A stretch of DNA of 64,000 nucleotides, from the sequence record PX092659.1; one strand, written 5' to 3'. A model generated the notes under the pieces. It did no database searches. It saw nothing but the letters and a program-made list of their open reading frames with translations, and was not told the origin of the DNA. Positions 1 to 64,000 of this stretch are shown here, piece by piece. A program made the translations under genes and the position numbers. Source of the DNA: a phage. How positions within the stretch are numbered: position 1 is the stretch's first letter; every line of letters begins with the position of its first letter.

Positions 1-1279
1 CGTTGTTACGATATACTGCCATACGTCCAGAAGCCTGTCTTAGTCCAGTGCCACCTTTCATAATTAGATCTACAACAATAGGGTCGAGTTTACCCTCGAC
101 AATACGTTGAACACGGCCTGCAAGCTGTTCAATGAGAGATTCATTATTAATGAGGCTTCCCATTATTAAACAAGATAGCTCATTAAGGGAAATACCTTCA
201 GAGAAGATACTTTGAGCTGCTGCAAGTACACAAGGGCCACCTTTTGCTATATCTTCCTGAATTTTTAACCGATCATCAAGTGGGGTTGCGCCAATAATCT
301 CATAGGTTGTGACGCCTCGCTGAGATAGTGCTTCTAGTACTGTTTGGATTAACTCTGTTCTATCACTTACAATGAGTACTTTATGTCCCATATTCACATA
401 TAAATGTGCTAGGTTTATAATAGTCTCTCGATATTCATGGTGATTATATACATCGTTAGCACGTAATGCCCATGGTACGTTTTGGTTCCCTGATAACTCA
501 ACAGGTACGGAGTATCTATGGATTGTAGGTGCAACAGTATTATTAACCGGTGGGCTAAAGATCTTATATCCAAAGAAATCTTTGAACATAACTTGTAGAC
601 CATCTTTACGTTTTAATGTTCCAGATAGCCCAATCTTATAGCGAGCACATGATATTTCTAGGAAGTTAGTGAAAGTTGTAGCCACACAATGGTGAACTTC
701 ATCAACTATAACAGTACCGAATACTTTAGAAAGATTATTCGCATGTTTATTCACTGTTTGAATATTACTGACCACAATTGGTGGATCAATATTGTATTTT
801 CCAGAACCTATGATACCAGGTTCAAACCCAAACCATTTACGAACTTCTGCTGCCCACATTTCACGAATGGATGTATTCGTACAGATTACCAAAGTTTTCT
901 GGCCAAATTTATACGCAAGTGCAAGGGCTAGGATAGTTTTACCAAATCCAGGCTTACCATTAATAATACAGGTATCATCACACTCTTCATATATTGGGAG
1001 CTGGTCTTCTTCACGCAGTTTGAACTTAGGTTTTGGTATATCTACCGGAGCTAATGTGCGTTTATCTACTAATTCGTATTTTACTCCTTTAGCATCTAAT
1101 AAATCTAGACGCGTGATAGGAATCCACTTAATCTCTTTGGCAACAACACCACTATTCTTATACATAATAGGGTATTTACTAGTCATTGTCTCAATGTGAT
1201 AAGTGGTTTGCTTACTACAATAATCCCAAAGTTCATCATCGGGCTTGAAATAGGCTTTATTAGATATAACAACCTTCAT
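1..1279 (-). CDS. SF2 DEAD/DEAH-box helicase, partial (C-terminus lies beyond window start)
   Basis: Absent from ORF track because it runs off the edge. Minus-strand translation from ATG at 1279 shows Walker A GKPGFGKT, motif II DEVHH and motif VI-like QLAGRVQR. Start overlaps upstream stop (ATGA). Confidence 0.75.
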   Translation of the reverse strand, partial: MKVVISNKAYFKPDDELWDYCSKQTTYHIETMTSKYPIMYKNSGVVAKEIKWIPITRLDLLDAKGVKYELVDKRTLAPVDIPKPKFKLREEDQLPIYEECDDTCIINGKPGFGKTILALALAYKFGQKTLVICTNTSIREMWAAEVRKWFGFEPGIIGSGKYNIDPPIVVSNIQTVNKHANNLSKVFGTVIVDEVHHCVATTFTNFLEISCARYKIGLSGTLKRKDGLQVMFKDFFGYKIFSPPVNNTVAPTIHRYSVPVELSGNQNVPWALRANDVYNHHEYRETIINLAHLYVNMGHKVLIVSDRTELIQTVLEALSQRGVTTYEIIGATPLDDRLKIQEDIAKGGPCVLAAAQSIFSEGISLNELSCLIMGSLINNESLIEQLAGRVQRIVEGKLDPIVVDLIMKGGTGLRQASGRMAVYRNN

Positions 1280-1773
1280 AATTTTATTCTAAGTCTAGGA
1301 ATTTCAGGCTCCTCTTGATGGACTTGATAAATAACAGGGCTATTATTTACCAGAATATAGCTTATATAAGCTGGAACATAGGATAATACAAATGGATATG
1401 GAACTTTAGCTACATAGCATTGGTATTTTCCGTTATAAATTCTAGCTGAATGCAAAACTTTAGAGGTGACAACATCATAGAACGTAGTTTTCTTCCAGTT
1501 AATAAGATTTCCATCAGAATCTATAAATTGGCTACGCTTTGACCCAACTAATTGAGACAACATTGATATTCTACCTCTAATAGGATAGAGCTTGTATGGT
1601 AATTCTTTCCGTTTCTCAAATAGAATAAGTCTACGTTGAGAAAAAGTGCCAGGCAACTTCCTGTTATCTAGCACATATTTATTATACCTTGTTATAATTA
1701 CGGAATAATCACCTTCTTGCTCAATTGATACAAACGCCCGTAAAGCATATACGGGCAATTTGAAATCAAGCAC
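1276..1773 (-). CDS. hypothetical protein
   Basis: 165-aa track ORF, co-oriented and overlapping stop/start with helicase and polymerase genes. Confidence 0.55.
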   Translation of the reverse strand: MLDFKLPVYALRAFVSIEQEGDYSVIITRYNKYVLDNRKLPGTFSQRRLILFEKRKELPYKLYPIRGRISMLSQLVGSKRSQFIDSDGNLINWKKTTFYDVVTSKVLHSARIYNGKYQCYVAKVPYPFVLSYVPAYISYILVNNSPVIYQVHQEEPEIPRLRIKL

Positions 1774-4333
1774 CGAGAATCCTTCTCACGTTATCCAAAT
1801 CTTTACATACAGCAATAAACTTATCATCCTTGTATTTGCTATGATCTGGATGCTCTTTATCCATTGCAGCTAGTTTCTTATACTCGAATTCTGCATCAAG
1901 TAATACACCCTTGACATAACGAGTATATTCATCATCATCAATACAAGCGATTGATGGATGCTGCTTCTTCATCTTACCACAAGAGTAGTCACGAGAACCT
2001 CCAGCTTCAGAATCAGAATCAATACCAATCGGACAACCAGGAATACTGATACCGCGGTCTTTCTGAATATTACGAATCAGGATTTCATTGTATTGGTCGA
2101 TCAAATCCTCACGAACAATAGCAACTACGGAGTCGTGAACCAGCATAACAATCTTCATCTCTTGTTCTAGGCCAAGAGAAATGATCTCATTATCTGCATC
2201 TACAGCACCTAAAAGGAGGCTATCAGAGGAAGCAGACTGAATGATTGCGTTAAATCCAGAACGAATTTCTTCACCCTGAACACCACGGTCTTCGGAGTGG
2301 ATATTGTGCAGACGACGCTTACGACCAAAGTGACTATAGATAAATCCATGATTCTTGATCTGATCGTGGCACTTATCAATCCAACGCTTAAGCTGCGGGA
2401 ACTGACCGAAGTAAGTTTCGATATACTCTTTAGCATCTGCAACCGTACATTCTACAAACGGTTCGCCTGTCTTAGCAGCCTGTTCCAGAAGAGCTTCGTT
2501 AACAGAATGAGCTACTTTAGCTGGGCCAGAACCATACAAAATACCGAAGGTAATTGCCTTAGCAGCCTGACGCAGAGCTGGGAATAACTTTTTAACATCA
2601 CGAGGTTCACATTGCAATTTAAATACCATGTGGGCGATGTTAGAGTGGAAGTCGGGGTATTTATCAGGTTCATTTCTCATGTTGATAAATACCTGTTGCA
2701 TATTTCTATCACCAGATAGAACAGCAGCATAATAAACTTCCGCAGTTGTTAAGTCCCATGCGATTACACGATACCCGGGAGGAGCTACTACACAACCCTT
2801 GATAATAGATTCATCACGAGGTAACTGTTGCAGGTTCAGTTTACCAGAAGAACTCAGACGACCAGAAGTAGTCATATGTTCATGGAAACCAGTACGAATG
2901 CAACCATCAGCATCAATGCTCAGAAGAATCTTCTCAACGTAAGTAGAGATTAGCTTAGTCAGCTTACGAATCTCTAGTAGAGTCTTAGCAATTGGATGCT
3001 GTGTAGACAGTTCGTTCAGAGCTTCTGCATCTGTAGAGTCTGCTCCAGTATCCGTCAATTTACCTGTTGGAGTTAAGCCAACATAATCAAACAGAAGAAC
3101 ACGTAGCTGCTTAACAGAGTTTGGGTTAAACGCTTCGTTCTGATCTTTCTCTAGCTGAACGACTTCTGGATAAGTATACAGCTTTTCACGAGCTTTATTC
3201 AGATTATGAGTTAACTGGTACTGAGCTTCTTTTAAACGATCAATAGAAATAGGTACACCACGATCCTCAACACGCTGGAGAAATACACAACCAGGCATTA
3301 GAACATCATAATACAGACTGCAAAGTTTTTCATTCTTCTCAATTTTTGGTAAGAAGAAATTGTGCAAACGTATGGTGGCATCGGTATCTTTTGCAGCGTA
3401 AGGCCACATAATATCAAACGGAATTAAATCATATGTGAAATCTTCTTTCTTGATTTTATGTGCTTTGCAGTAATCATCTTTGAACTTATCTAGTTCAAAG
3501 TCATAGTCACCCATATCTGTATACTTCATTGCTAGAGATTTCAAGCCATGAGTACCACGACGCTCATCTAGAACATAATGCTGCAACATAGTATCATGGA
3601 GCCTGCGTTCTTTATGTGCTTTATCAAAAGTAAGTCCCAGATGGTACTTATAAAAGTGCATATCAAACTTCAAGTTGTGAAAAACAATAGTGTGGTTTTC
3701 ACTATCCAGAATTTTCTGGAGATAATATACTGCAACCTCTGTGAGACAATCAGAATCGATATATACACCCTGGTACTCTTGGTGAGATATAGAAACACCA
3801 AGCAGATAACCATCTCGACAGTATAGTGCTGAGGTTTCGGAGTCGAATGCGACAGGTCCGATAACCATATTATACACCATCTTGATATATTCTTCCGCCT
3901 CGTCAGGGTCAGTAATAGGACGGTAATCACCAGCTTTTGCAATCTTCTCACGACCATTGATAATATCGTGGATATTCTCTACTGTTGCATCGAAAACTGG
4001 TTTCATTTCAGGCTTAAAGTGTAACTGGGCTGGGCTGATACTCGCAATCCAGTTAGCATATCCATTATACTCTACACGTTTACCAGTATAGTCACCAATG
4101 CCTTTCTTACCTGCGAAATACAGGAAAGGTTCAGCACCTACTAGTATAACAAAATCATAATCATTCGGGTCAAATGGGTTTTCCGGGGTCCCGATAGTAA
4201 TATGTTTTTTGAGCAAACGACCGGACAACTTCTCGTTACACATATGGAATACATCAACTTCCTCGCCGTATAGCTGGAAATGTTTATCGTAACGAGTGTT
4301 GTTTAGAGCTTTATCAACTACTGCGATTTTCAA
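1766..4333 (-). CDS. DNA polymerase, family A (Pol I-like) with 3'-5' exonuclease domain
   Basis: 855 aa; exo motifs FDSETSALY and YAAKDTD; polymerase motif B RQAAKAITFGILYG; motif C MLVHDS. Confidence 0.9.
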   Translation of the reverse strand: MKIAVVDKALNNTRYDKHFQLYGEEVDVFHMCNEKLSGRLLKKHITIGTPENPFDPNDYDFVILVGAEPFLYFAGKKGIGDYTGKRVEYNGYANWIASISPAQLHFKPEMKPVFDATVENIHDIINGREKIAKAGDYRPITDPDEAEEYIKMVYNMVIGPVAFDSETSALYCRDGYLLGVSISHQEYQGVYIDSDCLTEVAVYYLQKILDSENHTIVFHNLKFDMHFYKYHLGLTFDKAHKERRLHDTMLQHYVLDERRGTHGLKSLAMKYTDMGDYDFELDKFKDDYCKAHKIKKEDFTYDLIPFDIMWPYAAKDTDATIRLHNFFLPKIEKNEKLCSLYYDVLMPGCVFLQRVEDRGVPISIDRLKEAQYQLTHNLNKAREKLYTYPEVVQLEKDQNEAFNPNSVKQLRVLLFDYVGLTPTGKLTDTGADSTDAEALNELSTQHPIAKTLLEIRKLTKLISTYVEKILLSIDADGCIRTGFHEHMTTSGRLSSSGKLNLQQLPRDESIIKGCVVAPPGYRVIAWDLTTAEVYYAAVLSGDRNMQQVFINMRNEPDKYPDFHSNIAHMVFKLQCEPRDVKKLFPALRQAAKAITFGILYGSGPAKVAHSVNEALLEQAAKTGEPFVECTVADAKEYIETYFGQFPQLKRWIDKCHDQIKNHGFIYSHFGRKRRLHNIHSEDRGVQGEEIRSGFNAIIQSASSDSLLLGAVDADNEIISLGLEQEMKIVMLVHDSVVAIVREDLIDQYNEILIRNIQKDRGISIPGCPIGIDSDSEAGGSRDYSCGKMKKQHPSIACIDDDEYTRYVKGVLLDAEFEYKKLAAMDKEHPDHSKYKDDKFIAVCKDLDNVRRILGA

Positions 4334-4395
4334 ATTTAATCTCCTCTTGGTAAGTAAGTATAACTTCAGTGTTTCTTCTCTAACTTACCAATATA

Positions 4396-5286
4396 TTATA
4401 CCAAATCTTTGAGCGATTCAGCAACTAAAATTTCAATACGTTTTGCTAACATATCAATTTCATCTTTGTTTAAATCACCTGGGTCTTTACCTTCAGGCAG
4501 AAGAAAGTTAGCCACTACAGGCGTTAAACGCGTTTTTGTACGAATTAGCTTGGCCAACGCTTGTGCAGCTTTATTACCAGAAGCATCATTATCTAGTAAG
4601 ATAACAACAACTTTTACACCAGCAATAATATAAGGACTGAACTTATCTGCAATGTTATCCGAGGTAAACTGATGTGTACCAAAGCAGCAAGAAGCATAGT
4701 CTATACCATTATCCTCTAGGTTCAGCATATCAAAGATACCTTCAACTAGAATAAGAACTGGAGTATTATATCGTACAGGGAAAATCGGTGGTGAAACTTG
4801 TTTTGGTTTTACTAAGTATTTAGGAGGGGCAGAACTGTTTATAGAACGACCCAAAAATAGGATATTGCGTCCAACAGCATCTGTGATTGGGAATACAATT
4901 CTGCCTTCCCAATTTTCTTGGTGTTGGAAAGCAAAATATTTCTTCAAGGTCTTAGAACTTATACCTCGGAAATCACCTTCGAAAAGAAAGGCAGATTCTG
5001 GGATTGCAAGATTCGTAGATCCATTTCTAATTTCAGAAATTTTTTTACGTACTTGGGATAGTCTTGGAGATTGTCTATATTGAGTTTCATTAAAATAATG
5101 ATAAATACTAGGTATACCTTTGCCAAAACCGCAACTCAAACAGTGCATAATCCCGGTTTCAGGATCAATACGCAAACTTGGGTGTTTATCGTCATGATCT
5201 GGATTCAGGCAGCATATAAGAATATCTCCTCCAGTATCTTTATACTCAATTCCTTTCAGATCAAGTAGTTCTGTTATTCTACTCAT
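4396..5286 (-). CDS. DNA primase (zinc-binding plus TOPRIM)
   Basis: 296 aa; N-terminal Cys-rich zinc motif (CCLNPDH...HCLSCG); TOPRIM-like acidic motifs EGIFDM and LLDND. Confidence 0.7.
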   Translation of the reverse strand: MSRITELLDLKGIEYKDTGGDILICCLNPDHDDKHPSLRIDPETGIMHCLSCGFGKGIPSIYHYFNETQYRQSPRLSQVRKKISEIRNGSTNLAIPESAFLFEGDFRGISSKTLKKYFAFQHQENWEGRIVFPITDAVGRNILFLGRSINSSAPPKYLVKPKQVSPPIFPVRYNTPVLILVEGIFDMLNLEDNGIDYASCCFGTHQFTSDNIADKFSPYIIAGVKVVVILLDNDASGNKAAQALAKLIRTKTRLTPVVANFLLPEGKDPGDLNKDEIDMLAKRIEILVAESLKDLV

Positions 5287-5816
5287 GCGTTTAGCTCCTC
5301 TAATGCAGGATAATTAGACGGGTCGAATATTTCTTGAATAGCGTTTTCCCCATGGAACTGTAGTCGTAGCTTATTAATCTTATCTATTGCTGATTCTAAA
5401 TTCTGGTACTCAAAATATCCACCGAATACTTTCTTTTTATTGGTATCTCTTAGTTGAACTTGCCATTTTTGCCTTTGTTTATTCCAACTAACTCCTATAT
5501 ACCCTGATTTACTTTTAGCTGCTTTATTCCTACTATTCTCTTGGTGAGAAGAATCTTTAAGATTAACCCAACGATTATCACTTCGTATACGGTTTATATG
5601 GTCTACCTCTTCAGGTAAATAACCTTCCATATAGAGAAAAGCTAGTTGATGAGCATAGTAAGGCTTTCCATCTACCCATATACATATATAATCATCTTTT
5701 CTTAAAGAACCAGCTATACTACCAGCTCTTTGATTGCCTCTAGATACTTTTCTAGTAAACTCCCCAGTTCCTGGGGAGTAATCAAATAACTCTTTTAGCC
5801 TTTCCTGTGTTATCAT
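5283..5816 (-). CDS. HNH homing endonuclease (paralog family)
   Basis: 177 aa; N-terminus MITQERLKELFDY shared with other copies; HNH-like region AHQLAFLYMEG...VDHINRIRSDNRWVNL. Confidence 0.7.
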   Translation of the reverse strand: MITQERLKELFDYSPGTGEFTRKVSRGNQRAGSIAGSLRKDDYICIWVDGKPYYAHQLAFLYMEGYLPEEVDHINRIRSDNRWVNLKDSSHQENSRNKAAKSKSGYIGVSWNKQRQKWQVQLRDTNKKKVFGGYFEYQNLESAIDKINKLRLQFHGENAIQEIFDPSNYPALEELNA

Positions 5817-7279
5817 ATATCGCTGGCCTGTTCACCTGTTGAATTTTCAGCTTTGTCTTTCTTAGCACGTTTAGGTTGAGCCGGCTTATCCTTCTCAATA
5901 GGGATAACGAACTCAGCTTCCATTTGAGATATATCTTCCATTGCTAGGTTGGTAGTGTTATCCATTCGCAGAGTTTCCCAGTTCATTTTAGGCATAAACT
6001 TCACGCTATCAGAAGAACGAGTCTTAACGAAGTCAAACATAATAGCACCTTGACCATTATCAGCTTTTGCAGCATTAAGATTAGCAGCCATGTCTGCGGA
6101 ATCAAGAATCCCCTTTGACATACGTGTTCTACCATCCTGATCGATCTGGTAAGGAGCTACACCAGCCACGTTATGTTTCTGGCAGATAGATTTGAAAGAC
6201 GAGCTAACAACCATCTGTTCTTTCCAGTCATACATATCAATGGTTTTAGAATCTGGAAGTCGGGTTTGGTTAATATAGTCCAGTAAAGCTACTGTAACTT
6301 TATCACCATATCTAGCAACTAATTTATTTAACTCTACATCAACTGTTGTAATGGACAGTTCAGGGTCATAAACGATAATCATAGGAGTATGTAGTTCATA
6401 CCCCTCTATTAGTTTACTCTCCATATCGTAGAAATCACTCATCTTAGCCATTGTGTACTGTTTAACAAAGTTATCGAAAAGCTCTTCACCACCATTAAAC
6501 ATTCTAGCTCTAGTTCTGGCTAATCTCAACAGAGCTGCACCTTCTAGAGTATTATTACGCATTGCTAGTGCTGATACACCAGCTAACATGGCTAGATTAC
6601 GTCTAAATACTTCATGTTCTTTCATCTCAATTGAGAAGTATGGAGCAATATCTCCATTCAAATATTGCTGAACCTGTATGTTTGAACAGATAATGGATTT
6701 ACCAGTACCACGCCAACCACCAAGCAGTAACGTTTCTGTGCGAGCTAAACCAATTTGAGCGTCGAACTCATTACAAATACCAAGAGCGATTAAGTTCAGT
6801 TTGGTATCTTCTTCTCTCTGGAAAATACGCATGTTATCTGCGTTGAATACTTTTCCAGTATTCGTTACTTTCTCTTCTAATTTTAAGTGAAGGGAGGCAA
6901 CTCGGTTGAGAATTTCTCCCTGATCCAGCATTGTTAAATCTTGAAGCACGTCTGTTTCTAGAAGCTTCAGGAATAAATCCTGTGTATATTCGGCCTCTAG
7001 GACTTCAAGTGCCTGTTCCATGCTCACTTCTGGAATTTGAGTGTTAGCTAAGACGACTAGAGCTTGAGAAAGGCGGGCGTTCCTATTAGCTTCAAGCATA
7101 AGTGCGTCAATGGACGGCATTGTGTTATATTTTTTATAATAATTCTGGACGGCTTGGTAAATTGAGGAGAAAGCGTCATTAAAATGATCTTTATGCAGTT
7201 TTGAGAATGTTTCCAATGCTATTTGCTTCTGTTCGGAAGCTAGAAGCATCTTCAACACTACAGCTTGCACGTTAAACAT
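5813..7279 (-). CDS. P-loop NTPase, probable replicative helicase-like protein
   Basis: 488 aa; Walker A-like GGWRGTGKS; sits between primase and ligase genes; start ATGA-overlaps upstream HNH stop. Confidence 0.5.
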   Translation of the reverse strand: MFNVQAVVLKMLLASEQKQIALETFSKLHKDHFNDAFSSIYQAVQNYYKKYNTMPSIDALMLEANRNARLSQALVVLANTQIPEVSMEQALEVLEAEYTQDLFLKLLETDVLQDLTMLDQGEILNRVASLHLKLEEKVTNTGKVFNADNMRIFQREEDTKLNLIALGICNEFDAQIGLARTETLLLGGWRGTGKSIICSNIQVQQYLNGDIAPYFSIEMKEHEVFRRNLAMLAGVSALAMRNNTLEGAALLRLARTRARMFNGGEELFDNFVKQYTMAKMSDFYDMESKLIEGYELHTPMIIVYDPELSITTVDVELNKLVARYGDKVTVALLDYINQTRLPDSKTIDMYDWKEQMVVSSSFKSICQKHNVAGVAPYQIDQDGRTRMSKGILDSADMAANLNAAKADNGQGAIMFDFVKTRSSDSVKFMPKMNWETLRMDNTTNLAMEDISQMEAEFVIPIEKDKPAQPKRAKKDKAENSTGEQASDI

Positions 7280-7853
7280 TATCTAGCAGCTCCTCTGTAA
7301 AGTTATCCGCTATATTCTGCGGTTTAACCCTCTCTATATCTAGAGCATCTAGAGCTGCGAAATCTCCATACAGGGCTAAAAGCAGCTTATCTCTATACCA
7401 CAGAGCTTCTCCTAGAGTTTTTAGGGTTTTTCTAAATACTTTGGAGTTTTTAGATATGGTTACTTTAAATGTGTTATTTTTTGTTACTTCTATATTACGA
7501 ATGCCTAGCTTGTTACCTATAAAGCTATTAGCGGAATTTTGAGAGGAAGTAACTTCACGTAAGTTATTCCAAGTATTATCAGTTTTAATTCTATTTTTAT
7601 GATCTACCTTGTCAGGAATTTCTCCTTCCATGTATAGAAAGGCCCACCTATGCGCTCCCATAGATTTTTGTATACCTGACTCTAAGGTTATCTTTATATA
7701 AATGTAGCCCGATGAATGCATATAGCCTGCAGGTTTGTTAGCGTGCTTAGCATTGAACGCAGGATTATTTTCTCTAGGTAGCCAGTAAAAATTTCCAGTA
7801 TCAGGCTCATATCTTAATAATGTTTTAAGATACTGCTGGGTAATCTCCCCCAT
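7272..7853 (-). CDS. HNH homing endonuclease (paralog family)
   Basis: 193 aa; HNH-like region AHRWAFLYMEGEIPDKVDHKNRIKTDNTWNNL. Confidence 0.65.
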   Translation of the reverse strand: MGEITQQYLKTLLRYEPDTGNFYWLPRENNPAFNAKHANKPAGYMHSSGYIYIKITLESGIQKSMGAHRWAFLYMEGEIPDKVDHKNRIKTDNTWNNLREVTSSQNSANSFIGNKLGIRNIEVTKNNTFKVTISKNSKVFRKTLKTLGEALWYRDKLLLALYGDFAALDALDIERVKPQNIADNFTEELLDNV

Positions 7854-7869
7854 TATGTAGCCTTCTAAT

Positions 7870-7897
7870 ATACAAGAAAGGAGAACCGAAGTTCTCC
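7870..7897 (-). terminator. rho-independent terminator (minus strand)
   Basis: Stem GGAGAAC / GTTCTCC with 4-nt loop, followed on the minus strand by TTTCTTGT; lies downstream of CDS 7913-8680. Confidence 0.6.
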
Positions 7898-7912
7898 TTA
7901 TCTGCCTTCTAA

Positions 7913-8680
7913 TTATTCAGCAGCCGCAGCTTTTGCATCCAGTTTAGCACGCTTAGCGGCACCATCATAGTCCTTAGCAACCAGACCACGACGGGACAGC
8001 ATAGATTTAACACCACGCTCAGACTTACCAGTTTTCTCAGCGATCTCAGCAACAGTCATGTTAACCAGATCCAGACCTTCTAACAGATCTTCACGAGTTT
8101 TAGCACTTGAAGTTTCCTGTACCGGCATAGCCGCAATACGACCTTCACGGAGCAGGCTCAGAGCTTTACCACGGATCTGCTTAATATTGCGACCGAAGTG
8201 AGCAGCGATAGCTTCAATAGTAGCACCAGCAACAACCTGATTAACAAAGTCAGTTTCTTCATCCGGAGTGAAGGAACGAACAGCAGCAGCTTTTTCAGTT
8301 GGTTTAACAGAAGCGGTCATTTCCAGACTCAGGATCTTACCCTGTACCTGTTTAGCACCAAACTGACCACCAGCTACAGCAGCAGCGATTTCAGCATAAG
8401 TATACTGACCAGCATGAGCGTTCAGGAAATCAACCAGTTCAGCTTCCTGCTCAGGAGTCCACGGGGATTTCTGTACTTCGTTAGCTTTCTGTACTTCGAA
8501 ACCTTCTTTACGCAGCTTAGAGCCAACAGAGCGAGCGGTAACGTCTTTGCCAGTTTCAGCAGCCAGTTCAGCAGCGATAGCCGCTACTTGTTCTTGAGAG
8601 ATTACAGCAACACCCAGAGCAGTGGCTTTTGCTTTCAGAGACTCGGTTACACCTTCTACGTTCCAGTTCAGTTTAGACAT
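7913..8680 (-). CDS. hypothetical Ala/Lys-rich protein with internal repeats (possible DNA-binding early protein)
   Basis: 255 aa; three internal repeats of the form AEIA...G...K; position next to the ligase resembles the D5-type gene of T5-like phages. Confidence 0.45.
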   Translation of the reverse strand: MSKLNWNVEGVTESLKAKATALGVAVISQEQVAAIAAELAAETGKDVTARSVGSKLRKEGFEVQKANEVQKSPWTPEQEAELVDFLNAHAGQYTYAEIAAAVAGGQFGAKQVQGKILSLEMTASVKPTEKAAAVRSFTPDEETDFVNQVVAGATIEAIAAHFGRNIKQIRGKALSLLREGRIAAMPVQETSSAKTREDLLEGLDLVNMTVAEIAEKTGKSERGVKSMLSRRGLVAKDYDGAAKRAKLDAKAAAAE

Positions 8681-9455
8681 TATTATTTTTCTCCAATAGT
8701 TCTTTAATCGACAGGATTTCTATCCCATTCGTTTCGGCTTTCTTATAAGATGAGGAAGAACGCTTCGATTCATCCTCACAGATTAGGTATTTGACGTCTT
8801 TGGTAACGGATTTCTTAACCGTATATCCTAGACCTTCTAAATAGTTTGTTGCATCCGTTCTATTTGCAAAATCTTGCAAAGATCCGGTAATACATACCGT
8901 TATTCCGTTTGGTTGGGCTACTAGACCATCAGTGATGATGACCTCAGCTTTAGCACCTTTAATACCGGTTGTGAATTTCCATGGTAATTCGATAACATCC
9001 TTGCCTTGTGGGGAATTTAGCCAGGCTTTATAATTTTCTCCAGCTTTGCCATCAGCTCTCACATCATGGAAGCTAGTGCAATTTTGGGATAATTTCTTTG
9101 CTGCAACCTCTCCAATTAGAGGGATTCCTAAAGAACCGAGAACTGAACCAAAGTCAATGTCTCCGCGAACTTTAGTATTTAATTCGCTAATTAACTTAGC
9201 GGCAACCTTGCTACCCACGGCTCTAACCAAATCTTCTTCGGTTAGGTAAAATAGTTCTGAAATCTTCGTCAGCTCCAGCTTCTCAATAGTTTTTGGGCCA
9301 AAGCCCTTTAACTTCATTTTTGTACAGAAGTTCTCAATTAACTTACTTGACTGCGCTGGACAGTTGGACTTATTCCTACAGAATAATTGTCCGTTGACAA
9401 GATCTAGCTTAGAACCACAAGAGGGACATTGTGTTGGAATTTCGATTTTCATCAA
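8673..9455 (-). CDS. ligB: NAD-dependent DNA ligase, C-terminal subunit (zinc finger / HhH / BRCT)
   Basis: 260 aa; Cys4 zinc finger CPSCGS...CRNKSNC; HhH-like and BRCT-like C-terminus (VCITGSL); complements the adenylation-domain ORF at 9655-10626. Confidence 0.75.
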   Translation of the reverse strand: MMKIEIPTQCPSCGSKLDLVNGQLFCRNKSNCPAQSSKLIENFCTKMKLKGFGPKTIEKLELTKISELFYLTEEDLVRAVGSKVAAKLISELNTKVRGDIDFGSVLGSLGIPLIGEVAAKKLSQNCTSFHDVRADGKAGENYKAWLNSPQGKDVIELPWKFTTGIKGAKAEVIITDGLVAQPNGITVCITGSLQDFANRTDATNYLEGLGYTVKKSVTKDVKYLICEDESKRSSSSYKKAETNGIEILSIKELLEKNNNV

Positions 9456-9482
9456 ATTTCTTCCTTATCAATTTATATAAAT

Positions 9483-9511
9483 ATTATAGCAAGTATTTAA
9501 GCATTTAGCAA
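9483..9511 (-). promoter_or_regulatory. sigma70-type early promoter (minus): TTGCTA-N17-TATAAT
   Basis: Reverse complement reads TTGCTA, 17-nt spacer, TATAAT; member of the repeated cassette. Confidence 0.65.
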
Positions 9512-9575
9512 CTACAATTTTAACTAACTTTGCTCACCCTCGCCATAACTTTCTATCCCTCAACTGAATGATAAT

Positions 9576-9604
9576 AGTATATACCTAAGCGGCGAAAATG
9601 TCAA
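9576..9604 (-). promoter_or_regulatory. second promoter class (minus): TTGACATTTTCGC-type
   Basis: Reverse complement reads TTGACA ttttcgccgcttaggta TATACT; shares a 13-nt identity TTGACATTTTCGC with the promoter at 39953-39981. Confidence 0.55.
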
Positions 9605-9654
9605 TAACCACTTTATAATTCCGATATGGTAGATGGGTAGCAAAGGGTTATGTA

Positions 9655-10626
9655 TTAATCATATACTCGCTCTACTATGCACGGGATTACACCACCAGCA
9701 CGAATCACTCGAATCTGGCAACCGATCTCTAGATCGAGAGAGTTAATATAATCAACGTTATTAAGAGTCGCTTTAACAATTGTAGCATCATCAATAATTA
9801 CCGGTTCGAAATAACCAACTGGAGTTACTTTACCAGAAGCCCCTACCTGCCACTCAACTTTAGTAAGAGTTGTAATCTCGCCTTCTTCATCCTCTTTAAC
9901 AGCAAATGCTCCACGAGGGAATTTATTAGTCCAGCCTTCACGGAAGAATTTGTTGTTGTCATTAATACGAACAACTTTACCGTCCGTCGGAATCCATTTA
10001 AAGAAGGAACGCACATTAACAACTGTTAAGAAGTTCTCATTCTCTAGCCAAAGCATATCTTTTAAGTATGCTTCTGTAATACCTACAGATTCAGCAGAAC
10101 ACTGGATACCATAAGCAACAAAGATTAAACCACCTTCCCCGATACGTTGTACGAAATCATCACTATCTTTGAGGTTAATAGCACCAGAGGCAAAGTTACG
10201 TTTATTTTCTACTTCTTTTGTAATTAGAACTTCACCAGTGATTTGAGTTGGTACTTTTTGGGAAATCTTTTTAGGGATATTCAGCAGTCTTACGTTGCTT
10301 GTGACATCATTCCCTAGAATACCATTACCACGAGTTAGTGCTTGAACAAATTCGCCATTAATATATAGTAGAGAAATCGCACAACCATCTAACTTGTCAG
10401 TTTCTACCTGACCTAATGGGTTAAATGGGGGTTTATCTCCACGATTATAATAAACTTTCTGTAAAGAATACATACGATACAGATGTGGAATATCGCCCTT
10501 AGGCCCGATCTCTTCTTCTAACGGAAATCTTTTAATCAGACGATCATATTCTTCGTCAGAGATTAAAGACATTCCCTGGTAATATGCTTCTTGACAGCGT
10601 TTAATAAATTCTTTTACATTGGTCAT
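9655..10626 (-). CDS. ligA: NAD-dependent DNA ligase, N-terminal adenylation/OB subunit
   Basis: 323 aa; adenylation lysine motif KLDG (ETDKLDGCAISL); separated from the C-terminal half by a 199-bp promoter-containing spacer. Confidence 0.75.
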   Translation of the reverse strand: MTNVKEFIKRCQEAYYQGMSLISDEEYDRLIKRFPLEEEIGPKGDIPHLYRMYSLQKVYYNRGDKPPFNPLGQVETDKLDGCAISLLYINGEFVQALTRGNGILGNDVTSNVRLLNIPKKISQKVPTQITGEVLITKEVENKRNFASGAINLKDSDDFVQRIGEGGLIFVAYGIQCSAESVGITEAYLKDMLWLENENFLTVVNVRSFFKWIPTDGKVVRINDNNKFFREGWTNKFPRGAFAVKEDEEGEITTLTKVEWQVGASGKVTPVGYFEPVIIDDATIVKATLNNVDYINSLDLEIGCQIRVIRAGGVIPCIVERVYD

Positions 10627-10657
10627 TTATTTATATCTCTCATTAATTTATATAAAT

Positions 10658-10686
10658 ATTATATAACAAAACTGAGTTGAAAGCAA
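10658..10686 (-). promoter_or_regulatory. sigma70-type early promoter (minus): TTGCTT-N17-TATAAT
   Basis: Reverse complement gives TTGCTT, 17 nt, TATAAT upstream of ligA. Confidence 0.65.
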
Positions 10687-10692
10687 ATACAT

Positions 10693-11004
10693 TTATTCTT
10701 TTTCCGCCAGGCGTTTAGCTTCTTTTTCTACTTCTAATAAAACCTCACTATTAGATAATATTTTAGTAAATGCCTTAAATAAATGAGATGTTGTTTCTAG
10801 AGTGTATGGCATACTGAATCCACTTTTTGTTGGAAACCATTCACCTTCTATATCTTGGAGCCAGTACCTAATTCCTAAGTATAGATTCCCCCTAAACTCA
10901 GATACAGTTAGCCTAACCTGTTGGCCATCTTCTCTTTCCCAGATAACTATGGACTGATCATCTACATGTCCAACATAATCCTGATTTACATTATCTCCCG
11001 ACAT
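10693..11004 (-). CDS. hypothetical protein
   Basis: 103-aa track ORF, co-oriented; overlaps downstream gene start. Confidence 0.5.
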   Translation of the reverse strand: MSGDNVNQDYVGHVDDQSIVIWEREDGQQVRLTVSEFRGNLYLGIRYWLQDIEGEWFPTKSGFSMPYTLETTSHLFKAFTKILSNSEVLLEVEKEAKRLAEKE

Positions 11005-11651
11005 TTTATTGCTCCCTGACTTAGGAGATATTCCTCTGCCTCCTCTGGTTGAATATTAAAAAACTCAGTAGAACCATCAAATATTGATTCTGTAAATATC
11101 TGTGTAGTACTAAAAAATCTATGAGCTTTATTTTCTAGATTATACGCTGACTCATCATAAGAGTATACTCCATATATACTCAAGTCCTCCAGATTAGAAT
11201 CTTTTTTGATCTCTAAAAGTCTTCTATCTGGACTTTTAGATGTTCCTATTTTTGTGCCTAGTTGTGGGCTATAAAATACGTATAAATAGCTAGTAGATTT
11301 ACACATAGGGCATGATCTACCAGCATTTTTAACTTTATCTACACTACTAGTCCACGTGTGTCCGTGGGTGCACTCAAATATTGCCGGACTTTGGGAATTT
11401 ATATAGGAGGATATAAGTTTTATACCTTTAGTACTTAACTGTTGATTTATGACCTCTACAGTTAGTTTAGCTTTGCCACTACAATAAGGGCAGCCACTAC
11501 CTTTCCGTATATTACTTAAATATCCCTTCCATTGATGACCTTTTGAACACTCAAATATAGCGGGTGTTCTTATATTAGCCCATTCACTCACTATATGAAA
11601 ACCTAGTGGCTCTAACTCTTTATTTATTTGCTCTTCTGTTAATTTTTTCAC
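10986..11651 (-). CDS. Zn-ribbon repeat protein with C-terminal T5orf172-like (GIY-YIG superfamily) domain
   Basis: 221 aa; repeated CxxC zinc-ribbon units (GSGCPYCSGK, GRSCPMCKS) then YVFYSPQLGTKIGTSKSPDRRLLEIK; paralog of 22845-23708. Confidence 0.55.
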   Translation of the reverse strand: MKKLTEEQINKELEPLGFHIVSEWANIRTPAIFECSKGHQWKGYLSNIRKGSGCPYCSGKAKLTVEVINQQLSTKGIKLISSYINSQSPAIFECTHGHTWTSSVDKVKNAGRSCPMCKSTSYLYVFYSPQLGTKIGTSKSPDRRLLEIKKDSNLEDLSIYGVYSYDESAYNLENKAHRFFSTTQIFTESIFDGSTEFFNIQPEEAEEYLLSQGAIKCREIM

Positions 11652-11663
11652 TATAATTTACAT

Positions 11664-11689
11664 ATGACAAAGGAGAGCCGAAGCTCTCC
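11664..11689 (-). terminator. rho-independent terminator (minus strand, possibly bidirectional)
   Basis: Stem GGAGAGC / GCTCTCC with CGAA loop; T-run on both sides. Confidence 0.6.
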
Positions 11690-11698
11690 TTTTCTTTA

Positions 11699-11989
11699 TT
11701 ATTTTTTGCCTACTGGCGTAGCTCTATCAAGTTCACTAGACAATGAAGTGACACGTTTCACCTTATTTACAGGAATAAATCGGAAGCTATCATTAGTGCG
11801 ACTAAACACTAGAATTTCGTCATCTTTTGGTTGACGGATACGCTCCTGAGCAAAACGTTTACTTAGGTACTTATCAGTAAAATCCATAGTGCCCTGTAAA
11901 TAGGTAGTGCCCTTTTGACGGAGCTTTTCGTAATGAAGATAAAATTCATTATGAGCTTCACATGCGGAGATAATTTCTTGCTTAGTCAT
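11699..11989 (-). CDS. hypothetical protein
   Basis: 96-aa track ORF, co-oriented. Confidence 0.5.
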   Translation of the reverse strand: MTKQEIISACEAHNEFYLHYEKLRQKGTTYLQGTMDFTDKYLSKRFAQERIRQPKDDEILVFSRTNDSFRFIPVNKVKRVTSLSSELDRATPVGKK

Positions 11990-12004
11990 TTTTAATCCCC
12001 CTTA

Positions 12005-12415
12005 TTACTTAGTGATAGCTCGGATTGCTTCTGCCAGATGAGCAGCCGCTTTACCGGTCAGTTTGTCGATAATTGCATCATCCAGAAAATCTGGTGCTAA
12101 GCCAGCATCAGAGAACGCTGAACGAAGATCAGCATGAGCTTGGGCTTTGGAGGTACGAGAGCCACCGGAAGCTTTTTCTCCAGTAGATGCACTAGATTTA
12201 GAAGTAGAACCAGCAGCTTTCTTGATATACAAACCTGCTTTAGTCAGTTTCATACGAAAACCGTTCGGAGTTACACCATTTTCCTGGGCAATTTCACTAA
12301 CAATTTCCATGCTAACGCCCGGACGTTCATCCTCTGGGAATTGCTCCATACGAGCAACGTATTCGGAAGACATTTTTTCGAACAGTTCATCAGTCCACTG
12401 AGTTGGAGTAGTCAT
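12005..12415 (-). CDS. hypothetical protein
   Basis: 136-aa track ORF; promoter cassette at 12473-12501 just upstream. Confidence 0.5.
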   Translation of the reverse strand: MTTPTQWTDELFEKMSSEYVARMEQFPEDERPGVSMEIVSEIAQENGVTPNGFRMKLTKAGLYIKKAAGSTSKSSASTGEKASGGSRTSKAQAHADLRSAFSDAGLAPDFLDDAIIDKLTGKAAAHLAEAIRAITK

Positions 12416-12472
12416 ATTTTATATTTCCTTAATTAAGAATTAAACAGAATAGTTCTTTCAAACTATGAGAAT

Positions 12473-12501
12473 ATTATATCAAGAATTATAGGATTAAGCA
12501 A
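12473..12501 (-). promoter_or_regulatory. sigma70-type early promoter (minus): TTGCTT-N17-TATAAT
   Basis: Reverse complement gives TTGCTT, 17 nt, TATAAT. Confidence 0.6.
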
Positions 12502-12518
12502 CTGAAATTTTTAAGTAG

Positions 12519-12794
12519 TTACTCCACTAGGCCAACAGCGAGCATATCATCAATGCTGGCAACCTCCCAATCGTCCGCAATAGCTTCGCATACTGTTAAT
12601 GAAACAACCTCGCTATATGGATAGTTACCGGCTACCCAGGTATGCTGAGTAGCTACATCCGAGTCAGCATCTAAAGTTAGTAACACTAAGCCGTTATTAT
12701 CGTTATCCCAGCTTCTGCGATATAGTGTTTTTACTTCCCCATCTTTAAGTAAATCAGTTAGTTTACTCACGGCGTTTTCCTTTTTCTTTATCAA
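12519..12794 (-). CDS. hypothetical protein
   Basis: 91-aa track ORF, co-oriented. Confidence 0.45.
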   Translation of the reverse strand: MIKKKENAVSKLTDLLKDGEVKTLYRRSWDNDNNGLVLLTLDADSDVATQHTWVAGNYPYSEVVSLTVCEAIADDWEVASIDDMLAVGLVE

Positions 12795-13467
12795 GTTTCA
12801 AGGCAGCCTTAACAGCTTCGTTAATCAGTGTGATAACTTCTTCCCGGGACCATTTGTACCCCAGAGACTTTACATCAACCCCTAACTTTTCCAGATGTTT
12901 AACAGAAGCCAGCTCGTAATTCATATAATGAACGTTCTGTTGTTTGCCTTCCGATAGTAACCAGACTCGATAACAACCAACAGGATTATCCATTGCTTTT
13001 TTGATTTCACCGATACACTGGTATCCAGGAACCCAAACTAGTTCTCCAACTTCAAATTCTTCTGCTACAGCATCATCAGGAATAATTGGAGGATTCAATG
13101 GATCTACAATATCGTTCAAACGAAGTAGAGCACCATATCGTTCCAGAACAGATTTAACCATTGCTACAGAGCGATAATTACGATCGGCAATCTCTTCAAA
13201 AGAATCGCCAGATAGATACTGTTCAATAACGTTGGCCAACTCAATACCTTCAATGAGTGTACCACGTTTCTTTTTCTTCATCTCAGCAACTTGAATCTGG
13301 CGGTCTTGCCATTCTTCAATCATCCTTTCCATAGTTGGGTTGGATGATACACCGAGCATTTCACATGCTGCTTTCTTAGTACCACCGTTCTCCAGATGCT
13401 CTATAACTTTTTTAAAGACTTCATCCGGGATTTCATGGATATGTTTTTTTCTGCGAGAACCAGCCAT
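12763..13467 (-). CDS. hypothetical protein, possible HTH DNA-binding protein
   Basis: 234 aa; basic N-terminus followed by a helix-turn-helix-like segment (TKKAACEMLGVSSNPTMERM); promoter cassette immediately upstream. Confidence 0.5.
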   Translation of the reverse strand: MAGSRRKKHIHEIPDEVFKKVIEHLENGGTKKAACEMLGVSSNPTMERMIEEWQDRQIQVAEMKKKKRGTLIEGIELANVIEQYLSGDSFEEIADRNYRSVAMVKSVLERYGALLRLNDIVDPLNPPIIPDDAVAEEFEVGELVWVPGYQCIGEIKKAMDNPVGCYRVWLLSEGKQQNVHYMNYELASVKHLEKLGVDVKSLGYKWSREEVITLINEAVKAALKLDKEKGKRRE

Positions 13468-13498
13468 ATTTAAACTCCTCTCTCAAATTTATGAATCT

Positions 13499-13527
13499 AT
13501 TATACAGAAAATTTTTCCTGAAAGCAA
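13499..13527 (-). promoter_or_regulatory. sigma70-type early promoter (minus): TTGCTT-N17-TATAAT
   Basis: Reverse complement gives TTGCTT, 17 nt, TATAAT, then cataaatttgagagagg before the ATG. Confidence 0.65.
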
Positions 13528-13535
13528 ATAAATTT

Positions 13536-13877
13536 TTACGATTCCTTGAGTAAAGAAGAAAGTTCAGCATATACTTTATCTAACTCAAACCCTATGCGAA
13601 GAGATACGTTAGTCCTCCGTTGTTTAAGTAACCACTCGGATATGTTAGGGATACCAGCTAATCTATGTGGTACCACCCTACATAGCTTTTCCGAAGTGTC
13701 ATAAACAGGAACTTTACGTTCTTTTACTGGGAACTTCCTTGTTTCCCATTTCTTATTCTTCACTGTCATATCTCTCCGAGGGATTAAATTCACCAAACAG
13801 CTCTTTAACTCCCCTAAGGTATAGCTGATGGGCTTCTTCCGGGGTATCTCGTCTACCAAAAATATGTTGCTTTCCAT
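13536..13877 (-). CDS. hypothetical protein (uncertain; overlaps HNH gene by about 125 nt)
   Basis: 113-aa track ORF in a different frame from the 3' end of 13753-14283; may start later or be spurious. Confidence 0.3.
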   Translation of the reverse strand: MESNIFLVDEIPRKKPISYTLGELKSCLVNLIPRRDMTVKNKKWETRKFPVKERKVPVYDTSEKLCRVVPHRLAGIPNISEWLLKQRRTNVSLRIGFELDKVYAELSSLLKES

Positions 13878-14283
13878 CGCAGTAAGCGTAGGCCATATAC
13901 CTATTACCTCGTTTTACAACTCCAGTGAATCCGGTAGAATTAGTAGAACACTTCTTATTCTTCCCATTTTCGGAATAGGTAGCCTTACGTAAATTATCCC
14001 ACAAGTTGTTTAAACTATCGCCGTCTTTATGGTCAATAGTTTTACCCCCAGGATCTTCACCTGTCTTTATAAACCAGATTATTCTATGGGCTAAGTAAGC
14101 TGTCCGCTCCCCATTTATCGTAAACTCTAGCTGTCTCCCAGTTTTCATTTTGGAGCCCGCTACCTTTCCCTTCCTTGGGCCAGATAACCAAATTAAGTCC
14201 CCAGTACTTTCGTCATACCTAAGCTTTTCTAGGATAAATGCCATAGGAGGCATTGGTTTATGCATTTTCATTAGTTGCTCCAA
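13753..14283 (-). CDS. HNH homing endonuclease (paralog family)
   Basis: 176 aa; AHRIIWFIKTGEDPGGKTIDHKDGDSLNNLWDNL HNH-like motif. Confidence 0.65.
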   Translation of the reverse strand: MEQLMKMHKPMPPMAFILEKLRYDESTGDLIWLSGPRKGKVAGSKMKTGRQLEFTINGERTAYLAHRIIWFIKTGEDPGGKTIDHKDGDSLNNLWDNLRKATYSENGKNKKCSTNSTGFTGVVKRGNRYMAYAYCDGKQHIFGRRDTPEEAHQLYLRGVKELFGEFNPSERYDSEE

Positions 14284-17044
14284 GTTCGGACAGTACTTCT
14301 TCTGCCATAGCCTTCTCTTCCTCTGTCATGAATTTGAAAGGAATTGGCATACACTCGATTTTACAATAGGTTCTGTACCAGTCTACGATATTCTCCGTGT
14401 TCATATCTTTACCAATACCCATCATACCAAGATACATTCTAGCATATTTTGGGTTAGCACTCTGACCTGTTTTAAGGAAGAAGTCCTTCTTCTTACCTTT
14501 CAGAGCCTCTATGAATGGTTTAATGGTCACATTTGAACACTTCTTAATATCTTCCCAGAACATCTCGTGCATCTTATGGAAGAATGCAGCTCGATCATTC
14601 GGTTTATCTTTGATATATTGTTCAACATGCTCAACTGTTACATCTTTAATAGACTCGAGATGATAATAGCGAACAAGAAGTAGCTTAGCTTCATATGCAT
14701 CCGCATGGCGCGGAGCACAATAATCAGGAGTTGAGTGCAGAATAGCTTTGATTCGCTCCTCTGTGTACTCTTTACCAGCACCTTCAATAGTTCCCCAGCT
14801 TTCACTGAAAATATCAATAGTTGCACCCTGATCAAGCAAGTAATAACGTAAAGTACTAGTATAGTTCCTAGATTCTAATTCCCTGCGACGTGCGTATAAT
14901 TGCTGTGCTAACTCCAGCCAACCTTCATCAATATTATATTGTTCAGAACCTGCGGAGAATCCACTCGTAGATTTATCAATAAAATAATAGATATTTTGAG
15001 CACCACGGTCGCGCCTGATTGCTTGGAAACGCATGTTTGGCGCTTGATTACTAGTTCTAGTAATAACGAATACGTTATCAAAATAGTTGAAGTCAACACC
15101 ACTCGTTACGGATGGACTACATAATAAGCAATCAATTTGTTGATCAATTAGCTCATTAGTTGTGTAATCCAGAATACGTCTAATATCTACATCAGACGTA
15201 GAGTTTGAGTGGATTTCCTTAACTAACGCACCCGTATTACGACGCAACGCCATGCCCTTCTCATTCAGTTCATCTGGCCCACAGTCAGATACTAGGATAG
15301 ATTTCTCACCCATCTCCAGGGAAGTCTGAAGTGCAACCCAAATACTAGACTCATCAGGGAACTCATAAGCATGAGCTTTTGATAGCATTTTACGGTGGTG
15401 ATTGTAAAATGCAACCGGTTTATCAAACTCAATCAAAGAACCATATGCTTCAATTGTTTCTGCACTAATATCCCCATCAGATAATATAATGATTTTTGCA
15501 GTTGCAAGAATATCCCGAAGAACCTGAATACATTCACGACGTTGTTTAACAACCGGGGCGAATAATAGGTCATTCATTACAGCGTCACATTCATCGATAA
15601 AGATTGCATCGATTTGACCAATAAAACTCTTGAACTTATGTAAAGAGTGAATAGTTGTGGACATACGGTCAATAGCGCCACGCTTAAAATTAAGCATATC
15701 TACAGACTTATCATATTGTCCTGCACTAAATTTCTTAGCATTTGAAGATACCAGTGCTCGAGTATTGGTAATTGCTAAGAAATTACCTTTAATAACTCCT
15801 GAATCTAACCAACGAACAACAGCCGTTGTTTTACCCGTGCCTAGGCTTGCTTTTACAAAAGTCATATAGCCTTCTGGTGGTACAGTATTTAATTTCAAGA
15901 AGTTGTCGGTCTCTAGTGAGTTAGTCTCTAGTTTTTTAAGTGGAATACCTTTTAAAACATCAGGTATATCACGTTTAGAATTATTCACAAAGGCTTTTAA
16001 CGCCTGCTTACGACCGTTATTAAAGTAATCTTGAATATTACGACTATTATCTTTAGTTGCAATATACTCAGATAAAGCTGGGCGGATCTCCTTCTCTAGC
16101 CAGCCAAAATCTACACCATCCTCTAGTGCTCGGTGATAGAGTTTAGGAATAATACGTAGATATACACCATCCTCAGCTTCTTCTAACTCGCTGATGGTTT
16201 CTTCTACTTTATCAGAGGCAGCTTTTTTACCCTTAATTTGGTCTAGTAAAGAGTAGAACTCTTCCTTAAACTCACCTCTAGTTGTTTCATAGTCAACTAG
16301 ATTATTAGGTAAATTTACTTTTGAGCCTTTAACAAATACCAGACGTGAAGCACCCTCCGCTTTAAACGGATCTACTATACCATCAGTGAATAAAGGATCT
16401 GCAAAGTAATGGAGCTGTACGGAAGAGTAATAAGCTAAGTCGGCAATATCAAAGCCATACTTTTGTCTACTACTTTCGTTGATAGATGTAAATAAGAATT
16501 TGATTTGACCCTGAGTTACTTTAACATTAGATTCTAGTATTAAGTGCATTCGGATACCTGGTTTTAGCCCAGCCGAAGACGATGCATGAGCGATAAACCC
16601 TGCATCAAGAGGAAACATATCCTCACTAATACTATTTAACATTCTAATAATATGTCGAGCCATGCCAACAAGATCAAACTTGTTACAACCACCTGTATCT
16701 ACAATACCATCCACGTCCATTGCAATTATATGACTTGGGTTAGATACATTAAAGTTGCCCTTCTTACGTCGCACATTATTTTTAGGTGCAAGACATCGAC
16801 CTCGTACCGCAACGATATGAGGGTCAGACGTTAAACGTCTCATAAGAGGAAGCATTTCTACTAGGGTTTGAGGATCAACTTCATCAATTACATCAAACTT
16901 GAAGGGCATTGAAGCTGGTTTACCTTCAGGATGCTTTGAGGAAAATCTTTTAGCAAAAAGATAGTCTTCTGCTTTAACTTCTCGCCAATTGCCTGTGGCT
17001 AAATCGCGATGAAATCCTGCATGACCTTGTAGGATTGAAAACAC
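14258..17044 (-). CDS. large P-loop NTPase, replication-associated (origin-binding / helicase-like)
   Basis: Track ORF starts at TTG 17122; GTG at 17044 preceded by AGGAG is the more likely start. Walker A KASLGTGKTT and Walker B-like IFIDECD. Confidence 0.55.
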   Translation of the reverse strand: MFSILQGHAGFHRDLATGNWREVKAEDYLFAKRFSSKHPEGKPASMPFKFDVIDEVDPQTLVEMLPLMRRLTSDPHIVAVRGRCLAPKNNVRRKKGNFNVSNPSHIIAMDVDGIVDTGGCNKFDLVGMARHIIRMLNSISEDMFPLDAGFIAHASSSAGLKPGIRMHLILESNVKVTQGQIKFLFTSINESSRQKYGFDIADLAYYSSVQLHYFADPLFTDGIVDPFKAEGASRLVFVKGSKVNLPNNLVDYETTRGEFKEEFYSLLDQIKGKKAASDKVEETISELEEAEDGVYLRIIPKLYHRALEDGVDFGWLEKEIRPALSEYIATKDNSRNIQDYFNNGRKQALKAFVNNSKRDIPDVLKGIPLKKLETNSLETDNFLKLNTVPPEGYMTFVKASLGTGKTTAVVRWLDSGVIKGNFLAITNTRALVSSNAKKFSAGQYDKSVDMLNFKRGAIDRMSTTIHSLHKFKSFIGQIDAIFIDECDAVMNDLLFAPVVKQRRECIQVLRDILATAKIIILSDGDISAETIEAYGSLIEFDKPVAFYNHHRKMLSKAHAYEFPDESSIWVALQTSLEMGEKSILVSDCGPDELNEKGMALRRNTGALVKEIHSNSTSDVDIRRILDYTTNELIDQQIDCLLCSPSVTSGVDFNYFDNVFVITRTSNQAPNMRFQAIRRDRGAQNIYYFIDKSTSGFSAGSEQYNIDEGWLELAQQLYARRRELESRNYTSTLRYYLLDQGATIDIFSESWGTIEGAGKEYTEERIKAILHSTPDYCAPRHADAYEAKLLLVRYYHLESIKDVTVEHVEQYIKDKPNDRAAFFHKMHEMFWEDIKKCSNVTIKPFIEALKGKKKDFFLKTGQSANPKYARMYLGMMGIGKDMNTENIVDWYRTYCKIECMPIPFKFMTEEEKAMAEEVLSELGATNENA

Positions 17045-17643
17045 AACAATACTCCTGTGTTGGAAATGGAATAAGTTTTCTTTAGGACTATTCAGAAAGA
17101 ATAGAACAACTGTTACTGTCAATTTCTCAACAAATTAATTGCAAATACTGAAGTGGGGTGGCAACTTCCACTTTCACGCTGCGCTGCTGCCTCATTATAC
17201 CGCACAAATCCTTGAGGATGGCCGCTAAGCCAGATTTGCTCACCTAATGCTTCATATACTAGCTCATACTAGATGCAATATAACTTACAGAATCACGTCT
17301 CGGTAGTTTTTCACTCCTCCCATCTCACTTCACAACCACCTCATACTAGGTTGCTTCGAGGCCTTACCAGGGTTCCTATGGGACGCAGATCGCTAAGTAT
17401 TCTATTAACTATTTGCTTAAAAACTAACACGTAACAGTTAAAACAACCCTTAATGGGGCAGCCTAACTGTTCCGTATCGCGGATTGTAAACAAGAAAAAA
17501 CTTTTTCGTAAAGCTCTAGCAACGTACCTTATGCAGCTATTTACGGGTCATCGATTCCTCTCGCCGTAAATCTCTTGTCAGCTTCACTAAGAAAAATTAG
17601 TAAAAGATCAATTTTTACTAATGTCTCTCAATTCAATATAAAT

Positions 17644-17672
17644 ATTATAGCAAGATTTTGAGCATCATGCAA
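17644..17672 (-). promoter_or_regulatory. sigma70-type early promoter (minus): TTGCAT-N17-TATAAT
   Basis: Reverse complement gives TTGCAT, 17 nt, TATAAT; would start a roughly 600-nt untranslated leader before CDS 14258-17044. Confidence 0.55.
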
Positions 17673-17707
17673 GTAGATTTTTAAAGAGAATGCTATCAGT
17701 GTCTTTG

Positions 17708-17740
17708 AGCACAGAGAAAACCGAGCCAAAATGACTCGGT
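17708..17740 (-). terminator. rho-independent terminator (minus strand)
   Basis: Stem ACCGAG / CTCGGT followed on the minus strand by TTTTCTCTGTG; directly downstream of CDS 17749-17943. Confidence 0.6.
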
Positions 17741-17748
17741 TATACGGA

Positions 17749-17943
17749 TTAATCATAAAAAAGACCACGAATAGTATTAGCAAATTTAAGTATAATAGCG
17801 CGGTTTGAGCTACTTAACTTTTTAATATCGAAAGTGGGATCAGTCAAATATCTCGCCATAAATTTTACTTGTTTAGCTGAAAGTTGACCCTTATTCCACT
17901 TTTTAATTTTACCATAACATACCCAATATTCTTTATTCATCAT
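17749..17943 (-). CDS. hypothetical protein
   Basis: 64-aa track ORF. Confidence 0.4.
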   Translation of the reverse strand: MMNKEYWVCYGKIKKWNKGQLSAKQVKFMARYLTDPTFDIKKLSSSNRAIILKFANTIRGLFYD

Positions 17944-18325
17944 TTAGTCCCGGAACATAGATCCCAACACGATTTAATTGTTCTTTAGCTTCTTTGAGAA
18001 TATCTGGAGTGTACTCCCAAATATCATCTTCCACCTGTAAAAGATGTGGCGAACAACCGTCATCAGGCACACGACATATGGCCAAACCACGTGGATGGAA
18101 CAAAGAGAAATTTAGGGCAACAATCAAGCCCATAGCAGACAATTCATTCCAATCCAATTCCCATTCCCTGGCATATCCAGACAGGAAAATGCCAATGCAT
18201 GGATCATCTATTTGCTGCTCCGGAAAAGTGAAGGAGGCTTGTCTTACCCCCAACCAACGTTGTAGCAGCTTCTCCGCACGCTTCACCAAACTAGGATCAA
18301 TCTGACGCCAGTATACTTGTTCCAT
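17933..18325 (-). CDS. hypothetical protein (paralog of 18335-18763)
   Basis: 130 aa; shares motifs with the neighbour (PCIGI.L, W.ELD.N/EL..MGL..ALN..LF.P, C-terminal GIYVPGL). Confidence 0.5.
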   Translation of the reverse strand: MEQVYWRQIDPSLVKRAEKLLQRWLGVRQASFTFPEQQIDDPCIGIFLSGYAREWELDWNELSAMGLIVALNFSLFHPRGLAICRVPDDGCSPHLLQVEDDIWEYTPDILKEAKEQLNRVGIYVPGLNDE

Positions 18326-18334
18326 TATGCCTCC

Positions 18335-18763
18335 TTAGGCAGTTAAACCCGGAATTTGATAACCAAAACGGCGAAGTTTTTGGATACCATCATTTACTTC
18401 TTCCGGTGAGTAAGACCAACCATAACGTTCATTAACCTGAAAACCAGGAGATTCACTAGTTTTATAGTTAACAACGAGGCGATGCTTAGCAGGCATAAAC
18501 AGCTTATAGTTTAACGCAAAAACTAAGCCCATTTCATCTAACTCTTTCCAGCCGACAATTTCTTCAAGACCATCCTCTACCTGCACAATTAAACCAATAC
18601 AGGGAGCCTCATCAATATCATCTTTAAAAGCAAAGGAGATTTCGTTATTCTCACACCATATTTTCAAAGAGTTAATAGCCTCATTATACAGGCTAGCTGG
18701 GAGAGTACGCCAAAAGTTAACCAAAATTGGGTTAGCTTCTTTAGAGAGTACATTATTGAACAT
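18335..18763 (-). CDS. hypothetical protein (paralog of 17933-18325)
   Basis: 142 aa; APCIGLIVQVEDG, WKELDEMGLVFALNYKLFMP, C-terminal GYQIPGL. Confidence 0.5.
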   Translation of the reverse strand: MFNNVLSKEANPILVNFWRTLPASLYNEAINSLKIWCENNEISFAFKDDIDEAPCIGLIVQVEDGLEEIVGWKELDEMGLVFALNYKLFMPAKHRLVVNYKTSESPGFQVNERYGWSYSPEEVNDGIQKLRRFGYQIPGLTA

Positions 18764-18765
18764 AT

Positions 18766-19272
18766 TTACACCTTAAATTGTTGTAAGGATTTACACATTT
18801 CAAGATCTGGGCTAAATTCTAGCATATAGCTAACAGCTTTTAAATCTTGAAGATTTATCCCAGTCCTACCGTTGACTATAACTGTTGGATACTGATACAT
18901 CATAGCACCCGCATCATCAAGTACACACCAATGTTTGAGCTTATACTTTTCAACGAAACGAAGAACAGAATTACCCCTAGATAATCCACCTCCAGTAAAA
19001 TCCGTTGTACCAAGAAAACGATCGATAAGACCTAATCTGGTCATAATCTGAACGTTCTCCATCTCATTTCTAACAGAGAACCAAGATGATACTCCAACAA
19101 TCATTATCGGAGAAGGACGAATAAAGTCCTGAAAAGCCTTGAGAAGCGGTTTGAAAACCCAGTCACTTCCAAAGAAAATCTTTTCATCATCAGGTGCATG
19201 ATGGTGGGAGATGCTCGAATTGAGCACCCCATCAATGTCTAGAAAAATAATCGGAGTATTACTTATTTCCAC
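18766..19272 (-). CDS. HAD-superfamily hydrolase-like protein
   Basis: 168 aa; N-terminal HAD motif I FLDIDGVLN and later VLDDAG. Confidence 0.5.
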   Translation of the reverse strand: MEISNTPIIFLDIDGVLNSSISHHHAPDDEKIFFGSDWVFKPLLKAFQDFIRPSPIMIVGVSSWFSVRNEMENVQIMTRLGLIDRFLGTTDFTGGGLSRGNSVLRFVEKYKLKHWCVLDDAGAMMYQYPTVIVNGRTGINLQDLKAVSYMLEFSPDLEMCKSLQQFKV

Positions 19273-19441
19273 TTTTGTCCCTTTCTAAGAACGTATCATA
19301 CTCAACCGTATCAACATATATGACACCATAGTCATCGGATTTATAGTCCATTTCCCACAGCTCACAGCGATAGCACCAACTACCGTCCGCCCATACAAAT
19401 ATATCATCAGGGTGTGCATACACAGATTTAATTATGGACAT
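19259..19441 (-). CDS. hypothetical protein
   Basis: 60-aa track ORF. Confidence 0.4.
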   Translation of the reverse strand: MSIIKSVYAHPDDIFVWADGSWCYRCELWEMDYKSDDYGVIYVDTVEYDTFLERDKSGNK

Positions 19442-20255
19442 ATTTGTTCCCCGGCATATAAGGCCTACCCTCTAGATGAGCTTCTACACGAGCAATAAAA
19501 TCAGGGTCACTGAAGGCATCTACAGCCCCTTTACCCCAGTAAGGGATACCGCGTTCTTCCAACTGGTACATCTCACTACGAGTCATGCCTTGATAGCCAG
19601 GTTCCGCTGCTAGGGCATTATCATAGTAGTTAACAACCATTAGCTTGGCAGCAGTAAGGTTAAGAATAGGAAATAATTCCCAGTAGAAGTTAATTACTTG
19701 GTTAGAGCAACCAACCACAATGATCATATCTTGACTGGTAATACCATCAAAAACATTGTACATTTCTGTATATGCTGGAGCATGCTCACCAAAGAAGATG
19801 ACATTAGGTTTAACCCATTTATAGTCATCTGGGTCAATAGAGTTATACCCAACATCAATAATTCGTTTATTACTACTATTGTAGCTATCAGCTACAACAA
19901 CCTCCTTTAAGTATCCATGAATGTGGAGAATATCATTATGGGGAACACCAGCACGCTCAATAAGGTCATCAACGTTAGTAGTCAAATTTACTACTTGACC
20001 TGGGTATTGTTTATACCACTCACCAATACGAAGATGCGCAAGGTTAGGTTCAACAGTTTTTAGCTCTTCACGACGCTTGTTGTAAAACATATGGGTTTTA
20101 TGATAAAAATTACCACGAAAGGCATGAATATTACATACTTCTTCTAGATCATAATCATCCCACAATGCTTTACCACTAGCAGTATCAGTACGAAAGGCTC
20201 GTACACCACTTTCAACGCTCAAACCCGCACCGCTAATAATAATTAATCTACGCAT
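19428..20255 (-). CDS. Sir2-family (sirtuin-like) NAD-dependent protein
   Basis: 275 aa; sirtuin motifs GAGLSVESGVRAFR, TTNVDDLIERAG, catalytic-His region LHIHGYL; no Cys4 zinc module seen. Confidence 0.65.
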   Translation of the reverse strand: MRRLIIISGAGLSVESGVRAFRTDTASGKALWDDYDLEEVCNIHAFRGNFYHKTHMFYNKRREELKTVEPNLAHLRIGEWYKQYPGQVVNLTTNVDDLIERAGVPHNDILHIHGYLKEVVVADSYNSSNKRIIDVGYNSIDPDDYKWVKPNVIFFGEHAPAYTEMYNVFDGITSQDMIIVVGCSNQVINFYWELFPILNLTAAKLMVVNYYDNALAAEPGYQGMTRSEMYQLEERGIPYWGKGAVDAFSDPDFIARVEAHLEGRPYMPGNKYVHN

Positions 20256-20469
20256 TTTTCACCTGTTCTCTGAAGTTTTGCCCAATACTGTCTAATAGCT
20301 CAGCTAATTCTTTATTGCCTTTCTCCATTAAGGTATTAGCAATAACTTCTAGCATAGTAGCGCAGGATTCAACACCATCCTTATAGCCAGTTTCCCAGTG
20401 CTGCATTAATGCGTTTTCCAAAGCGGCGTTTAAACCCTTATCTGGTAGTATCGGCTTCAAGAATGCCAT
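20248..20469 (-). CDS. hypothetical protein
   Basis: 73-aa track ORF. Confidence 0.45.
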   Translation of the reverse strand: MAFLKPILPDKGLNAALENALMQHWETGYKDGVESCATMLEVIANTLMEKGNKELAELLDSIGQNFREQVKNA

Positions 20470-20641
20470 AAAGTTTCTCCTCTAATTCCATAACACGATT
20501 TTCATAAGAGGCACGCAACTTTTCAATTGCCAGTGCACGCACCGTAACCTCATTAGAATTAATAGCTAATTGGGCCAGATCTTCTGTTTCCATACGTCCG
20601 TTGTAAATTAAGCGATATTTAAGATGTTTTACGTTTTTCAT
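20438..20641 (-). CDS. hypothetical protein
   Basis: 67-aa track ORF. Confidence 0.45.
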   Translation of the reverse strand: MKNVKHLKYRLIYNGRMETEDLAQLAINSNEVTVRALAIEKLRASYENRVMELEEKLYGILEADTTR

Positions 20642-20650
20642 TCTTGTTCC

Positions 20651-20932
20651 TTAGTTCTGTACTGTAAATTCATTCTTATCACAGTGAGCATAATAATACC
20701 CATACATACGATAAATCTTCACAGCCTTAGTAGACCCCTTCGATTCTTCGTAATCAATCCAGAGCCACTTGTCTTTACCTACATAATGTACCCGAAACTT
20801 CTTAACTTTCTTATCATTCCATGTTGCAACAACACGACGATAATCAAATCCGCCCAACCAATCCAGAGCTTTACGTTCTTCACTAGGCTCTCCAAGATGG
20901 GAGACATCTACTTTAGGAAGCAACTCGCTCAT
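20651..20932 (-). CDS. hypothetical protein
   Basis: 93-aa track ORF; promoter cassette immediately upstream. Confidence 0.5.
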   Translation of the reverse strand: MSELLPKVDVSHLGEPSEERKALDWLGGFDYRRVVATWNDKKVKKFRVHYVGKDKWLWIDYEESKGSTKAVKIYRMYGYYYAHCDKNEFTVQN

Positions 20933-20960
20933 AACTTTCTCCTCTCAAATTTATAAATCT

Positions 20961-20989
20961 ATTATATATAAATTTTTGGCTGAAAGCAA
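20961..20989 (-). promoter_or_regulatory. sigma70-type early promoter (minus): TTGCTT-N17-TATAAT
   Basis: Reverse complement gives TTGCTT, 17 nt, TATAAT. Confidence 0.65.
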
Positions 20990-21031
20990 ATAAAATAAAA
21001 GCCAGGTCGACTAGCAACCCGGCTGATTAGC

Positions 21032-22858
21032 TTACTTAAGATTTAAGTGTTTTACTCTACCAAGAACTTCTTTTTGTTTCCCAGAATTGAAAGGCCTACT
21101 GCCAGGAGATCCCAGGTACCCGCAAACCCTACGTGTAACCTCTATTTCTTCAGACCCACAACTCGGACATACAAACCCACGTTCAGAGGCAACAGATTCA
21201 CCCATATACCCACAGTTGAAGCACTCATCAATTGGTATATTAACACCAATATAATGGCTACATTCTAGCCCCTTATCCACCACATACTCAAGAGCTTTGT
21301 GGAACTTTTTCATTTGAGGTAGTTCCACAAATGATATATTACCACCATTAGCTATTTTGGTAAAATGAGCCTCGTACTCAAATTTAGTATCTGGAGCTAC
21401 CTTCTCTCTTACGTCCAAATGGTGACTATTAGTAAGATAGCCTTTGTCTGTTAACCAAGAATACTCTGGGAATCTACGTTCTAGTAATTTATTAAAACGA
21501 TTACATAGAGACTCACTAGGAGTAGCATACAAGCTAAACCCAAGATTAGTCTCATTAGCTTTAACTTCGCAACGATTTTTTAGGTGAGTGAGAACTTCCT
21601 CTGTAAATTCAATACAGTCCCTATGGGTCTGTGGTAAACTAAACATTATTTGGCACATCTCATAGACCCCAATATACCCAAGAGATACAGAGGATCTACC
21701 CTCAAAAATAGGCCATACATATTCTTCCCCTTCTAAACGTGCACCAAACCCACCGTGCATATAAAGAATAGGGGCTTGTTTAGCCTTAACTTTCTTCAGT
21801 CTGTTTAAGAAGAAGTCATGCGCTTCAAAAGCCTCATCCACATATTTGTCTAGAATACCCCAGAAATCTTCAAAAACTCCATCTGCCTCAGCAGCAACCA
21901 TAGGTAGATTGATAGACACAACACCTAAATTATTACGTCCTGCAATTTCTCCAGAGGGGATAGCAGATAAAAAACTACGACAACCCATAGGGGCTTTAAA
22001 ATCACCAGTAACAGCTACAACTCTCTCGTAACTTAAATAGTCTGGATACATACGAGTAGCAGAACACTCAAGTGCTAGCTGTTTTATATCATAGTTAGGA
22101 TCACCTGGGTTTTTATTTAACCCTTCTTTAACTGAGAATACTAGTTTAGGGAAGATAGGGGTTGACTCAGCAGCACCTAAACCTTTAATGCGATTTTGGA
22201 GGATGGCTTTCTGAATCATCCTTTCCTCCCACTCCTGCCCTAATCCAAAGCCAAGCGTAACAAAAGGGGTCTGCCCATTAGAGTTAAATAATGAATTAGT
22301 TTCATACTCTAGAGCTTGGAATGCATCATAACACTCTTTTTCAGTAAGCTCAGTAGCATACACAGCAGCTTTTCTTTCATCCTTGAGCCAACGTAGCCCA
22401 CGACCCAGATGTTTATTGTAAGACTTTCTGACATACGGGGCTAGAACCTCGTCGATACGATCAATAGAGGTGCCACCATACTGAGCACCAGATACTTGGG
22501 CAATAATCTGAGCAGTGATTGCACATGCAGTAGTTATGGATTTAGGAGTTTCAATATTTGCATTACCAATTTTAGTACCATTCTTCAGCATGCCACCAAG
22601 GTCTACTAAGCAACAGTTAGTGTACCCCTGCGCCCTGTAATCCATATCATGAATGTGTATCTTACCTAGATTATGTGCGTCTAATAGATGTTTGGGTAAT
22701 TCCTGCGATACTAAATACTTGTTGATTTCTCCGGCTAATAAGTCTCTTTGAGTATGGAACATCTCACTAGGCTTATTAGCATTATTATGTTGTAAGTCCT
22801 TGTCAGCAGTTAGAGTGAGCAGGCCTTTGCAATTCTCAATTAATTCATTCTCTGTCAT
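21032..22858 (-). CDS. nrdD: anaerobic ribonucleoside-triphosphate reductase (class III RNR)
   Basis: 608 aa; C-terminal Cys4 zinc ribbon (CFNCGY...CPSCGS) and glycyl-radical motif RRVCGYLGS. Confidence 0.8.
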   Translation of the reverse strand: MTENELIENCKGLLTLTADKDLQHNNANKPSEMFHTQRDLLAGEINKYLVSQELPKHLLDAHNLGKIHIHDMDYRAQGYTNCCLVDLGGMLKNGTKIGNANIETPKSITTACAITAQIIAQVSGAQYGGTSIDRIDEVLAPYVRKSYNKHLGRGLRWLKDERKAAVYATELTEKECYDAFQALEYETNSLFNSNGQTPFVTLGFGLGQEWEERMIQKAILQNRIKGLGAAESTPIFPKLVFSVKEGLNKNPGDPNYDIKQLALECSATRMYPDYLSYERVVAVTGDFKAPMGCRSFLSAIPSGEIAGRNNLGVVSINLPMVAAEADGVFEDFWGILDKYVDEAFEAHDFFLNRLKKVKAKQAPILYMHGGFGARLEGEEYVWPIFEGRSSVSLGYIGVYEMCQIMFSLPQTHRDCIEFTEEVLTHLKNRCEVKANETNLGFSLYATPSESLCNRFNKLLERRFPEYSWLTDKGYLTNSHHLDVREKVAPDTKFEYEAHFTKIANGGNISFVELPQMKKFHKALEYVVDKGLECSHYIGVNIPIDECFNCGYMGESVASERGFVCPSCGSEEIEVTRRVCGYLGSPGSRPFNSGKQKEVLGRVKHLNLK

Positions 22859-23708
22859 TGATTATTTCCTCGATAAACTTTATAGCTACTTTTGGTTCAA
22901 TATTGAAGAATTCCGTAGCGCCATCAAAATCTTTGTAATGGCAATTCTGTTCTTTAAAGTAGTTATGAGCTAATTTTTCGATTCGAACTGCACTACTATA
23001 TTCGCCAATTTCAAATACTTTAAGTATTTCCAAATCAATAAGGTGGCCACTAGATTTAATATGTAGAAGCCTACGCTCTGGATTGTTAGACCTACCTATT
23101 TTAACTCCATGTGTGGGGCTATGCATAACATATATCTTAGTACTTTCTAAATCTCTATAGCTACAGTAAGGACAACCGTTCCCTCTTAATACAGATCCTG
23201 GAGTAGCTCCCCACCTATGCCCTGCGCCACAGAGAAAGGTAGTCTTAGTATTCGCATTAACATATTCACCTACTATTCTGATATTTCTGGCAGTAAGACG
23301 ATCATTTATAACACTAATACTAAGTTTCTGCTTATTAATAGCACAAGACGGACAGCCACTCCCCCTATTAATTATGCTATTAAGCGTAGTAGTCCACTCA
23401 TGACCACAAATACACCTAAATTTAGTGTTTATATCAACACTATTTTTATATCCCCCCAACAATGTAATACCTCTGTCCTGTAATACAGAACTAATTTTAT
23501 CAATATCTAGTTTACGGCTATTAGTAGAGCAAGTAGGACAATTGGTCTTTCCATTCCTAATAGCGTCAAATTTAGCTGTCCATTGATGGCCATATTCACA
23601 CTGATACGTATGCCTATACCTAGAATTTTGATACGGCTTATCCACCATAGTAAAACCACGCTCGGCTAGGCATTTATCTACTTCTTCTTGGGTTAATTTT
23701 TTCGGCAT
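22845..23708 (-). CDS. Zn-ribbon repeat protein with C-terminal T5orf172-like (GIY-YIG superfamily) domain
   Basis: Track ORF runs to 23765 but overlaps the promoter; ATG at 23708 (MPKKLTQEEV) with GGAGAAGAG upstream is the likelier start. Repeated CxxC units, then IYVMHSPTHGVKIGRSNNPERRLLHIK. Confidence 0.55.
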   Translation of the reverse strand: MPKKLTQEEVDKCLAERGFTMVDKPYQNSRYRHTYQCEYGHQWTAKFDAIRNGKTNCPTCSTNSRKLDIDKISSVLQDRGITLLGGYKNSVDINTKFRCICGHEWTTTLNSIINRGSGCPSCAINKQKLSISVINDRLTARNIRIVGEYVNANTKTTFLCGAGHRWGATPGSVLRGNGCPYCSYRDLESTKIYVMHSPTHGVKIGRSNNPERRLLHIKSSGHLIDLEILKVFEIGEYSSAVRIEKLAHNYFKEQNCHYKDFDGATEFFNIEPKVAIKFIEEIINDRE

Positions 23709-23736
23709 TACTCTTCTCCATAGAATTTTTACATTT

Positions 23737-23765
23737 ATTATACTAAACATTATCCACCATGTCAA
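23737..23765 (-). promoter_or_regulatory. sigma70 promoter (minus): TTGACA-N17-TATAAT, leftward arm of divergent region
   Basis: Reverse complement gives TTGACA tggtggataatgtttag TATAAT. Confidence 0.6.
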
Positions 23766-23902
23766 TTAAAATTTTCTTTCGCCATCTAATACTGTAATAT
23801 TTCGCGTATAAATAGTTGAGTATCTAGTATCACACATCCCACGTTAAAAGCAAGCAAATTTTTTATTTAAATGCAATATCATAGGCTTATTTAAAATTGT
23901 AG

Positions 23903-23931
23903 TTGCTTTTTACTGTATATATTGGTATAAT
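23903..23931 (+). promoter_or_regulatory. sigma70-type early promoter (plus): TTGCTT-N17-TATAAT, rightward arm of divergent region
   Basis: TTGCTT, 17 nt, TATAAT; upstream of phoH. Confidence 0.6.
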
Positions 23932-24004
23932 ATATTTGTAAGTTGATAAACAAGATCTTTTTGTTGATCCTCTGTTAGCGAAGTACACTATAGGAGTGTT
24001 ATTT

Positions 24005-24757
24005 ATGGGAAAAGCACGTCAAAAAAGAGAGAACCGCAACGGTTCAAGAAAGCGTGGCAACAAATATGAGAATAACGTAATTCAGGCGGATTTTTCTAAT
24101 GATTACGCTAACCCAGTTGCTAAATCCCTAGTAGGTAAAAACCGCGAGCAAAAATCATATATCAATATGATCAAGAACAACACAGTGACTGTGGGTATTG
24201 GTGAGCCGGGTACAGGTAAAACCTTTATTCCGTCTGTTCTTGCAGCTCAGGAACTCGTAGACATTCACTCAGATATTGAGCAAGTGATCCTCGTACGTCC
24301 TAATGAACCTCTAGGTAAGTCTCTTGGTATGCTTCCTGGTGATCTAGCGGAAAAGCTAGAGCCTTGGTTGGAGCCAATAGCTGATGGTATGAAATGGGCC
24401 ATCGGCGATCATGCGTATAAAGGATATGTCGAACGTCAGAAAATTAAATTTTTGGCTGTCGAACATGCTCGTGGCAGAACTTTCAACAACTCCTATGTAA
24501 TTGTCGATGAAGCTCAGAATATTTCCGTTGAGGCAATGATTTGTCTCCTAACTCGTGTAGGACAAGACTGCCGTTTAATTATCTGCGGAGATATAGCTCA
24601 GAAAGACATTAAAGGTGACTCAGGTCTAGCACTCCTTATGGAAGTCTATGAGAAATACGAAAATGCCCCATTCTCAATGATCGAATTGATTGATAACGTT
24701 CGTTCTGTCGAGTCTAAAGCATTCTATGATATTTTTAAAGACATGGGGAAGGTGTAA
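24005..24757 (+). CDS. phoH: PhoH-like ATPase
   Basis: Track ORF from GTG 23996; ATG 24005 after TAGGAG is likelier. Walker A GEPGTGKTF, Walker B VIVDEAQN. Confidence 0.8.
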   Translation: MGKARQKRENRNGSRKRGNKYENNVIQADFSNDYANPVAKSLVGKNREQKSYINMIKNNTVTVGIGEPGTGKTFIPSVLAAQELVDIHSDIEQVILVRPNEPLGKSLGMLPGDLAEKLEPWLEPIADGMKWAIGDHAYKGYVERQKIKFLAVEHARGRTFNNSYVIVDEAQNISVEAMICLLTRVGQDCRLIICGDIAQKDIKGDSGLALLMEVYEKYENAPFSMIELIDNVRSVESKAFYDIFKDMGKV

Positions 24758-24758
24758 T

Positions 24759-24980
24759 ATGGGAAACGTCGTTCATCTGAGCCGTAAAACTAAAATACAT
24801 CGTACTTCACTGAGTGCTGCTAATATTATTACACGTAAAGAAGGAGAAGAAAGTCCTAAGACAACCCTAGCGTGGAAAATTGTAACCTCAAACCCAAATA
24901 AACCCTTCAATTATAACGAGCTGAGCACCTCCATAGATATTCTATTAAAAGAAGTAGCTAGAGCTAAAGTAATTGAATAA
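24759..24980 (+). CDS. hypothetical protein
   Basis: ATG 24759 follows the phoH stop directly; the track ORF's N-terminal extension overlaps phoH. Confidence 0.45.
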   Translation: MGNVVHLSRKTKIHRTSLSAANIITRKEGEESPKTTLAWKIVTSNPNKPFNYNELSTSIDILLKEVARAKVIE

Positions 24981-25122
24981 GCTAAAAAGCTAGACTGGTA
25001 ATATACAGGGCCTGGGTATGAAAATACTCGGGCCTTTTCTATCAGAAAATTTTATTTGCCTAATGACCAATAATAATGTAGAATATTCCTTAAATCCTGA
25101 TAACTATAAAAAGGAAAGCCAA

Positions 25123-27453
25123 ATGAGCCATCGCATTGAAAAAGTAATTAAACGTGACGGTACTGTAGAAGACTTTGCTCCTGAAAAACTCAATGGTTGG
25201 GCAGAGTATGGTTGCAAAACAGTTGATGTAAGTTGGTCAGCCATTACTATGGCTGCTCAAAAAACTCTACCTAAAGGGGTTGTAGATTCCGACACTCTGA
25301 TGGACGCATTAATTAAAGCTGCTGAAAGTCTTATCAAAGATAACCCAGCATACGATGTGCCAGCAAAGGAATTACGTCTTGCGCAAATGCGTAAGCGCCT
25401 TTATGACTCTTTCGAACCACCTTCTCTACGTTTCTTCCATGACCATATGGTTAGCGTAGGTGCATGGGAAGACATGAGTGCATGGATTACCGATGAGCAA
25501 TTTGAAGCTCTGAATCAGGTTATCGATCATGATCGTGACCGTCTTTTTACTAGTGGTGGACTGAAACAGTTCTTTGATAAGTATTCCCGTCGTAACATAG
25601 CCACTGGTGAAATTTATGAAACCCCGCAGTTTGCCTACATGGGTATGGCAATGGCGATGTTATCTCAACCTAACTGGACAATTCTAGATGCAATCGACCT
25701 CTACAACGCAATGTCGCTCCACAAAATCAACGTTCCTACGCCGCCACTGGTTGGTCTGCGCTCTAGTGACCGTGGATTTGCTAGTTGCTGCCTCGTGGAT
25801 TCCACTGACACGTTGGATTCAATCGACACCGCCGAGCACATCGTCTTCAAAATGGTCGCAGCCAGAGCGGGAATCGGGTATCATCTTGAAAGCCGATCAA
25901 TTGCTGATCCGGTGCGAAATGGGGCATTCCCGCATTCCGGAAAACTGCCATATTATAGACACATTGACCGCTCAGTAAAGGCCAATACTCAGCAAACTCG
26001 TGGGGGTTCTGCCACAGTGTCTTATCCATACTTCGACCCTGAAATCATTCAATTGATGCAGGTTAAGCAACAACGTGCTACAGATGAGAATAAAATCGAT
26101 AAGATGGATTATTCTCTGAGCTTCAACAATCTTTTGTTAAAACGTTATCTGAAAAATGAAGATATTACGCTAATGTCATACTTCTATGCTCCAGAAGTTC
26201 ATGAAGCGTTTTATAGTGATGACGAGGCTAAATTTGAAGAAATCTACGTGGCAGCGGAGAAACGTGTGGCATCTCTTACAAAGATCGACCACGAAGGAAA
26301 AACAGTTCCTGCAGCTCCTAAAGTCTCTGCAAAAGAAATCCTAGATACTTGGCTACGTATCCGAATGGAAACAGGACGTATGTATGCTCATCACATCGGG
26401 GAATCTAATCGTCACGGTAACTTCCTTGATCCGATCCGTATGACAAACCTTTGTGTTGAGATTACTCAGCCTACGCGCCCGTTCCATCATATCACAGAAC
26501 TGTATAAGACAAAAGAGCAGCTTGATCAAATGAAGCCGGAGGATATTGGTGAAGTATCTCTGTGTAACTTAGGTGGTGTTGTACTTGGGCGCATGGAATC
26601 TCTGGCTGAGTGGGAAAAAACTTGCTACATCCTTCTGAAATTCGTTGATACAATTATCGAAATTCAGGATTATCCGTTCCCAACTATGGAATATACGGCT
26701 AAGAAACGTCGTAATGTTGGTATTGGTCTAATGAACGCAGCAGGTGCAATGGCAGCAGAAGGTCTGGCTTATGAAGGTATTGAAGCCCGTAACTGGATTC
26801 ACCGTGAGGCTGAAAAACTGTCTTACTTCCTGCATAAAGCCTCTGTACGCCTAGCTAGAGAACAGGGCGCATGTGAGTGGTTTGATCGTACTAAACCATC
26901 TAAAGGAATTCTGGTAATCGACACGTACAAGAAAACTGTTGATGAACTGGTATCCGTAGGTCTAGAAATGGATTGGGAGTCTCTGCGTGCAGATATTCTG
27001 AAATACGGTATGCGTAACTCTGTTCTGACTGCTCAGATGCCGGGGGAAAGTTCCTCTGTTCTGTTAGGTGTTACTAACTCTATCGAACCGCCTCGTAAGA
27101 TTGTATCTATCAAGGGTAGTGCAGTAAATAAAGTAATTGCAATTGCTCCAGGTGCAACCGATTGGGAAACGTTAATGAGCTATAAATTGGCTTATGATGT
27201 AGATCGTATCGAGTGGATCAAATGGGTAGCAACTATGCAGAAATTCTTCAGTCAGTCTATCAGTACGAATATGTACTATGACTACACTAAGTTTGAGAAT
27301 GAAATCATTCCTGGCCCAGTAGTAGTTCGTGATTTCATGACTGCTGTTAAGTATGGGTGGAAAACTTGGTATTATGCTAACTTCAATACCGCAAATGGTG
27401 GAGGTGCTGGAGAAGAAGCAGCCGGTTGTGCATCAGGTGGTTGTACTATTTAA
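25123..27453 (+). CDS. nrdA: ribonucleoside-diphosphate reductase alpha subunit (class Ia)
   Basis: Track ORF from 25018; ATG 25123 (MSHRIEKVIKRDGTVEDF = ATP-cone) after AAAGGAAAG is likelier. Catalytic motifs NLCVEI and C-terminal Cys pair GCASGGC. Confidence 0.85.
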   Translation: MSHRIEKVIKRDGTVEDFAPEKLNGWAEYGCKTVDVSWSAITMAAQKTLPKGVVDSDTLMDALIKAAESLIKDNPAYDVPAKELRLAQMRKRLYDSFEPPSLRFFHDHMVSVGAWEDMSAWITDEQFEALNQVIDHDRDRLFTSGGLKQFFDKYSRRNIATGEIYETPQFAYMGMAMAMLSQPNWTILDAIDLYNAMSLHKINVPTPPLVGLRSSDRGFASCCLVDSTDTLDSIDTAEHIVFKMVAARAGIGYHLESRSIADPVRNGAFPHSGKLPYYRHIDRSVKANTQQTRGGSATVSYPYFDPEIIQLMQVKQQRATDENKIDKMDYSLSFNNLLLKRYLKNEDITLMSYFYAPEVHEAFYSDDEAKFEEIYVAAEKRVASLTKIDHEGKTVPAAPKVSAKEILDTWLRIRMETGRMYAHHIGESNRHGNFLDPIRMTNLCVEITQPTRPFHHITELYKTKEQLDQMKPEDIGEVSLCNLGGVVLGRMESLAEWEKTCYILLKFVDTIIEIQDYPFPTMEYTAKKRRNVGIGLMNAAGAMAAEGLAYEGIEARNWIHREAEKLSYFLHKASVRLAREQGACEWFDRTKPSKGILVIDTYKKTVDELVSVGLEMDWESLRADILKYGMRNSVLTAQMPGESSSVLLGVTNSIEPPRKIVSIKGSAVNKVIAIAPGATDWETLMSYKLAYDVDRIEWIKWVATMQKFFSQSISTNMYYDYTKFENEIIPGPVVVRDFMTAVKYGWKTWYYANFNTANGGGAGEEAAGCASGGCTI

Positions 27454-27462
27454 TAAAAACAA

Positions 27463-27489
27463 GGAGATCTTCGGGTCTCCTTTTTCTTT
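27463..27489 (+). terminator. rho-independent terminator
   Basis: GGAGATC ttcg GGTCTCC followed by TTTTTCTTT, downstream of nrdA. Confidence 0.65.
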
Positions 27490-27499
27490 GAAATTTTAC

Positions 27500-27528
27500 T
27501 TGCTAATCGCTACCAGATTTGCTATAAT
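27500..27528 (+). promoter_or_regulatory. sigma70-type early promoter: TTGCTA-N17-TATAAT
   Basis: Cassette match upstream of the HNH gene at 27555. Confidence 0.6.
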
Positions 27529-27554
27529 ATCTCCATTAGTTAAGGAGATTAGTT

Positions 27555-28070
27555 TTGATAACACAAGATGAATTAAAAAGGATTCTGGAGTATAATCCAG
27601 ATGAAGGAACATTTACTTGGTTAAATAACCAAGAAGTACACAATAAAGTAAGAGGATTACCTGCTGGCTGTTTAAAACCACACTCAGTAGACCCTAACCG
27701 AAAAGACTTAGTGATACAAATCAAGGGCAAGAAGTACCCTGCACAAAATATTGCCTTCCTGTACATGACAGGAAACTTACCTAAAGTTATGGTTGACCAT
27801 ATAGATGGAGATTCACTAAACTATAAGTGGACTAATCTAAGAGAAGCAGACTGGCAATTAAATAGTCAAAATAGAAAAACCAGTAAAAACAATATATTGG
27901 GTACTAAGAATATTCGGAAGAAAGGGTCTGGATTTCAAGTTAGAAAATCCATTAACGGAAAAGAATATGTGAAAACTCTTCCAACTCTAGAAGAGGCAAT
28001 AGAGTATCGAGATTCTTTAATCCTCTCTATAACCAAAGATCCAACACTACTTAGAAACACAGATAAATAG
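27555..28070 (+). CDS. HNH homing endonuclease (paralog family), free-standing between nrdA and nrdB
   Basis: 171 aa; TTG start after AAGGAG; MITQDELKRILEYNPDEGTF N-terminus and IAFLYMTGNLPKVMVDHIDGDSLNYKWTNL HNH region. Confidence 0.65.
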   Translation: MITQDELKRILEYNPDEGTFTWLNNQEVHNKVRGLPAGCLKPHSVDPNRKDLVIQIKGKKYPAQNIAFLYMTGNLPKVMVDHIDGDSLNYKWTNLREADWQLNSQNRKTSKNNILGTKNIRKKGSGFQVRKSINGKEYVKTLPTLEEAIEYRDSLILSITKDPTLLRNTDK

Positions 28071-28078
28071 GAGAACTA

Positions 28079-29224
28079 ATGACAACTTTACTTAACTTAA
28101 ACTGGGATCATACCAATAAAGATCTATTTCTCGGTGATTCTCTTGGTATTGCAGATTATGTACGAGTAGCCCATCCAGAGCTGGAAAGGCTGGCGTTATT
28201 AGCTCGCTCTCAATTTTGGACTGAAACTGAAATCAGTCTGGAAGCAGATAAGAAACAATGGCCTAATCTCCCACGAGAAATTCAGGAAATTACACTCCTG
28301 AACTTAGCATGGCAGACTCAAACTGATTCCTTTATCAGTCGTGCCCCTGAAGCAGCTATTATGCCACTTGTAAGTCGTCCAGAATTGGAAGGTATGCTCA
28401 AACAGTGGAGCTATTTTGAAGACTTGCATAGTCGTGCTTATAGCAATATTATTCGTAATGTGCTGACTGATCCAGCAGAATTTATTGATTCTGTAACCAA
28501 AAACCAAGAAGCATTCGCGCGCATCGCTGATTCTGTTGAACTATTCGATGAACTGTACCAGTTAGGTCAGTATTTCATCGCAGTACGCGATCATCGTGGC
28601 GACAATACATACCCAGAAACGGAGTTTCCTGAAGTTAAACGTGAAACTCAGGCTAAACTATTAGATGCTTACTTTGCTATCTATGGTCTGGAAGCAATGC
28701 AGTTTTACGCATCCTTTGCATGTACCTTTGCATTAGCAGAGAACGATATTCTGCAAGGTATTGCTAAAAATCTGCAATTAATCGCTAAAGATGAAGCTCT
28801 GCACACTCAGATGTCCAAAGCAATCATCCAGATTATGTTCCAGCAGTTTGACAAAGACCTAGTAGATGAAGCAGTGGCTAAAGCACCAGCACAGCTCCTG
28901 AAAACCCTGAAAACTGAAATTGAATGGGGTCATTTCATTTTCAAAGGTCGTAGTCTGATTGGCTTGAATGCAGAACTTCTAGAAGAATATCTGTACTTTG
29001 TGGGGCGTAATGCATTTATGCACATCGGTGTAGAATGGCCTAGTCATTTACCAGTAATCACCAAAAACCCTATTCCGTGGATTATGAACTGGTTGGATAC
29101 TACTTCTCTACAGCCTGCTCCACAAGAAATTCAGATTGGTGCAGCCTACCGTGTAGGTCAGGTAACTGAGACCTCTACTGATACTCTGAAAGATCTGGGT
29201 AATGAATTTGGAGATTTCTTATGA
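28079..29224 (+). CDS. nrdB: ribonucleoside-diphosphate reductase beta subunit
   Basis: 381 aa; ferritin-like diiron/radical regions (FYASFACTFALAEN, KDEALHTQ). Confidence 0.8.
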   Translation: MTTLLNLNWDHTNKDLFLGDSLGIADYVRVAHPELERLALLARSQFWTETEISLEADKKQWPNLPREIQEITLLNLAWQTQTDSFISRAPEAAIMPLVSRPELEGMLKQWSYFEDLHSRAYSNIIRNVLTDPAEFIDSVTKNQEAFARIADSVELFDELYQLGQYFIAVRDHRGDNTYPETEFPEVKRETQAKLLDAYFAIYGLEAMQFYASFACTFALAENDILQGIAKNLQLIAKDEALHTQMSKAIIQIMFQQFDKDLVDEAVAKAPAQLLKTLKTEIEWGHFIFKGRSLIGLNAELLEEYLYFVGRNAFMHIGVEWPSHLPVITKNPIPWIMNWLDTTSLQPAPQEIQIGAAYRVGQVTETSTDTLKDLGNEFGDFL

Positions 29225-29754
29225 TTACAGCAATGTATGCAGTTGGGCCGAATGGGGAGTTCGGCCTCCGAGGTAAACTTCCCTGGGGTTCCTTCAAAGA
29301 AGAACTAGATGCTTTCTATTCTCAACTGGACGTGTTGAATCCAGATAACATCATCATTGGTGCGGGTACTTATTTAGCTCTTCCATACGCCGTTAGAGAA
29401 CGTATGATTGGAGCTTCTGACCTATTTATTCGTGCTGATCGTCCACTGCCAGACGATATTACACATGATATTTACACTCCAATTTCTAAGATTGGGGATG
29501 CTTTACCTACATTTCTGAAAGATCAGCAGACAGTAGTTCTAGGTGGGGCTAACCTTCTTCTAGAAATGTATATTCATGGACATATTGAAAGTGCTTTTGT
29601 ATCTACAATCTTTAGTGATCAAAAACTAGAGGCAGATACACACCTAGATAGTATGATACTGGATTATAACTATGAATCCACTCGATTAGTCTATGCAGTT
29701 GGCGCAAACAGTGATAACAGCCTGCGATTTGTACAGGAATTGGTTACTTATTAA
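29221..29754 (+). CDS. frd: dihydrofolate reductase
   Basis: 177 aa; N-terminal DHFR signature MYAVGPNGEFGLRGKLPW; overlaps nrdB stop and abuts thyA. Confidence 0.7.
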   Translation: MITAMYAVGPNGEFGLRGKLPWGSFKEELDAFYSQLDVLNPDNIIIGAGTYLALPYAVRERMIGASDLFIRADRPLPDDITHDIYTPISKIGDALPTFLKDQQTVVLGGANLLLEMYIHGHIESAFVSTIFSDQKLEADTHLDSMILDYNYESTRLVYAVGANSDNSLRFVQELVTY

Positions 29755-30593
29755 TGCAACAATACTTAAAAATTTTGACAGATGTAATTTTACTAGGTGA
29801 ACCCCGTAATGACCGTACAGGAACAGGCACAGTTTCAATTTTTGATTCTTACGCTAAATTCGATCTACGTGACGGGTTTCCTGCTGTCACTACCAAACGT
29901 CTAGCTTGGAAATCAGTAGTAGGAGAACTTTTATGGTTCTTGTCTGGTTCTACAAATCTTCATGATCTACGTGTATTCACATTTGGTCGTGACGAAGGAC
30001 AGTGGACCATCTGGACTCCAAATTATGAAGACCAAGCTATAAGTATGGGTTATGATAAGGGTAATCTAGGACCAGTATATGGTAAACAGTGGCGTAACTT
30101 TGGTGGGCGAGATCAGATTCTAGAACTCATTGAGGGACTCAAAAATAACCCGCATGGCCGTAGACACCTAGTATCTGCATGGAACGTAGCTGAACTGGAC
30201 AAGATGGCATTACCACCATGTCACTATGGTTTCCAATGTTACATAAGTAATGATGGATACTTAGATCTTAAATGGACACAACGCTCTGTGGATTGTTTCC
30301 TCGGTTTACCTTTCAATATTGCTAGTTATGCTTTATTAACGCATATATTAGCAAAACTGACAGGATTAAAACCTCGTTATCTTATCTTTAGTGGCGGTGA
30401 TACTCATATCTATAATGACCACATGGAACAGGTAGAAGAACAGGTAAAACGTAAACCTCGTCCTTTACCGACTCTAGTAATGCCAGAATTTGTAGATCTT
30501 TACGACTTACTAGAAAATAATACGGCAGCTTGGTCATTCCATTTAGAGGGGTACGATCCTCATCCAGCTCTTAAAGCTAAAATGTCCTCTTAA
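29754..30593 (+). CDS. thyA: thymidylate synthase
   Basis: 279 aa; active-site LPPCHYGFQ; folate-binding region KRLAWKSVVGELLWFLSGST. Confidence 0.9.
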   Translation: MQQYLKILTDVILLGEPRNDRTGTGTVSIFDSYAKFDLRDGFPAVTTKRLAWKSVVGELLWFLSGSTNLHDLRVFTFGRDEGQWTIWTPNYEDQAISMGYDKGNLGPVYGKQWRNFGGRDQILELIEGLKNNPHGRRHLVSAWNVAELDKMALPPCHYGFQCYISNDGYLDLKWTQRSVDCFLGLPFNIASYALLTHILAKLTGLKPRYLIFSGGDTHIYNDHMEQVEEQVKRKPRPLPTLVMPEFVDLYDLLENNTAAWSFHLEGYDPHPALKAKMSS

Positions 30594-30598
30594 ATTAA

Positions 30599-30622
30599 AT
30601 AGCCCTTCGGGGCTATTATATT
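30599..30622 (+). terminator. rho-independent terminator
   Basis: AGCCC ttcg GGGCT followed by an A/T-rich run (attatattt), after thyA. Confidence 0.5.
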
Positions 30623-30632
30623 TAAATTTCAT

Positions 30633-30661
30633 TTGCTTATTTAGTGAAATTTAAATATAAT
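30633..30661 (+). promoter_or_regulatory. sigma70-type early promoter: TTGCTT-N17-TATAAT
   Basis: Cassette match. Confidence 0.6.
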
Positions 30662-30686
30662 ATATTTTATAAATTGGAGGTATACA

Positions 30687-30968
30687 ATGATTTCAGCCAA
30701 AGAAGCCCAAGAACTTGCAGGATTAACAGAAGTACCCGCATTTCTAAAGTTTATAGAAGAAAAGATTGTAGAAGCTGCTAAGTCTGGAAATACAGAAGTA
30801 ATTATTCGAGATAATCCTTACGCTAGGTGGCTATATAATCCTAGAGAAATGCCAGGAGCCGCTAAATCGGTACTAAAAACCTTATCGGATAAGGGGTATC
30901 ATCACTCACAATACTACCGAGAAGCCGCCTTTGTAGACATGGGTCTTAAAATTAGTTGGGGGGTATAA
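30687..30968 (+). CDS. hypothetical protein
   Basis: 93-aa track ORF; GGAGG RBS upstream. Confidence 0.5.
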   Translation: MISAKEAQELAGLTEVPAFLKFIEEKIVEAAKSGNTEVIIRDNPYARWLYNPREMPGAAKSVLKTLSDKGYHHSQYYREAAFVDMGLKISWGV

Positions 30969-31444
30969 TGTCGGTTTTCCACATTTACACAGATGGTGCT
31001 TGTAAGTCTAATCCGGGTCCAGGTGCTTGGGGTTTTATTGTCTATGATGATAACGACGATCGTTTAGGTTCTAAATCTGGTTATAATCCTAAAACTACAA
31101 ATAATGAGATGGAACTCACAGCTATTGTAGAAGCTCTACGTTGGTCTGTTAAAAAAGATAATAGACCAATTGCTATCTATACTGACTCTGCTTATTGCAA
31201 AAATGGTATGGAAAGTTGGATGTTTTCTTGGCAAAGGAAAGGCTGGAAGAAAGCAGATGGTGAAGTTCCTCTTAATCTAGAACTTTGGCAGGAAGCATTT
31301 AAATTAACACAGCAGTATATCAACTTTCATAATACTAACCCTACTTTTATTAAGGTTAAAGGACATTCTGGTATTAGTGGTAATGAAGCTGTAGACGCCT
31401 TATGTAACACAGTTATTACTGAAGCTGAAATGGCTGAGATGTAA
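30968..31444 (+). CDS. rnhA: ribonuclease H
   Basis: ATG 30968 overlaps upstream stop (TAATG); RNase HI catalytic regions IYTDGACK, NNEMELTAI, IYTDSAY, GHSGISGNEAVD. Confidence 0.8.
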   Translation: MSVFHIYTDGACKSNPGPGAWGFIVYDDNDDRLGSKSGYNPKTTNNEMELTAIVEALRWSVKKDNRPIAIYTDSAYCKNGMESWMFSWQRKGWKKADGEVPLNLELWQEAFKLTQQYINFHNTNPTFIKVKGHSGISGNEAVDALCNTVITEAEMAEM

Positions 31445-31464
31445 TAAATAAATTAAAAATTCTC

Positions 31465-31493
31465 TTGCTTAAAGCCCTCTAATTTAGTATAAT
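31465..31493 (+). promoter_or_regulatory. sigma70-type early promoter: TTGCTT-N17-TATAAT
   Basis: Cassette match. Confidence 0.6.
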
Positions 31494-31520
31494 ATTCGTA
31501 TTGAAAGTGAGGAGGGCTTT

Positions 31521-31799
31521 ATGCGGATTTATAACTTAAATTCATTAGGATTTAAACCATTGAGAAAACGTGCACAATCACCTCGTCAAATAAGAAAGGC
31601 TAATATTGGTGAGCCAGAAACACGTCTTCCACCTCCTCCAGAACAACGTTTAGTTTATCTGGATGAAGAATTAGCCGAACGCGAAAGAAAAGCTCAAGAA
31701 GAGATTGAGCGTAAGAAAATGTGTACTGCTCCAGCATATAATAAAGGAGCGTATCAATATGTTTCCGATGCAGAACAAGCCAAGATGGTTGGTAGATAA
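31521..31799 (+). CDS. hypothetical protein
   Basis: 92-aa track ORF after GAGGAGGG RBS. Confidence 0.5.
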   Translation: MRIYNLNSLGFKPLRKRAQSPRQIRKANIGEPETRLPPPPEQRLVYLDEELAERERKAQEEIERKKMCTAPAYNKGAYQYVSDAEQAKMVGR

Positions 31800-31815
31800 T
31801 TTTTAAAAAATTCAT

Positions 31816-31844
31816 TTGCTAAACGCTTCAAATTCTTGTATAAT
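31816..31844 (+). promoter_or_regulatory. sigma70-type early promoter: TTGCTA-N17-TATAAT
   Basis: Consensus-like cassette copy (aaaaattcaTTTGCTAaacgcttcaaattcttgTATAATatacttcataaattga). Confidence 0.7.
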
Positions 31845-31882
31845 ATACTTCATAAATTGATAAACAAAAAGGAAAACAAATA

Positions 31883-32398
31883 ATGGCTAAGCAGAAAAAC
31901 GCAAAAACTCAAGCAGCTACTACAGTTAAAACTTTCCCGCAGACTGAGGCTAACCGCAAAGCTCGTCTGGAACGCCACCTGCGCAAGCACCCTACTGATG
32001 CTCAAGCTGCACAGGCACTGAATCGTCCGGCTCCGATTCGTCAAAAGCCGAAGGCTAAGAACGCTACTCGTTCTGTAGCCCGCCTTGTGACCTATGTACA
32101 AGGTTATGGTCACAAATCTGTCCCAGTAACACTGAGTTTCAATGCTGGAGCAGAATTGTTCCCTCGTAATGGCATGGCCATGAAAGATTACGAGAAAGCA
32201 GTTAACCAGAAACGCAAACCAACGGCAGATGTACTGCGTGATGCTCGTGGACAGTTTGGTTCTGTTAAGCCAAATATCTTCGGTGTAGAGTATAGCAAAG
32301 ATAACGTTCGTGCTCTGTGTTACGGTGTAGGCATTAAGTTCACGGGTGATTCTGCTCGTAAATCTGCTAAACCAGCTCGTAAACGTAAAGCGAAGTAA
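31883..32398 (+). CDS. hypothetical basic (Lys/Arg/Ala-rich) protein
   Basis: 171 aa; promoter and AAAGGAAAACAAATAATG RBS upstream; antisense track ORF 31850-32425 rejected. Confidence 0.55.
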   Translation: MAKQKNAKTQAATTVKTFPQTEANRKARLERHLRKHPTDAQAAQALNRPAPIRQKPKAKNATRSVARLVTYVQGYGHKSVPVTLSFNAGAELFPRNGMAMKDYEKAVNQKRKPTADVLRDARGQFGSVKPNIFGVEYSKDNVRALCYGVGIKFTGDSARKSAKPARKRKAK

Positions 32399-32405
32399 TA
32401 GATAA

Positions 32406-32430
32406 GAGGGGCTTTCGCCCCTCATATTTT
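32406..32430 (+). terminator. rho-independent terminator
   Basis: GAGGGGC tttc GCCCCTC followed by ATATTTT. Confidence 0.65.
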
Positions 32431-32439
32431 GGAGAAACT

Positions 32440-32676
32440 ATGCGTAATTTTGTAGCAAAGAATGATTTTAACCGTGCTAGCACCCATAAGTCAGCTAGGG
32501 ATTATACACGACTTTCTAGTCATGAGGTAATGGATGCCTGTTATGAAGAGCTGGAAGGTAGCTGGAATGAATGGCCCGACTTCTCTATGGAAGAAAACTG
32601 GGATGTCAGTGAGGATATGCTTCCTGGTTTTAAAGACCCCAAGAAGTGGGAGTCTATTAAAGAGACAGCTCTTTAA
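32440..32676 (+). CDS. hypothetical protein
   Basis: 78-aa track ORF after GGAGAAACT RBS. Confidence 0.5.
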   Translation: MRNFVAKNDFNRASTHKSARDYTRLSSHEVMDACYEELEGSWNEWPDFSMEENWDVSEDMLPGFKDPKKWESIKETAL

Positions 32677-32704
32677 TAGTTTTCTACACAATAAAGGATA
32701 AGTT

Positions 32705-33406
32705 ATGAAAGTAAAACCATTTGGTATGCTAGATATTGAATCTCTAGGAACTCCAGGAGATTGTGGTACTACTCATATCGCAATGCCTTCTTTCGCTTTT
32801 GTGGCTATGCATGGGATTGACAAAGACCCTGACTTAGTATTTGTTACTTTGGATGTGCAGGATCAGCTTAATTCTGGTGCCAAAGTTACAGCATCTACTC
32901 TAGCATTCTGGATGGATCAAGCTAAAAATAGCCCGTCTGCTATTCACATTATGGAAGCTATGAAGGAACGTAATCCAAAACTGATTGCCTTCCAGAATGG
33001 TAAACATCATTGCACTAATAAATTAGGCTCAAACTATGCTGCCTTCTCTATGGCACAAAATATTATGGAGTTGGCTCTAGGCGAAAATGCTTTGTATTAT
33101 GGCAATGGCCCAGAGTTTGATATGACTATCTACTCTGCAAACACGTTCCATGCTGGAACCAATGAAGAGGTAGTTCCGTGGAAATTCTGGAATTTGGGTA
33201 ATGTTCGATCTCTTCGTAATCTCTGGATGCAAGCTGGATACAGTTATAAGGCTCTAGAGACCGAAGCTATTAGCTGGGCAATAGCTAAAATGGAGAAGAT
33301 GGACACCATTCGTTATGGGATCTATCCGGTTAAGCACGACCCAGCATTCGATGCCCTAGTTGAGAGCTATTGTGTTGCAGCTATGATCGAAAAAATGAAA
33401 ATTTGA
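32705..33406 (+). CDS. DnaQ-like 3'-5' exonuclease (DEDDh), DexA-like
   Basis: 233 aa; exo motif I LDIESLG; C-terminal H-x4-D motif (KHDPAFDAL). Confidence 0.5.
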   Translation: MKVKPFGMLDIESLGTPGDCGTTHIAMPSFAFVAMHGIDKDPDLVFVTLDVQDQLNSGAKVTASTLAFWMDQAKNSPSAIHIMEAMKERNPKLIAFQNGKHHCTNKLGSNYAAFSMAQNIMELALGENALYYGNGPEFDMTIYSANTFHAGTNEEVVPWKFWNLGNVRSLRNLWMQAGYSYKALETEAISWAIAKMEKMDTIRYGIYPVKHDPAFDALVESYCVAAMIEKMKI

Positions 33407-33407
33407 T

Positions 33408-33436
33408 TTGCTTCCGGCTCCAAAATTCTGTATAAT
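33408..33436 (+). promoter_or_regulatory. sigma70-type early promoter: TTGCTT-N17-TATAAT
   Basis: Cassette match. Confidence 0.6.
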
Positions 33437-33476
33437 ATATTCATAAATTTGAGAAAACAATAAAAGGAAAACAAAT

Positions 33477-33659
33477 ATGCCAGTATCTAAAAATGTTCGT
33501 AAAAACGGTAAGAAAGCTACTCGTAATCTGGGTATCCGTCGTATGGCTGAACGTCAATCAGGTATCCAGAAAATCTTTGATCTGCTAAATCGTGCTAATC
33601 CTAAAATTGGTAACAGTAATGATACTGTTCTGCGCACTCTGCTGGCAATTGGTCTGTAA
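33477..33659 (+). CDS. hypothetical small basic protein
   Basis: 60-aa track ORF after AAAAGGAAAACAAAT RBS. Confidence 0.45.
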   Translation: MPVSKNVRKNGKKATRNLGIRRMAERQSGIQKIFDLLNRANPKIGNSNDTVLRTLLAIGL

Positions 33660-33712
33660 TAGACCAAATTTAAACAAATTCAAATCTCAAACTTCATATA
33701 AGGAAGCAAATA

Positions 33713-34351
33713 ATGACTACTCGTATCTCTAAAACTCGCGCTCTGGCAACTATCAAATCTCTGGAAGCTAAAATCCGTAAAGCTACTGAACAACAGCTTC
33801 TGATCGCTGTTGGTGAAGGTAAGGATAAAAATAAGGTTGTAGTTGGCGCTGCAATCGAAGTAGACGATCTGTCTGCTCGTATTAAGGCAGATTTCCAATC
33901 TCTCCTGGATATGATGTCCCAGCGTGATCGTATCAAAGCTGCTCTTATTAAGAGCAATGCGGAAACAGTGGTTGAGATTGGTTCTCGTAAGATGACTGTT
34001 GCGGAAGCAATTGAAGCTAAGCGTTCTATGGAGCTTAAAGCCCAACTGCTGGCTAACATGCGTAAGCAGTTCCATGCCGCTACGGTTAAGTTTAATACGC
34101 AGAAAGCACAGTTTGATGCTAAATATGAGCGTTTGCAGGATAGCATGGCTACCCGCGATAAGAAAACTTCCGAAGATGAAGTTAAAATGCAGCTCAACCT
34201 GCTGGAACTCAAGAATACTCCATTCTTGATTGATCCGCTGGAACTGGAAAAGCTGATTAAGCAGCACGACGAGGAATATCAGGACTTTGCAACAAATGTT
34301 GACTTTGTTCTGTCCGAGTCTAACGCCTCTACCTTCATTGAAGTAGAGTAA
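33713..34351 (+). CDS. hypothetical protein (coiled-coil-rich)
   Basis: 212 aa; AAGGAAGCAAATAATG RBS; co-oriented; two antisense track ORFs rejected. Confidence 0.5.
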   Translation: MTTRISKTRALATIKSLEAKIRKATEQQLLIAVGEGKDKNKVVVGAAIEVDDLSARIKADFQSLLDMMSQRDRIKAALIKSNAETVVEIGSRKMTVAEAIEAKRSMELKAQLLANMRKQFHAATVKFNTQKAQFDAKYERLQDSMATRDKKTSEDEVKMQLNLLELKNTPFLIDPLELEKLIKQHDEEYQDFATNVDFVLSESNASTFIEVE

Positions 34352-34734
34352 TAATTTAAAAGCTAGTAAATCGGTAGACGAAAGCCCAAGCATCTTACCT
34401 CGCAGCAGCGGTTGAAATACGAGGTTAAATAAGACCGCTGACCATACTATAAAGTATAATCTATTGGAGATTATGTTTATTACACCAGCCTCTTAAGCTG
34501 ACACGTAAGAACAAAGCGTCGTTGATATTACCGACACAACTTCAAAGATCAACATTTAAGTATGAAAGCTGAAAAGTTTAAAGAACTCAAACTTCTAAAC
34601 TTCTAAAGCTAAAAGATGCAAAGTATTCGTTGATGATTCAAACCCTAGATCAAAGGTACATGGCTCGTAAGATATGGCCTGTGGCGCCTCTAGGCTGTTT
34701 ATCGGTTTACTAGTTTCACAATTTAAAAATGTAT

Positions 34735-34763
34735 TTGCTAATTTACTAAGTTATCTGTATAAT
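34735..34763 (+). promoter_or_regulatory. sigma70-type early promoter: TTGCTA-N17-TATAAT
   Basis: Cassette match. Confidence 0.6.
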
Positions 34764-34793
34764 ATATTTTTAAATTGATGAAACGAGGCTATT

Positions 34794-35111
34794 ATGACTT
34801 TTCATATTTTGATTGATGATGTGCGTAATCTTCACGGAATGGACATTATCATTCGAACCCCAGAAGCCGCTGTAGAGTTTCTGAATAAAACTGATACCAC
34901 AGGCCATTTCGTTTATATGGATAATGACTTGGCTGTAGATGGTATGGAAGGTTATCAAATTCTCCGTTTACTCTTAGAATTTGGGCAGAGACCAAAGAAA
35001 GTGGTACTAGTAACCTCGAACCCAGTAGCTAAGCAAAATATGCGCAATGATTTGCTTGACTTAGGGTATAAAGAAAATCCCAATCGTGTTGAATATGATT
35101 GGCAGGAGTAA
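34794..35111 (+). CDS. hypothetical protein
   Basis: 105-aa track ORF. Confidence 0.5.
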   Translation: MTFHILIDDVRNLHGMDIIIRTPEAAVEFLNKTDTTGHFVYMDNDLAVDGMEGYQILRLLLEFGQRPKKVVLVTSNPVAKQNMRNDLLDLGYKENPNRVEYDWQE

Positions 35112-35116
35112 AAAGA

Positions 35117-35566
35117 ATGAAGGCAGCTTTGCTTTTAGTAGCTGCCCTTACCTTCAGCTTTAGTAGTCAGGCATCGCACGATGCAAAAGAAATAGATTGC
35201 ATTGCTAAAAATATCTATTTCGAAAGTCGTGGTGAGGGCATAAAGGGAATGACGGCGATTGCACATGTTACTAAAAACCGTGTAAACTCCGGTAAATTCC
35301 CAGATTCCTACTGTAAAGTAGTATATCAGTCTAACCAGTTCTCTTGGGTATCTAAGAAACCAAAAGTTGATAAAACTGATGAGGCTTGGCAAACCGCTAA
35401 GAATTTAGCTAGAGTGATATACTACGTTGATTTACCACAAGATCCTACATATGGAGCACTATACTTCCATAGTGGTAAAGATAAACCTTACTGGACAAAG
35501 AAGTTTAAGAAAACAACTAAGATTAAGGGACATACGTTTTATAAACCTGTTGTCACTAAAACTTAA
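35117..35566 (+). CDS. secreted cell-wall hydrolase (SleB-like)
   Basis: Start moved to ATG 35117 so that the signal peptide MKAALLLVAALTFSFSSQA is N-terminal; hydrolase-like region NIYFESRGEGIKGMTAIAHVTKNR. Confidence 0.55.
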   Translation: MKAALLLVAALTFSFSSQASHDAKEIDCIAKNIYFESRGEGIKGMTAIAHVTKNRVNSGKFPDSYCKVVYQSNQFSWVSKKPKVDKTDEAWQTAKNLARVIYYVDLPQDPTYGALYFHSGKDKPYWTKKFKKTTKIKGHTFYKPVVTKT

Positions 35567-35576
35567 AAAAATTTAC

Positions 35577-35605
35577 TTGCTTAGCTACTTAAATTTCTGT
35601 ATAAT
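35577..35605 (+). promoter_or_regulatory. sigma70-type early promoter: TTGCTT-N17-TATAAT
   Basis: Cassette match. Confidence 0.6.
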
Positions 35606-35636
35606 ACTTTCATAAATTAATGAGAGGAAGCGAAAT

Positions 35637-35807
35637 ATGAAATCAGTTGTAATTATTGGTGTTAACACTCGCGGTATTCGTACTACGAAAACTGTTAAAA
35701 CTTCTAACATTGCTGAAATCACTACGAACCCTAAAAAGTTTGATTTCGCCAAAGTCTCAGCAGTTATGACAGAACAATCTTTTAACCAAGCATTGGGGAT
35801 GAAATAA
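35637..35807 (+). CDS. hypothetical small protein (56 aa, below track cutoff)
   Basis: ATG after GAGAGGAAGCGAAAT RBS; stop overlaps next start (TAATG). Confidence 0.4.
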   Translation: MKSVVIIGVNTRGIRTTKTVKTSNIAEITTNPKKFDFAKVSAVMTEQSFNQALGMK

Positions 35808-36265
35808 TGGGTGAAAATATTCTAATGACCCTTCGTGGACTGCTTAGTCTAGCACGTACTCACGGTGATAAGGAACGGGCACTTAATCTTCAGACCATGA
35901 TTGGTGATCTGCAACGTATTGATAAAGACATTGTTACTCGAACCGAGTTCGTAGCCTATCTGAAAGCTCAGATTAAGGCTCTAGAAAATGCAAAACAACG
36001 CGCTATTAAAGTTGGTACGGAAGTTCCTACCGATGTAGACTATGAGCAACTGCTTTATTCCATGCTGCAAGAGTATCAGCCAAGTCAACTTACTGAAACT
36101 GAAATTCGTGAGTATTTTGCAGAACTGGTTAAATTAAACCCAGGTATTACCAAAGCTCTATTAATGAAAACCATTAAGGCAGAATTTCCTGGACGTTATG
36201 ACGGTAAAACAACTGCTTTGATTGCTAGTGAATTTTTTAAAAATTCATTTGCTAAATGCTTATAA
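35807..36265 (+). CDS. hypothetical protein
   Basis: 152-aa track ORF. Confidence 0.5.
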   Translation: MGENILMTLRGLLSLARTHGDKERALNLQTMIGDLQRIDKDIVTRTEFVAYLKAQIKALENAKQRAIKVGTEVPTDVDYEQLLYSMLQEYQPSQLTETEIREYFAELVKLNPGITKALLMKTIKAEFPGRYDGKTTALIASEFFKNSFAKCL

Positions 36266-36277
36266 ATTCTGTATAAT
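36249..36277 (+). promoter_or_regulatory. sigma70-type early promoter: TTGCTA-N17-TATAAT, reads into an 810-nt ORF-free region
   Basis: Cassette match; no ORF of 60 aa or more and no convincing RBS-led small ORF until tRNA-Arg at 37090. Confidence 0.6.
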
Positions 36278-37046
36278 ATATTCATAAATTAGGGAACAGC
36301 GAGCCGATTACGCTGAACTTGTCTTAATGTAAGATGCGTCGAGCACTAAGATTCGTTGAATAGAGTCGGTGGGTTAGTTGTAAAACTAGTACACAGGGGG
36401 CGGCAATCCCGGTTAGTGGCTAGAACGTGTAAAATGAGGCGTCTGAAACCTCTCCCCTAAACTCTTCTCTAATTTATAAATAGTGGGGTGTGGAAATCAC
36501 TTATGTAGTAGCACTGCCGTCCTAGTATAATTGGTATTATCAAGCCGTAACTGGTGGAAGATGTAGGTTCGAATCTTACGGTCGGTAAGAACTGGATAAC
36601 TGATGCTTTTAACGTAAAAGCTTCCGAGGTTAGTTGCGCACTGCCTAAACCACGCGGTAGTTGGTTCCAGGCTAACCAACCAGTCTGCTGAATAGTTTTA
36701 TTACGATTTAACTATGTCCAGACTAAAGAAGAACTTTAGAAGGTATTCTAGGATAGTGAAGTTCTTTCTCCATATCGGAGTAGTTTTTCAAGCTATCCAC
36801 AAAGTGGGAAATGCTGACATGAGAGATGTCACTAATGGTGCACAATAGCACAGGTAATTCGCGATAACTCCTGTTGAGTAGCAGCAAAAGGCGGGAAGTC
36901 ATGACCCCAAGCCTAACCGAGTCCTCAATATACCGCAGGACATAACCACTAAGTCACCCTGACTTAAACTGGAAAATAATAGACGTTACTGTATTTTGTC
37001 TTGAAATACTTAATGAGTGAGACTTATGACTCTCCCGGTATCGTCT

Positions 37047-37084
37047 GTATTTTTAAGAGTTTTTACGAGAGTTCTTAAAAATAC
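37047..37084 (+). repeat. perfect 12-bp inverted repeat (GTATTTTTAAGA ... TCTTAAAAATAC) with 14-nt loop
   Basis: Read directly from sequence; sits 5 nt upstream of tRNA-Arg. Confidence 0.7.
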
Positions 37085-37089
37085 TTAAA

Positions 37090-37164
37090 CGGGGTGTAGT
37101 CTAAGGGAGAGGCAGGAGTCTTCTAAATTCCTTTATGCAGGTTCGAATCCTGTCACCTCGGCCA
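37090..37164 (+). tRNA. tRNA-Arg (anticodon TCT)
   Basis: Manual cloverleaf: acceptor CGGGGTG/CACCTCG, anticodon loop CTTCTAA, T-arm GCAGG-TTCGAAT-CCTGT, CCA encoded. Confidence 0.7.
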
Positions 37165-37198
37165 ATTTTATTAACTGTAACTAAAACAAAGGAAATAT

Positions 37199-38146
37199 AT
37201 GTTTAATACTAAAAATATGAAAGAACTGACTTCTGAGCAGAAAGTAATTCGTACTATTAAACGTTGGGGTATTGGTGCTGTAGTTGGTTTAGCAGGCTTG
37301 ATTCTAGCCTTTAATTCATATACTATTGTTTCTGATGGTACGGTTAAAACTCAAACATTTCTGGGTAAAGTAGATCCTAACCCAGTATTACCAGGTTTCC
37401 ATCTTGTAAACCCCTTTGCATCTTTCGACACTTTTAGTACAAAAGATATTGCTGTAAAATTAGATAAACTTCAAGTTCCTAGTCAGGATAAATTTAAATC
37501 CACTGTTGACCTGACTGTTATGTTGCAGTTTGATGGTTCTAAGGCACCGATTAACCGTATTAATGCGGGTACTCAGGATCAAGCGTTAGACAAATATGTA
37601 ACTGAAAAATTACTGTCTACTATTCGTGAGTTTGGTAAGTCTGTACCTAAAGCACAAGATTTGTTTGATGCTAAAATTCAGGCTCAATTGCAAACTGCAA
37701 TTCAACAGGAAGTTGAAGAGTATGCACGCCCATATGGTTATACAGTTAAGCAGGTATTCCTTCAGGATATTACTTTGCCACCGGTAATCATGGAACAGGT
37801 ACAGAATACCAAAGTTCGTGAAGAACAGGTTAATGCTGCTAAAGCTGAATTAGCTCGTGTTGAACAGGAAGCACAGCAAAAAGTTAAACAAGCAGAAGCA
37901 GATCGCGAAGCTCGTAATAACCAAGCTATTGCCAATGAGCGTGACGCAGATGCCAAACTGTACGCAGCTAAGAAAGAAGCTGAAGCTAACGCCGCGTTGC
38001 AACGTACCATTACTCCTGAGATGATTCGCTGGAAGCAACTGGAAGTTGAAATGATTCGTGCTCAGAAATACCAAGGTGGTGTACCGCAGACTGTGGTTGG
38101 CACTGGCTATGATGGCCAAATGATTATGGATATGCGTAATAAATAA
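37199..38146 (+). CDS. SPFH/band-7 (prohibitin/HflC-like) membrane protein
   Basis: 315 aa; N-terminal TM helix (IGAVVGLAGLILAF), SPFH-like core, C-terminal Ala/Glu/Gln-rich coiled coil. Confidence 0.7.
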   Translation: MFNTKNMKELTSEQKVIRTIKRWGIGAVVGLAGLILAFNSYTIVSDGTVKTQTFLGKVDPNPVLPGFHLVNPFASFDTFSTKDIAVKLDKLQVPSQDKFKSTVDLTVMLQFDGSKAPINRINAGTQDQALDKYVTEKLLSTIREFGKSVPKAQDLFDAKIQAQLQTAIQQEVEEYARPYGYTVKQVFLQDITLPPVIMEQVQNTKVREEQVNAAKAELARVEQEAQQKVKQAEADREARNNQAIANERDADAKLYAAKKEAEANAALQRTITPEMIRWKQLEVEMIRAQKYQGGVPQTVVGTGYDGQMIMDMRNK

Positions 38147-38170
38147 TACCCGCATGTAACATCTGAAATA

Positions 38171-38205
38171 AGCCCTGCGTTTCCTGGAGAGCGCAGGGCT
38201 TTTCT
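38171..38205 (+). terminator. rho-independent terminator
   Basis: AGCCCTGCG ... CGCAGGGCT stem followed by TTTTCTG. Confidence 0.75.
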
Positions 38206-38221
38206 GTATTTAAGATAAAAG

Positions 38222-38256
38222 AAAAGCCCCTAAGTCTTTCGACTAGGGGCTTTATT
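38222..38256. terminator. bidirectional rho-independent terminator
   Basis: GCCCCTAAGTC tttc GACTAGGGGC with T-runs on both strands; ends the plus-strand SPFH unit and the minus-strand pair 38471-39901. Confidence 0.7.
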
Positions 38257-38470
38257 GTTTGGTTCTTTAGAACCATATACTCTTGTTACAGCAACCACCC
38301 ATACGGGAGGCCAATCTTGACTGAAAATCTACTCTAGGGGGCAGGATAAGAGTAGGCTTAAAGGCAAACGGATTGAACGCCGGTATTTGTGTAAACATTG
38401 CTGGAGAGCAACAACGTGCTACAGGCATTGGGCAGCACGAAATAGATTTTCTGCAACACATAATTTCTCC

Positions 38471-38887
38471 TTAGGAGTTATTACCACCATTTTGAGCTTT
38501 TGCAACTTGGCTTTGGCAGAAGCTATTAAACTTACCCATAAGTGATACAAGCTGTTTCCCATCCTCTGTCTTTGCGAAGTCTTCGAAAAGGGCTAGTACT
38601 GCCTGTCCTTCCGCAGAAACCTGCGGTTGTTGGGTTTGTTGCTGAACTTGCTGCTGAGGCACCTGTTGCTGCATTTGTTGAGGCATTTGCGACTGCCCGC
38701 TCATTTGCTGCATCATTTGCATAGGACTCACACTTCCAGGGTTTTGCTGGAGTTGTTGCTGCATCTGTTGCGCTTCTGCTAAACGCTGTTGCAATTGTTG
38801 TAAGTAGGGGTTATCCAGACCCGGAATGGGCTGCTGGGAGCCCATACTTTGATTAAGTCCGTTATTTACAAAACCATATTTACTCAT
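38471..38887 (-). CDS. hypothetical Gln-rich low-complexity protein
   Basis: 138 aa; about 35 percent Gln (QQLQQRLAEAQQMQQQLQQ...); part of the inverted two-gene module. Confidence 0.5.
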   Translation of the reverse strand: MSKYGFVNNGLNQSMGSQQPIPGLDNPYLQQLQQRLAEAQQMQQQLQQNPGSVSPMQMMQQMSGQSQMPQQMQQQVPQQQVQQQTQQPQVSAEGQAVLALFEDFAKTEDGKQLVSLMGKFNSFCQSQVAKAQNGGNNS

Positions 38888-38908
38888 AATGGGCTCCTCC
38901 CCTTAATA

Positions 38909-39901
38909 TTAAGCCGGCAGTTTAGCCTGCAGACCAGCCAGAGTCTGAGTGATAGCACCAAGACTTACAGCGATTTGATTAATTACCTGACCGTTAGCAC
39001 CGTTACCCGCAGCGATTGCTTCACGTAGGCGACATGCATCTAACTCATCCTGAATACGAGCAGTAGTTACACCAGCGATAGCAGTCTGAAGTTCACAGCA
39101 ACATTCAGCGATCTGACGTTCCAGAGAGTTCTGGTTAGCACACATCTGAGCCTGAACAGCGGCAAACTGGTTATTAGTTTGTAAAGTCTGCTGGAAAGCG
39201 ATCTGTGCAGAATCAAACTTATCTTGTGCACGAGCTATCTGATTAGCTGCGAAAGATTGATCAATCTGGCGAGAAAGATCGAACTGACCCTGAATAACGT
39301 TGCGAGTTTCCTGACAGATCTGATTAGACAGATTAGCACCTGTACCATAGATCGTAGTTAGTACAGACTGAGTATCACGGCTCTGGTTTTGGGATGTCTG
39401 GCTAAACCCATTGTTAACTGCGCTTAAAACAGCTCCAGTACCCTGGTTAGCTTCTGTACGAGTAGTGTTAATAGCTGCTAGAATACTAGCGGTATCTTGG
39501 TTCTGAAGTACTGCATCAACTGCGGTACCATCACCAACTACACCACGTCCACCGAATCCACCGAAACCACCGAATCCGCCTGTTAATAGAGCACCGATTA
39601 GGATAGCTCCGAATAGTCCCATACCTTCACCACCGAAAGCACCTGCGTTTGCTGGGTAACCACCCAGTAGGCCAGGGAAGCCACTAGTAAATACGTTTAC
39701 TGGTTCTTGCATTTTATGTTTTCCATATTTATGACAATGTTCATCGTCATCTTCTTCATCATCGTGTTCACGATGTTTTTCTTCGTAGGCTCTGACCTTC
39801 TCCCACTTTTTCTTATCTGATTCCTCGTGACGGTGCAGTTCTGCTGCAACGCTAGCGACGGTCTCAGGACTCTTAGCTACTTCTTCTGTCATTTTTGACA
39901 C
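38909..39901 (-). CDS. hypothetical membrane protein with glycine-zipper TM segment and Gln/Asn/Cys-rich C-terminal domain
   Basis: 330 aa; acidic/His-rich N-terminus, Gly-zipper TM (GLFGAILIGALLTGGFGGFGGFGG), Q/N/T-rich C-terminal half with Cys clusters (AECCCELQ); AGGAGGTG RBS. Confidence 0.55.
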   Translation of the reverse strand: MSKMTEEVAKSPETVASVAAELHRHEESDKKKWEKVRAYEEKHREHDDEEDDDEHCHKYGKHKMQEPVNVFTSGFPGLLGGYPANAGAFGGEGMGLFGAILIGALLTGGFGGFGGFGGRGVVGDGTAVDAVLQNQDTASILAAINTTRTEANQGTGAVLSAVNNGFSQTSQNQSRDTQSVLTTIYGTGANLSNQICQETRNVIQGQFDLSRQIDQSFAANQIARAQDKFDSAQIAFQQTLQTNNQFAAVQAQMCANQNSLERQIAECCCELQTAIAGVTTARIQDELDACRLREAIAAGNGANGQVINQIAVSLGAITQTLAGLQAKLPA

Positions 39902-39952
39902 CTCCTAGTATATAGAAAATGTGTGTCTCTTTGATCACTCATCCATAACATA

Positions 39953-39981
39953 TACTTTACACTACCCCAGCGAAAATGTCA
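39953..39981 (-). promoter_or_regulatory. second promoter class (minus): TTGACATTTTCGC-type
   Basis: Reverse complement reads TTGACA ttttcgctggggtagtg TAAAGT; shares the 13-nt TTGACATTTTCGC with 9576-9604. Confidence 0.55.
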
Positions 39982-40098
39982 AGGGGTCTTTAAAAATTGC
40001 CCCTGAATTTTTAGTGGGGTCACAAATTTTGGTCCTCACCATTTATCTGCTATCCTTAAGTGCCCTATGATTTTCCTCTAAAAAGTTAAAAAATTTGA

Positions 40099-40127
40099 TT
40101 GCTTGAATGCTAAATTCTCTGTATAAT
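40099..40127 (+). promoter_or_regulatory. sigma70-type early promoter: TTGCTT-N17-TATAAT
   Basis: Cassette match. Confidence 0.6.
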
Positions 40128-40157
40128 ATATCTATAAATTTGAAAGAGGAACCAAAT

Positions 40158-40676
40158 ATGAATGTTGATGAGCTAACACAGCACCTCTTATCTAGAGGAT
40201 TTGATACAGATAAATATCATTGCTGGTTAAGTCCGGAAGGATGGCTAACAGTCCCGTTGTATGACTTCTCTGGGATGTTGAGGGGCTATCAAACTTATAA
40301 TCCTTCTGCTCCAAAAGGTCATGGTAAGTGCCCCTTTGAAGCTAAATACTTTACTTATTCTACTACCCAGTGTGTATGGGGACTAGAAACTCTCAATGGA
40401 GATGAAAAAGTAGTATTGATTGCTGAATCTGTATTTAAGGCAGTTGCGTTACATAATGCTGGTTATCCAGCCCTAGCAATGTTGGGTTCTTCTCCAGGAA
40501 AAGCGTTATTAAAGCAACTGAAATTACTACCTTTTAAATTGGTAGCTGTCGGAGATAATGATCCTGCGGGTGAAAAATTTGCTAGAAAATTAAACGGCTT
40601 TGTTTCTCCCGTAGATGTGGATGAGATGTCTACCGAAAACTTGAAAAATTTTCTTGCTATGAAGCTAAATTTCTAA
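40158..40676 (+). CDS. small TOPRIM-domain-like protein
   Basis: ATG 40158 after GAAAGAGGAAC RBS (track ORF extends to 40107); TOPRIM-like Glu (LIAESVFK) and DxD (AVGDNDPAG). Confidence 0.45.
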   Translation: MNVDELTQHLLSRGFDTDKYHCWLSPEGWLTVPLYDFSGMLRGYQTYNPSAPKGHGKCPFEAKYFTYSTTQCVWGLETLNGDEKVVLIAESVFKAVALHNAGYPALAMLGSSPGKALLKQLKLLPFKLVAVGDNDPAGEKFARKLNGFVSPVDVDEMSTENLKNFLAMKLNF

Positions 40677-40682
40677 TATAAT
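40654..40682 (+). promoter_or_regulatory. sigma70-type early promoter: TTGCTA-N17-TATAAT (inside 3' end of previous ORF)
   Basis: Cassette match; would drive the tRNA-Ser/tRNA-Met pair. Confidence 0.55.
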
Positions 40683-40697
40683 ATATCTTATAAATTC

Positions 40698-40786
40698 GGA
40701 AGAATAGCATAACGGTATTGCAGCAGATTGCTAATCTGTCGGCTTGAAATATAGCCTTGTGGGTTCGATTCCCACTTCTTCCGCCA
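40698..40786 (+). tRNA. tRNA-Ser (anticodon GCT), class II
   Basis: Acceptor GGAAGAA/TTCTTCC, anticodon loop TTGCTAA, long variable arm, T-arm GTGGG-TTCGATT-CCCAC, G73-CCA. Confidence 0.75.
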
Positions 40787-40792
40787 AACATA

Positions 40793-40867
40793 GGGTCGGT
40801 AGCTTAAAGTTAAAGCGGTGGCCTCATAAGCTAACGAGTAGGAGTTAGATTCTCCTCCGACCCACCA
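40793..40867 (+). tRNA. tRNA with CAT anticodon (Met, fMet or Ile2 type)
   Basis: Perfect acceptor GGGTCGG/CCGACCC, D-stem GCTT/AAGC, anticodon loop CTCATAA, T-arm AGGAG-TTAGATT-CTCCT. Confidence 0.7.
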
Positions 40868-40881
40868 ATTAGGTACTGCGT

Positions 40882-41283
40882 ATGGAAAAGGTTGAATTTG
40901 AGTACTTTGGAGTTATTTTAATTGTACACTTAAATGGTACAATAGAAACTAAAGATAGAATAATAACACAACGAAATCAATATGGCGAGTATACTAGAAC
41001 TATAAAAGGAAAGGTACTGTCTCCACGTTGCAATGGTAAATCTGGGTATTTTCAGGTGAAGATTTGCAATAAGGGATTAGGTAAAAATGAGTATGTGCAC
41101 AGACTCGTATGGATGGCTTTCAACGGTGAAATACCGGAAGGCTATGAAATAGAGCACAAAGATGATGATAAGTCTAATAATGCTTTACCTAACCTAGAAT
41201 TATTCACAAGAAAGCAGAATATGGACAAAGTCTTAAATAAGATGACTAGAGATTCTCTAGGTCGTTTTGAAAAACTTAACTAG
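40882..41283 (+). CDS. HNH homing endonuclease (divergent copy) inside tRNA cluster
   Basis: 133 aa; HRLVWMAFNGEIPEGYEIEHKDDDKSNNALPNLELFTRKQN. Confidence 0.6.
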   Translation: MEKVEFEYFGVILIVHLNGTIETKDRIITQRNQYGEYTRTIKGKVLSPRCNGKSGYFQVKICNKGLGKNEYVHRLVWMAFNGEIPEGYEIEHKDDDKSNNALPNLELFTRKQNMDKVLNKMTRDSLGRFEKLN

Positions 41284-41291
41284 GAGACTAT

Positions 41292-41477
41292 ATGTCTAAG
41301 TTTCAAGAACTCAAGCAAGAGCTAGAAGAATGTGCCTGCCCTGAGTGTAGAGGAATTGGTGAAAGTTCTGATGCAGAAGCAGGAGATACTTTTTGCAATA
41401 TCTGGGTTTGCCCAACTTGCAATGGTACAGGTATTAATCCTAACTGCGGTATTTCCCTAGATATTGAGCGAGGATAA
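41292..41477 (+). CDS. hypothetical small Cys-rich protein (two CxxC pairs)
   Basis: 61 aa; CACPECRG ... CPTCNG. Confidence 0.45.
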   Translation: MSKFQELKQELEECACPECRGIGESSDAEAGDTFCNIWVCPTCNGTGINPNCGISLDIERG

Positions 41478-41578
41478 TACCTGTGAAACTAAAAGATTAT
41501 TATATTGGTTGGTTTGTGGGACTAGTAGTAGTATTTTCACTAGGCTATAATATGTATCAACTAATAAACTGATTACAT

Positions 41579-41655
41579 GGGGGTGTAATCGAATTGGCAT
41601 AGGTACTGGACTTAAAATTCAGGTTTTGTGGGTTCGAATCCCACCACCCCTACCA
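41579..41655 (+). tRNA. tRNA with TAA anticodon (Leu-type anticodon) but short variable arm
   Basis: Acceptor GGGGGTG/CACCCCT, anticodon stem CTGGA/TTCAG with loop CTTAAAA, 5-nt variable region, T-arm GTGGG-TTCGAAT-CCCAC, A73-CCA. Confidence 0.6.
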
Positions 41656-41830
41656 AATTAAGGAAATAAGATGTATAGACATCCACCTCCGCCAACACGT
41701 CGTTCCAGAGAAGTTATCCTCATGGAGTTGACTAAAAACTTCAAGGCAACTCTTGAAGATAGAGATTTAGGCACGGATGAAGACATTGATTTTATTTGTA
41801 GACTATTAAAGATGAAACTGGAGAAACAAC

Positions 41831-42037
41831 ATGGCTAATCCTGAAATTACCGCACAACGTTTCATGCTTAAAGGCATGATTGCTGAAGCAGGTATGACTC
41901 AAGAGGTTGCAGACTTTCATAAGCAATTTCTTGATATTATAACTCTAGCTAAAGAGACTGGAGAAAAAGAACACGGAGCAGCAATTATGGCTATATCTCT
42001 TATTAGTCTAGACTTGGCTGAAGAATCTGGAGTTTAG
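41831..42037 (+). CDS. hypothetical protein
   Basis: 68-aa track ORF; a 56-aa ORF at about 41671-41841 precedes it. Confidence 0.45.
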   Translation: MANPEITAQRFMLKGMIAEAGMTQEVADFHKQFLDIITLAKETGEKEHGAAIMAISLISLDLAEESGV

Positions 42038-42067
42038 CTCCTCCAAACAGAATTTTTAAAAATGTAC

Positions 42068-42097
42068 TTGCCTTTTGCTTTAAATTTCTGATATAAT
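42068..42097 (+). promoter_or_regulatory. sigma70-type promoter (TTGCCT-N18-TATAAT)
   Basis: Cassette-like with 18-nt spacer. Confidence 0.45.
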
Positions 42098-42127
42098 AGT
42101 TATATAAATTGATGAAGGAGTTAACGA

Positions 42128-42403
42128 ATGCAAAATCGTGTTATAGCAGCTGGTATTGAAAGTGCAATCTGTAAATCCTGGGAAGGCTGGGAAGGTGAGA
42201 TTGAATGGCTTTATTTCTATGATGTAGAACTTCTGCCGGAAGTTAAAGCTAAATGTGTTGAAGCTGGCATGGCTCCAGATGCAAAAGCTGATATTGATAT
42301 TTCAATGTCTGAACTTAAAGGTCGTGTAATTACTGTTAGTGATGAGGGCGAAGAAGTCTTCGAACTTCCATTCTCCTTAATTGTCACTCCTAAGTTCGAC
42401 TAA
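42128..42403 (+). CDS. hypothetical protein
   Basis: 91-aa track ORF after GAAGGAG RBS. Confidence 0.5.
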   Translation: MQNRVIAAGIESAICKSWEGWEGEIEWLYFYDVELLPEVKAKCVEAGMAPDAKADIDISMSELKGRVITVSDEGEEVFELPFSLIVTPKFD

Positions 42404-42439
42404 CTAATACAGCACTGAGCAAGTTCTTTAAAATTTGAC

Positions 42440-42468
42440 TTGCTCAGTGCTATAAAACTTGATATAAT
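42440..42468 (+). promoter_or_regulatory. sigma70-type early promoter: TTGCTC-N17-TATAAT
   Basis: Cassette match; drives the RNA-only unit 42496-42938. Confidence 0.55.
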
Positions 42469-42495
42469 AGTTATCTAATTTGGAAAGTTCTTTTT

Positions 42496-42589
42496 AAGGT
42501 AGTTCCTACTTTAGTAGAGTAAATTTTTGGCAGATGGCCCCACCATTTTACCGATAACTCCTAGTCAGTGCGGCAACACTGGCTACCTT
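42496..42589 (+). ncRNA. candidate tRNA-sized structured RNA (non-canonical, no consensus T-loop)
   Basis: Terminal 7-bp helix AAGGTAG/CTACCTT encloses three hairpins (CTAC-ttta-GTAG; ATGG-cccca-CCAT; CAGTG-cggcaa-CACTG); lies between promoter and tRNA-Tyr. Confidence 0.3.
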
Positions 42590-42600
42590 AAAGAGAATTT

Positions 42601-42687
42601 GGGCGTTTATTCCGTAAGTGGTAGCGGAGGGGATTGTAAATCCCTGGTCATTGCGACTCGAGTGGTTCGACTCCATTAACGCCCACC
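42601..42687 (+). tRNA. tRNA-Tyr (anticodon GTA), class II
   Basis: Acceptor GGGCGTT/AACGCCC, anticodon loop TTGTAAA, long variable arm, A73-CCA. Confidence 0.75.
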
Positions 42688-42695
42688 AAATTTAA

Positions 42696-42772
42696 GTCCT
42701 GTTAGACAAACGGGTAAAGTCACTACCCTTTCAAGGTAGGATTTGCGGGTTCGATCCCCGCACAGGACGCCA
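42696..42772 (+). tRNA. tRNA-Glu (anticodon TTC)
   Basis: Acceptor GTCCTGT/ACAGGAC, anticodon stem CTACC/GGTAG with loop CTTTCAA, T-arm GCGGG-TTCGATC-CCCGC. Confidence 0.8.
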
Positions 42773-42780
42773 ATTTCTGC

Positions 42781-42857
42781 ATTCCTAGAGTGTTACTGGA
42801 CAGCATGTCGGTCTCCAAAACCGTACGGTCTAGGTTCGAGTCCTAGTAGGTTTGCCA
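42781..42857 (+). tRNA. tRNA-Trp (anticodon CCA), two U-U mismatches in acceptor stem
   Basis: Anticodon loop CTCCAAA on stem CGGT/ACCG; T-arm CTAGG-TTCGAGT-CCTAG; acceptor ATTCCTA/TAGGTTT pairs at 5 of 7 positions. Confidence 0.55.
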
Positions 42858-42863
42858 AAATTT

Positions 42864-42938
42864 GCACCTTTAGCTGAGATGGATTAGCGCTTGCCTGAAG
42901 AGCTTGAGAGGTTCGTTCGATACGAACAGGGTGCACCA
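42864..42938 (+). tRNA. tRNA-Phe (anticodon GAA)
   Basis: Acceptor GCACCTT/AGGGTGC, D-stem GCTG/TAGC, anticodon loop CTGAAGA, T-arm GTTCG-TTCGATA-CGAAC. Confidence 0.65.
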
Positions 42939-42955
42939 AATTGAAGGAGCTGCTG

Positions 42956-43228
42956 ATGCATCCTGAAAACTTCTTTATTTACTGCGCGGATAAGTCGCTG
43001 AAACGTAGAATTAACAAAGTCTATCATTATCGTGCTAGTCAACAGCCTTATGTATATGCTTTTGACGGTGATCACATTCCACTAGAACAATTATCTTGTG
43101 ATTACATGATATTGAAGAACTTTGACGAGACGAAGATCTCAAGCGTTCATAATCGACAGAATCCCTTAACGTGGAAATATAAGAAGAAAAAGAAAGGCAT
43201 CAAATTCTTAAAAAATGTAGTTGCTTAG
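42956..43228 (+). CDS. hypothetical protein
   Basis: ATG 42956 after GAAGGAG (track ORF starts at TTG 42941). Confidence 0.45.
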   Translation: MHPENFFIYCADKSLKRRINKVYHYRASQQPYVYAFDGDHIPLEQLSCDYMILKNFDETKISSVHNRQNPLTWKYKKKKKGIKFLKNVVA

Positions 43229-43249
43229 TTTCTAAAAGTTCTGTATAAT
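43221..43249 (+). promoter_or_regulatory. sigma70-type early promoter: TTGCTT-N17-TATAAT (within 3' end of previous ORF)
   Basis: Cassette match. Confidence 0.55.
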
Positions 43250-43297
43250 AATTACATAAATTGAACTGGAGAAGCAACATGACAGAACAAGATAAAC

Positions 43298-43373
43298 CGA
43301 CCGTTGGCTGAATGGCTTAGGCGAAGGATTGCAAATCCTTTTTATGTGAGTTCAAATCTCATGCGGTCGTCCA
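43298..43373 (+). tRNA. tRNA-Cys (anticodon GCA)
   Basis: Acceptor CGACCGT/GCGGTCG, anticodon stem AAGGA/TCCTT with loop TTGCAAA, T-arm GTGAG-TTCAAAT-CTCAT. Confidence 0.7.
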
Positions 43374-43380
43374 AATTTTA

Positions 43381-43463
43381 GGGTCGTTAGCCAAGCGGTT
43401 TGGCGGCGGATTGTTAATCCGTGTCGAAAGACAACGTAGGTTCGAATCCTACACGGCCCGCCA
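43381..43463 (+). tRNA. class II-shaped tRNA with GTT (Asn-type) anticodon and G73
   Basis: Acceptor GGGTCGT/ACGGCCC, D-stem GCCA/TGGC, anticodon stem GCGGA/TCCGT with loop TTGTTAA, 13-nt variable arm with GTC/GAC stem, T-arm GTAGG-TTCGAAT-CCTAC. Confidence 0.55.
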
Positions 43464-43565
43464 AATTCTGTGTAGAGTTAAGTAAACCGGTAGCCAACCA
43501 GCTATCATTGCTGACATCGAATTCAGCCACAGATACCATTTTCATTAATAACTGAGGAAACAAGC

Positions 43566-43751
43566 ATGTCCAAGAATGTAATTGCGCAGCTAGAAGTTCA
43601 TCGTGATAGCACTATTAACAATATTGAAGTTGAAAAGAAATACATCGAAGAACTTAAACACGATATACTAGTAAGTCTCAATCGTCTTAATGTACGAAAA
43701 GAGTTTCTTAAAGAACTTAATGCAGCTATTGAAAAACTCAAAGCTGAGTAA
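43566..43751 (+). CDS. hypothetical protein
   Basis: 61-aa track ORF after GAGGAAACAAGC RBS. Confidence 0.45.
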   Translation: MSKNVIAQLEVHRDSTINNIEVEKKYIEELKHDILVSLNRLNVRKEFLKELNAAIEKLKAE

Positions 43752-43760
43752 ATGAATTAT

Positions 43761-43837
43761 GCGACCGGGGCTGGCTTGGTAATGGTACTCCCCTGTCACG
43801 GGAGAGAATGTGGGTTCGAATCCCATCGGTCGCGCCA
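43761..43837 (+). tRNA. tRNA-Asp (anticodon GTC)
   Basis: Acceptor GCGACCG/CGGTCGC, anticodon stem CTCCC/GGGAG with loop CTGTCAC, T-arm TGGG-TTCGAAT-CCCA. Confidence 0.8.
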
Positions 43838-44013
43838 AATAAGGTAGGTTAGCTATGGAATGTAGGGAGTTTACTCCAGAAGAGATAGAGCAGATAAAAG
43901 AATCTGCTATGAAAAATGCTAGAATATCTCTGTCACTGGAAGGTATCATTATTAGTGATGTAAACTTTGAAAAAATCAAAGCCATAGCTGATGAACTGGA
44001 AAAGTAATTTAAT

Positions 44014-44089
44014 ACATCCATAGCTCAATGGTTAGAGCTACCGCCTCTTAAGCGGAGGGTTCTAGGTTCAAGTCCTAGTGGGTGTACCA
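44014..44089 (+). tRNA. tRNA-Lys (anticodon CTT)
   Basis: Acceptor ACATCCA/TGGGTGT, D-arm GCTCAATGGTTAGAGC, anticodon loop CTCTTAA, T-arm CTAGG-TTCAAGT-CCTAG. Confidence 0.65.
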
Positions 44090-44114
44090 AATTAATTTAG
44101 TATGAGAATATACT

Positions 44115-44462
44115 ATGCGTAATGCTAAAGAAGAGCTGTTACTCGCCTTAAAAAATACCAATTCTAAAGTTAAGTGTATTAAAATAGAATTTGGGTATTA
44201 TGGGGACAAAAAAGTCTGGGTATTACCTTTAGGTTATACAGAAGAAGACATTGAGGGGTTTCTTAATAACCTAGACTTTGAATATGATTCTGGATACGGT
44301 GGACAATTACTTTATGGTAATGTATGGTTTGCCGATGGAACTTGGCTAGAACGTGGGGAATATGATGGTGCTGAGTGGTGGGAATACAAGGCTACACCAG
44401 CAATCCCAGAGGAATGCCGAACAATTAATGGTGAAGTAGATAATACTTTACGGTTAAACTAA
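44115..44462 (+). CDS. hypothetical protein
   Basis: 115-aa track ORF. Confidence 0.5.
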   Translation: MRNAKEELLLALKNTNSKVKCIKIEFGYYGDKKVWVLPLGYTEEDIEGFLNNLDFEYDSGYGGQLLYGNVWFADGTWLERGEYDGAEWWEYKATPAIPEECRTINGEVDNTLRLN

Positions 44463-44855
44463 TAAAATTTCAGTGCAGAACACGGAGCTAGCAATTCGGA
44501 AGTGCTGACTCATGATAAGCTGCCTATGTACTTGCAAAGCGGTCGTGTCCAAGACTCGGACTCTTGCACTGAAAACAATCAAACATTCTAGCGTGGTTGA
44601 TGGGGAAACCAGCTTGGCTAGGGCAGAAGCTCGTTCGATTCGAGTGAAAGAATGGTTCTCGTAAGTCCGCACAAGTGATAGCAGGTTCGAGTCCTGTCTA
44701 GAATGATACTATAAAGTTTACTTATTGAGTAGGTTCCGATAGATCGGCGGGTCTATTCTGGCAGTTAAGAGAGGTCTCGCAAACTTCTTTGTCAGCCGTG
44801 GGGTTGGTAGCCTCCAGGTGGCCTACACAATAAGTAAATTTATTAAAAATTCATT

Positions 44856-44884
44856 TGCTATTTCGCTTAATTCTCGGTATAATA
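44856..44884 (+). promoter_or_regulatory. sigma70-type early promoter: TTGCTA-N17-TATAAT
   Basis: Cassette match (coordinates here may be off by 1 nt). Confidence 0.55.
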
Positions 44885-44915
44885 TATCTTATAAAGTGTT
44901 GAGAAGGAAAGCAAA

Positions 44916-45113
44916 ATGAAAAAAGTTTTACTGCTGTCTGTATTCCTACTTACTGGTTGTTTTAAACTTGACTCAACCATTAATAAAGAGTATGAATTTG
45001 CTAAAAATTTCTGTGGCGGAGAGAGTAATATAAAGAATTTCTACATATATAGTACAATTCCTAGTACCGTTTATTGTGTAGACGGACGAATTATTAATAT
45101 TCCTCCACAATAA
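44916..45113 (+). CDS. small lipoprotein (signal peptide with lipobox LLTGC)
   Basis: 65 aa; MKKVLLLSVFLLTGC then mature Cys; AAGGAAAGC RBS. Confidence 0.55.
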   Translation: MKKVLLLSVFLLTGCFKLDSTINKEYEFAKNFCGGESNIKNFYIYSTIPSTVYCVDGRIINIPPQ

Positions 45114-45122
45114 AAGAATTAA

Positions 45123-45198
45123 CAGTGCGTAGCGCAGTTGGTAGCGTGGGAGCCTTGGATGCTTCGGGTCGCAGGTTCGAGTCCTGCCGCACTGACCA
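45123..45198 (+). tRNA. tRNA-Pro (anticodon TGG)
   Basis: Acceptor CAGTGCG/CGCACTG, D-arm GCGCAGTTGGTAGCGT, anticodon stem GGAGC/GCTTC with loop CTTGGAT, T-arm GCAGG-TTCGAGT-CCTGC. Confidence 0.75.
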
Positions 45199-45204
45199 AA
45201 CAAT

Positions 45205-45282
45205 TGCGGGTTAGATCTCTGGTAGAGATCGCTAGTCTCATAAGCTAGAAAGAGGTAGGTTCGATTCCTGCACCCGCTTCCA
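45205..45282 (+). tRNA. tRNA with CAT anticodon (Met/Ile2 type), 1-72 mismatch
   Basis: Anticodon stem CTAGT/GCTAG with loop CTCATAA; T-arm GTAGG-TTCGATT-CCTGC; acceptor TGCGGGT/ACCCGCT has a U-U at position 1-72. Confidence 0.6.
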
Positions 45283-45471
45283 TTTTAATAGAGGGTTTCG
45301 AAATGAAAGTATTTCGATTAGTAGTAAGTGACAAACGTTTAGGTAAGAATACCTCAAAATCCTTACTTGCTCATTATGGAAAAGATGAGAAAGAAGTAAT
45401 GGCGGAGTTTGGGATTAATCACCCTTACTTGAAAGTTCACTCTATTAAAGAAGTATATAATGGTTACTAAT

Positions 45472-45550
45472 AGATCGCTAGCTCAATAGGTTTAGTAGCA
45501 TCCGACTTTTAATCGGAAGGTTCTGGGTTCGAGTCCCAGGCGATCTACCA
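45472..45550 (+). tRNA. tRNA-Lys (anticodon TTT)
   Basis: Perfect acceptor AGATCGC/GCGATCT, anticodon stem TCCGA/TCGGA with loop CTTTTAA, T-arm CTGGG-TTCGAGT-CCCAG. Confidence 0.8.
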
Positions 45551-45568
45551 ATTTCAAGAAAAACGCAG

Positions 45569-45597
45569 TTGCTTAATGCGTAATTTCTTGTTACAAT
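45569..45597 (+). promoter_or_regulatory. sigma70-type early promoter: TTGCTT-N17-TACAAT
   Basis: Cassette variant; followed by about 235 nt of ORF-free leader before tRNA-Ala. Confidence 0.55.
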
Positions 45598-45835
45598 ATT
45601 TATATAAATTGATGAGGAGAAATCCTCGTCATAGTTCACTAAGGTATTAGCTCGACCTAGGACTGGCTGCCAAAAAGCACGATCCCTACGATTCGGGAGA
45701 AGTTCTAGATTAGTCCACTAGATTCAGCGGCAACTGAATAGTGTATCGGGTTTGCGAGATGACGCGGTTCCTTCCGCTCGAAGCGAAGGTGCTGTAGTTA
45801 CGCCGAGCTAATAGCCTTAGTAAACTAAAGAATTT

Positions 45836-45910
45836 GGGCGAATAGTGTCAGCGGGAGCACACCAGACTTGCAATCTGGTAGGGAGGGTTCGAGTCCCTCT
45901 TTGTCCACCA
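45836..45910 (+). tRNA. tRNA-Ala (anticodon TGC)
   Basis: Acceptor GGGCGAA/TTTGTCC with G3-U70 wobble (Ala identity pair), anticodon stem CCAGA/TCTGG with loop CTTGCAA, T-arm GAGGG-TTCGAGT-CCCTC. Confidence 0.8.
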
Positions 45911-45915
45911 AATAC

Positions 45916-45992
45916 GCGTGATTGATGGAATTGGCATACATACCGTCCTTAGAAGTCGGGTTTTGAGGGTTCGAATCCCTTGTCACGCACCA
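45916..45992 (+). tRNA. tRNA with TAG anticodon (Leu-type anticodon) but short variable arm
   Basis: Acceptor GCGTGAT/GTCACGC, anticodon loop CTTAGAA on stem CCGTC/GTCGG (one mismatch), 5-nt variable region, T-arm GAGGG-TTCGAAT-CCCTT, A73. Confidence 0.55.
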
Positions 45993-46104
45993 AATTTGAT
46001 GGTCAGAGTAAATTAAACCTACTATCTCGGTTGAGCTGTTTTAATGGGTTCGAATCCCAGCGAGGCGTAACTGCCTGGCGTGATAGAGGCATCATCTTAT
46101 TACT

Positions 46105-46195
46105 GGAAGAGCAAATCGAATTGGCGACGAAAACCGCTTGGAAAGTGGCTGACTGGTAAAACGGCTTGAGAGTTCAAATCTCTCCTCTTCCGCCA
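46105..46195 (+). tRNA. tRNA-Ser (anticodon GGA), class II
   Basis: Acceptor GGAAGAG/CTCTTCC, anticodon loop TTGGAAA on 4-bp stem, long variable arm, T-arm GAGAG-TTCAAAT-CTCTC, G73-CCA. Confidence 0.6.
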
Positions 46196-46214
46196 AACAC
46201 TTGAGGTAATAATA

Positions 46215-46562
46215 ATGTTAGCAAAAGATAAAGCTCTAGAGTTTTTAGCATCTTTAGATGAAGATAAGATTATAGATGCTGCTGAAAAAGCTGGAATGCC
46301 CGATTTAACATATCTGGAACGTGCTATTATTGCTCGTGATAAACTACAGAAAGAGTTTGCTATTGCCCAGGAGGAGTTTTATACTCGCTATAACGCTCTT
46401 ACTAAGCAAATTGAAAATGAGTGTTCCCATACTTGGGGAGTAACAGAAAACCTAGGTAATGATCACGATGGCTGGTCTAAAGTAAAAATTACCTACTATC
46501 ATCGTAGGACTTGTAAAATTTGTGGAAAAGTAGAAGATTTCACTAGTACGAGTGACTATTAG
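46215..46562 (+). CDS. hypothetical protein
   Basis: 115-aa track ORF after GAGGTAATAATA RBS. Confidence 0.5.
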   Translation: MLAKDKALEFLASLDEDKIIDAAEKAGMPDLTYLERAIIARDKLQKEFAIAQEEFYTRYNALTKQIENECSHTWGVTENLGNDHDGWSKVKITYYHRRTCKICGKVEDFTSTSDY

Positions 46563-46575
46563 TATAATAAATACT

Positions 46576-46665
46576 AGAAGATAGGACGTAGTGGTACGTA
46601 ACTGGTCTTGAAAACCAGCCCGCTGTAGCGATACGGTGATGGTTCGACTCCATTATCTTCTGCCA
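46576..46665 (+). tRNA. tRNA-Ser (anticodon TGA), class II
   Basis: Acceptor AGAAGAT/ATCTTCT, anticodon stem CTGGT/ACCAG with loop CTTGAAA, long variable arm, T-arm GATGG-TTCGACT-CCATT, G73-CCA. Confidence 0.75.
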
Positions 46666-47228
46666 ATTAACTATAAGGAAGTCTTATGAGCAAAACAGTT
46701 ACTGTAACAATGAAGGACGGTAAAAAATTTAAAGCATGTCTTCATGAAACAGATAAGGGGTGGATGGCTTATTTGCCACACCTAGATTCCACCGGGTACG
46801 GAATGACCCAACGTGAAGCTATTGTTGATGCTTTAAATGAGGCTTCTGCTGGTTTATAAAAAATTCTTGAAGTATGCCGGAATCGGTAGACGGGGCTGCC
46901 TAAAAGGTTTATAGGGAACATCCACTCCCTGCAACATACCTCATAAAGCGGCTGAGATAAATGGTCTATCTCGTGAAGGTTCAAGTCCTTCTGCTTCTTG
47001 ATACATCTATGGCTCAAAGTGTAACGGTGCTATTTGATGCTCTTGGTAAGACTTCCCCGACATGCGTTCGGGAGTAAGCTGCTAAGACTAGAGTAGAAGA
47101 GTTTCTGAGAGCCGCCACAATTGAAAATTCGTACTCGTCTTGAGCTGCGTGCAATAGGAGATAACTTGATTAGTATTCTAGAACATGCTAATTGAGGATG
47201 GTTTCGCTAACCCTGCGAGTTTTCAATT

Positions 47229-47305
47229 GTGGCTATATCATAATTGGTTAATGATCCTGATTGTGAATCAGGCCTATGTGGATTCGAATTCCACTAGCCA
47301 CCCCA
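47229..47305 (+). tRNA. tRNA-His (anticodon GTG)
   Basis: Acceptor GTGGCTA/TAGCCAC, C73, anticodon stem CCTGA/TCAGG with loop TTGTGAA, T-arm GTGGA-TTCGAAT-TCCAC. Confidence 0.8.
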
Positions 47306-47330
47306 AATTAACTTAAATAGGAAATAAAAT

Positions 47331-47528
47331 ATGGCTGATTTCTGCAAACAATGCTCCATTGATATGTGGGGCAGAGATACTGGTGATCTTTCTGGTTTGA
47401 TTACAGAAGCTGAGGTCAAAGAAGGTTATGGTGCAGTTGTGATTTGCGAAGGATGCGGAGTTATTCGAGTAGATCATGAAGGCAAACGTTTAAAAGAACC
47501 GGAAAACTTAGGAGAAACAAATGAGTAA
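47331..47528 (+). CDS. hypothetical small Cys-containing protein
   Basis: 65-aa track ORF; CKQC ... CEGCG. Confidence 0.45.
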   Translation: MADFCKQCSIDMWGRDTGDLSGLITEAEVKEGYGAVVICEGCGVIRVDHEGKRLKEPENLGETNE

Positions 47529-47757
47529 TGCTTTAATTAGTGAAATTATGTTAACACGTCTTGCAGAACTGCAAACTCTTCGAGATGAATCTCAGAATAA
47601 CTTAGCCTATCATAAACAGATGGTAGATACTCTTACTACTCGTATTGAAACTTACGAGCGTGATATTGCAGCATTACAGGCTCTTTTCTCAGTATCAGCA
47701 CCAGATACTTTAGAGCAGCCTGTTGTATCTCAGCCAGTAGAAACAGCATCTAGTTAA
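47521..47757 (+). CDS. hypothetical protein
   Basis: 78-aa track ORF, start overlaps upstream stop. Confidence 0.45.
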   Translation: MSNALISEIMLTRLAELQTLRDESQNNLAYHKQMVDTLTTRIETYERDIAALQALFSVSAPDTLEQPVVSQPVETASS

Positions 47758-47766
47758 TAGCATTTT

Positions 47767-47842
47767 TGGAGTGTAGATCAATTGGCAGATCGTCGGCCTC
47801 TGACTCCGAAGGTTCCTGGTTCGATCCCAGGCACTCCAGCCA
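47767..47842 (+). tRNA. tRNA-Gln (anticodon CTG)
   Basis: Acceptor TGGAGTG/CACTCCA, D-stem GATC/GATC, anticodon loop CTCTGAC, T-arm CCTGG-TTCGATC-CCAGG. Confidence 0.75.
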
Positions 47843-47848
47843 AATAAT

Positions 47849-47924
47849 TGGAGAGTAGTGTAACGGTTAGCACAACGGCCTTTGACTCCGTTAATGGTAG
47901 GTTCGATTCCTCCTTCTCCAGCCA
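47849..47924 (+). tRNA. tRNA-Gln (anticodon TTG)
   Basis: Acceptor TGGAGAG/TTCTCCA, anticodon loop CTTTGAC; near-duplicate of the adjacent Gln(CTG) gene. Confidence 0.7.
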
Positions 47925-47932
47925 AGTAATAA

Positions 47933-48008
47933 GCGGTTAAGCACACGGGTTGTGTCGCAGGCCTTCCAAGCCTCGCTGAGTAGGGTTCGATTCCCTCTAG
48001 CCGCTCCA
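47933..48008 (+). tRNA. tRNA-Gly (anticodon TCC)
   Basis: Acceptor GCGGTTA/TAGCCGC, anticodon stem AGGC/GCCT with loop CTTCCAA, T-arm AGGG-TTCGATT-CCCT. Confidence 0.65.
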
Positions 48009-48024
48009 ACTTTAAGGAAACGTT

Positions 48025-48276
48025 ATGCACGTTTTTGAGTTTCGTAATAAAAGTACCGATAAACGAGTTATTGTTATTGGAGAAACATACCGAGCATACG
48101 AACAAACTGACGGCTCTGTCATCCTGAATGATGAGAAAGGAGGTTTTAGCTTTTATCCAGAAGAACCTTATGAAGAGTTTCGAAAACAATTTAACCTAGA
48201 CTGGAGAAAGCATTTAAACACTGTTGCTTCATCTGTAGTATTGCCAACTACCAGTACTGTACTATCTAATGGCTGA
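48025..48276 (+). CDS. hypothetical protein
   Basis: 83-aa track ORF; a 52-aa ORF follows at about 48271-48432. Confidence 0.45.
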   Translation: MHVFEFRNKSTDKRVIVIGETYRAYEQTDGSVILNDEKGGFSFYPEEPYEEFRKQFNLDWRKHLNTVASSVVLPTTSTVLSNG

Positions 48277-48443
48277 TAACCTAAAAGTCAAGATCGACAA
48301 ACAAAAGAAACGTGTAGAAGTAGAGATTGGTGAAGAACGTGTAGCCTTCACCTTTGAATTCCTACAACAAATGGCAATGGTAGTTATGACTGATAAGTCT
48401 CCTGTTATTGAAAAAGAAATCCCGTTGAAATAACGGGATCATC

Positions 48444-48518
48444 GCTCCTAAAGCATTGCTGGCGATGCAGTTGCCTTGTAAGCATCTGAACCGGGTTCGA
48501 TTCCTGGTGGGAGCACCA
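48444..48518 (+). tRNA. tRNA-Thr (anticodon TGT)
   Basis: Acceptor GCTCCTA/TGGGAGC, D-arm GCATTGCTGGCGATGC, anticodon loop CTTGTAA, T-arm CCGGG-TTCGATT-CCTGG. Confidence 0.75.
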
Positions 48519-48533
48519 AATTTAAAAATTCAT

Positions 48534-48562
48534 TTGCTTTCTCTCTTATTTATTGTTATAAT
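48534..48562 (+). promoter_or_regulatory. sigma70-type early promoter: TTGCTT-N17-TATAAT
   Basis: Cassette match. Confidence 0.6.
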
Positions 48563-48592
48563 ATTTATATAAATTAATGAGAGGGAAACCAA

Positions 48593-48883
48593 ATGAAACG
48601 TTATCTTTCTGTTGTGTTCCAAACTGGTGGTCAACGCTATACCTATGAATTTCCTAGCTCTTGGAAGATCAAAGAAGGTGATCAAGTAGTAGTGTTAACA
48701 CCGCGAGATGGATATAAAGTAGTAACGGTTAAACAAGTATTCCCAAAAGATCATGAACCAGCTAAAGGCATTCGCTATAAGATGATTCATGGTGTGGTTC
48801 GTCAAGTACCACGAACTGAGGTAGAAGTAGATAAGACTGGAGAAGCTAAATTCCGTTATACTTCTTACCTAGATAGTGTGTGA
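48593..48883 (+). CDS. hypothetical protein
   Basis: 96-aa track ORF after GAGAGGGAAACC RBS. Confidence 0.5.
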   Translation: MKRYLSVVFQTGGQRYTYEFPSSWKIKEGDQVVVLTPRDGYKVVTVKQVFPKDHEPAKGIRYKMIHGVVRQVPRTEVEVDKTGEAKFRYTSYLDSV

Positions 48884-48898
48884 TGTAAATATTTTAAT

Positions 48899-48975
48899 GC
48901 TTCGGTAGCTTAGCGATCTAAAGCACTCGGCTGATAACCGAGAGATCGGGGGTTTAAATCCCTCCCGGAGTACCA
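48899..48975 (+). tRNA. tRNA-Ile (anticodon GAT)
   Basis: Acceptor GCTTCGG/CCGGAGT, D-stem GCTT/AAGC, perfect anticodon stem CTCGG/CCGAG with loop CTGATAA, T-arm GGGGG-TTTAAAT-CCCTC. Confidence 0.75.
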
Positions 48976-49071
48976 AATTTAGGAATTAAGACTATGCGTC
49001 CAGGAAAGTTTAAAAAAGCTAGTTGGTCTAAAGAGTATAAAGAATACTTACTTAGTCTAATAAAACATAAT

Positions 49072-49147
49072 AGTTAGTTGGCAGAGTGGTTATGCACCTC
49101 CTTCATACGGAGCGACTACAGTGGTTCAAATCCACTACTAACTACCA
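49072..49147 (+). tRNA. tRNA with CAT anticodon (Met/fMet/Ile2 type)
   Basis: Perfect acceptor AGTTAGT/ACTAACT, anticodon stem CTCC/GGAG with loop TTCATAC, T-arm AGTGG-TTCAAAT-CCACT. Confidence 0.7.
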
Positions 49148-49170
49148 AATTCTAACATCGGGGAGATCTA

Positions 49171-49539
49171 ATGAAAGCATATCAAAACCTTAAATCTGGC
49201 GTAATTAACCTTGTTCATGAAAATCAGATTATTCAGCTATACTCCGACAACGGTGAACTTAAACAGAAAGTTCTAGTTGAAGATCTAGAAGGTATCACAC
49301 CACAATTCGATCCTGAATCCTTCCGTGAAGTTAAGGTGGAAGTCGCCCCTCAAATCGAAGGTGGTCAGCACCTAAATGTCAATGTATTAAGCCGTGATCA
49401 GCTTTTGGATGCACAGAAACATCCTGAAAAATATCCTCAGTTGACCATCCGTGTCTCTGGCTACGCTGTTCGATTTAATGCACTGACTCGTGAACAACAG
49501 AACGACGTTATTAGTCGTACATTTACTCAGGCGATGTAA
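49171..49539 (+). CDS. autonomous glycyl-radical cofactor-like protein (GrcA/YfiD-like)
   Basis: 122 aa; C-terminal glycyl-radical signature [19 protein letters not shown], the PFL/GrcA-type motif rather than the NrdD-type. Confidence 0.65.
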
Positions 49540-49620
49540 TGGGGTTTGGGTACGATTTCTCCGAACTACGTGGGGTAGTCGAGCAAACTCCATTTATCTC
49601 CCAAGTTTTAGGAGAAATGT

Positions 49621-49935
49621 GTGGATCGAGCATTAAGACGCCATCACCGGCAACGTGTGAAGAACAACCGCAGGAAGTATTGGACAGTCTTCCCACATGA
49701 AGAAAGCCCTAAGCGGTTAGGTATTATCACTACTACTCCTTGCATCTGTTCTTGTTGGATGTGTGGGAACCCTCGCAAATACTATAAGAATAGTAAAGCA
49801 GGCATGAAAATTTCGGAGATTAGGAAAATGGAAGCAATGATTATGGGCATCTCAAATGATGAATTTGATGACTTTGTAGGATTCGGAGAAGGAATCAGCT
49901 CAGGCTGTTTCGAAGATGAGCGCCCCGATCTGTAA
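49621..49935 (+). CDS. hypothetical basic Cys-rich protein (GTG start, uncertain)
   Basis: 104 aa; CICSCWMCGNPRKY; no cassette promoter directly upstream; terminator downstream. Confidence 0.35.
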   Translation: MDRALRRHHRQRVKNNRRKYWTVFPHEESPKRLGIITTTPCICSCWMCGNPRKYYKNSKAGMKISEIRKMEAMIMGISNDEFDDFVGFGEGISSGCFEDERPDL

Positions 49936-49944
49936 TTAATAATA

Positions 49945-49980
49945 AACCCCAGCTATTGAATAAGTAGTCTGGGGTTTTTC
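49945..49980 (+). terminator. rho-independent terminator
   Basis: ACCCCAG ... CTGGGGT stem followed by TTTTC. Confidence 0.7.
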
Positions 49981-50056
49981 TGTATAAAGGTACATAATAT
50001 ATGTATAACAAAATTCATCCACATTAGGTTAATTTAAAAGACTTAATGGAGGTAAT

Positions 50057-50404
50057 ATGAGCCGTACTTATCGTAAACAATCTGGTGATCAGTGGTGGAA
50101 GTCTAAAGAACAATTCTCTCAAGAATATTCTTTCTTCAAAGAAAATGGCTACTGGATTCGTGTTATTTATGCTAAATCCTGGGATGATATAAAACAGGAA
50201 ATGAAGGAAGCAACCATTCGTAATGAGAAAAAGGATGGTTATAACTGGAATTCTATTAGTAAGAATGTTAAGTGGCATTCTAATAAAATGGTTCGTCAAG
50301 GGAATCGTCAAGAACTCCACCGCGTGATGAAAGATCCAGAAAATTACGACTATAATCGCGATCATGACATGCGTAAGCGTGGATTATGGTGGTGCTATGA
50401 CTAA
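50057..50404 (+). CDS. hypothetical Trp-rich protein
   Basis: 115-aa track ORF after GGAGGTAATATG; antisense track ORF 50024-50365 rejected. Confidence 0.5.
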   Translation: MSRTYRKQSGDQWWKSKEQFSQEYSFFKENGYWIRVIYAKSWDDIKQEMKEATIRNEKKDGYNWNSISKNVKWHSNKMVRQGNRQELHRVMKDPENYDYNRDHDMRKRGLWWCYD

Positions 50405-50421
50405 ATTCTGAAATAATTCAT

Positions 50422-50450
50422 TTGCTAAACCTCTCTTTTCTTGCTATAAT
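50422..50450 (+). promoter_or_regulatory. sigma70-type early promoter: TTGCTA-N17-TATAAT
   Basis: Cassette match. Confidence 0.6.
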
Positions 50451-50480
50451 ATATTTATAAATTGATGAGAGAGGTTTGAA

Positions 50481-50762
50481 ATGAAAACTCGTCTAGACTG
50501 TGCTGTTCATGTTCTTGAACACGATGTTGTGGGAACCTGTATGTCTTACCATGAAGCAGGTCGTTTAATTAAAGAACGTGTGGCAGATGTGTGCGGATTG
50601 AAGATTGCTGCTGAGGAAGCTGATGATCTTTTAGGTCAAGCACTAGAGAAAACCGAAATGTTTCTCTGCGATTCTTGTTCTTGGTGGTGTGAAGCTCACG
50701 AACGTTCTTTCAACGATTATGATGTATGTCGTGATTGTAGTGGGGAGGATGAAGATGAATAA
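50481..50762 (+). CDS. hypothetical Cys-rich protein with acidic C-terminal tail
   Basis: 93 aa; CDSCSWWCEAHE ... CRDCSGEDEDE. Confidence 0.5.
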   Translation: MKTRLDCAVHVLEHDVVGTCMSYHEAGRLIKERVADVCGLKIAAEEADDLLGQALEKTEMFLCDSCSWWCEAHERSFNDYDVCRDCSGEDEDE

Positions 50763-51054
50763 GTTTATTATTGCACTGATGATCTCCGCAGTTAGTTTCG
50801 GTTCTTTGGCATCTACCAAAGTTTCTATGAAAAATGGTAATGTTAAAGTCCAACAGAACGGCATTATTACCGAGTATGGTAAAGTTCGTGATGTTAGGGA
50901 ACGTAATGGTAAAGTAGAAATATATACTAATAAAAACTTCTCTACTCCAGCCGTTACTATTAGCAAACGCGGTGAAATAACCACTCAACGTACTAATAGC
51001 TCCAGTTCTTTTACTTGTCGTTATGATTGCGACTTTGAAGGTGAAGATGAATAA
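50755..51054 (+). CDS. hypothetical secreted protein (signal peptide)
   Basis: ATG 50755 gives MNKFIIALMISAVSFGSLAST signal peptide; ends CDFEGEDE. Confidence 0.5.
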   Translation: MNKFIIALMISAVSFGSLASTKVSMKNGNVKVQQNGIITEYGKVRDVRERNGKVEIYTNKNFSTPAVTISKRGEITTQRTNSSSSFTCRYDCDFEGEDE

Positions 51055-51466
51055 TTTAGACCCTAGAATTAAATTTGCAATTACAGAAATCCAAGATCAA
51101 ATTGACGAGGACTTCACCGTTTGGTCAAGGTCTGGTAATGGGGAATACTGCCAGCTTTACAGCATGAAAATGGGTATCTCAATTGAGCTTAATATCAACT
51201 CTGAAGGTAGAGTAGAAGCCCAACCCATGTTCAGTGTTCCAGGCTTCTCTGGGTTTGTTGCGGGTATGAAATTATGCCTACCAAATAACCATCTTCATCG
51301 AGTTATTTGTCAGCTAGAGACTATTAAGCATTTCTTGCCAGAAGATAATATCAATGACTACTACCATGAAGTCGTAGCAGCTCATATGATGAGAGAATGT
51401 AAACGTCGGAGAGAAGAACGTGAAAAGACTAAACATCAACAGCACAGTGCAGATTCCAGCAACTAA
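51047..51466 (+). CDS. hypothetical protein
   Basis: ATG 51047 (MNNLDPRIKF) overlapping previous stop. Confidence 0.45.
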   Translation: MNNLDPRIKFAITEIQDQIDEDFTVWSRSGNGEYCQLYSMKMGISIELNINSEGRVEAQPMFSVPGFSGFVAGMKLCLPNNHLHRVICQLETIKHFLPEDNINDYYHEVVAAHMMRECKRRREEREKTKHQQHSADSSN

Positions 51467-51716
51467 GGATGTTTTAACATTCCTACGTAGTGAGAATACC
51501 CAGTTTTGGCATGACTATATTCAGGAAAATAAAAATAATCCAGACATAGTTGCTTTTGCCAAAAAACGTATTGGGGAATATAAAGATCCAGAGATTAAAG
51601 ATGGGATGATTACTATGCAGTTATGGATAGCTATGAAAACCTTTGGACCTACTATGAGTTTAGGATTTACTCCACTGTTTACTGATATTCTAATTAATGA
51701 AAGGGATCTGAAATGA
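51420..51716 (+). CDS. hypothetical protein (start uncertain)
   Basis: 98-aa track ORF overlapping the previous ORF by 47 nt. Confidence 0.4.
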   Translation: MKRLNINSTVQIPATKDVLTFLRSENTQFWHDYIQENKNNPDIVAFAKKRIGEYKDPEIKDGMITMQLWIAMKTFGPTMSLGFTPLFTDILINERDLK

Positions 51717-51997
51717 TTATCTCCCCATTTGCTCTTTGGTTCGTCATTGGATCTATAGTTGCTATTTATAGCCTGGTTGATGATCTGTATATTTCTAAGA
51801 ATAAAGATGTAATATTATACGTTATACATAAAACACGTCCACTAGATCTAGCACCTCTTGATGATACAACACTATTAAGATGTGGTATGTCTGTGATATT
51901 TATTATGGATATTCTGCTAGGACCAGCATCTGTATTTTTCTATTACCGAAAAACTCGTAATATGAAAAAATTTAAAGCAGAAATGCAGAATAATTAA
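51713..51997 (+). CDS. hypothetical membrane protein
   Basis: 94 aa; two hydrophobic helices (ALWFVIGSIVAIYSLV; MSVIFIMDILLGPASVFFYY). Confidence 0.45.
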   Translation: MIISPFALWFVIGSIVAIYSLVDDLYISKNKDVILYVIHKTRPLDLAPLDDTTLLRCGMSVIFIMDILLGPASVFFYYRKTRNMKKFKAEMQNN

Positions 51998-52107
51998 AGA
52001 ACTCGCGTAGGACCGAGTTGCGTCACCTGCAACTGTTACGGATAAGGGAGTCGTGCCCCTTAGTGCGGTAAGTGGTGAGTTGGTCGCTGACCTTAACTGG
52101 AGATTAT

Positions 52108-52452
52108 ATGACTATAGTACTAATTCTTGTTACCACTTGGTTTTTAATCGGCGCTGGGTATGCAGTAGCTATACTTAGACACTTAGATGAATATTCTGCT
52201 GAATGGTTCATTAAACACCTTCGTATAGACAACAAGGAGCACGAGTTTGAAAACGAAAAACAAAGAAAAGCAGTTGAAGAAATGACAGGCGAAGAATGCT
52301 TATTCTATATGCGTGCAATAGGATTCTTAGGATTATTTAGTGCTGGCCCACTAGGTTTTACCATAGCTCCTTATAAAGAAACAGTAGACGATATTAAGTT
52401 ATGGAGAAATGCAGGGGTACTGCACAAAGCTAGAAAAACTAATATTACATAA
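52108..52452 (+). CDS. hypothetical membrane protein
   Basis: ATG 52108 (MTIVLILVTTWFLIGAGYAVAIL) after CTGGAGAT; track ORF extends to 52072. Confidence 0.45.
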   Translation: MTIVLILVTTWFLIGAGYAVAILRHLDEYSAEWFIKHLRIDNKEHEFENEKQRKAVEEMTGEECLFYMRAIGFLGLFSAGPLGFTIAPYKETVDDIKLWRNAGVLHKARKTNIT

Positions 52453-52496
52453 GATTGACACTAAGTCAGCTTACTAGCAAAAGCAAATAATGACAA

Positions 52497-52531
52497 AGCC
52501 CAGCCTGCAAAGTTGCGACTGGGCTATTTTT
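52497..52531 (+). terminator. rho-independent terminator
   Basis: AGCCCAG ... CTGGGCT stem with 15-nt loop, followed by ATTTTT. Confidence 0.6.
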
Positions 52532-52546
52532 ATAATAAAATTTTAG

Positions 52547-52575
52547 TTGCTTAGATGCCCAAACTTTTGTATAAT
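52547..52575 (+). promoter_or_regulatory. sigma70-type early promoter: TTGCTT-N17-TATAAT
   Basis: Cassette match. Confidence 0.6.
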
Positions 52576-52606
52576 ATGTTTATAGATTGAGGCAAGAGGA
52601 TTAAAT

Positions 52607-53305
52607 ATGAGGATTATTTCTAAGTTCGCCGATGTTTATGATTTGCAGAACAGTTTGTTCGACCCAGATCGTGTTTGGGAACGTAAAACTGAAGAGTTGC
52701 TGGTTAAAGTAACCGATGATGCAGAAAAGAACATTGTGCATACTCGCCAGGTATTTCGTGATGGCTCGCTATCTTTTCGTGGTGATTTCGAATATTTTGT
52801 AAACCCACTATTTGTTGCAGGTGAAGTTTACTGGTTGCACGAGCTGTACTGCTGGCATCCGGCATTTAGCTTCAAAACGTTCAACCTCGACACTATGTTC
52901 GATAAAATGGAAGAGATGGGATTGCATGCCCGCTCTTACTTAATGGATAAGAGTCGTGGAGATGTTCGTGAAACAATGCGTGATTTGCTCATTGAAGCAA
53001 AACCTAAAGCAGAACGTATCTTGTCCGAACTGCGTGTACCGATTGCATATGTGAAAGGTATTAAAAAGAACGATAATGATGATGTTCGTAACTTCGTGAT
53101 TCAGACTAACATTCGTTTCCATCAGTCAGGTATTCCGTGGCAGGAAATTGAAAGTAACTTATATCGTTTACACCAGATGATCGAGCAATATATCTGGGGC
53201 GTGTTAGGAACCGGTGAGCCTGATATGATTACCACTTCCGATAAGGATCGCTTAACCGCACATGGATTTGATACTGTTACTTCTTTTAGGAATATGAAAA
53301 GATGA
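52607..53305 (+). CDS. hypothetical protein
   Basis: 232-aa track ORF after CAAGAGGATTAAAT RBS. Confidence 0.5.
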   Translation: MRIISKFADVYDLQNSLFDPDRVWERKTEELLVKVTDDAEKNIVHTRQVFRDGSLSFRGDFEYFVNPLFVAGEVYWLHELYCWHPAFSFKTFNLDTMFDKMEEMGLHARSYLMDKSRGDVRETMRDLLIEAKPKAERILSELRVPIAYVKGIKKNDNDDVRNFVIQTNIRFHQSGIPWQEIESNLYRLHQMIEQYIWGVLGTGEPDMITTSDKDRLTAHGFDTVTSFRNMKR

Positions 53306-53799
53306 TCAGTAAGGAAGAGCTAAGAAGAATGTTCGATTACCAAGAAGATGGTAATCTTATCTGGAAACCCAGGGAAGGGGACGAACATTTTAATAAGATA
53401 TTCGCCGGAACAGTAGCAGGATCTAGACAAAGTACAGGGCATAGAGTAGTTGAACTATATAATGGTTCCATAGCTATAGGGGCACATAGATTAATCTATG
53501 CATGGCATACTGGAGAATGGCCTGAAATAGTTGATCACAAGGATAAAGACCCAACTAATGATAGATTTGAGAATCTAAGACCTGCTACAAGATCTGATAA
53601 TGCTTGTAACCAAAAAGTAAGAAGCGATAACCATTTAGGCGTTAAAAATATCCATAGAAAAACAAATGGGACTTACCAAGTAAGAATTACCAAACACGGT
53701 AAGCAAGTTTCGAAAACACTTAAGAGTTTGGAAGAGGCTATAAAATGGCGGGATACCAAACTCAAAGAACTCCACGGTGAGTTTGCGAGTACAGGCTAA
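53302..53799 (+). CDS. HNH homing endonuclease (paralog family)
   Basis: 165 aa; MISKEELRRMFDYQEDGNLIWKP and AHRLIYAWHTGEWPEIVDHKDKDPTNDRFENL. Confidence 0.65.
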   Translation: MISKEELRRMFDYQEDGNLIWKPREGDEHFNKIFAGTVAGSRQSTGHRVVELYNGSIAIGAHRLIYAWHTGEWPEIVDHKDKDPTNDRFENLRPATRSDNACNQKVRSDNHLGVKNIHRKTNGTYQVRITKHGKQVSKTLKSLEEAIKWRDTKLKELHGEFASTG

Positions 53800-54242
53800 T
53801 GCGGAAATGGTTTGTAGACTTAGTTTGGAATAACAAGATATACATCCTGGGAGCAGGTCTAGCGATAGGCATCGGGTTCGGTGCTTATCACTTAGTAGAT
53901 AAAGTGGAGACTTTAGCAGGAGATCTTGCGGTAGCTACTAAAAAGATTTCTTCTCTAGAAACCTCCCTTAATAAGGTGAAAGCTGAAAGCGAACTTCGTG
54001 AGACTAGAATGAATCAGTATTTCACGATGAATAATATTTCTCAAGCAGACTTAGATAAGAAAATTGGTCAGCTTGATAAGGCACTTAGCCGCCAAGATAT
54101 TATAGCTGCAAAGCCCGGATTGGTAACATTAATTGCTAAAAAGCAGAGTAAAGAGTTCGAGGAAAGATTAGCGTGTTTAACTGGAAACTTGGAATACTGC
54201 TCGCAGCCGCAATCACAATCACAGGCTGTGCACAAGAAATAG
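53799..54242 (+). CDS. TM plus coiled-coil protein (i-spanin-like candidate)
   Basis: 147 aa; N-terminal TM helix (IYILGAGLAIGIGFGAY) then coiled-coil-like periplasmic region; 3' end overlapped out of frame by a lipoprotein ORF. Confidence 0.4.
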   Translation: MRKWFVDLVWNNKIYILGAGLAIGIGFGAYHLVDKVETLAGDLAVATKKISSLETSLNKVKAESELRETRMNQYFTMNNISQADLDKKIGQLDKALSRQDIIAAKPGLVTLIAKKQSKEFEERLACLTGNLEYCSQPQSQSQAVHKK

Positions 54243-54526
54243 AGTCAGAACCCACACACGAGCTACCAACAGCTCATGTAGACTGGCCTAAAGGACTTCA
54301 ACCTTGTAGCTTTGACTTTAAGTTTGAAAAGAAATTAGCTACAAATGGAGAAGATGGCGTAGTAGTTGTTGTACCATATAAAGATTGGAATGCAAAAGCA
54401 AAATGTGAGGAAGCAGTTTACTCTTACATTTCACGACTGACTGGTATGGTTTGCTTCTATCGTCAAGATTTACAAGAAAAACGTTGCTTAGTTTACTATC
54501 CACCCATTACAAATAGGAAAGATTAA
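54173..54526 (+). CDS. lipoprotein (lipobox ITGC); possible o-spanin-like partner, atypically long
   Basis: 117 aa; MFNWKLGILLAAAITITGC signal/lipobox; start embedded in the 3' end of the preceding ORF. Confidence 0.45.
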   Translation: MFNWKLGILLAAAITITGCAQEIESEPTHELPTAHVDWPKGLQPCSFDFKFEKKLATNGEDGVVVVVPYKDWNAKAKCEEAVYSYISRLTGMVCFYRQDLQEKRCLVYYPPITNRKD

Positions 54527-55278
54527 TGTCAGTATTAGTCGGTTTACATGGTGAAGCTGGTTCGGGAAAAGATACCGTTGCAAAATTAATTATCGATTGG
54601 TGTAATGACACGTATCCAACGTGTTTATCCCGTCGTTACCGTTTTGCTAAGCCCGTTTATGAACTTGCATCCGTAATCCTCGGTGTAACTCCAGAGTTTC
54701 TAGGAGAGCGCAGAGGAAAAGAGATTGACCAATGGTTTACGGTCACACAATCTCAATTGGAGCGAGCCAGAGATGTGTGGTTTAAGTACGGTATCGATAA
54801 GTTTGAAGACTTCTCGTACGTTTGGCCTATTTTTGAGGAAAAATATCTTAATCCTCAACAACTTATCTCAGAGAATAAAGAAGACGGACTTTATAGTTTA
54901 TTTATTTCTCCGAGAAAAATGTTACAGCTCATAGGGACAGAGCTAGGAAGGCAGCTGGTGCATGAACGCATTTGGCTCATAATTCTGGAGCAATCCATCG
55001 CTAAAGACGACCCAGATGTCGCCGTAATAACAGATGTTAGATTCCCCAATGAAGGAGAGTTACTCAGAGAAACAAACCATTTAGATATGGATTCTTTGAT
55101 AGTAAATGTAGTACCCGCTGAGCAGAAGTTCACTATTAAATCAGATCATCCATCTGAAAGTGGTATTCCTGCAAAATATATTACTCACGAATTAGTTAAT
55201 AAATTCGATGGTATCAATAACCTTAAACTAGAAGTTTATAACTTCTGTGACTTAGAGCTAGAACCACTAGTTGGATAA
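54526..55278 (+). CDS. deoxynucleoside monophosphate kinase-like P-loop kinase
   Basis: 250 aa; N-terminal P-loop LVGLHGEAGSGKDT. Confidence 0.6.
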   Translation: MSVLVGLHGEAGSGKDTVAKLIIDWCNDTYPTCLSRRYRFAKPVYELASVILGVTPEFLGERRGKEIDQWFTVTQSQLERARDVWFKYGIDKFEDFSYVWPIFEEKYLNPQQLISENKEDGLYSLFISPRKMLQLIGTELGRQLVHERIWLIILEQSIAKDDPDVAVITDVRFPNEGELLRETNHLDMDSLIVNVVPAEQKFTIKSDHPSESGIPAKYITHELVNKFDGINNLKLEVYNFCDLELEPLVG

Positions 55279-55290
55279 TCAAGGATCGCT

Positions 55291-55890
55291 ATGACTAATA
55301 AAAAAGAAGAAAAGACTAACCTGTTTCACTCCATTCGCCAATCTAATGAGTATACCTTTTTCTTTGATGAAGAATTAGGCCCGCCGGATGAATACCGTGA
55401 TTTATCAATGGTACTTATGCAGGCAAATGAGGACGACGAAATTAATCTGATGATTAATGGCCCTGGTGGTTATGTTGATACTGCTGCACAGTTATCTAAC
55501 TTAATTGCTAATTGCCGTGGAACAGTTATAGGACACCTGATTGGTCCTAGTGCTTCTGCTTACTGCACAATTTTCCTATCCTGTCATGGATGGGTAGTAC
55601 ATCCACATGCTACGCTAATGGGACACACGTTCTCTGGCGGATTCTGTGAGAAGGGTCAAGAAATCAAGAAAGCCTATGAATCTTACAACAAGTTCGTAGA
55701 AGATATGATGCTAGATGTCTACTATCCGTTCTTCTCAATAGACGAAATCGACGAGATGGTAAAAGACAACAAAAATATCTATCTAGATAGCAAAGAAATC
55801 CATAAGCGTATTGAAATCTTGGCAAAATATCGATCTGAGCAATATAATAAAGCCCAGTTACCTCAATCCGAGGAGCATAACGAAGAGTAA
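55291..55890 (+). CDS. ClpP-like serine protease (S14-like)
   Basis: 199 aa; ClpP-like regions INLMINGPGGYV, GPSASAYCTIFL and conserved His (HPHATLMGH). Confidence 0.5.
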   Translation: MTNKKEEKTNLFHSIRQSNEYTFFFDEELGPPDEYRDLSMVLMQANEDDEINLMINGPGGYVDTAAQLSNLIANCRGTVIGHLIGPSASAYCTIFLSCHGWVVHPHATLMGHTFSGGFCEKGQEIKKAYESYNKFVEDMMLDVYYPFFSIDEIDEMVKDNKNIYLDSKEIHKRIEILAKYRSEQYNKAQLPQSEEHNEE

Positions 55891-55900
55891 GTAATTTTAA

Positions 55901-55930
55901 GCCAGGGTTTAACGACCCTGGCTTTTCTTT
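55901..55930 (+). terminator. rho-independent terminator
   Basis: GCCAGGG tttaacga CCCTGGC followed by TTTTCTTTT. Confidence 0.7.
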
Positions 55931-56046
55931 TATCTAAAATTCTTCTTGACAACGACAAAATTTTATGCTCCAGAAGTGATCTTTAAAAACACATTGTAAT
56001 TTTCCTCCAAAATTAGTATAATGGTACTGGTTAGAGGAGGTTACAA

Positions 56047-56703
56047 TTGGAAAAGTTCTTACAATTATTAACGGTACTGCTCCAAGAAGCGAAAGATCCA
56101 GCATCGCTTCTTAAACGTCTGCTAACTATCTTAGTTGCTGTCATTATTTTCTTATTTGTTAGTAATACTAGTGAGGTGATGTCGTTCTTAAAGACTTTCT
56201 CCACGTCTGCGGTTCTACAGGATGTTCAAACTCAAAGGATAAGTAATTTTCCTAACGTAGCTAGAGAAAAGAGCATGGTGCTTTTTTCCCAAACGGGTGC
56301 GGATGCTGTTTTTGTAGTCAAGTATAAACCCGATGCCATTAATGATTATTCTAACATTATTGCATGGGAAAGCAATGCGCAATTAGATAGGGCTGACTTG
56401 GCCGATAAAGCGGTAAATAAGACGTCTGAGCTATATAGACGTCACTTAGACGGCTTTAACTACGCATCGGATTTAAGTGTAAAAGTAAATAAATACATGG
56501 GGTTAAATATACCTGCGTTTAAGAACGTTACTTTTAATTACATATACACTTGTCCGTACTTCAATCTAAACAATATCTATGCTGGATATATTGGTATTGC
56601 TTGGAAAGATAATCCTGTAGATGCAGCCGATTCTGAGAAATTTAACGAGTATTTAACAAAGCTCTGTTCCCCACAACAGAGATCTTTAGGTAGATCAATA
56701 TGA
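56047..56703 (+). CDS. holin-like membrane protein (TTG start)
   Basis: 218 aa; TTG start 6 nt after GAGGAGG; N-terminal TM helix LLTILVAVIIFLFV; immediately upstream of and overlapping the endolysin. Confidence 0.55.
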   Translation: MEKFLQLLTVLLQEAKDPASLLKRLLTILVAVIIFLFVSNTSEVMSFLKTFSTSAVLQDVQTQRISNFPNVAREKSMVLFSQTGADAVFVVKYKPDAINDYSNIIAWESNAQLDRADLADKAVNKTSELYRRHLDGFNYASDLSVKVNKYMGLNIPAFKNVTFNYIYTCPYFNLNNIYAGYIGIAWKDNPVDAADSEKFNEYLTKLCSPQQRSLGRSI

Positions 56704-57113
56704 GTTTTAAATTTGGTAAAAATAGCGAAAAACAATTAGCTACCGTTAAGCCAGAGCTACAAAAAGTAGCTCGTAGAGCTTTAGAATTATCTCCTTATGA
56801 TTTCACGATCGTACAGGGTATTCGTACAGTAGCACAAAGTGCCCAGAATATTGCTAATGGTACTTCATTCTTAAAAGATCCTAGTAAAAGCAAGCATATT
56901 ACTGGGGATGCTCTTGATTTTGCTCCATACATTAATGGTAAGATTGATTGGAATGATTTAGAAGCATTTTGGGCAGTTAAAAAGGCTTTTGAACAAGCAG
57001 GTAAAGAACTAGGCATTAAACTTCGTTTTGGTGCTGATTGGAATGCTTCTGGAGACTATCACGATGAAATAAAACGTGGTACCTATGATGGCGGTCATGT
57101 CGAACTAGTTTAA
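56700..57113 (+). CDS. endolysin, L-alanyl-D-glutamate peptidase type (M15/LAS-like)
   Basis: 137 aa; zinc-binding motifs HITGDALDF and DGGHVEL; ATGA overlap with holin stop. Confidence 0.75.
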   Translation: MSFKFGKNSEKQLATVKPELQKVARRALELSPYDFTIVQGIRTVAQSAQNIANGTSFLKDPSKSKHITGDALDFAPYINGKIDWNDLEAFWAVKKAFEQAGKELGIKLRFGADWNASGDYHDEIKRGTYDGGHVELV

Positions 57114-57124
57114 TTAATAACTTA

Positions 57125-57147
57125 GGCGGGAGTATTCCCGCCTTTTT
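57125..57147 (+). terminator. rho-independent terminator
   Basis: GGCGGGA gtat TCCCGCC followed by TTTTT. Confidence 0.75.
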
Positions 57148-57190
57148 AGGCAAAGGGGGCTTTAATAATTTTTGAAGATAGGAGAAAGCC

Positions 57191-57607
57191 ATGTTTGCAG
57201 AACTATTCACTATGATGCTGCTAGGTATCTGGAAAATAAGTCTAGTAGTATTCGTTTTAATGATAGTCTTTACTATCATTGCATTAACTACCAGAAATAG
57301 CTTATTAATAAAGGTTATTCACGGACTAGAGTATATAATTATGGGTTCATTCGGCGTTTGTAAATGCAATTGCCATAGAGATACGAAATATTGTTGGTTA
57401 TGGATGGAACTAGAGAATCCCATATCCATAGCTTTGGCTGTTTCATTCGGTATGATTCTTATGGCCCTTACTCTAGCATTAATACCTTTGATGTTAGCTG
57501 GGGGAGTTACAGCGTATTTCACCCTTTTCTCCCCGATACTTATGTACTCAATTTACCCAATAACTATGTATCTAGTTAGGAAAAGATTTATACATGTAGT
57601 AGATTAA
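57191..57607 (+). CDS. hypothetical polytopic membrane protein
   Basis: 138 aa; several hydrophobic helices; GGAG RBS. Confidence 0.45.
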   Translation: MFAELFTMMLLGIWKISLVVFVLMIVFTIIALTTRNSLLIKVIHGLEYIIMGSFGVCKCNCHRDTKYCWLWMELENPISIALAVSFGMILMALTLALIPLMLAGGVTAYFTLFSPILMYSIYPITMYLVRKRFIHVVD

Positions 57608-57620
57608 GATAAAAAAGTAG

Positions 57621-57649
57621 TTGACTTTTAGCCCTAGTTATTATATAAT
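57621..57649 (+). promoter_or_regulatory. sigma70-type promoter: TTGACT-N17-TATAAT
   Basis: TTGACT, 17 nt, TATAAT then catAAATTagt cassette tail. Confidence 0.6.
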
Positions 57650-57682
57650 ATATACATAAATTAGTTAAGAGAGGTATATATT

Positions 57683-58114
57683 ATGTCTGATCGTTTCTAT
57701 ACTCAAATGGCGGAACATTTTCGTATACCACATTACGAGCTAAACATTGCACTCCGTGATCATGACTCTCCTGAGTACAAAAAGCTCGAAAAGAAAGCGG
57801 AAAAATCTATTGATACAAAGGTAGGTGCATCTATGTCTAAGGGCAAAAAGTTAACTCGTCTTGATCTTAATAAAATTTTAACTGAACTTTTGGGTACTGA
57901 TATTGAAGGTGCTAAATTACCACTTCTTGTACTAGAGACTATGATTAAAAAGGTCAAAAATAAAGAATATAAGAAGGTAGAAGTCCCGGAAGGCAGATTA
58001 AAGGCTCCTTATCAGGAAGCATTAACTGAGTGTTTGGGTGTAAATCTTGATCTGAGCACCGCAACCGTAAAAACTATGAAAAACTTCTTAGAGGCCATTA
58101 ATAACTATGAGTAA
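57683..58114 (+). CDS. hypothetical protein
   Basis: 143-aa track ORF after GAGAGGTATAT RBS. Confidence 0.5.
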   Translation: MSDRFYTQMAEHFRIPHYELNIALRDHDSPEYKKLEKKAEKSIDTKVGASMSKGKKLTRLDLNKILTELLGTDIEGAKLPLLVLETMIKKVKNKEYKKVEVPEGRLKAPYQEALTECLGVNLDLSTATVKTMKNFLEAINNYE

Positions 58115-58397
58115 ATTAGTATATCTATTAAAAGGTTCCACCTGTAACCCGTGTAAACTTTTCGAGCCAGTATTTGATAAAGTAGTCAATGACTATAATT
58201 TGGAAGTCCATAAAGAGACTGATAATACAGAATTAATGCAGAAATTTGGTGTACGCCAAGTTCCTGTAGTAGTTCTAGCGGATCGCTTACCTAATGGTCG
58301 AGTAGAAGCTAATCATATTTTGATTGGACGTCAGCTTCGTAAAGAAACTATGCACGAAGCTATTAAAAACTTCCTGGAGGATAATCCAGAAGATTAA
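58107..58397 (+). CDS. thioredoxin/glutaredoxin-like redox protein
   Basis: 96 aa; CxxC motif (STCNPCKLFEP) in a thioredoxin-fold-sized protein; follows the lysis genes, while nrdA/nrdB lie 30 kb upstream. Confidence 0.55.
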   Translation: MSKLVYLLKGSTCNPCKLFEPVFDKVVNDYNLEVHKETDNTELMQKFGVRQVPVVVLADRLPNGRVEANHILIGRQLRKETMHEAIKNFLEDNPED

Positions 58398-58403
58398 TAA
58401 ACC

Positions 58404-58436
58404 AAGCCTGATCTTAGCGGATCAGGCTTTTATTTT
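58404..58436 (+). terminator. rho-independent terminator
   Basis: AGCCTGATC ttagcg GATCAGGCT followed by TTTATTTT. Confidence 0.75.
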
Positions 58437-58438
58437 AC

Positions 58439-58467
58439 TTGCTTTTTGCTAAAAATTTTGGTATAAT
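58439..58467 (+). promoter_or_regulatory. sigma70-type early promoter: TTGCTT-N17-TATAAT
   Basis: Cassette match directly after the terminator. Confidence 0.6.
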
Positions 58468-58557
58468 ACTTATATAAATTGATGAGAAGGCTATCTTCGT
58501 ATGGGTTCTAGTCATACTAAGGGCTATCTACGCACTACAAGAAATAGGAGTATTCCA

Positions 58558-58935
58558 ATGAACTATGCATATCTTATTATTAATAATAACGTAGTTTGTG
58601 GTACTCGCGCTGTTGAGATGGGTATTACAGAAGAAAAGTATAAGTCACTTCCAGAAAAGGAACAACAATATTATGTTGAAGAAGCTGCTTGGGAGTATGC
58701 TGAGGTTTATCCCGAAGAACGTGAAGATCGTCTTACTCTTGTTGTGTCTCTGGGTTTGGTTGGCTGTGATACCGAAGTTGATACAGACCTAGAGACTTTA
58801 GAGGAGTGGGAAGAGTTAGATATTTCAGCTAAAAACTCCTTAATCCGTGAAGCCTTTTGGGAAGCTGTAGATTGCCATGTAGTATTTGAGCCTAATGATG
58901 AAGAGGCTGAAAAACATACTAACCATTGGAGATAA
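58558..58935 (+). CDS. hypothetical acidic protein
   Basis: ATG 58558 (MNYAYLIINN) after AGGAG; track ORF extends to 58501. Confidence 0.45.
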   Translation: MNYAYLIINNNVVCGTRAVEMGITEEKYKSLPEKEQQYYVEEAAWEYAEVYPEEREDRLTLVVSLGLVGCDTEVDTDLETLEEWEELDISAKNSLIREAFWEAVDCHVVFEPNDEEAEKHTNHWR

Positions 58936-58939
58936 TTAA

Positions 58940-59185
58940 ATGTTAGCGGAACAAGCAAAACGTTTAGCTAGAATAAATAGAGCCGCGTCCCTTAAGAGCC
59001 GAAAGAAAACGTATAGATGGGTTAAGCGAAGGATAGTATCTTCTGTCGAGATTGGAGGTTCTTTTGTACAGCTTAATCGTGACGAAATTAGTTATGAAGC
59101 TATAAAAGCCCTCTATAAAGATGGTTATACTCTAAAACTATCAAATAATTATGGTACAACTATTTTAAATGTTATTTGGGAATAA
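58940..59185 (+). CDS. hypothetical protein
   Basis: 81-aa track ORF. Confidence 0.45.
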   Translation: MLAEQAKRLARINRAASLKSRKKTYRWVKRRIVSSVEIGGSFVQLNRDEISYEAIKALYKDGYTLKLSNNYGTTILNVIWE

Positions 59186-59187
59186 TT

Positions 59188-60051
59188 ATGAAAAAAGAAT
59201 TTAATGTGCATAAAACACTAGTAGTACCTGATGATGTTAACTTATTCTTTGTTGGTGATATTCATGGATGCAACGATTTACTAGAAGATGCATTACAATT
59301 AGCTGGCTATAACGGCAAGAAAGACTGCGTTGTATGCGTTGGGGATTTAATTGATCGAGGCACGCAGAACCTACAAGTTTTAGCCAAATTCCTGTATAAT
59401 CCACGCTTTATCAGTGTCCGTGGTAATCATGACCAATTTATGATTGTGGGAGATTGGGCTAACTGGATGTATAACGGTGGTATGTGGGCCATGAATGAAC
59501 TAGATGCAGATACCATTAAAAATATTGCTGAAGACATGGCTGAAAAAATGCCAGTATTTCTGACTGTATTGCATCGTGGTAAAAAGTATGGTGTTGTTCA
59601 TGGTGGTGTACCTTTTACGTACAAAGAATGCGGTAACGAAGTAGAAACCCCAGTATGGGATAGCCTTATTGCACAAGTAGAAGCAGCTAAGGAAGATCCA
59701 CATGACCATCCTGGATACCATGTTGAGCCATACTTATGGGATCGAGATGTAATCCAAGAAATAGGTTTTCACTTAGCTAAAAATGGTGAAGAACACTCAC
59801 ATTTCCAGCGTTATGCAGGGTTTAAAGAGAAATACATGGTAGAAGTACCTCCGGTTAATGGAGTAGACTTTGTATTTCATGGGCATACCGGAGTACCTTA
59901 CCCGATTTTATACCAGAACCGTGTTTACCTAGATACCGGCGGTGTTTTCAACGGGCAGTTGACGGTTGCGCAGGTTAACGATGAAACTGGCAAAATCACC
60001 ACATTTACCACAGACAAAAATGATAGCTGCGGTGTACAGAGGATCCTTTAA
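59188..60051 (+). CDS. Ser/Thr protein phosphatase-like metallophosphoesterase
   Basis: ATG 59188 (MKKEFNVHK); calcineurin-like motifs GDIHGC, GDLIDRG, GNHD, HGG. Confidence 0.7.
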   Translation: MKKEFNVHKTLVVPDDVNLFFVGDIHGCNDLLEDALQLAGYNGKKDCVVCVGDLIDRGTQNLQVLAKFLYNPRFISVRGNHDQFMIVGDWANWMYNGGMWAMNELDADTIKNIAEDMAEKMPVFLTVLHRGKKYGVVHGGVPFTYKECGNEVETPVWDSLIAQVEAAKEDPHDHPGYHVEPYLWDRDVIQEIGFHLAKNGEEHSHFQRYAGFKEKYMVEVPPVNGVDFVFHGHTGVPYPILYQNRVYLDTGGVFNGQLTVAQVNDETGKITTFTTDKNDSCGVQRIL

Positions 60052-60338
60052 TGAATGATAGAATGAAAGAAGTACAAGAAGAATTACGAGCAATGCGTAT
60101 TGATGCCCTTCGTTGGAGGGCATTAGTTAATGCTTTCGTCAAAGGAGACACCGGAGTAATATATTCTGGAATAGCAGTCAATTTTTGTTTTAATTCTCCT
60201 GCTGAAATAGAGATAGAAACAAGGCTTACTACCTACCTTAATGAGGTAGACCTTAAGGAAGGAGAGACTCCCGAGGAGTTTAAAACTAGAGTATTAACTA
60301 CCTGGGTTGATAACTTAATACAAAAAAGGAGTAAGTGA
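60051..60338 (+). CDS. hypothetical protein
   Basis: 95-aa track ORF, start overlapping previous stop. Confidence 0.45.
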   Translation: MNDRMKEVQEELRAMRIDALRWRALVNAFVKGDTGVIYSGIAVNFCFNSPAEIEIETRLTTYLNEVDLKEGETPEEFKTRVLTTWVDNLIQKRSK

Positions 60339-60928
60339 TGAAGGTTAAATTCTGGTCAGACTTGCACTTAGACCACCCTGGAGCACTACGTTTCCGTCCG
60401 TGGTTTAAGAACATGAAAGAGCACGATGAGTATATTCTAGATACTTTGTCCAAGCATATTGGTAAACGAACAAAACTTATTTTGCTAGGAGATATTGCAG
60501 TAGGTCGTGAAGGTCTGGACAAATTAAAGTCGGTTATCCACAATGTCCCTAATCAACTCATTATGGGTAATCATGATGCGGAGCGTCAAGGACTGAGTAT
60601 TAGGGACTTAGCGGAAGTTTATGATGATATTCAGGCTCTAGGTAAACAGACTGGAGGTGGCAAAAAGTTTTGGCTATCTCACTGCCCTTTGCATCCCAAT
60701 GAACTTCGTGGTAAACTAAATATTCACGGACACGTACATACTACTTCTTTACGTGATCCACGTTATATTAATGTCTCATTTGAAATGAGTAAAATTCCAA
60801 TTCCGCTAGAGGATATTGTATCTGGTAAGTTTACTAGCTATGATAGGGTAGTTAATTGTACTACCGGCGAGGTATTACAAATAGGAGAAGACGTAGCTGC
60901 TGTATTACGTGGTGATATAAATGTCTAA
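60335..60928 (+). CDS. metallophosphoesterase (calcineurin-like), second copy
   Basis: 197 aa; LLGDIAVGR, GNHD and HGHVH motifs. Confidence 0.65.
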   Translation: MMKVKFWSDLHLDHPGALRFRPWFKNMKEHDEYILDTLSKHIGKRTKLILLGDIAVGREGLDKLKSVIHNVPNQLIMGNHDAERQGLSIRDLAEVYDDIQALGKQTGGGKKFWLSHCPLHPNELRGKLNIHGHVHTTSLRDPRYINVSFEMSKIPIPLEDIVSGKFTSYDRVVNCTTGEVLQIGEDVAAVLRGDINV

Positions 60929-61036
60929 GTATATAGCTGAGGCTATTATTAAACGAATCATACAAGCGATAGCAATACTTATAATTATTTGTATTGCTAT
61001 TGGCACAGGATTAGGCATTTTAACTAAAAGTTTTAT

Positions 61037-61065
61037 TTGCTAAAATGCTTAAGTTTCTGTATAAT
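61037..61065 (+). promoter_or_regulatory. sigma70-type early promoter: TTGCTA-N17-TATAAT
   Basis: Cassette match. Confidence 0.6.
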
Positions 61066-61095
61066 TACTTTATAAATTGATGAGAAGGAATCAAA

Positions 61096-61527
61096 ATGAA
61101 CAAAGTTGATAAAGCTCTAGTTTTCGCAGCAGCAGATAAGTTTGAACAAGTTAAGGCAACTTTCCGAACCTTGTTCCAGTCTTACGTTCAGGATAAGTCT
61201 AATCCTATTTCTGAACGCTTGATGGTTTGGGAGTGTCATGCTTGCAATGCCCTGCTAATTGCTGATTACCGTAGTGATATAGATAAAGATCTTTGTGAAA
61301 TCCTTATCCCCGAGGAAGCAGAACGTTATCAGTTAATCTCTTTCCAAGATTTGGCGGAGCATATCATTCCTGATGATCTTTGGGACAAATATTACGGTGA
61401 TCCTGAAGATGAAGGAATGACTCCAGAAGCCTGTATTGAGCTGATCTGCAAAGATCATCCTGAAATTGCAGAGAAATTTGAAAAAGTTTTTGCTTCTGAG
61501 TTCTCCGGCGTTGTTAACGATTGGTAA
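61096..61527 (+). CDS. hypothetical protein
   Basis: 143-aa track ORF after GAGAAGGAATCAAA RBS. Confidence 0.5.
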   Translation: MNKVDKALVFAAADKFEQVKATFRTLFQSYVQDKSNPISERLMVWECHACNALLIADYRSDIDKDLCEILIPEEAERYQLISFQDLAEHIIPDDLWDKYYGDPEDEGMTPEACIELICKDHPEIAEKFEKVFASEFSGVVNDW

Positions 61528-61544
61528 GTAATTAAAAAATTCAG

Positions 61545-61573
61545 TTGCTTTAAGCCTTAAAATTCTGTATAAT
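61545..61573 (+). promoter_or_regulatory. sigma70-type early promoter: TTGCTT-N17-TATAAT
   Basis: Cassette match. Confidence 0.6.
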
Positions 61574-61605
61574 AAGTTCATAAATTAATGAGAGAGGAAA
61601 TTCTA

Positions 61606-61884
61606 ATGGAAAACATGACTAAAGACTTCGACGCCTCTAACCTTACCAAGACTGAAATGGCCAATGTATTAGCAATTCTCCTCGACATGCAAGGATTTGA
61701 GGGGCAACTGATGAAAATGTCTATTCCGGCGATGAAGAAGATGTATGATTCTCTTAACAAGAACGCTATGGCCTTTAACTTAGCAAAACAAGAGGCACGC
61801 TTTGCTAAGGAGCATCAAGCAGTGGCAGAACGCCGAGCAGCTAGCTTTGAGCGTGAAGTCAAGCAATTAAAGAAAAAATGCTAA
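61606..61884 (+). CDS. hypothetical protein
   Basis: ATG 61606 (MENMTKDF) after GAGAGG; track ORF extends to 61588. Confidence 0.4.
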   Translation: MENMTKDFDASNLTKTEMANVLAILLDMQGFEGQLMKMSIPAMKKMYDSLNKNAMAFNLAKQEARFAKEHQAVAERRAASFEREVKQLKKKC

Positions 61885-62414
61885 CACAAGAAAGATTAAA
61901 AGAGTTATTTGAATACCGCCCGGAAACGGGCGAGTTTATAAGGAAAGTCAGTAGAGGACGAGGTAAAGCAGGTAGTATTGCTGGTAGTCCTGATAAGGAT
62001 GGTTATATATTTATTGGGATAAATAGAAGAAGATATGCAGCCCATAGGTTAGCCTTTTTGTACATGGAGGGGTATATTCCAAATCTAGTACACCACTTAA
62101 ATAATATAAGAAAAGATAATAGATGGTGTAATTTAAAAGATTGTACGTCCCAAGAAAATAATCGTAGCAAAATCGCTCAATCTAATTCGGGGTACTTAGG
62201 AGTTACCTGGAAAAAAGATCGACAACAATGGAGAGTCCAGGCCAGAAGCGCCGAAAGCATTACAGTACACGGAGGCTACTTTAGGTATCTAGATTTAGAG
62301 TTGGCAGTTCAAAGAGCTAATGAACTACGTTTAGAACTACATGGGCCTAATGCTGTTATAGAAACTTTTGATCATACAAAACCCTTACCTACTTTAGAGG
62401 ACTTAAATAAATGA
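61878..62414 (+). CDS. HNH homing endonuclease (paralog family)
   Basis: 178 aa; MLTQERLKELFEYRPETGEFIRKV and AHRLAFLYMEGYIPNLVHHLNNIRKDNRWCNL; closest paralog of 5283-5816. Confidence 0.7.
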   Translation: MLTQERLKELFEYRPETGEFIRKVSRGRGKAGSIAGSPDKDGYIFIGINRRRYAAHRLAFLYMEGYIPNLVHHLNNIRKDNRWCNLKDCTSQENNRSKIAQSNSGYLGVTWKKDRQQWRVQARSAESITVHGGYFRYLDLELAVQRANELRLELHGPNAVIETFDHTKPLPTLEDLNK

Positions 62415-62692
62415 TTACAGAAATTCTCATTGGATTGCTAGTGCTTATGACACTAGCAGCGATTGGTGGGATTATTGGTATTGTAAGCATACGAAAAAAT
62501 ATGGAGGGTATGATTATTACTAATAGTGGACTTCACTGTCGTTTGATAGAACAAGAACAAGATATTGAACTAGCACAGAGACGCTCAGATATTCTAAAAG
62601 AAAAACTAAACAATATTGAAGCAATAGCTGGAAATACCAAATTACCTGCCAAAGTAATGCGTGCACAGATAATCACGGAGATTAAAAAATGA
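62411..62692 (+). CDS. hypothetical membrane protein
   Basis: 93 aa; N-terminal TM helix (ILIGLLVLMTLAAIGGIIGIV). Confidence 0.45.
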   Translation: MITEILIGLLVLMTLAAIGGIIGIVSIRKNMEGMIITNSGLHCRLIEQEQDIELAQRRSDILKEKLNNIEAIAGNTKLPAKVMRAQIITEIKK

Positions 62693-62934
62693 TGATGTTT
62701 ATTCTAGCATTTTATTTGATTGTGGTAGGGGTTCTAGTTACTAAGTACCATACATGGGCACCAAAGAATGTAGGTAAGGTAGCACTGTTTGTTATCCCAG
62801 TTCCACTTATTATACTTTCTATGCTACTGGTGATGTTAATAGGTAAAGTAACAAAAACAGATGTTAAGCGCATTGCTGACGAATTGCAACAGTCCTGTGA
62901 TATGGTTGAGGATATTCTTAAAGATGAAGCTTAA
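62689..62934 (+). CDS. hypothetical membrane protein
   Basis: 81 aa; two TM helices. Confidence 0.45.
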   Translation: MMMFILAFYLIVVGVLVTKYHTWAPKNVGKVALFVIPVPLIILSMLLVMLIGKVTKTDVKRIADELQQSCDMVEDILKDEA

Positions 62935-63250
62935 TTTTAATGAATTAAATACCTTACATGAGATATTACAGTTTGTGAATAATAATATTAGTATTCCAGA
63001 TGATACACTAGAAGTTCTCAGGGTAATCGAGAAAAAGGTAGGAATTGAAATTGAGGACTCTTGGAAACCACTTTCTGTATTAACACCTCTTAATATGAAA
63101 GTGATAGTTAAAAATATCGATACTGGTGAAGAATGTAAGATGATTCGTAAAGAACTAGCTGATAGTTATTCACCAAAGTCTGTAGTAATGTATCATGATG
63201 ACACACCTAAGATCCTACAGACAGCTAATTACGTATGGCGTCTCCCATGA
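62924..63250 (+). CDS. hypothetical protein
   Basis: ATG 62924 (MKLNFNELNT) overlapping previous stop; track ORF extends to 62861. Confidence 0.45.
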   Translation: MKLNFNELNTLHEILQFVNNNISIPDDTLEVLRVIEKKVGIEIEDSWKPLSVLTPLNMKVIVKNIDTGEECKMIRKELADSYSPKSVVMYHDDTPKILQTANYVWRLP

Positions 63251-63349
63251 TTGATTTAGTACCAATTACTGCGGGGCTACTGGCACTATTAGTGCTCGCA
63301 GTTTTTATTATTGTGGAGCAGGCCAAAGTAATAAGGAGACTTAAAAACA

Positions 63350-63550
63350 ATGATAAAACGTCTTGTTTATCAGGCACCAAAGATTGTAACTGAGTATTTT
63401 GTATTACTGCCTCAGATTGTATTTCTAACAGCATTATTTAATATACTTTTTCGACATCTAGGAATAACGGAAAATATTTTCTACACTTCTGAACTACTTC
63501 CTTTTATGTACGAAGGCATCCTCGTGGCAATTAACGGAGTTCGTAAATGA
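63350..63550 (+). CDS. hypothetical small membrane protein
   Basis: 66-aa track ORF; a 47-aa TM ORF at about 63247-63390 overlaps it, so the gene model is unresolved. Confidence 0.35.
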   Translation: MIKRLVYQAPKIVTEYFVLLPQIVFLTALFNILFRHLGITENIFYTSELLPFMYEGILVAINGVRK

Positions 63551-64000
63551 CAGCACTACAACAACTACAGAATTACTGGTTTGATAACCAATTTAACGAT
63601 CTCTTTATCCAGTTATTTGTCGAAACGAACGGACGCTTCAACTACCGATTCTTTAATAAGTTTCACGAAACAAAATTCTCGCATACAGAAATTAATGCAG
63701 CGATCCAAGACCTAACTGGTTCTAAAGTAATTCAGTATCGTGAAGTAGACTTCACACCGGATTGCTTTGGGTTTAAATTGTTTAAGAAAGCGTATAAATT
63801 TGGTAAGTTTGAAGATGCTCGTCAATGGGTTTACGATTTCTGGTACAACACTGATATTGTTCCTAGTCGTGTACTGATTCTTAACTGGATTGCTAAACAA
63901 CATCCACCTAAAGCTCAATCGTCCTTCTTACCAACAGACACAGGAAACCTTTACCATGACAGAAAAGAAAAATCCATTGCTGGAGCAGATGAAGGAATGG
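63547..64000 (+). CDS. hypothetical protein, partial (continues beyond window end)
   Basis: Open frame from ATG 63547 (MTALQQLQNYWFDNQF...) with no stop before 64000; not in track because it runs off the edge. Confidence 0.45.
   Translation, partial: MTALQQLQNYWFDNQFNDLFIQLFVETNGRFNYRFFNKFHETKFSHTEINAAIQDLTGSKVIQYREVDFTPDCFGFKLFKKAYKFGKFEDARQWVYDFWYNTDIVPSRVLILNWIAKQHPPKAQSSFLPTDTGNLYHDRKEKSIAGADEGM

Follow-up and report, generated by a model that had tools for sequence, protein, structure and literature searches.

What are the seven related open reading frames (ORFs) scattered among the early genes of this phage, and do they behave as mobile elements? By its sequence, the window (the whole 64,000-nucleotide stretch of record PX092659.1 analysed here) belongs to a Tequintavirus, a T5-like phage. 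The original prediction placed in it seven free-standing HNH homing-endonuclease paralogues, whose coordinates and strands all match the mechanical ORF list exactly. When the ORFs of all six frames of the window were searched with a profile built from the seven, exactly these copies were found (E 1e-38 to 1e-78) and no eighth, the next match having E = 0.5. All seven lie in the early region, each in the same orientation as its neighbour genes. Their identity as intact HNH homing endonuclease genes (HEGs) between early genes of a T5-like phage is real and well supported. The feature itself is already known, being documented and annotated in phage T5 and its relatives: three copies (3, 4, and 6) are about 99% identical to the annotated T5 genes hegI, hegH, and hegF, while the sites of three others (2, 5, and 7) are empty or otherwise filled in T5.

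The assignment to a protein family rests on several concordant results. All seven proteins score above the gathering threshold of Pfam HNH_3 (PF13392; 31.5–70.4 bits against a cutoff of 24.8), which bears out the predicted common HNH region. The residues H73, N85, and N94 (copy-1 numbering) are invariant across the alignment of the seven and align with the DH...N...N motif of I-HmuI (PDB 1U3E), the only solved homologue found by sequence, which is matched by the seven-copy profile at E = 1.2e-8. This alignment was inspected for loss of the catalytic His/Asn residues in most copies, the outcome adverse to the prediction, and they are lost in none. Five copies have D just before the catalytic His, whereas copy 5 has E and copy 7 has H there; it is plausible that this Glu or His could serve as a metal ligand. 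The N-terminal box (MITQE.LK..Y.P.TG.F), which had been proposed for all copies, is clear in copies 1, 2, 4, 6, and 7, degenerate in copy 3, and absent in copy 5.

Six copies (all but copy 5) combine the N-terminal box, a beta/helix element, with an HNH domain like that of I-HmuI and, probably, with a DNA-binding domain of the AP2 type, and the copies other than 5 fall into the PHROG “HNH endonuclease” family phrog_99. Copy 1, the only one modelled, gave an AF2 model with pLDDT 84, whose top Foldseek match in the PDB is I-HmuI (probability 1.0), supporting the beta-beta-alpha-metal fold for this copy. The C-terminal domain of the model resembles the AP2 domain of AtERF1 (1GCC; probability 0.98, TM 0.66), while Pfam AP2 remains below its gathering score on copy 1 (18.3 vs. 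33.3 bits, E = 0.0029). The AP2 assignment is based for copy 1 on its structural match and for the other five copies on the alignment over that region. Enzymes of the HNH_3/I-HmuI group that have AP2 modules are classed among homing endonucleases (PMC5714182). We estimate at about 85% the probability that the seven ORFs belong to the I-HmuI-like HNH_3 branch of the His-Me finger superfamily and represent free-standing HEGs. Nicking of target DNA by their products is plausible because I-HmuI, the only solved relative, is a nickase.

To assess the mobility of these genes, their distribution was compared across some 360–510 records of related phages and about 29 genomes from IMG/VR; because duplicate GenBank/RefSeq entries and nearly identical isolates are counted among the records, all frequencies are approximate. 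Comparison with HNH-less relatives revealed presence/absence polymorphism at all seven sites, with base-precise boundaries, each insert occurring in 0.2–17% of records (from 1/412 to 75/444). The fetched loci are bimodal: they are either empty (4, 37, 29, and about 0 or 1 bp) or hold an insert of exactly the window’s length. In the HNH-less relatives the two neighbour genes are intact and directly adjacent, so the copies are separate ORFs and are not borne by introns or inteins. Non-homologous occupants were found at the nrdA/nrdB, tRNA, and copy-7 sites. The junctions preserve the operon, most copies starting or stopping in overlap with neighbour genes; given these overlaps and the common orientation, expression of the inserts probably comes from the host operon, which they would leave undisturbed. 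The orthologous alleles are all intact, with dN/dS of 0–0.17 at dS up to 0.45, and are, as judged from these ratios, under purifying selection.

The first two copies flank the D6 helicase gene. Copy 1 (5283–5816, minus strand; 177 aa, with the N-terminal box, HNH_3, and the AP2-like domain) lies between the genes for D6 helicase and primase, as was predicted, and is placed exactly in their ATGA stop/start overlap, which is regenerated. Its site is that of T5 hegJ/P-TflX, yet it has merely 64% amino acid identity to hegJ. The site is filled in 72/445 records; of the 30 loci fetched, the window allele occurs in one and the T5-type allele in 10, the remaining 19 being empty (4 bp). Copy 2 (7272–7853, minus strand; 193 aa), present in 12/514 records, occupies a site that is empty in T5. 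It had been placed between helicase and ligase; D6 helicase indeed adjoins it, but the other neighbour is D5, with ligase subunit B lying beyond D5. Its stop codon and the D6 start codon overlap (ATGTTTAA), and the two of 30 fetched loci that carry it have 582 bp here, compared with 37 bp when empty. A segment that arrived with copy 2 (7854–7928, minus strand) replaced the D5–D6 intergenic stretch and has a different terminator-like hairpin, giving 38 near-fixed differences in 75 nt; past these 75 nt no flank divergence was found, both groups being about 98–100% identical.

Copy 3 (13753–14283, minus strand), an orthologue of T5 hegI/P-TflIX with 98.8% amino acid identity, is situated at the 3' end of the gene for the replication-origin-binding helicase (14258–17122; obp, the T5.108 homologue). 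Its likely start is ATG at 14271, as in the T5 annotation, instead of TTG at 14283, giving 172 aa, and its last 17 nt are common to the obp 3' end in HNH-less genomes. It is found in 24/441 records, and the gap in the fetched loci is 531 bp when filled and 29 bp when empty. The linked haplotype block in the 3' end of the helicase gene (14284–14358, minus strand) contains 14 near-fixed differences in 75 nt (97% vs. 85% identity), with none further out and none on the opposite side.

Copy 4 (27555–28070, plus strand; 171 aa) lies between nrdA and nrdB, as predicted, a place described as an insertion hotspot (PMC3326045). It starts with TTG preceded by an AAGGAG ribosome-binding site and is 99.4% identical to its orthologue T5 hegH/P-TflVIII, the window copy being three codons shorter. 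The allele is present in 75/444 records; among 28 fetched loci (T5 counted twice), six have it, 15 are empty, and seven hold other occupants of 466–514 bp, non-homologous to copy 4; several records annotate an HNH at this site. Around the nrdB start, the first ~150 nt (28071–28220, plus strand) form a copy-4-linked haplotype block, a candidate target/immunity region, where 25 near-fixed differences separate HNH carriers from empty or otherwise occupied genomes, with none beyond the block. Over the first 200 nt past copy 4, identity to the window is 97–98% for same-allele genomes and 79–84% for the empty or otherwise occupied ones; the nrdB protein remains 96–100% identical.

The description of the copies as lying between essential genes is only partly apt: just four sites, those of copies 1–4, adjoin genes of replication or nucleotide metabolism, and copies 6 and 7 are found amid small hypothetical early genes. 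Copy 6 (53302–53799, plus strand; 165 aa), a 98.8%-identical orthologue of T5 hegF/F-TflVI present in 41/445 records, is inserted between the homologues of T5.047 and T5.045 in an ATGA overlap, its own stop overlapping the next start (TAATG). It is linked to a block in which the downstream gene has a recoded 5' end (53800–53849, plus strand), with 13 near-fixed differences within 50 nt downstream and nine more at 25–125 nt upstream. Copy 7 (61878–62414, plus strand; 178 aa), with HH in place of DH at the catalytic His, stands in place of the small T5 gene T5.031, at a site that corresponds to T5 15819–15994. This site holds the window allele or a ~72%-identical one in 62/358 records, and the closest paralogues of copy 7 are copy 1 (59%), T5 hegJ (60%), and hegE (54%).

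Copy 5 (40882–41283, plus strand; 133 aa), located in the tRNA cluster as was proposed, after tRNA-Ser(GCU) and tRNA-Met(CAU), represents a compact HNH_3 subfamily without AP2, comprising little besides the nuclease. Its HNH_3 score is 70.4 bits, it matches phrog_1492/59/959 instead of phrog_99, and it is merely 26–36% identical to the other six copies; since its nearest homologues mostly have 130–153 aa, it is full length for its subfamily. In T5 the position is occupied by the unrelated hegA/F-TflIV, and among 412 phage records only YJin-2024a, which is devoid of copy 6, carries copy 5. Directly upstream is a tRNA-Met(CAU) variant (40793–40867, plus strand) unlike the tRNA(CAU) present there in T5 and most relatives, although its linkage to copy 5 is not strict. 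One can suggest that copy 5 and this private tRNA variant form a mobile “tRNA + HNH” cassette which by homing swaps tRNA alleles, along with entire segments of the cluster, between T5-like phages, and that the flank blocks pinpoint seven new nickases with long recognition sites; we regard this extended proposal as doubtful. If the cassette were true, the phage tRNA repertoire would be reshaped by endonuclease-driven exchange. Phage tRNAs are reported to be used against tRNA-targeting host defences.

Two endonuclease candidates of the GIY-YIG/T5orf172 type, a superfamily different from that of the HNH copies, were missing from the original prediction. One (10986–11651, minus strand), near ligA, combines a treble-clef zinc finger with CapR and MUG113/T5orf172 (GIY-YIG clan) in place of HNH_3; it is present in 4/29 fetched loci (666 bp vs. 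16 bp), and the adjoining gene is 99–100% identical in carriers and 72–75% in non-carriers. The other (22845–23765, minus strand; 306 aa), of the T5orf172/MUG113 type, lies directly upstream of a diverged nrdD allele having 57% amino acid identity to T5 nrdD; it occurs in 27/444 records and is linked to the window-type nrdD.

For the HNH copies, the near-fixed differences linked to the inserts are limited to 25–300 nt of flank at copies 1, 2, 3, 4, 6, and 7, the same-allele group at copy 1 consisting of two sequences (the window and one locus). Polymorphism, precise junctions, purifying selection, and local flank blocks fit ongoing or recent homing, in agreement with a paper in which HEGs are named as the chief cause of differences between T5-like genomes (PMC10644984). 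From the family we infer that the seven enzymes cleave or nick specific sites and do home. During co-infection with a related phage lacking the insert, the enzyme would bind a long, degenerate site near the insertion point of the HEG-less allele and nick or cut it, after which recombinational repair from the HEG-carrying genome would copy the HEG together with a short flanking tract. The carrier’s own allele would be shielded by synonymous or recoded flank differences, and the outcome would be super-Mendelian spread with local marker exclusion.

The same flank haplotypes could also result from ordinary recombination of a block with no endonuclease action. A cycle of invasion, fixation, and decay is expected of HEGs (PMC3326045), and copy 4 of the window is three codons shorter than hegH, which might suggest that the seven are inactive or decaying passengers, which no longer cut and are kept by linkage to their neighbour genes. 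This appears unlikely, because all seven and the orthologous alleles examined are intact at the low dN/dS given above, the catalytic H/N/N is invariant, and copy 5 is not truncated with respect to its subfamily. Purifying selection, the DNA-binding AP2 domain, and the embedding of the genes in early operons may be read in another way, as signs of domesticated, host-beneficial HNH proteins (a packaging cofactor, an AP2-domain regulator, or a defence/counter-defence nuclease) rather than selfish elements. The HNH protein gp74 of HK97, for example, is a packaging cofactor working with terminase. However, no copy is near the terminase gene, which belongs to the late region outside the window; each copy is dispensable, since it is absent from most relatives; the same site may be filled by different non-homologous inserts; and haplotype blocks beside the inserts are typical of homing. 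We consider domestication very improbable.

A further idea, contained in the original prediction, connected these genes with the site-specific nicking known for T5-type DNA: one or more of the HNH enzymes would be the nickase behind the strand-specific single-chain interruptions of virion DNA. Enzymes of the I-HmuI type are nickases (PMC3017599), the sources cited here name no enzyme for the T5 virion nicks, and the nick consensus R/GCGCRGG is found on the plus strand at window position 38190, which corresponds by orthology to the nick at 39746 in T5. Nevertheless, this motif is not enriched in the window (four matches vs. 1.95 expected, 16 of 100 shuffles reaching four). The loci controlling the T5 virion nicks, sciA and sciB, are mapped to the late region (PMC3517423), where the T5 record annotates no heg gene, while all seven ORFs belong to the early one. 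In addition, each gene is present in 0.2–17% of T5-like records, yet the nicks are described as common to T5 and BF23 (PMC10644984). The proposed link is thus not upheld, and a role of these enzymes in virion nicking is hardly to be expected.

Recognition of the seven as homing endonuclease genes matters little past correct annotation, as the T5 record (AY543070) annotates HNH HEGs at these very sites and such genes are already named in the literature as the chief origin of the variation in gene content between T5-like phages. The window’s HEG combination was found in no record examined, and two of its members are rare: copy 2 (12/514 records) and copy 5 (1/412). The haplotype blocks are concrete candidates for the regions targeted by seven uncharacterised enzymes, which probably nick at long sites, and HEG-driven mosaicism is relevant to the phylogenies and engineering of T5-like phages.

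Among the known systems, the closest are the T5 heg genes (hegA–hegJ; F-TflI...P-TflX; AY543070/NC_005859), which share with the window the genome type, the locations in the early region and tRNA cluster, and the protein family. Akulenko reportedly characterised F-TflI and F-TflII as well as F-TflIV biochemically in 2004. To our knowledge, these are the only T5 enzymes with such a characterisation, and all three are absent from the window. T5 is predicted to carry nine homing endonucleases (PMC3326045); the window lacks orthologues of hegA, hegC, hegD, and hegE and differs further by its 64%-identical allele at the hegJ site, by copies 2 and 7 at the sites that in T5 are empty and T5.031, respectively, and by copy 5 in place of hegA.

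I-HmuI and I-BasI of Bacillus phages SPO1/Bastille belong to the same HNH_3 family, with the same DH...N...N spacing as the window copies. I-HmuI is monomeric and starts homing as a nickase (PMC3017599); its identity to the window copies is about 20%, and it is encoded by a group I intron and has a C-terminal NUMOD/helix-turn-helix, whereas the window genes are free-standing and six probably have an AP2-type domain. The T4-type HEGs share the lifestyle and the kinds of sites (MobE at nrdA/nrdB, SegB in the tRNA cluster) and are described as homing without an intron and co-converting the markers on their flanks (PMC3326045; PMC2330249). However, MobE represents another His-Me finger group with a PF01844-type HNH (PMC5714182), unlike the HNH_3 of the window copies, SegB is a GIY-YIG enzyme, and T4 itself is another phage lineage. 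The HNH-AP2 homing endonucleases (His-Me finger group 2) have the architecture assigned to six window copies, HNH_3 followed by an AP2-like three-stranded sheet and a helix, although the window AP2 is below the Pfam threshold (E = 0.0029, copy 1) and copy 5 is without the domain. Enzymes of this group are the proposed ancestors of the plant AP2/ERF domains.

We consider the seven HNH reading frames at 5283-5816, 7272-7853 and 13753-14283 on the minus strand (copies 1 to 3) and at 27555-28070, 40882-41283, 53302-53799 and 61878-62414 on the plus strand (copies 4 to 7) to be free-standing homing endonuclease genes (HEGs) of the T5 type, which are a real, well-supported and ordinary feature. All seven are present in a mechanical ORF list with exactly these coordinates, and the start of copy 3 is probably ATG 14271. 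The Pfam gathering threshold for HNH_3 is passed by each of them; six belong to PHROG 99 (“HNH endonuclease”) and copy 5 to phrog_1492/59/959. H73, N85 and N94 are invariant in the alignment of the seven copies, so that the loss of catalytic His and Asn residues in most copies, on which the original prediction was to stand or fall, is not observed. These residues correspond to the catalytic motif DH...N...N of I-HmuI, which is the only solved structure (1U3E, E = 1.2e-8) detected by a profile of the seven copies. The predicted common N-terminal box is degenerate in copy 3 and missing in copy 5, and is shared by the others. An unfiltered search with the same profile through all six-frame ORFs of 40 aa or more in the window retrieved exactly the seven copies (next match, E = 0.5), and neither further HNH_3 copies nor decayed fragments were found among these ORFs. 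Given the HNH_3 matches, the PHROG families, the invariant H/N/N residues and this search, the observation holds and goes far beyond what chance would give.

The AlphaFold2 model of copy 1 (mean pLDDT 84) has I-HmuI as its best match among solved structures (Foldseek probability 1.0). For the C-terminal domain, the matches are the AP2/ERF DNA-binding domain of AtERF1 (Foldseek probability 0.98, TM 0.66 on the target) and other plant AP2 domains; the Pfam AP2 match is below threshold only. The HNH_3 plus AP2 build is listed as typical of homing endonucleases in the classification of His-Me finger proteins (PMC5714182). The AP2 module is absent from copy 5, which has 133 aa. Copy 5 is not a truncated remnant, because the homologues nearest to it in a database of 5.8 billion proteins, with identities as low as about 55%, mostly have lengths of 130-153 aa.

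Hundreds of Tequintavirus and related records, T5 included, match positions 4000-15000 at 90-96% identity (Megablast, phage collection), and the orientation is antiparallel to the T5 record AY543070. The window covers the early region: DNA polymerase, primase, D6 helicase, D5, the split ligase, the origin-binding helicase, nrdD and phoH, followed by nrdA/nrdB, frd, thy, a cluster of 24 tRNA genes, dnk and small early genes. Copy 1 does lie between primase and helicase, exactly within the ATGA overlap of helicase stop and primase start, and its own end recreates ATGA; copy 6 is likewise placed within the ATGA overlap of its neighbours, which it recreates. Copy 2, as predicted, adjoins the helicase, whose start is overlapped by its stop (ATGTTTAA), but its other neighbour is not ligase: the site is between helicase D6 and D5. 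Copy 3 is inserted just before the end of the origin-binding helicase gene, within the last codons, and the final 17 nt of the copy are those with which this gene ends in HNH-less genomes. A TATAAT element is located upstream of copy 4, which carries its own AAGGAG ribosome-binding site and a TTG start. Judged by these junctions, the insertions are of a kind that preserves the operon, and the copies would be expressed by read-through and translational coupling. The description of all sites as lying between essential genes was too broad, copies 6 and 7 being placed amid small hypothetical genes and not known essential ones.

The D5-D6 intergenic region acquired with copy 2 (7854-7912, minus strand) contains a terminator-like hairpin, AGGAGAACTTCGGTTCTCCTTTCTT, while HNH-less genomes have a different D5-D6 hairpin, GGGGAGGGGGCTATGCTCCTTCCCCTTTTT.

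To describe the distribution of the inserts, each of them with 600 bp of flank per side was compared with 50,697 phage records, the insert being scored as present at a coverage of at least 80%. It was found in 72/445 matching records for copy 1, 12/514 for copy 2, 24/441 for copy 3, 75/444 for copy 4, 1/412 for copy 5, 41/445 for copy 6 and 62/358 for copy 7. Duplicate entries in GenBank/RefSeq were counted, which makes these figures approximate; those for copies 1 and 7 also take in a second allele with about 70% DNA identity. In most of the remaining records both flanks match and the alignment cleanly skips a stretch about as long as the ORF. Distances between flank anchors, measured in about 26-29 T5-like genomes from IMG/VR, are strictly bimodal or multimodal: 4 or 534 bp at the site of copy 1, 37 or 582 bp for copy 2, 29 or 531 bp for copy 3, and 33, 171-174, 388, 405 or 537 bp for copy 7. 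The copy 4 site is empty or holds either 516 bp or a different insert of 466-514 bp, and that of copy 6 has 498 bp or is empty, with anchors that overlap or are 1 bp apart. The only record with copy 5, YJin-2024a, lacks copy 6; thus, no examined record has all seven copies, and the elements appear to assort independently.

The orthologous alleles in other phages are all intact, and their dN/dS values relative to the window copies are 0-0.17, with dS up to 0.45, which indicates that the proteins are maintained and not decaying; all seven genes are most likely active. Identity of the flanking genes to the window tracks HNH status only near the insert. For example, over the first 200 nt past copy 4, which are essentially the nrdB start, genomes with the same allele share 97-98% identity with the window, and empty or otherwise occupied genomes 79-84%; the groups converge farther out. 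Of the near-fixed differences that separate carriers from non-carriers, 25 are in the first 150 nt downstream of copy 4 (28071-28220, again essentially the nrdB start) and 6 in the 25 nt upstream; since the nrdB protein is 96-100% identical throughout, those in nrdB are largely synonymous. At copy 3, 14 such differences fall within 75 nt (14284-14358) at the 3' end of the helicase gene; copy 6 has 13 in the 50 nt downstream (53800-53849) and 9 at 25-125 nt upstream; copy 7 has 6 in the 25 nt upstream. The 38 differences in the 75 nt upstream of copy 2 represent a replaced intergenic segment, and the 20 at copy 1 lie 50-300 nt into primase (4983-5233), with two carrier sequences only. Farther out, their number is zero at each of these six sites. 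This is the pattern expected if intronless homing leaves co-conversion tracts, target-site immunity, or both, but it is no proof that an endonuclease acted. The comparative evidence (presence/absence, intact alleles and linked flanks) supports the homing reading.

Copy 5 is inside the tRNA cluster, as proposed, in the interval between tRNA-Ser(GCU) and tRNA-Leu(UAA). The comparison was anchored on tRNA-Ser, the tRNA(CAU) gene itself varying between phages, and revealed at least five configurations. In most relatives a small ORF comes after a tRNA(CAU) gene unlike that of the window; in T5 the same tRNA(CAU) as in these relatives precedes hegA; in some phages the window-type tRNA-Met(CAU) is joined directly to the sequence following tRNA-Leu(UAA); and copy 5 behind this tRNA-Met(CAU) is seen only in the window and in one GenBank phage. 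The tRNA 3' ends are conserved and resemble recombination joints. In sequence, the tRNA-Met(CAU) gene (40793-40867, plus strand) is distinct from the tRNA(CAU) (Ile2) that T5 and most relatives have in its place. Directly after copy 5, a small Cys-rich ORF of 61 aa with CxxC motifs (41292-41477, plus strand) shows a weak DnaJ CXXCXGXG-like match and falls into phrog_6060 (“anti-termination protein Q-like”); some relatives have it and others do not.

The T5 record annotates a series of heg genes across the corresponding interval, to which the copies were assigned by tblastn and global alignment. Copies 3, 4 and 6 correspond to hegI (P-TflIX; 98.8% identical), hegH (P-TflVIII; 99.4%) and hegF (F-TflVI; 98.8%), and copy 1 occupies the primase/helicase site of hegJ with only 64% identity. 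The copy 2 site is empty in T5, copy 7 stands in place of the small gene T5.031, and the position of copy 5 is held in T5 by the unrelated hegA (F-TflIV). Orthologues of T5 hegA, hegC, hegD and hegE were not found in the window by tblastn, which gave paralogous matches only. The window set thus differs from that of T5, the number in the interval being about equal. The first 34 residues of copy 1 and hegJ are alike bar one substitution, and copies 1 and 7, hegJ and hegE form a subgroup of 54-64% identity spread over three different sites, which points to recombination between paralogues or to their switching of sites.

Two window-specific minus-strand ORFs, 10986-11651 and 22845-23765, contain treble-clef zinc fingers, CapR and MUG113/T5orf172 (GIY-YIG clan) and match phrog_681 (“endonuclease”); both are present in some genomes and absent from others, and their flanks are strongly linked to them. 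The former (221 aa, its zinc finger being DUF4379) has no T5 counterpart at the site and occurs in 4/29 fetched T5-like loci (666 bp vs 16 bp); identity in the adjoining T5.115-like gene is 99-100% among carriers and 72-75% where the ORF is missing. This ORF is probably another free-standing homing endonuclease gene. The latter (306 aa) lies directly upstream of nrdD (21032-22858, minus strand) with a 14-nt overlap and is found in 27/444 records, most records matching the phoH side of the query only; the linked nrdD allele is only 57% identical to T5 nrdD at the amino acid level.

The proposed link to the site-specific nicks of T5-type DNA is unsupported. Major single-chain interruptions are annotated in the T5 record, with a consensus that contains GCGC. 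AGCGCAGG at 38190-38197 (plus strand) matches this consensus, R/GCGCRGG, being orthologous in position to the annotated T5 nick 39746/39747; a second plus-strand match is at 20359. In dnk, for which the T5 record gives another nick, the window has no exact match. The consensus does not tie the nicks to the HNH genes, as it is not enriched in the window and the sci genes are mapped elsewhere: sciA and sciB, two genes affecting nicking, were placed in the late region (PMC3517423) by the group that deposited the T5 record, in a paper that calls the biological role of the nicks unknown. All seven copies belong to the early region, and no heg genes are annotated in the late region of the T5 record. 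Moreover, each copy is absent from most T5-like phages, whereas T5 and BF23 are both described as having the nicks (PMC10644984). A role of the copies as a terminase cofactor was rejected because of their location. By likeness to I-HmuI, it is plausible that they nick their own homing targets.

The finding is correct but already known. T5 is predicted to have nine homing endonucleases, relatives have one or two, and nrdA-nrdB is an insertion hotspot (PMC3326045); most of what distinguishes T5-like genomes, which are otherwise syntenic, is due to HEGs such as those for F-Tfl enzymes (PMC10644984). To this the window adds new alleles and a new combination of HEGs. The nrdA-nrdB hotspot of T5-like phages has been likened to the same site in T4, which holds mobE (PMC3326045), and insertion into their tRNA cluster has its analogue in SegB of the T4 tRNA cluster, the paper on which also mentions the T5 tRNA-region enzymes (PMC2330249).

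What the first reader, a model, noticed from the sequence alone, without database searches (positions are those of the whole stretch)
8673..10626. NAD-dependent DNA ligase split into two genes with promoters in the spacer
The adenylation/OB half (323 aa, KLDG motif) and the Zn-finger/HhH/BRCT half (260 aa) are separate ORFs 199 bp apart; the spacer carries two promoters of different classes, so the C-terminal half can be transcribed independently.
Basis: partly seen in the sequence, partly recalled or inferred. Interest (0 to 1): 0.4.

Follow-up and report, generated by a model that had tools for sequence, protein, structure and literature searches.

The report
Phage T5-type two-gene DNA ligase

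Summary
On the minus strand, 10626..9655 encodes 323 aa (domain Ia, adenylation and OB domains; KLDG lysine K78). 9452..8673 encodes 259 aa, or 260 from the TTG at 9455 (Cys4 zinc finger, HhH, BRCT). The gap is 199-202 nt with stops in every frame.

The window is a Tequintavirus, 97% identical in DNA to fp01, Bf23 and T5_ev219. These genes are annotated there as NAD-dependent DNA ligase subunits A and B. A 2006 paper attributes the split ligase to the 2005 T5 genome paper. PDB 9HU3/9I5I holds both chains of the Providencia phage homologue.

All 89 related loci examined are split and none is fused, down to 38% protein identity. The gap ranges from 53 to 1359 nt and sometimes carries unrelated genes, including a GIY-YIG homing endonuclease.

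Both promoter-like sites in the spacer are conserved:
- The proximal site belongs to an 18-copy promoter family in the window that matches the published T5 early-promoter description.
- The distal TTGACA-17-TATACT site keeps its position in Klebsiella and Vibrio relatives.

Both blocks are more conserved than neutral sites. ligB overlaps D5, so these promoters probably drive a ligB-D5 unit. Transcription was not measured, and "different classes" is unproven.

Verdict: already known, low interest.

The parts
9655..10626 (-). [quoted passage not shown]
   Evidence: ORF. Pfam PF01653 and PF03120. phrog_3359 matched end to end at 3.5e-176. PDB 9HU3_A at 7.9e-104; K78 aligns with E. coli LigA K115. 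Annotated ligA in Bf23.
10658..10686 (-). Promoter of ligA, of the window's 18-copy T5-type family: -35 TTGCTT at 10686..10681, 17-nt spacer, -10 TATAAT at 10663..10658
   Evidence: Exact copy of the motif TATAATATTTATATAAATT. Aligned with the 17 other family members. A predicted early promoter is annotated at this place in Bf23.
9453..9654 (-). ligA-ligB spacer: 202 nt to the ATG at 9452, or 199 nt to the TTG at 9455. Stops in all frames, 32% G+C.
   Evidence: No Rfam match, no significant fold and no terminator.
9576..9604 (-). Distal sigma-70-type promoter, TTGACA-17-TATACT, followed by a conserved box TCATTCAGTTGAGGGA (9571..9556)
   Evidence: Found. Unique in the window. Held at -151 to -155 from the ligB ATG in Klebsiella and Vibrio relatives. 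The block is 83% identical to Klebsiella phage P5010, against about 42% for neutral sites.
9520..9546 (-). Eight-codon mini-ORF (MARVSKVS) after the Shine-Dalgarno-like GAGGGA of the distal promoter. Probably not a gene.
   Evidence: Read from the sequence. The ATG and reading frame are not kept in Klebsiella or Vibrio relatives.
9483..9511 (-). Proximal promoter of ligB, of the window's T5-type family: -35 TTGCTA at 9511..9506, 17-nt spacer, TG-extended -10 TATAAT at 9488..9483, then ATTTATATAAATTGATAAGGAAG
   Evidence: A promoter-like site lies 46-70 nt upstream of the ligB ATG in most relatives, down to 38% protein identity. Annotated as a predicted early promoter in Bf23.
8673..9452 (-). 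ligB, NAD-dependent DNA ligase subunit B (259 aa from the ATG): Cys4 zinc finger (C9, C12, C25, C31), HhH domain, BRCT domain
   Evidence: ORF. Pfam BRCT and HhH. phrog_3498 matched end to end at 1.3e-136. TIGR00575 profile positions 388-651. PDB 9HU3_B at 1.2e-79. The four cysteines are invariant in alignment A2.
7913..8680 (-). D5-like DNA-binding transcription regulator gene. Its ATG overlaps the end of ligB by 8 nt, so it is probably in the same transcription unit.
   Evidence: ORF. phrog_323 'transcriptional regulator, D5-like' at 1.5e-71. Annotated as transcription factor D5 in Bf23 with the same overlap.

Best explanation
This is the ligA/ligB locus of a T5-like phage (Tequintavirus, Demerecviridae). 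It encodes an NAD+-dependent DNA ligase of the bacterial LigA type, made as two polypeptides.

Subunit A carries the NMN-binding domain Ia, the nucleotidyltransferase domain with the adenylated lysine, and the OB fold. It should be able to adenylate itself from NAD+. Subunit B carries the zinc finger, the HhH DNA clamp and the BRCT domain, which a LigA enzyme needs to bind and seal a nick. The two assemble without a covalent link into one enzyme. There is no intein, intron or translational bypass.

Each gene has its own host sigma-70 promoter of the T5 type. ligB has a second, near-consensus promoter about 95 nt further upstream, and it overlaps the downstream D5 regulator gene. ligB-D5 can therefore be transcribed from the spacer in addition to any read-through from ligA.

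Shown here: the sequence anatomy, the homology, conservation of the split and conservation of both promoters. Inferred: assembly of the subunits in this particular phage, activity of the promoters, and co-transcription with D5.
For: Identity of the locus:
- The region is 97% identical in DNA to fp01, Bf23 and T5_ev219. In total 516 phage records match, many annotated as ligase subunits A and B.
- The two proteins tile a complete LigA. They cover TIGR00575 profile positions up to 378 and 388-651, and phrog_3869 positions 9-381 and 388-654.
- The catalytic K78, the domain Ia motif and the Cys4 finger are all present.

Prior knowledge:
- PDB entries 9HU3 and 9I5I hold both chains of a homologue that is 100% identical to Providencia phage PR1/PSTCR5.
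[quoted passage not shown] 2005 (PMC1684257).
- The T5 ligA/ligB accession numbers are listed in PMC3632103.
- An Ia-NTase-OB fragment of another LigA-type enzyme adenylates itself as efficiently as the full-length protein (PMC1684257).

Conservation and selection:
- 89 of 89 loci are split, with a gap of 53-1359 nt.
- Compared with Klebsiella phage P5010, protein identity is 71% while third codon positions are only 39-44% identical. Both genes are therefore under purifying selection.

Promoters:
- The proximal promoter belongs to an 18-copy family, against 0.17 copies expected by chance.
- Both promoter blocks are conserved above neutral sites.
- T5 genes of all temporal classes are transcribed by host sigma-70 RNA polymerase (PMC7472727).
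Against: - No transcription data were available for this locus. Promoter activity and start sites are predictions.
- The simple promoter scan is not enriched over shuffled sequence in this AT-rich region.
- No paper describing the 9HU3 structure or the activity of the reconstituted T5-type enzyme was found in the library. The stoichiometry and the need for both subunits rest on the PDB deposit and on general knowledge of LigA.
- The residue aligned with the E. coli motif IV lysine K290 is an arginine here (R220) and in 9HU3_A. The consequence is unknown.
- Each half scores below the NCBIfam LigA equivalog cut-off.
Confidence: 0.9

Rival explanations
1. The gene was originally split by a mobile element, such as a free-standing homing endonuclease gene or a small cargo gene with its own promoter, which landed in the OB / zinc-finger linker. 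The present spacer is what remains. This concerns the origin of the split and is compatible with the best explanation.
For: - The gap is a recurrent landing site. It holds a GIY-YIG endonuclease gene in Salmonella phage SP3 (L034 1684..2340, Pfam 1.1e-5).
- It holds a DprA-like gene in Vibrio phage Athena, a radical SAM gene in L043 and a 64-aa ORF in phage smaug.
- The distal promoter with its Shine-Dalgarno-like box looks like a gene start that has lost its gene.
- Two more endonuclease genes flank the locus in this window.
- From my own knowledge, there is a precedent: mobE splits nrdA in phage Aeh1.
Against: - The SP3 endonuclease occurs in only 3 records, so it is a recent arrival and not the ancestral event.
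- The most divergent relatives have short gaps of 53-118 nt with one promoter and no remnant of a gene.
- No fused close relative exists to show the state before the split. The nearest unsplit phage ligases are about 28% identical.
Confidence: 0.3
2. The two ORFs are rejoined into one protein or one mRNA, by a split intein, a self-splicing intron or translational bypassing.
For: Phage genes interrupted in these ways are known (my own knowledge). The two halves are adjacent, in order and on the same strand.
Against: - Subunit A ends at the end of the OB fold and subunit B starts at the zinc finger. Neither has extra residues that could form intein halves.
- The spacer has no Rfam match, including intron families, and no significant fold.
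- The gap varies from 53 to 1359 nt and can hold whole genes.
- ligB has its own promoter, Shine-Dalgarno sequence and ATG.
- The homologue was deposited in the PDB as two separate chains.
Confidence: 0.02
3. The split is a sequencing or assembly error, or the ORFs are fragments of a decaying ligase pseudogene.
For: None beyond the bare fact that the gene is interrupted.
Against: - The same split is found in 89 of 89 independent loci and more than 900 phage records.
- Selection is purifying: 71% amino-acid identity against about 40% identity at third codon positions.
- The catalytic and zinc-binding residues are intact.
- A homologue has a solved structure.
Confidence: 0.01
4. The spacer promoters exist mainly to express D5, with ligB along for the ride, at a level or time different from ligA. 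Subunit B might then be made in excess, or have a role of its own as a DNA-binding or BRCT adaptor protein.
For: - ligB and D5 overlap by 8 nt here and D5 follows ligB in every annotated relative examined.
- The tandem promoters are conserved with ligB-D5, while the sequence upstream of them varies freely.
- No terminator lies between ligB and D5.
Against: - There are no expression data.
- The divergent environmental relatives manage with one promoter. Whether they keep the D5 linkage was not examined.
- No phage was seen with ligB but without ligA among the loci examined.
Confidence: 0.35

Closest known systems
Bacteriophage T5 ligA/ligB (NAD-dependent DNA ligase subunits A and B; AAU05253 and AAU05254), and the same genes in Bf23, fp01 and other Tequintavirus and Epseptimavirus phages
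   Same: - Same genes, order and strand, with 95-99% protein identity.
- Same 202-nt spacer with both promoters, and the same overlap with D5.
- L015, a 121,750-bp contig that I take to be T5 itself from its length, has the identical layout.
   Different: Only point substitutions within the locus. This window also has an HNH endonuclease gene after D5 and another endonuclease gene upstream of the PC4-like gene. Bf23 lacks both.
Providencia phage PR1/PSTCR5 two-chain ligase, PDB 9HU3 and 9I5I
   Same: Both chains are homologous over their full length (E = 7.9e-104 and 1.2e-79). The split point is the same, and the arginine at the position of E. coli K290 is shared.
   Different: Identity is roughly 60-65%, estimated by eye from the alignments. 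Subunit B of the Providencia phage is about 11 residues shorter before the BRCT domain. No publication for these entries was found in the library.
Single-chain bacterial LigA (E. coli LigA, PDB 2OWO; TIGR00575)
   Same: Same domain order: Ia, NTase, OB, zinc finger, HhH, BRCT. The KxDG lysine, the domain Ia SDxEYD motif and the Cys4 finger are all present.
   Different: - It is made as two polypeptides, cut between positions corresponding to about 390 and 402 of E. coli LigA.
- The nucleotidyltransferase domain is shorter (323 aa against about 400).
- Identity is only about 25-30%, and both halves fall below the NCBIfam equivalog cut-off.
Genes-in-pieces in phages caused by free-standing homing endonucleases (Aeh1 nrdA split by mobE; T4 topoisomerase genes 39 and 60). 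Recalled from my own knowledge, not checked here.
   Same: An essential enzyme is encoded as two adjacent genes whose products reassemble. Mobile endonuclease genes are found in and around the gap.
   Different: In this window the gap holds no endonuclease gene. The split is ancient and fixed across the whole phage family, not sporadic.

Membership tests
NAD+-dependent DNA ligase (LigA type) | Nucleotidyltransferase motif I, KxDG, with the adenylated lysine | tested here: met
   K78-L-D-G aligns with E. coli LigA K115-L-D-G. Pfam PF01653 at 2.2e-23.
NAD+-dependent DNA ligase (LigA type) | N-terminal domain Ia with the NMN-binding motif (YY ... SDxEYDxL), which distinguishes NAD+-dependent from ATP-dependent ligases | tested here: met
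   Residues 15-30, YYQGMSLISDEEYDRL, align with E. coli 29-42 and T. filiformis 23-52, though the local scores are weak. The assignment of functional residues comes from my own knowledge of LigA.
NAD+-dependent DNA ligase (LigA type) | Motif IV (DGxVxK) and motif V lysines | tested here: inconclusive
   D215-G216 are present, and K243 aligns with the position I count as E. coli K314. The residue aligned with E. coli K290 is R220, as in 9HU3_A. The effect is unknown.
NAD+-dependent DNA ligase (LigA type) | OB-fold domain after the nucleotidyltransferase domain | tested here: met
   Pfam PF03120 at 3.8e-22, residues 252-321.
NAD+-dependent DNA ligase (LigA type) | Cys4 zinc finger, HhH domain and BRCT domain | tested here: met
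   C9, C12, C25 and C31 are invariant and align with the E. coli zinc finger. BRCT at 1.6e-8. The HhH matches are below the Pfam cut-off, but the region aligns with TIGR00575 positions 388-651.
NAD+-dependent DNA ligase (LigA type) | All domains in one polypeptide, scoring above the NCBIfam equivalog cut-off | tested here: not met
   There are two ORFs. The scores are 174 and 107 bits against a cut-off of 444. This is the feature that makes it the split variant.
NAD+-dependent DNA ligase (LigA type) | NAD+-dependent nick sealing | not testable with these tools
   This needs enzyme assays.
T5-type two-subunit ligase (ligA/ligB of Demerecviridae; phrog_3359 plus phrog_3498) | Full-length match of each ORF to the family of the corresponding half | tested here: met
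   phrog_3359 covers residues 1-323 of 323 at 3.5e-176. phrog_3498 covers residues 1-258 of 259 at 1.3e-136.
T5-type two-subunit ligase (ligA/ligB of Demerecviridae; phrog_3359 plus phrog_3498) | Gene order ligA, gap, ligB on one strand, split at the OB / zinc-finger boundary | tested here: met
   The same layout is found in 89 of 89 loci. D5 follows ligB in the annotated relatives examined.
T5-type two-subunit ligase (ligA/ligB of Demerecviridae; phrog_3359 plus phrog_3498) | The two subunits form one enzyme | not testable with these tools
   The only support is that both chains of the Providencia phage homologue sit in the same PDB entries.
Window's 18-copy sigma-70 promoter family, which matches the published T5 early-promoter description | A-rich upstream element, TTGCTx -35, 17-nt spacer, TATAAT -10, then an AT-rich discriminator and ATAAATTGA leader | tested here: met
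   The proximal ligB promoter and the ligA promoter are exact copies of the 19-nt core. There are 18 copies in the window against 0.17 expected. The ATATT discriminator of T5 early promoters is described in PMC7472727. The distal promoter does not share the core.
Split intein, group I intron or translational bypass | Extra intein residues at the junction, a structured intron RNA, or a fixed-length untranslated gap without its own start signals | tested here: not met
   No extra residues at the junction. No Rfam match and no significant fold. The gap varies from 53 to 1359 nt and has its own promoter, Shine-Dalgarno sequence and ATG.

The most novel reading that the evidence does not exclude
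The distal promoter, with its conserved Shine-Dalgarno-like box, sits at a fixed distance of about 152 nt before ligB. It is kept from enterobacterial to Vibrio members of the family, while everything upstream of it is free to change. It might therefore be a dedicated control element that sets the amount or timing of ligB-D5 expression separately from ligA. If so, the ligase may have stayed split because the break lets the phage place a regulated promoter for the D5 regulator inside what was once one gene. Subunit B might then be made in excess or have a second role.
Probability: 0.15. Interest if true: 0.35.

Novelty: already known. Interest (0 to 1): 0.12.

Why it matters
The split ligase is a neat natural example of a multi-domain repair enzyme that works in pieces. 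However, a 2006 paper already attributes it to the 2005 T5 genome paper, it is annotated in hundreds of phage genomes, and a homologue now has a solved two-chain structure.

What this analysis adds is modest:
- The split is universal in the lineage, in 89 of 89 loci down to 38% protein identity.
- The gap behaves like an ordinary intergenic region that collects cargo genes.
- Both promoters ahead of ligB are under selection and probably serve a ligB-D5 unit.

These points could help anyone mapping T5 early transcription, but they do not open a new question.

Tried and rejected
Literature:
- Searches for the paper behind PDB 9HU3/9I5I found nothing relevant. The hits for "9HU3" were strings that merely contain those characters.
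- No T5 start-site or RNA-seq data covering this locus were found. Figure S5 of PMC7472727, which aligns early and late promoters, is held only as an image. The distal promoter could therefore not be compared with known late promoters.

RNA and termination:
- Rfam gave no match in 8400..10900 at E up to 1.
- Folding the spacer gave z = -0.92, which is not significant.
- RNAalifold on eight diverse leaders predicted no base pairs. A structured RNA, sRNA or riboswitch was rejected.
- The terminator scan found none between ligA and ligB, or between ligB and D5.

Spacer content:
- The mini-ORF MARVSKVS is not conserved and was rejected as a gene.
- Most cargo ORFs in the gaps of relatives have no Pfam or PHROG function. 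No ancestral endonuclease remnant could be shown.
- Split intein, intron, translational bypass, frameshift and pseudogene explanations were all rejected (see the rival explanations).

Searches deliberately not run: the large protein-database searches and structure prediction. A close homologue already has a solved structure, so the results could not have changed the verdict.
Full report
**1. What is in the sequence**

On the minus strand, 10626..9655 is an ORF of 323 aa. 9455..8673 is an ORF of 260 aa that starts at a TTG. The 199 nt between them have stop codons in all three frames and 32% G+C, against 39% for the window.

Pfam places the NAD-dependent ligase adenylation domain (2.2e-23) and the ligase OB domain (3.8e-22) in the first ORF. 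It places BRCT (1.6e-8) and weak HhH matches in the second.

The second codon of the downstream ORF is an ATG at 9452, 7 nt after AAGGAAG. Relatives are annotated from that ATG, and the solved homologue starts there too. I therefore take ligB as 9452..8673 (259 aa) and the gap as 202 nt.

**2. What it is**

The 2.5-kb region is 97% identical to Escherichia phages fp01 and Bf23, to T5_ev219 and to many Salmonella T5-like phages. In total 516 phage records match. [quoted passage not shown] The window is therefore part of a Tequintavirus genome (family Demerecviridae).

The two proteins tile a whole LigA:
- In the NCBIfam LigA model TIGR00575 (652 positions), subunit A reaches position 378 and subunit B covers 388-651.
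- In the PHROG family of single-chain phage ligases, they cover positions 9-381 and 388-654 of 656.
- Against E. coli LigA (PDB 2OWO), subunit A ends at about residue 390 and subunit B begins at about residue 402. This is the boundary between the OB fold and the zinc finger.

The expected residues are present. K78 in KLDG aligns with the adenylated K115. The N-terminus has the domain Ia motif YY...SDEEYDRL. The four zinc-finger cysteines (C9, C12, C25, C31) are invariant among five divergent subunit B sequences.

One oddity is that the residue aligned with E. coli K290 in motif IV is an arginine. The solved homologue shares this.

Each half has its own PHROG family, matched from end to end (phrog_3359 at 3.5e-176 and phrog_3498 at 1.3e-136).

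**3. It is already known**

Three lines of evidence show this:
[quoted passage not shown] (PMC1684257).
- A 2013 paper lists T5 ligA (AAU05253) and ligB (AAU05254) (PMC3632103).
- The Protein Data Bank holds two entries, 9HU3 and 9I5I, each with a chain named "DNA ligase (NAD(+))" (339 aa) and a chain named "DNA ligase subunit B" (248 aa). These match the two window proteins at 7.9e-104 and 1.2e-79. Chain B is 100% identical to the subunit B gene of Providencia phages PR1 and PSTCR5, which are T5-like.

I found no paper on those entries in the library.

**4. How far the split goes**

A tblastn search with the two proteins joined end to end found the two-piece arrangement in several groups:
- Tequintavirus and Epseptimavirus phages, at 95-99% protein identity.
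- Klebsiella phages, at about 71%.
- Vibrio members of the family, at 47-51%.

The nearest single-piece phage ligases are only about 28% identical.

A scan of IMG/VR with an alignment of five subunit B sequences returned 80 loci, down to 38% identity. None is fused, and the gap runs from 53 to 1359 nt.

Against Klebsiella phage P5010, the proteins are 71% identical while third codon positions are only 39-44% identical. Both genes are therefore under purifying selection. This excludes a sequencing error or a decaying pseudogene.

**5. The gap behaves like an intergenic region that collects cargo**

The gap holds different genes in different relatives:
- Vibrio phage Athena: two ORFs, one of them DprA-like (phrog_768, 6.4e-49).
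- Phage PG07 and phage D23: two small ORFs each.
- An environmental contig, L043: a radical SAM gene.
- Salmonella phage smaug: a 64-aa ORF.
- Salmonella phage SP3 and one other phage: a 218-aa GIY-YIG homing endonuclease gene that overlaps the end of ligA.

The endonuclease occurs in only 3 records, so it is a recent arrival. It shows that mobile elements can use this site. It does not show that one caused the original split.

**6. The promoters**

The consensus scan finds two sites on the coding strand within the spacer: TTGACA-17-TATACT at 9604..9576, and TTGCTA-17-TATAAT (with TG) at 9511..9483. It finds no terminator. The number of sites in the region is no higher than in shuffled sequence, so other evidence is needed.

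*Proximal promoter.* Its -10 hexamer and the following 13 nt (TATAATATTTATATAAATT) recur 18 times in the window with up to 3 mismatches, against 0.17 expected. All copies lie on the minus strand below 21 kb and on the plus strand above 33 kb. When aligned, the copies share five features:
- an A-rich upstream stretch;
- a TTGCTx -35 element;
- a 17-nt spacer;
- a TATAAT -10 element;
- an ATAAATTGAGAGG-like leader, followed in most copies by an ATG.

This matches the published description of T5 early promoters, which have an UP element, -35 and -10 elements and an ATATT discriminator, and are read by host sigma-70 polymerase (PMC7472727). ligA has an exact copy of the same 19-nt core at 10663..10645. 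The Bf23 record annotates a predicted early promoter upstream of each of the two genes. A promoter-like site 46-70 nt before the ligB ATG was found in most lineages examined, including most of the short-gap environmental ones.

*Distal promoter.* This promoter is unique in the window but conserved in relatives. A TTGAC(A/G)-17-TATA(A/C)T site sits 151-155 nt before the ligB ATG in Klebsiella phage P5010 and in the Vibrio phages Athena, PG07 and D23, and in L038-L040.

Identity of each spacer segment between the window and Klebsiella phage P5010:

| Segment | Identity |
|---|---|
| Distal promoter block | 83% |
| Proximal promoter block | 76% |
| First 38 nt of the spacer | 42% |

The distal site is followed by a conserved TCA...TTGAGGGA box that looks like the usual leader plus Shine-Dalgarno sequence. 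The 8-codon ORF after it is not conserved. The leader has no conserved RNA structure and no Rfam match. The environmental relatives with gaps of 53-118 nt have only one promoter.

That they belong to different classes is plausible only in the sense that one belongs to the 18-copy family and the other does not. I could not assign a temporal class.

**7. Transcription unit**

The ATG of the D5-like regulator gene (8680..7913; phrog_323 at 1.5e-71) lies 8 nt inside the end of ligB. No terminator is predicted, and D5 follows ligB in the annotated relatives examined. The spacer promoters therefore most likely drive ligB-D5. Because no terminator follows ligA, read-through from the ligA promoter is also likely. 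All of this is inference, as no transcript data were found.

**8. Mechanism**

Subunit A should react with NAD+ to form the enzyme-adenylate. A comparable Ia-NTase-OB fragment of Haloferax LigN does so as efficiently as the full-length enzyme (PMC1684257). From established work on E. coli LigA (my own knowledge), the zinc finger, HhH and BRCT domains are needed for DNA binding and nick sealing. Subunit B therefore supplies the DNA clamp.

There are no extra residues at the junction, so association must use the native OB / zinc-finger interface, the DNA, or both. The joint deposit of both chains in the PDB is consistent with a complex.

A split intein, an intron or translational bypassing is excluded by four observations: no extra sequence at the junction, no RNA structure in the spacer, a gap of variable length, and ligB having its own start signals.

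**9. Verdict**

The finding is accurate but describes a feature of T5-like phages that is already documented and annotated. The conservation of the tandem promoters and the ligB-D5 linkage are small additions. Interest is low.

Noticed in passing
window 7272..7853 (-): An HNH endonuclease gene (Pfam HNH_3 5.5e-14; phrog_99 5.4e-48) lies directly after D5. In Bf23, D5 is followed directly by the D6 helicase gene, so this looks like a sporadic homing-endonuclease insertion.
   Followed up: partly
window 10986..11651 (-): A 221-aa ORF has treble-clef zinc-finger repeats (DUF4379, CapR) and a T5orf172/MUG113 domain, and matches phrog_681 'endonuclease'. It overlaps the start of the PC4-like gene (10693..11004) by 19 nt. 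It is present in fp01 and SP01 but not at this place in Bf23.
   Followed up: partly
window, 18 sites from 9470 to 58480: A family of 18 near-identical promoters (A-tract, TTGCTx, 17 nt, TATAAT, ATAAATTGAGAGG leader). All lie on the minus strand below 21 kb and on the plus strand above 33 kb. This marks two divergent gene blocks, with no copy between about 21 and 33 kb.
   Followed up: partly
L034 1684..2340 (Salmonella phage SP3, MG387042.1 64007..64663): A GIY-YIG homing endonuclease gene sits in the ligA-ligB gap and overlaps the end of ligA. It is found in only 3 phage records. The last 70 or so residues of SP3 subunit A differ from the window more than the rest of the protein does, which would fit co-conversion around a homing site.
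   Followed up: partly
window 9520..9546 (-) and 9556..9571 (-): After the distal promoter comes a strongly conserved box, TCATTCAGTTGAGGGA, followed by an 8-codon ORF (MARVSKVS). The box is kept in Klebsiella phages and, with changes, in Vibrio phages; the ORF is not. It may be the remains of a lost gene start. Why it is so well conserved is not explained.
   Followed up: partly
window 9967..9969 (-), codon for R220 of subunit A: The residue aligned with the E. coli LigA motif IV lysine K290 is an arginine, both here and in the solved Providencia phage homologue.
   Followed up: no
OR847187.1 (hits H1 and H31): The best database match to this region is a 4.8-kb unannotated record named 'Listeria phage LM 4-11-1', at 97% DNA and 99% protein identity. 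A T5-like sequence under that name suggests a mislabelled or mixed-sample contig.
   Followed up: no
L006 1801..2361, L043 564..1568: The ligA-ligB gap carries different cargo in distant relatives: a DprA-like gene in Vibrio phage Athena and a radical SAM gene in an environmental contig.
   Followed up: partly

Follow-up and report, generated by a model that had tools for sequence, protein, structure and literature searches.

The repeated promoter cassette of a T5-like phage is the strong early promoter long known from T5 and its kin

Cassettes in the window

The stretch of DNA analysed here (the window; 64,000 nucleotides of record PX092659.1) comes from a T5-like phage (Tequintavirus) that is 90–96% identical to T5 and its relatives and has a genomic G+C content of ~39%. 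The T5 family is the source of the T5/N25 promoter used in biotechnology. A 55-bp motif recurs in 32 copies, 24 on the plus and 8 on the minus strand (Table 1). Besides 27 canonical copies, there are five variants that carry either altered hexamers (+25056, +57621, and minus-strand 23765) or an 18-bp spacer (+42068 and minus-strand 4424). A preliminary description of the window had counted 23 plus-strand and 8 minus-strand copies; the minus-strand count stands, whereas the weight-matrix tally together with the variants brings the plus-strand count to 24. It had also placed the copies between 9483 and 61573, which are exactly the ends of the outermost pattern matches, 9483-9512 (minus) and 61544-61573 (plus), and the variant at 4382-4436 (minus) falls outside that range. 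The plus-strand copies are all found from 23903 upwards and the minus-strand copies all from 23765 downwards. This strand switch agrees with the switches in gene orientation and GC skew, and every copy is co-oriented with the genes.

The recurrence itself was borne out. In the window, TTTGCTW-N17-TATAAT with at most one mismatch was matched 25 times against 0.81 expected (shuffle maximum 3), and TATAAT-N6-ATAAATT, also with at most one mismatch, 20 times against 0.67 expected. When scored with a weight matrix that runs from the A-tract to the -10 element and no further, the 27 canonical copies reached 30–50 bits, whereas Markov-simulated sequence never exceeded 9.4 bits. A match at 46356-46385 was rejected as a false positive, as it is internal to an ORF, shows TATACT in place of TATAAT, and lacks both the A-tract and the downstream box.

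Table 1. Promoter cassettes in the window and their counterparts in T5
Position	Strand	Cassette	T5 counterpart or context
4382..4436	-	variant, 18-bp spacer, TTGCTG, +1 box GTAAGTT	promoter 70987-71061, upstream of pol
9470..9523	-	canonical	P-K28a
10645..10698	-	canonical	promoter 65284-65358 (ligA)
12460..12513	-	canonical, box ATAGTTT	P-N26
13486..13539	-	canonical	P-N25 (TTGCTTTCAGGAAAAATTTTCTGTATAATAGATTCATAAATTTGAGAGAGGAG); a few substitutions vs P-N25
17630..17684	-	TTGCAT, box TTGAATT	promoter 58999-59073; no ORF start called nearby
20948..21001	-	canonical, T-run GGCTTTTATTTTA in place of A-tract	promoter 55708-55782
23724..23777	-	variant TTGACA-N17-TATAAT, box AAAAATT	T5 comparison returned no match; divergent region upstream of nrdD-like ORF
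23891..23944	+	canonical, box GTAAGTT	promoter 53638-53712
25044..25096	+	weak variant TTGCCT / TAGAAT	upstream of 811-aa ORF 25018-27453 (nrdA by synteny)
27488..27541	+	canonical, box ATTAGTT	promoter 50061-50135
30621..30675	+	canonical	promoter 46937-47011
31453..31508	+	diverged +1 box TGAAAGT	promoter 46337-46411
31804..31858	+	canonical	P-H207
33396..33449	+	canonical	promoter 44393-44467
34723..34776	+	canonical, box TTAAATT	promoter 43067-43141
35565..35618	+	canonical	P-D/E33
36237..36290	+	canonical, no RBS	P16-17; then non-coding RNA and tRNA-Arg
40087..40140	+	canonical	P15a
40642..40696	+	canonical, ATAAATT box ends 1 nt before tRNA-Ser (40698)	P15b
42056..42110	+	variant TTGCCT, 18-bp spacer, perfect box	P15c
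42428..42481	+	box CTAATTT	P14a; ahead of tRNA-Tyr/Glu/Trp/Phe cluster
43209..43262	+	canonical	P14b
44843..44897	+	canonical, box ATAAAGT	P13a
45557..45610	+	-10 TACAAT	P13b; ahead of stable RNA and tRNA-Ala/Leu
48522..48575	+	canonical	P11
50410..50463	+	canonical	promoter 26722-26796
52535..52588	+	canonical, box ATAGATT	promoter 24443-24517
57609..57662	+	variant, -35 TTGACT, perfect -10 and box	promoter 19368-19442
58427..58480	+	canonical, T-run in place of A-tract	promoter 18550-18624; inserted DUF7167 ORF next
61025..61078	+	canonical	P-F30; -10 at T5 16779-16784 by coordinate arithmetic
61533..61586	+	canonical, top score (50.5 bits)	promoter 16245-16319

In the numbering of the N25 start site, the A-tract of the cassette occupies about -46 to -41; after it come TT, a -35 element TTGCTW, a 17-bp A/T-rich spacer, and a perfect -10 element TATAAT. 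A 6-nt A/T-rich discriminator (ATATTc) then leads to ATAAATT at +1, the start of a C-poor and purine-rich initial transcribed sequence (ITS), which is followed by GAGAGG as the Shine-Dalgarno sequence and a start codon near +25. As TATAATAGATTCAT corresponds to -12 to +2 of N25 with the published start site (PMC7472727), ATAAATT occupies +1 to +7. The ATATT discriminator is common to all known T5 early promoters (PMC7472727). Where an ORF was called, the start codon mostly lies 18–34 nt from +1 (median ~24–25). The preliminary description was right that σ70-type promoters stand at the heads of transcription units and that an RBS follows, but the Shine-Dalgarno sequence starts ~3–10 nt past ATAAATT and not 15–25 nt after the cassette. 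A terminator-like hairpin (27461-27482) immediately precedes the cassette at 27488..27541 (plus).

T5 early promoters and selection on the flanks

The description of the T5 early promoters reportedly goes back to Gentz and Bujard in 1985. The copies in the window map onto promoter features of the T5 GenBank record AY543070 in 31 of 32 cases, including P-N25, P-N26, P-K28a, P-H207, P-D/E33, P16-17, P15a-c, P14a/b, P13a/b, P11, and P-F30; the single copy without such a feature at the orthologous T5 position is 25044..25096 (plus). Only a subset of the T5 promoters has been mapped experimentally, with primer-extension products reported by Klimuk et al. for 11 of the 19 promoters tested (PMC7472727). 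The promoters of both phages lie at orthologous positions, are 88–99% identical in the 200-bp segments compared, and have the A-tract, TTGCTW, 17-bp spacer, TATAAT, ATATT discriminator, and ATAAATT start in common. Nothing substantial differs, the phage being another isolate of the same genus, and the minor differences concern copy number and a few variants, such as the DUF7167 gene inserted after the 58427-58480 promoter. Judged by sequence, the cassettes are very probably early (class II) promoters that are read by the host σ70 RNA polymerase, each of them an individually inherited ortholog of an annotated T5 promoter.

When T5 was scanned, the early region (71 kb) gave 28 matches and the late region (30 kb) a single one, at the llp promoter, whereas the pre-early region (10 kb) gave none. 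Furthermore, 26 matches were found in 50 kb of Epseptimavirus and 19 in 41 kb of a Klebsiella Sugarlandvirus, and recognisable copies are present in Vibrio phage Achelous.

The orthologous promoters were compared between the window and phage Seafire, whose genome is 83% identical. The -35 and -10 elements are 97% and 100% identical and the spacer 79%, while the values for the flanks are 99.3% for the ITS box, 87% for the discriminator, 90% for the A-tract, and 82% for the upstream flank. The proposal that selection extends past the σ70 hexamers is therefore supported by the ITS box (99.3% vs 79% for the spacer): the flanks are under position-specific purifying selection.

The proximal subsite of the UP element is said to have the consensus AAAAAARNR at -46 to -38 (Estrem et al. 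1999). The run of 4–6 A directly upstream of the -35 element in the window resembles this subsite; unlike in a UP element, a distal subsite is not evident in the window, and in two copies a terminator T-run takes the place of the A-tract. Orthologous conservation of the A-tract is modestly above background (90% vs 82%). By its position and composition, the A-tract may function like a proximal UP subsite that is contacted by the α C-terminal domain. The near-consensus core would bind the polymerase very tightly, and the conserved transcribed sequence would help it to leave the promoter despite this tight binding. In addition, the promoter may be tagged as early by its class-specific discriminator and +1 box, which would then have a role in the temporal programme of the phage.

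The initial transcribed sequence

The N25 ITS has been described as a determinant of promoter escape by Kammerer et al. (1986) and the Hsu laboratory (PMC12464699). When +3 to +20 was replaced (N25anti), productive RNA was ~10-fold lower, and the native N25 transcript contains no C before +30 (PMC12464699). The preliminary suggestion that the flanks act as UP element or ITS fits this work, with ATAAATT at +1 to +7 (PMC7472727) and the effect of the ITS swap. The consensus of +1 to +20 in the window, ATAAATTgAtGAGAGG, equals the N25 ITS, and the copies are C-poor (4.7%) and purine-rich (70%), properties that have been linked to efficient escape. The published work concerns one promoter, whereas here the core is common to ~30 promoters, is 99% conserved between orthologs, and is found in other Demerecviridae genera. 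Within the box, TAAATT (+2 to +7) is ~95% invariant (24–27 of 28 copies per position), and +1 is less so (22 of 28). A generic rule of escape from a purine-rich ITS does not alone explain the invariance of TAAATT, and a further sequence-specific function is likely.

One possible but rather doubtful reading is that the box from +1 to +7 is a sequence-specific regulatory signal, instead of or besides a generic ITS that eases escape. A phage factor of early shut-off (for example, gpT5.026 or the D5 protein) could read it as a class-specific operator or as a discriminator-ITS code, or TAAATT could serve as a -10-like hexamer at which σ70 re-binds to cause a promoter-proximal pause. The near-invariance of TAAATT, a conservation of the box about level with that of the core hexamers, the restriction of the cassette to the early class in T5, and the fit of TAAATT to the T-A-n-n-n-T pattern of a -10 hexamer all speak for such a signal, and the pause element of lambda PR', at a similar position, offers a lead. 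However, we know of no sequence-specific binder of the box, a literature search on σ-dependent pausing at native N25 found no report, and the demonstrated effect of the ITS on escape may suffice. gpT5.026 weakens polymerase contacts with -5 to +2, and Klimuk et al. proposed that the early-specific ATATT discriminator underlies its differential effect, but its effects in vitro were at most two-fold (PMC7472727).

It is less probable still that the box works in the RNA, either as a conserved 5' leader whose A/U-rich standby or S1-binding site boosts the initiation of translation or through the stability of the mRNA 5' end. The short and uniform leaders and a box that runs directly into GAGAGG would suit such a role. 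However, the box is kept at three of the four tRNA and stable-RNA promoters, namely +36249, +40654, and +45569, which drive no other product; at +40654 it forms nearly the entire 8-nt leader before tRNA-Ser. Moreover, the N25 ITS effect occurs in purified transcription without ribosomes (PMC12464699).

Copy-to-copy similarity and the reach of the cassette

The preliminary description also treated the copies as one reused cassette and as dispersed repeats for recombination. Shuffling of modules through PeSL promoter-terminator cassettes has been documented in T4-type phages (Arbiol et al. 2010, PMC2839356). Like these, the copies in the window are many strong σ70-like early promoters, often beside terminators, that are dispersed over a region where small non-essential genes abound; some boundaries of indels lie directly beside the promoters. 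In a survey of 65 indel or replacement gaps between the window and T5, NBSal005, and Seafire, 17 gaps had a boundary on the window side that fell between -30 and +80 relative to a cassette, mostly where the cassette ends downstream; since cassettes occupy much of the short intergenic space, some coincidence is expected. Unlike with PeSL, none of the 65 gaps spans one cassette to another on either side of the comparison, and the copies are much less alike, with a mean paralog identity of 63% (maximum 81%) and a longest exact run of 27 bp (2 of 351 pairs; median 9). Orthologous spacers are 79–94% identical and paralogous ones 43%, so that concerted evolution is absent. Most variable segments tested encode HNH endonucleases (domain in 7 of 10 ORFs; a T5orf172/MUG113 domain in one), and at the two junctions examined, genes are inserted after about +10 of the leader and before the start codon that follows. 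Neither copied repeats nor a use in homologous recombination is supported, and this weakened reading is improbable. That the motif is a chance product of an A/T-rich genome is next to inconceivable: a generic σ70 consensus scan was not enriched (40 found vs 51.6 expected), as such an artefact would have it, but the shuffle controls, the simulated scores, the strict co-orientation with genes, and the match to annotated promoters refute it.

The repeated motif is thus the strong early promoter long known from T5 and its kin, and the preliminary observation, although genuine, is already explained by long-established T5 biology and is no novel feature. What is new here is that the ITS box is roughly on a par with the -35 and -10 hexamers in its conservation between orthologs, that it is retained at tRNA promoters, and that the cassette shows specificity for the early class within T5 and is recognisable in Klebsiella and Vibrio relatives.

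A promoter unit shared with the early region of T5

Hundreds of T5-like Salmonella and Escherichia phages match the window at 92-97% identity (megablast of positions 9000-30000 and 30000-54000); queries from the window matched 541-660 records each. In local blastn alignments, positions 5438-64000 are collinear with T5 (AY543070) from about 70.0 to 14.2 kb in reversed orientation, at 87-95% identity and with interruptions by short indels, and the window therefore spans the T5 "early" region. As far as about 23.8 kb, the minus strand carries genes of replication and nucleotide metabolism, after which a plus-strand block follows, and the sign of the GC skew flips at the same point. The plus-strand block includes 24 tRNA genes (37090-49147), interspersed with small ORFs and six promoter cassettes. 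The tRNA content varies among relatives; for example, the tRNA-Val gene beside P13b in T5 is missing from the window.

The cassette consists of an A-tract, TTGCTW, a 17-bp spacer, TATAAT, a discriminator, and the start box ATAAATT. With at most one mismatch, TTTGCTW-N17-TATAAT is matched 25 times against 0.81 expected and TATAAT-N6-ATAAATT 20 times against 0.67 expected. A weight matrix restricted to the segment that begins with the A-tract and ends with the -10 element sets apart 27 canonical copies at 30-50 bits, compared to a maximum of 9.4 bits in twenty first-order Markov simulations, and these 27 copies show little or no variation in the -35 and -10 columns. Five variants were added, three with altered hexamers (+25056, +57621, and -23765, named by strand and window position) and two with an 18-bp spacer (+42068 and -4424). 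A further match at 46356-46385 lies within an ORF and was rejected as a false positive. This yields 24 plus-strand and 8 minus-strand copies, all co-oriented with the local genes; the preliminary description, which had reported a repeated motif with 23 and 8 copies, is thereby confirmed. The low score of TTGCTW against TTGACA explains why a scan of the window with the generic sigma70 consensus showed no enrichment of promoter-like sites (40 versus 51.6 expected), and such a scan is unsuited to detecting this promoter class.

Nearly all copies (31 of 32) map onto promoter features of T5 (AY543070), 15-16 of which are named. The "promoter" features of the T5 GenBank record are 75 bp long and that of P-F30 is 6 bp long, the copy at +61037 being assigned to the latter by coordinate arithmetic. 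The annotated promoters of T5 itself obtain comparable scores with the window matrix, and those that do not fit it are the TTGACA-type promoters (P12, P-K28b, and nrdD), P10a, and the pre-early P-H22. Ahead of the only opposite-strand gene island in the plus block (38267-39901, minus strand) lies a promoter of another type than the cassette, TTGACA-17-TAAAGT (39982-39954, minus strand), whose hexamers are identical to those of T5 P12, which occupies the syntenic position. A terminator-like hairpin (38170-38201) is located by this island. With positions, hexamers, discriminator, and box all matching, the copies are most probably T5-type early (class II) sigma70 promoters. For the T5 orthologs, the literature documents that E. 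coli sigma70 holoenzyme initiates at the A of ATAAATT and that the timing in infection is early (PMC7472727, PMC12464699), and the same would be expected of the window copies. Our literature search found no genome-wide TSS map of any T5-like phage, and promoter consensus statements sought in T5-like genome papers yielded nothing decisive.

Window positions of cassettes orthologous to named T5 promoters and of ORFs with an HNH_3 domain
Feature	Position	Strand	Basis
P-N25 ortholog	-13527	minus	T5 promoter feature
P-N26 ortholog	-12501	minus	T5 promoter feature
P-K28a ortholog	-9511	minus	T5 promoter feature
P-H207 ortholog	+31816	plus	T5 promoter feature
P-D/E33 ortholog	+35577	plus	T5 promoter feature
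P16-17 ortholog	+36249	plus	T5 promoter feature
P15a ortholog	+40099	plus	T5 promoter feature
P15b ortholog	+40654	plus	T5 promoter feature
P15c ortholog	+42068	plus	T5 promoter feature
P14a ortholog	+42440	plus	T5 promoter feature
P14b ortholog	+43221	plus	T5 promoter feature
P13a ortholog	+44855	plus	T5 promoter feature
P13b ortholog	+45569	plus	T5 promoter feature
P11 ortholog	+48534	plus	T5 promoter feature
P-F30 ortholog	+61037	plus	coordinate arithmetic
HNH_3 (PF13392) ORF	5283-5816	minus	Pfam
HNH_3 (PF13392) ORF	7272-7853	minus	Pfam
HNH_3 (PF13392) ORF	13753-14283	minus	Pfam
HNH_3 (PF13392) ORF	27555-28070	plus	Pfam
HNH_3 (PF13392) ORF	40882-41283	plus	Pfam
HNH_3 (PF13392) ORF	53302-53799	plus	Pfam
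HNH_3 (PF13392) ORF	61878-62414	plus	Pfam

Klimuk et al. assigned TATAATAGATTCAT to positions -12 to +2 of N25 (PMC7472727), and the elements can therefore be placed in N25 numbering. TTGCTW is located at -35 to -30, the box ATAAATT at +1 to +7, and a conserved A-run at about -46 to -41, with an A at columns -45 to -42 in 23-26 of 27 copies. The proximal UP subsite has the consensus AAAAAARNR, which the A-tract fits by both position and sequence, so that it can be regarded, by resemblance, as a candidate UP-like element. Two cassettes (20989-21001, minus strand, and 58427-58438, plus strand) carry GGCTTTTATTTTA instead of the A-tract, which resembles the U-tract of the preceding terminator; here the terminator overlaps the promoter, and both cassettes lack the UP-like element. 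The discriminator is 6 nt long in 25 of the 32 copies, and the box is perfect in 20 and matched in at least five of its seven positions in 31. Positions +1 to +20 are composed of 46% A, 23% G, 26% T, and 4.7% C. An assignment to the extended -10 class was rejected as TG occurs at -15/-14 in just 12 of the 32 copies; another common form has CTG abutting TATAAT, one position out of the extended -10 register. Where an ORF was called, the start codon mostly lies 18-34 nt from +1 (median about 24-25), so that the promoter together with its leader and ribosome-binding site fits into a single compact stretch of about 75 bp.

Conservation and role of the start box

Identity was scored per element at orthologous cassettes in alignments of the window to T5, NBSal005, Seafire, and a Klebsiella Sugarlandvirus. 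Compared to Seafire (Epseptimavirus, 83% overall identity to the window), the -10 element is 100% identical, followed by the start box (the beginning of the initial transcribed sequence, ITS; 99.3%), the -35 element (97%), the next 10 nt after the box (94%), the A-tract (90%), the discriminator (87%), the coding sequence beyond (85%), the upstream flank (82%), and the spacer (79%). Purifying selection thus acts on the box about as strongly as on the core hexamers. Inside the box, TAAATT (+2 to +7) varies less than +1, with conservation in 24-27 of 28 per position, although these frequencies are somewhat inflated because the alignment takes the best-matching offset.

A role of the box at the RNA level, in translation, is judged unlikely. 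Of the four cassettes from which tRNAs or stable RNAs are expressed without a ribosome-binding site, three have a perfect ATAAATT, and at the P15b ortholog (+40654) the box ends 1 nt short of tRNA-Ser. The retention of the box at such promoters therefore points to a role in transcription. It was reported that N25 is limited at the escape step, that its transcript contains no C until +30, and that replacing +3 to +20 (N25anti) lowers productive synthesis about 10-fold (PMC12464699). As cited in a 2024 review, ITS effects on promoter strength exceed 10-fold (Kammerer et al. 1986) and the purine content of the ITS is linked to productive yield (Hsu et al. 2006) (PMC10911233).

When applied to T5, the cassette matrix finds no match in the pre-early region (10 kb), 28 in the early region (71 kb), and one in the late region (30 kb). 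The sole late-region match is the promoter of llp (lytic-conversion lipoprotein; T5 110349-110423, locus 40349-40423), which we take to be an early-expressed gene, and the cassette may predict early timing even for this gene among late genes. The T5 late promoters P-G25 and P-J5 show none of the cassette features. In Seafire, 26 sites within 50 kb hold cassettes with the box, and 19 sites do so within 41 kb of the Klebsiella Sugarlandvirus K7PH164C4. Several are also recognisable in Vibrio phage Achelous (sites 10259, 15980, and 24967, for example AAAATTCAATTGCAG-N17-TATAATAATCTCATAAATTGAAAAGAGGAG), whose DNA polymerase is just 57% identical. That the architecture, with a start box ATAAA(T/G)T, can be recognised in distant Demerecviridae of both Vibrio and Klebsiella implies an ancient origin within the family.

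An early-specific ATATT discriminator was already noted by Klimuk et al., who proposed it as the reason why gpT5.026 affects early and late transcription differently (PMC7472727). In contrast to a box that may merely be an escape-friendly transcript start, TAAATT (+2 to +7) and ATATT might together form a sequence-specific cis-code for the early class across Demerecviridae, a reading that we consider improbable. It is based on the 99% conservation among orthologs, the absence from pre-early and true late promoters of T5, and the spread from Escherichia to Vibrio. Such a code might be read by a phage factor responsible for early-promoter shut-off, or by sigma70 itself through a -10-like pause. 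Pause elements of the lambda PR' type are -10-like hexamers (T-A-n-n-n-T) on the non-template strand within the first ~10 transcribed bases, and a sigma-dependent pause of this type would be expected at about +16 to +18. TAAATT at +2 to +7 fits this pattern in terms of sequence resemblance only, and a literature search found no report of sigma-dependent pausing at native N25.

Variable segments beside the cassettes

It had also been suggested that the cassettes provide dispersed repeats for recombination, which is not supported by the comparison of copies and genomes. Paralogous cassettes of the window show a mean identity of 63% over 57 bp, with 81% as the maximum, and the longest exact run common to two cassettes is 27 bp, found in two pairs (median 9 bp). 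The 17-bp spacers are 43% identical between paralogs compared to 79-94% between orthologs; the cassettes are therefore old, independently inherited orthologs that are kept to consensus by function, and recently copied or homogenised repeats were rejected on the same grounds. None of the 65 indel or replacement gaps relative to T5, NBSal005, and Seafire runs between two different cassettes, and in 17 of them the end within the window coincides with a cassette, in most cases with the cassette's downstream boundary. Recombination between copies has been documented for the PeSL cassettes of T4-type phages (PMC2839356), whereas these gaps hold no such case, and the window cassettes also differ from recombinable or homogenised copies of the PeSL kind in their low mean identity (63%) and short median run (9 bp).

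The idea of mobile cassettes was consequently dropped in favor of gene insertions, mostly of HNH endonucleases, into intergenic stretches next to conserved promoters. At two inspected junctions, genes are inserted from about +10 of the leader to the next start codon. Ten variable ORFs were assigned by Pfam, namely seven HNH_3, one T5orf172/MUG113, one DUF7167, and one without a match. The seven HNH_3 ORFs (about 130-190 aa), whose segments T5, NBSal005, or Seafire lack, replace, or match only weakly, explain much of the presence/absence variation and look like free-standing homing endonuclease genes comparable to the heg genes of T5. A 779-bp segment absent from T5 and NBSal005 contains a 221-aa ORF (10986-11651, minus strand) that carries DUF4379 zinc-finger, CapR, and MUG113/T5orf172 domains and may be another mobile nuclease-like gene. 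The 144-aa DUF7167 ORF (58501-58935, plus strand), which T5 and NBSal005 lack, has been inserted into the leader of the 58427-58480 promoter, from about +10 up to where the following gene starts, so that it has captured the first position after a strong promoter.

Terminator-like sites are found 34 times in the window compared to 12.8 expected, and such hairpins lie immediately ahead of some, not all, copies (the one at 27461-27482 ahead of +27500, and T-runs at -20989 and +58439). Within the minus-strand block, an antisense TTGCT-N19-TATAAT (11628-11700, plus strand) is followed by a hairpin and T-run (GGAGAGCCGAAGCTCTCCTTTTCTTT), which could be due to chance or represent a small antisense or bidirectional-terminator feature.

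Relation to class switching in T5

The interpretation of the preliminary description, a promoter with a UP element and selection on the ITS, is essentially right, with the UP role being putative, but the cassettes are long-established T5 biology and already known. The T5/N25 promoter, which comes from this family, is employed in expression vectors and has served promoter-escape biochemistry for decades. The value of the analysis is thus mainly that of a sanity check, in which a classic strong-promoter family was rediscovered from raw sequence alone. Its quantitative additions are the conservation of the box at about the level of the -35 and -10 elements, the confinement to the early class in T5, and the persistence across genera and hosts. 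Without answering it, these additions sharpen the question of how T5 switches between promoter classes with the host sigma70 polymerase alone, which was described as still open by Klimuk et al. (PMC7472727).
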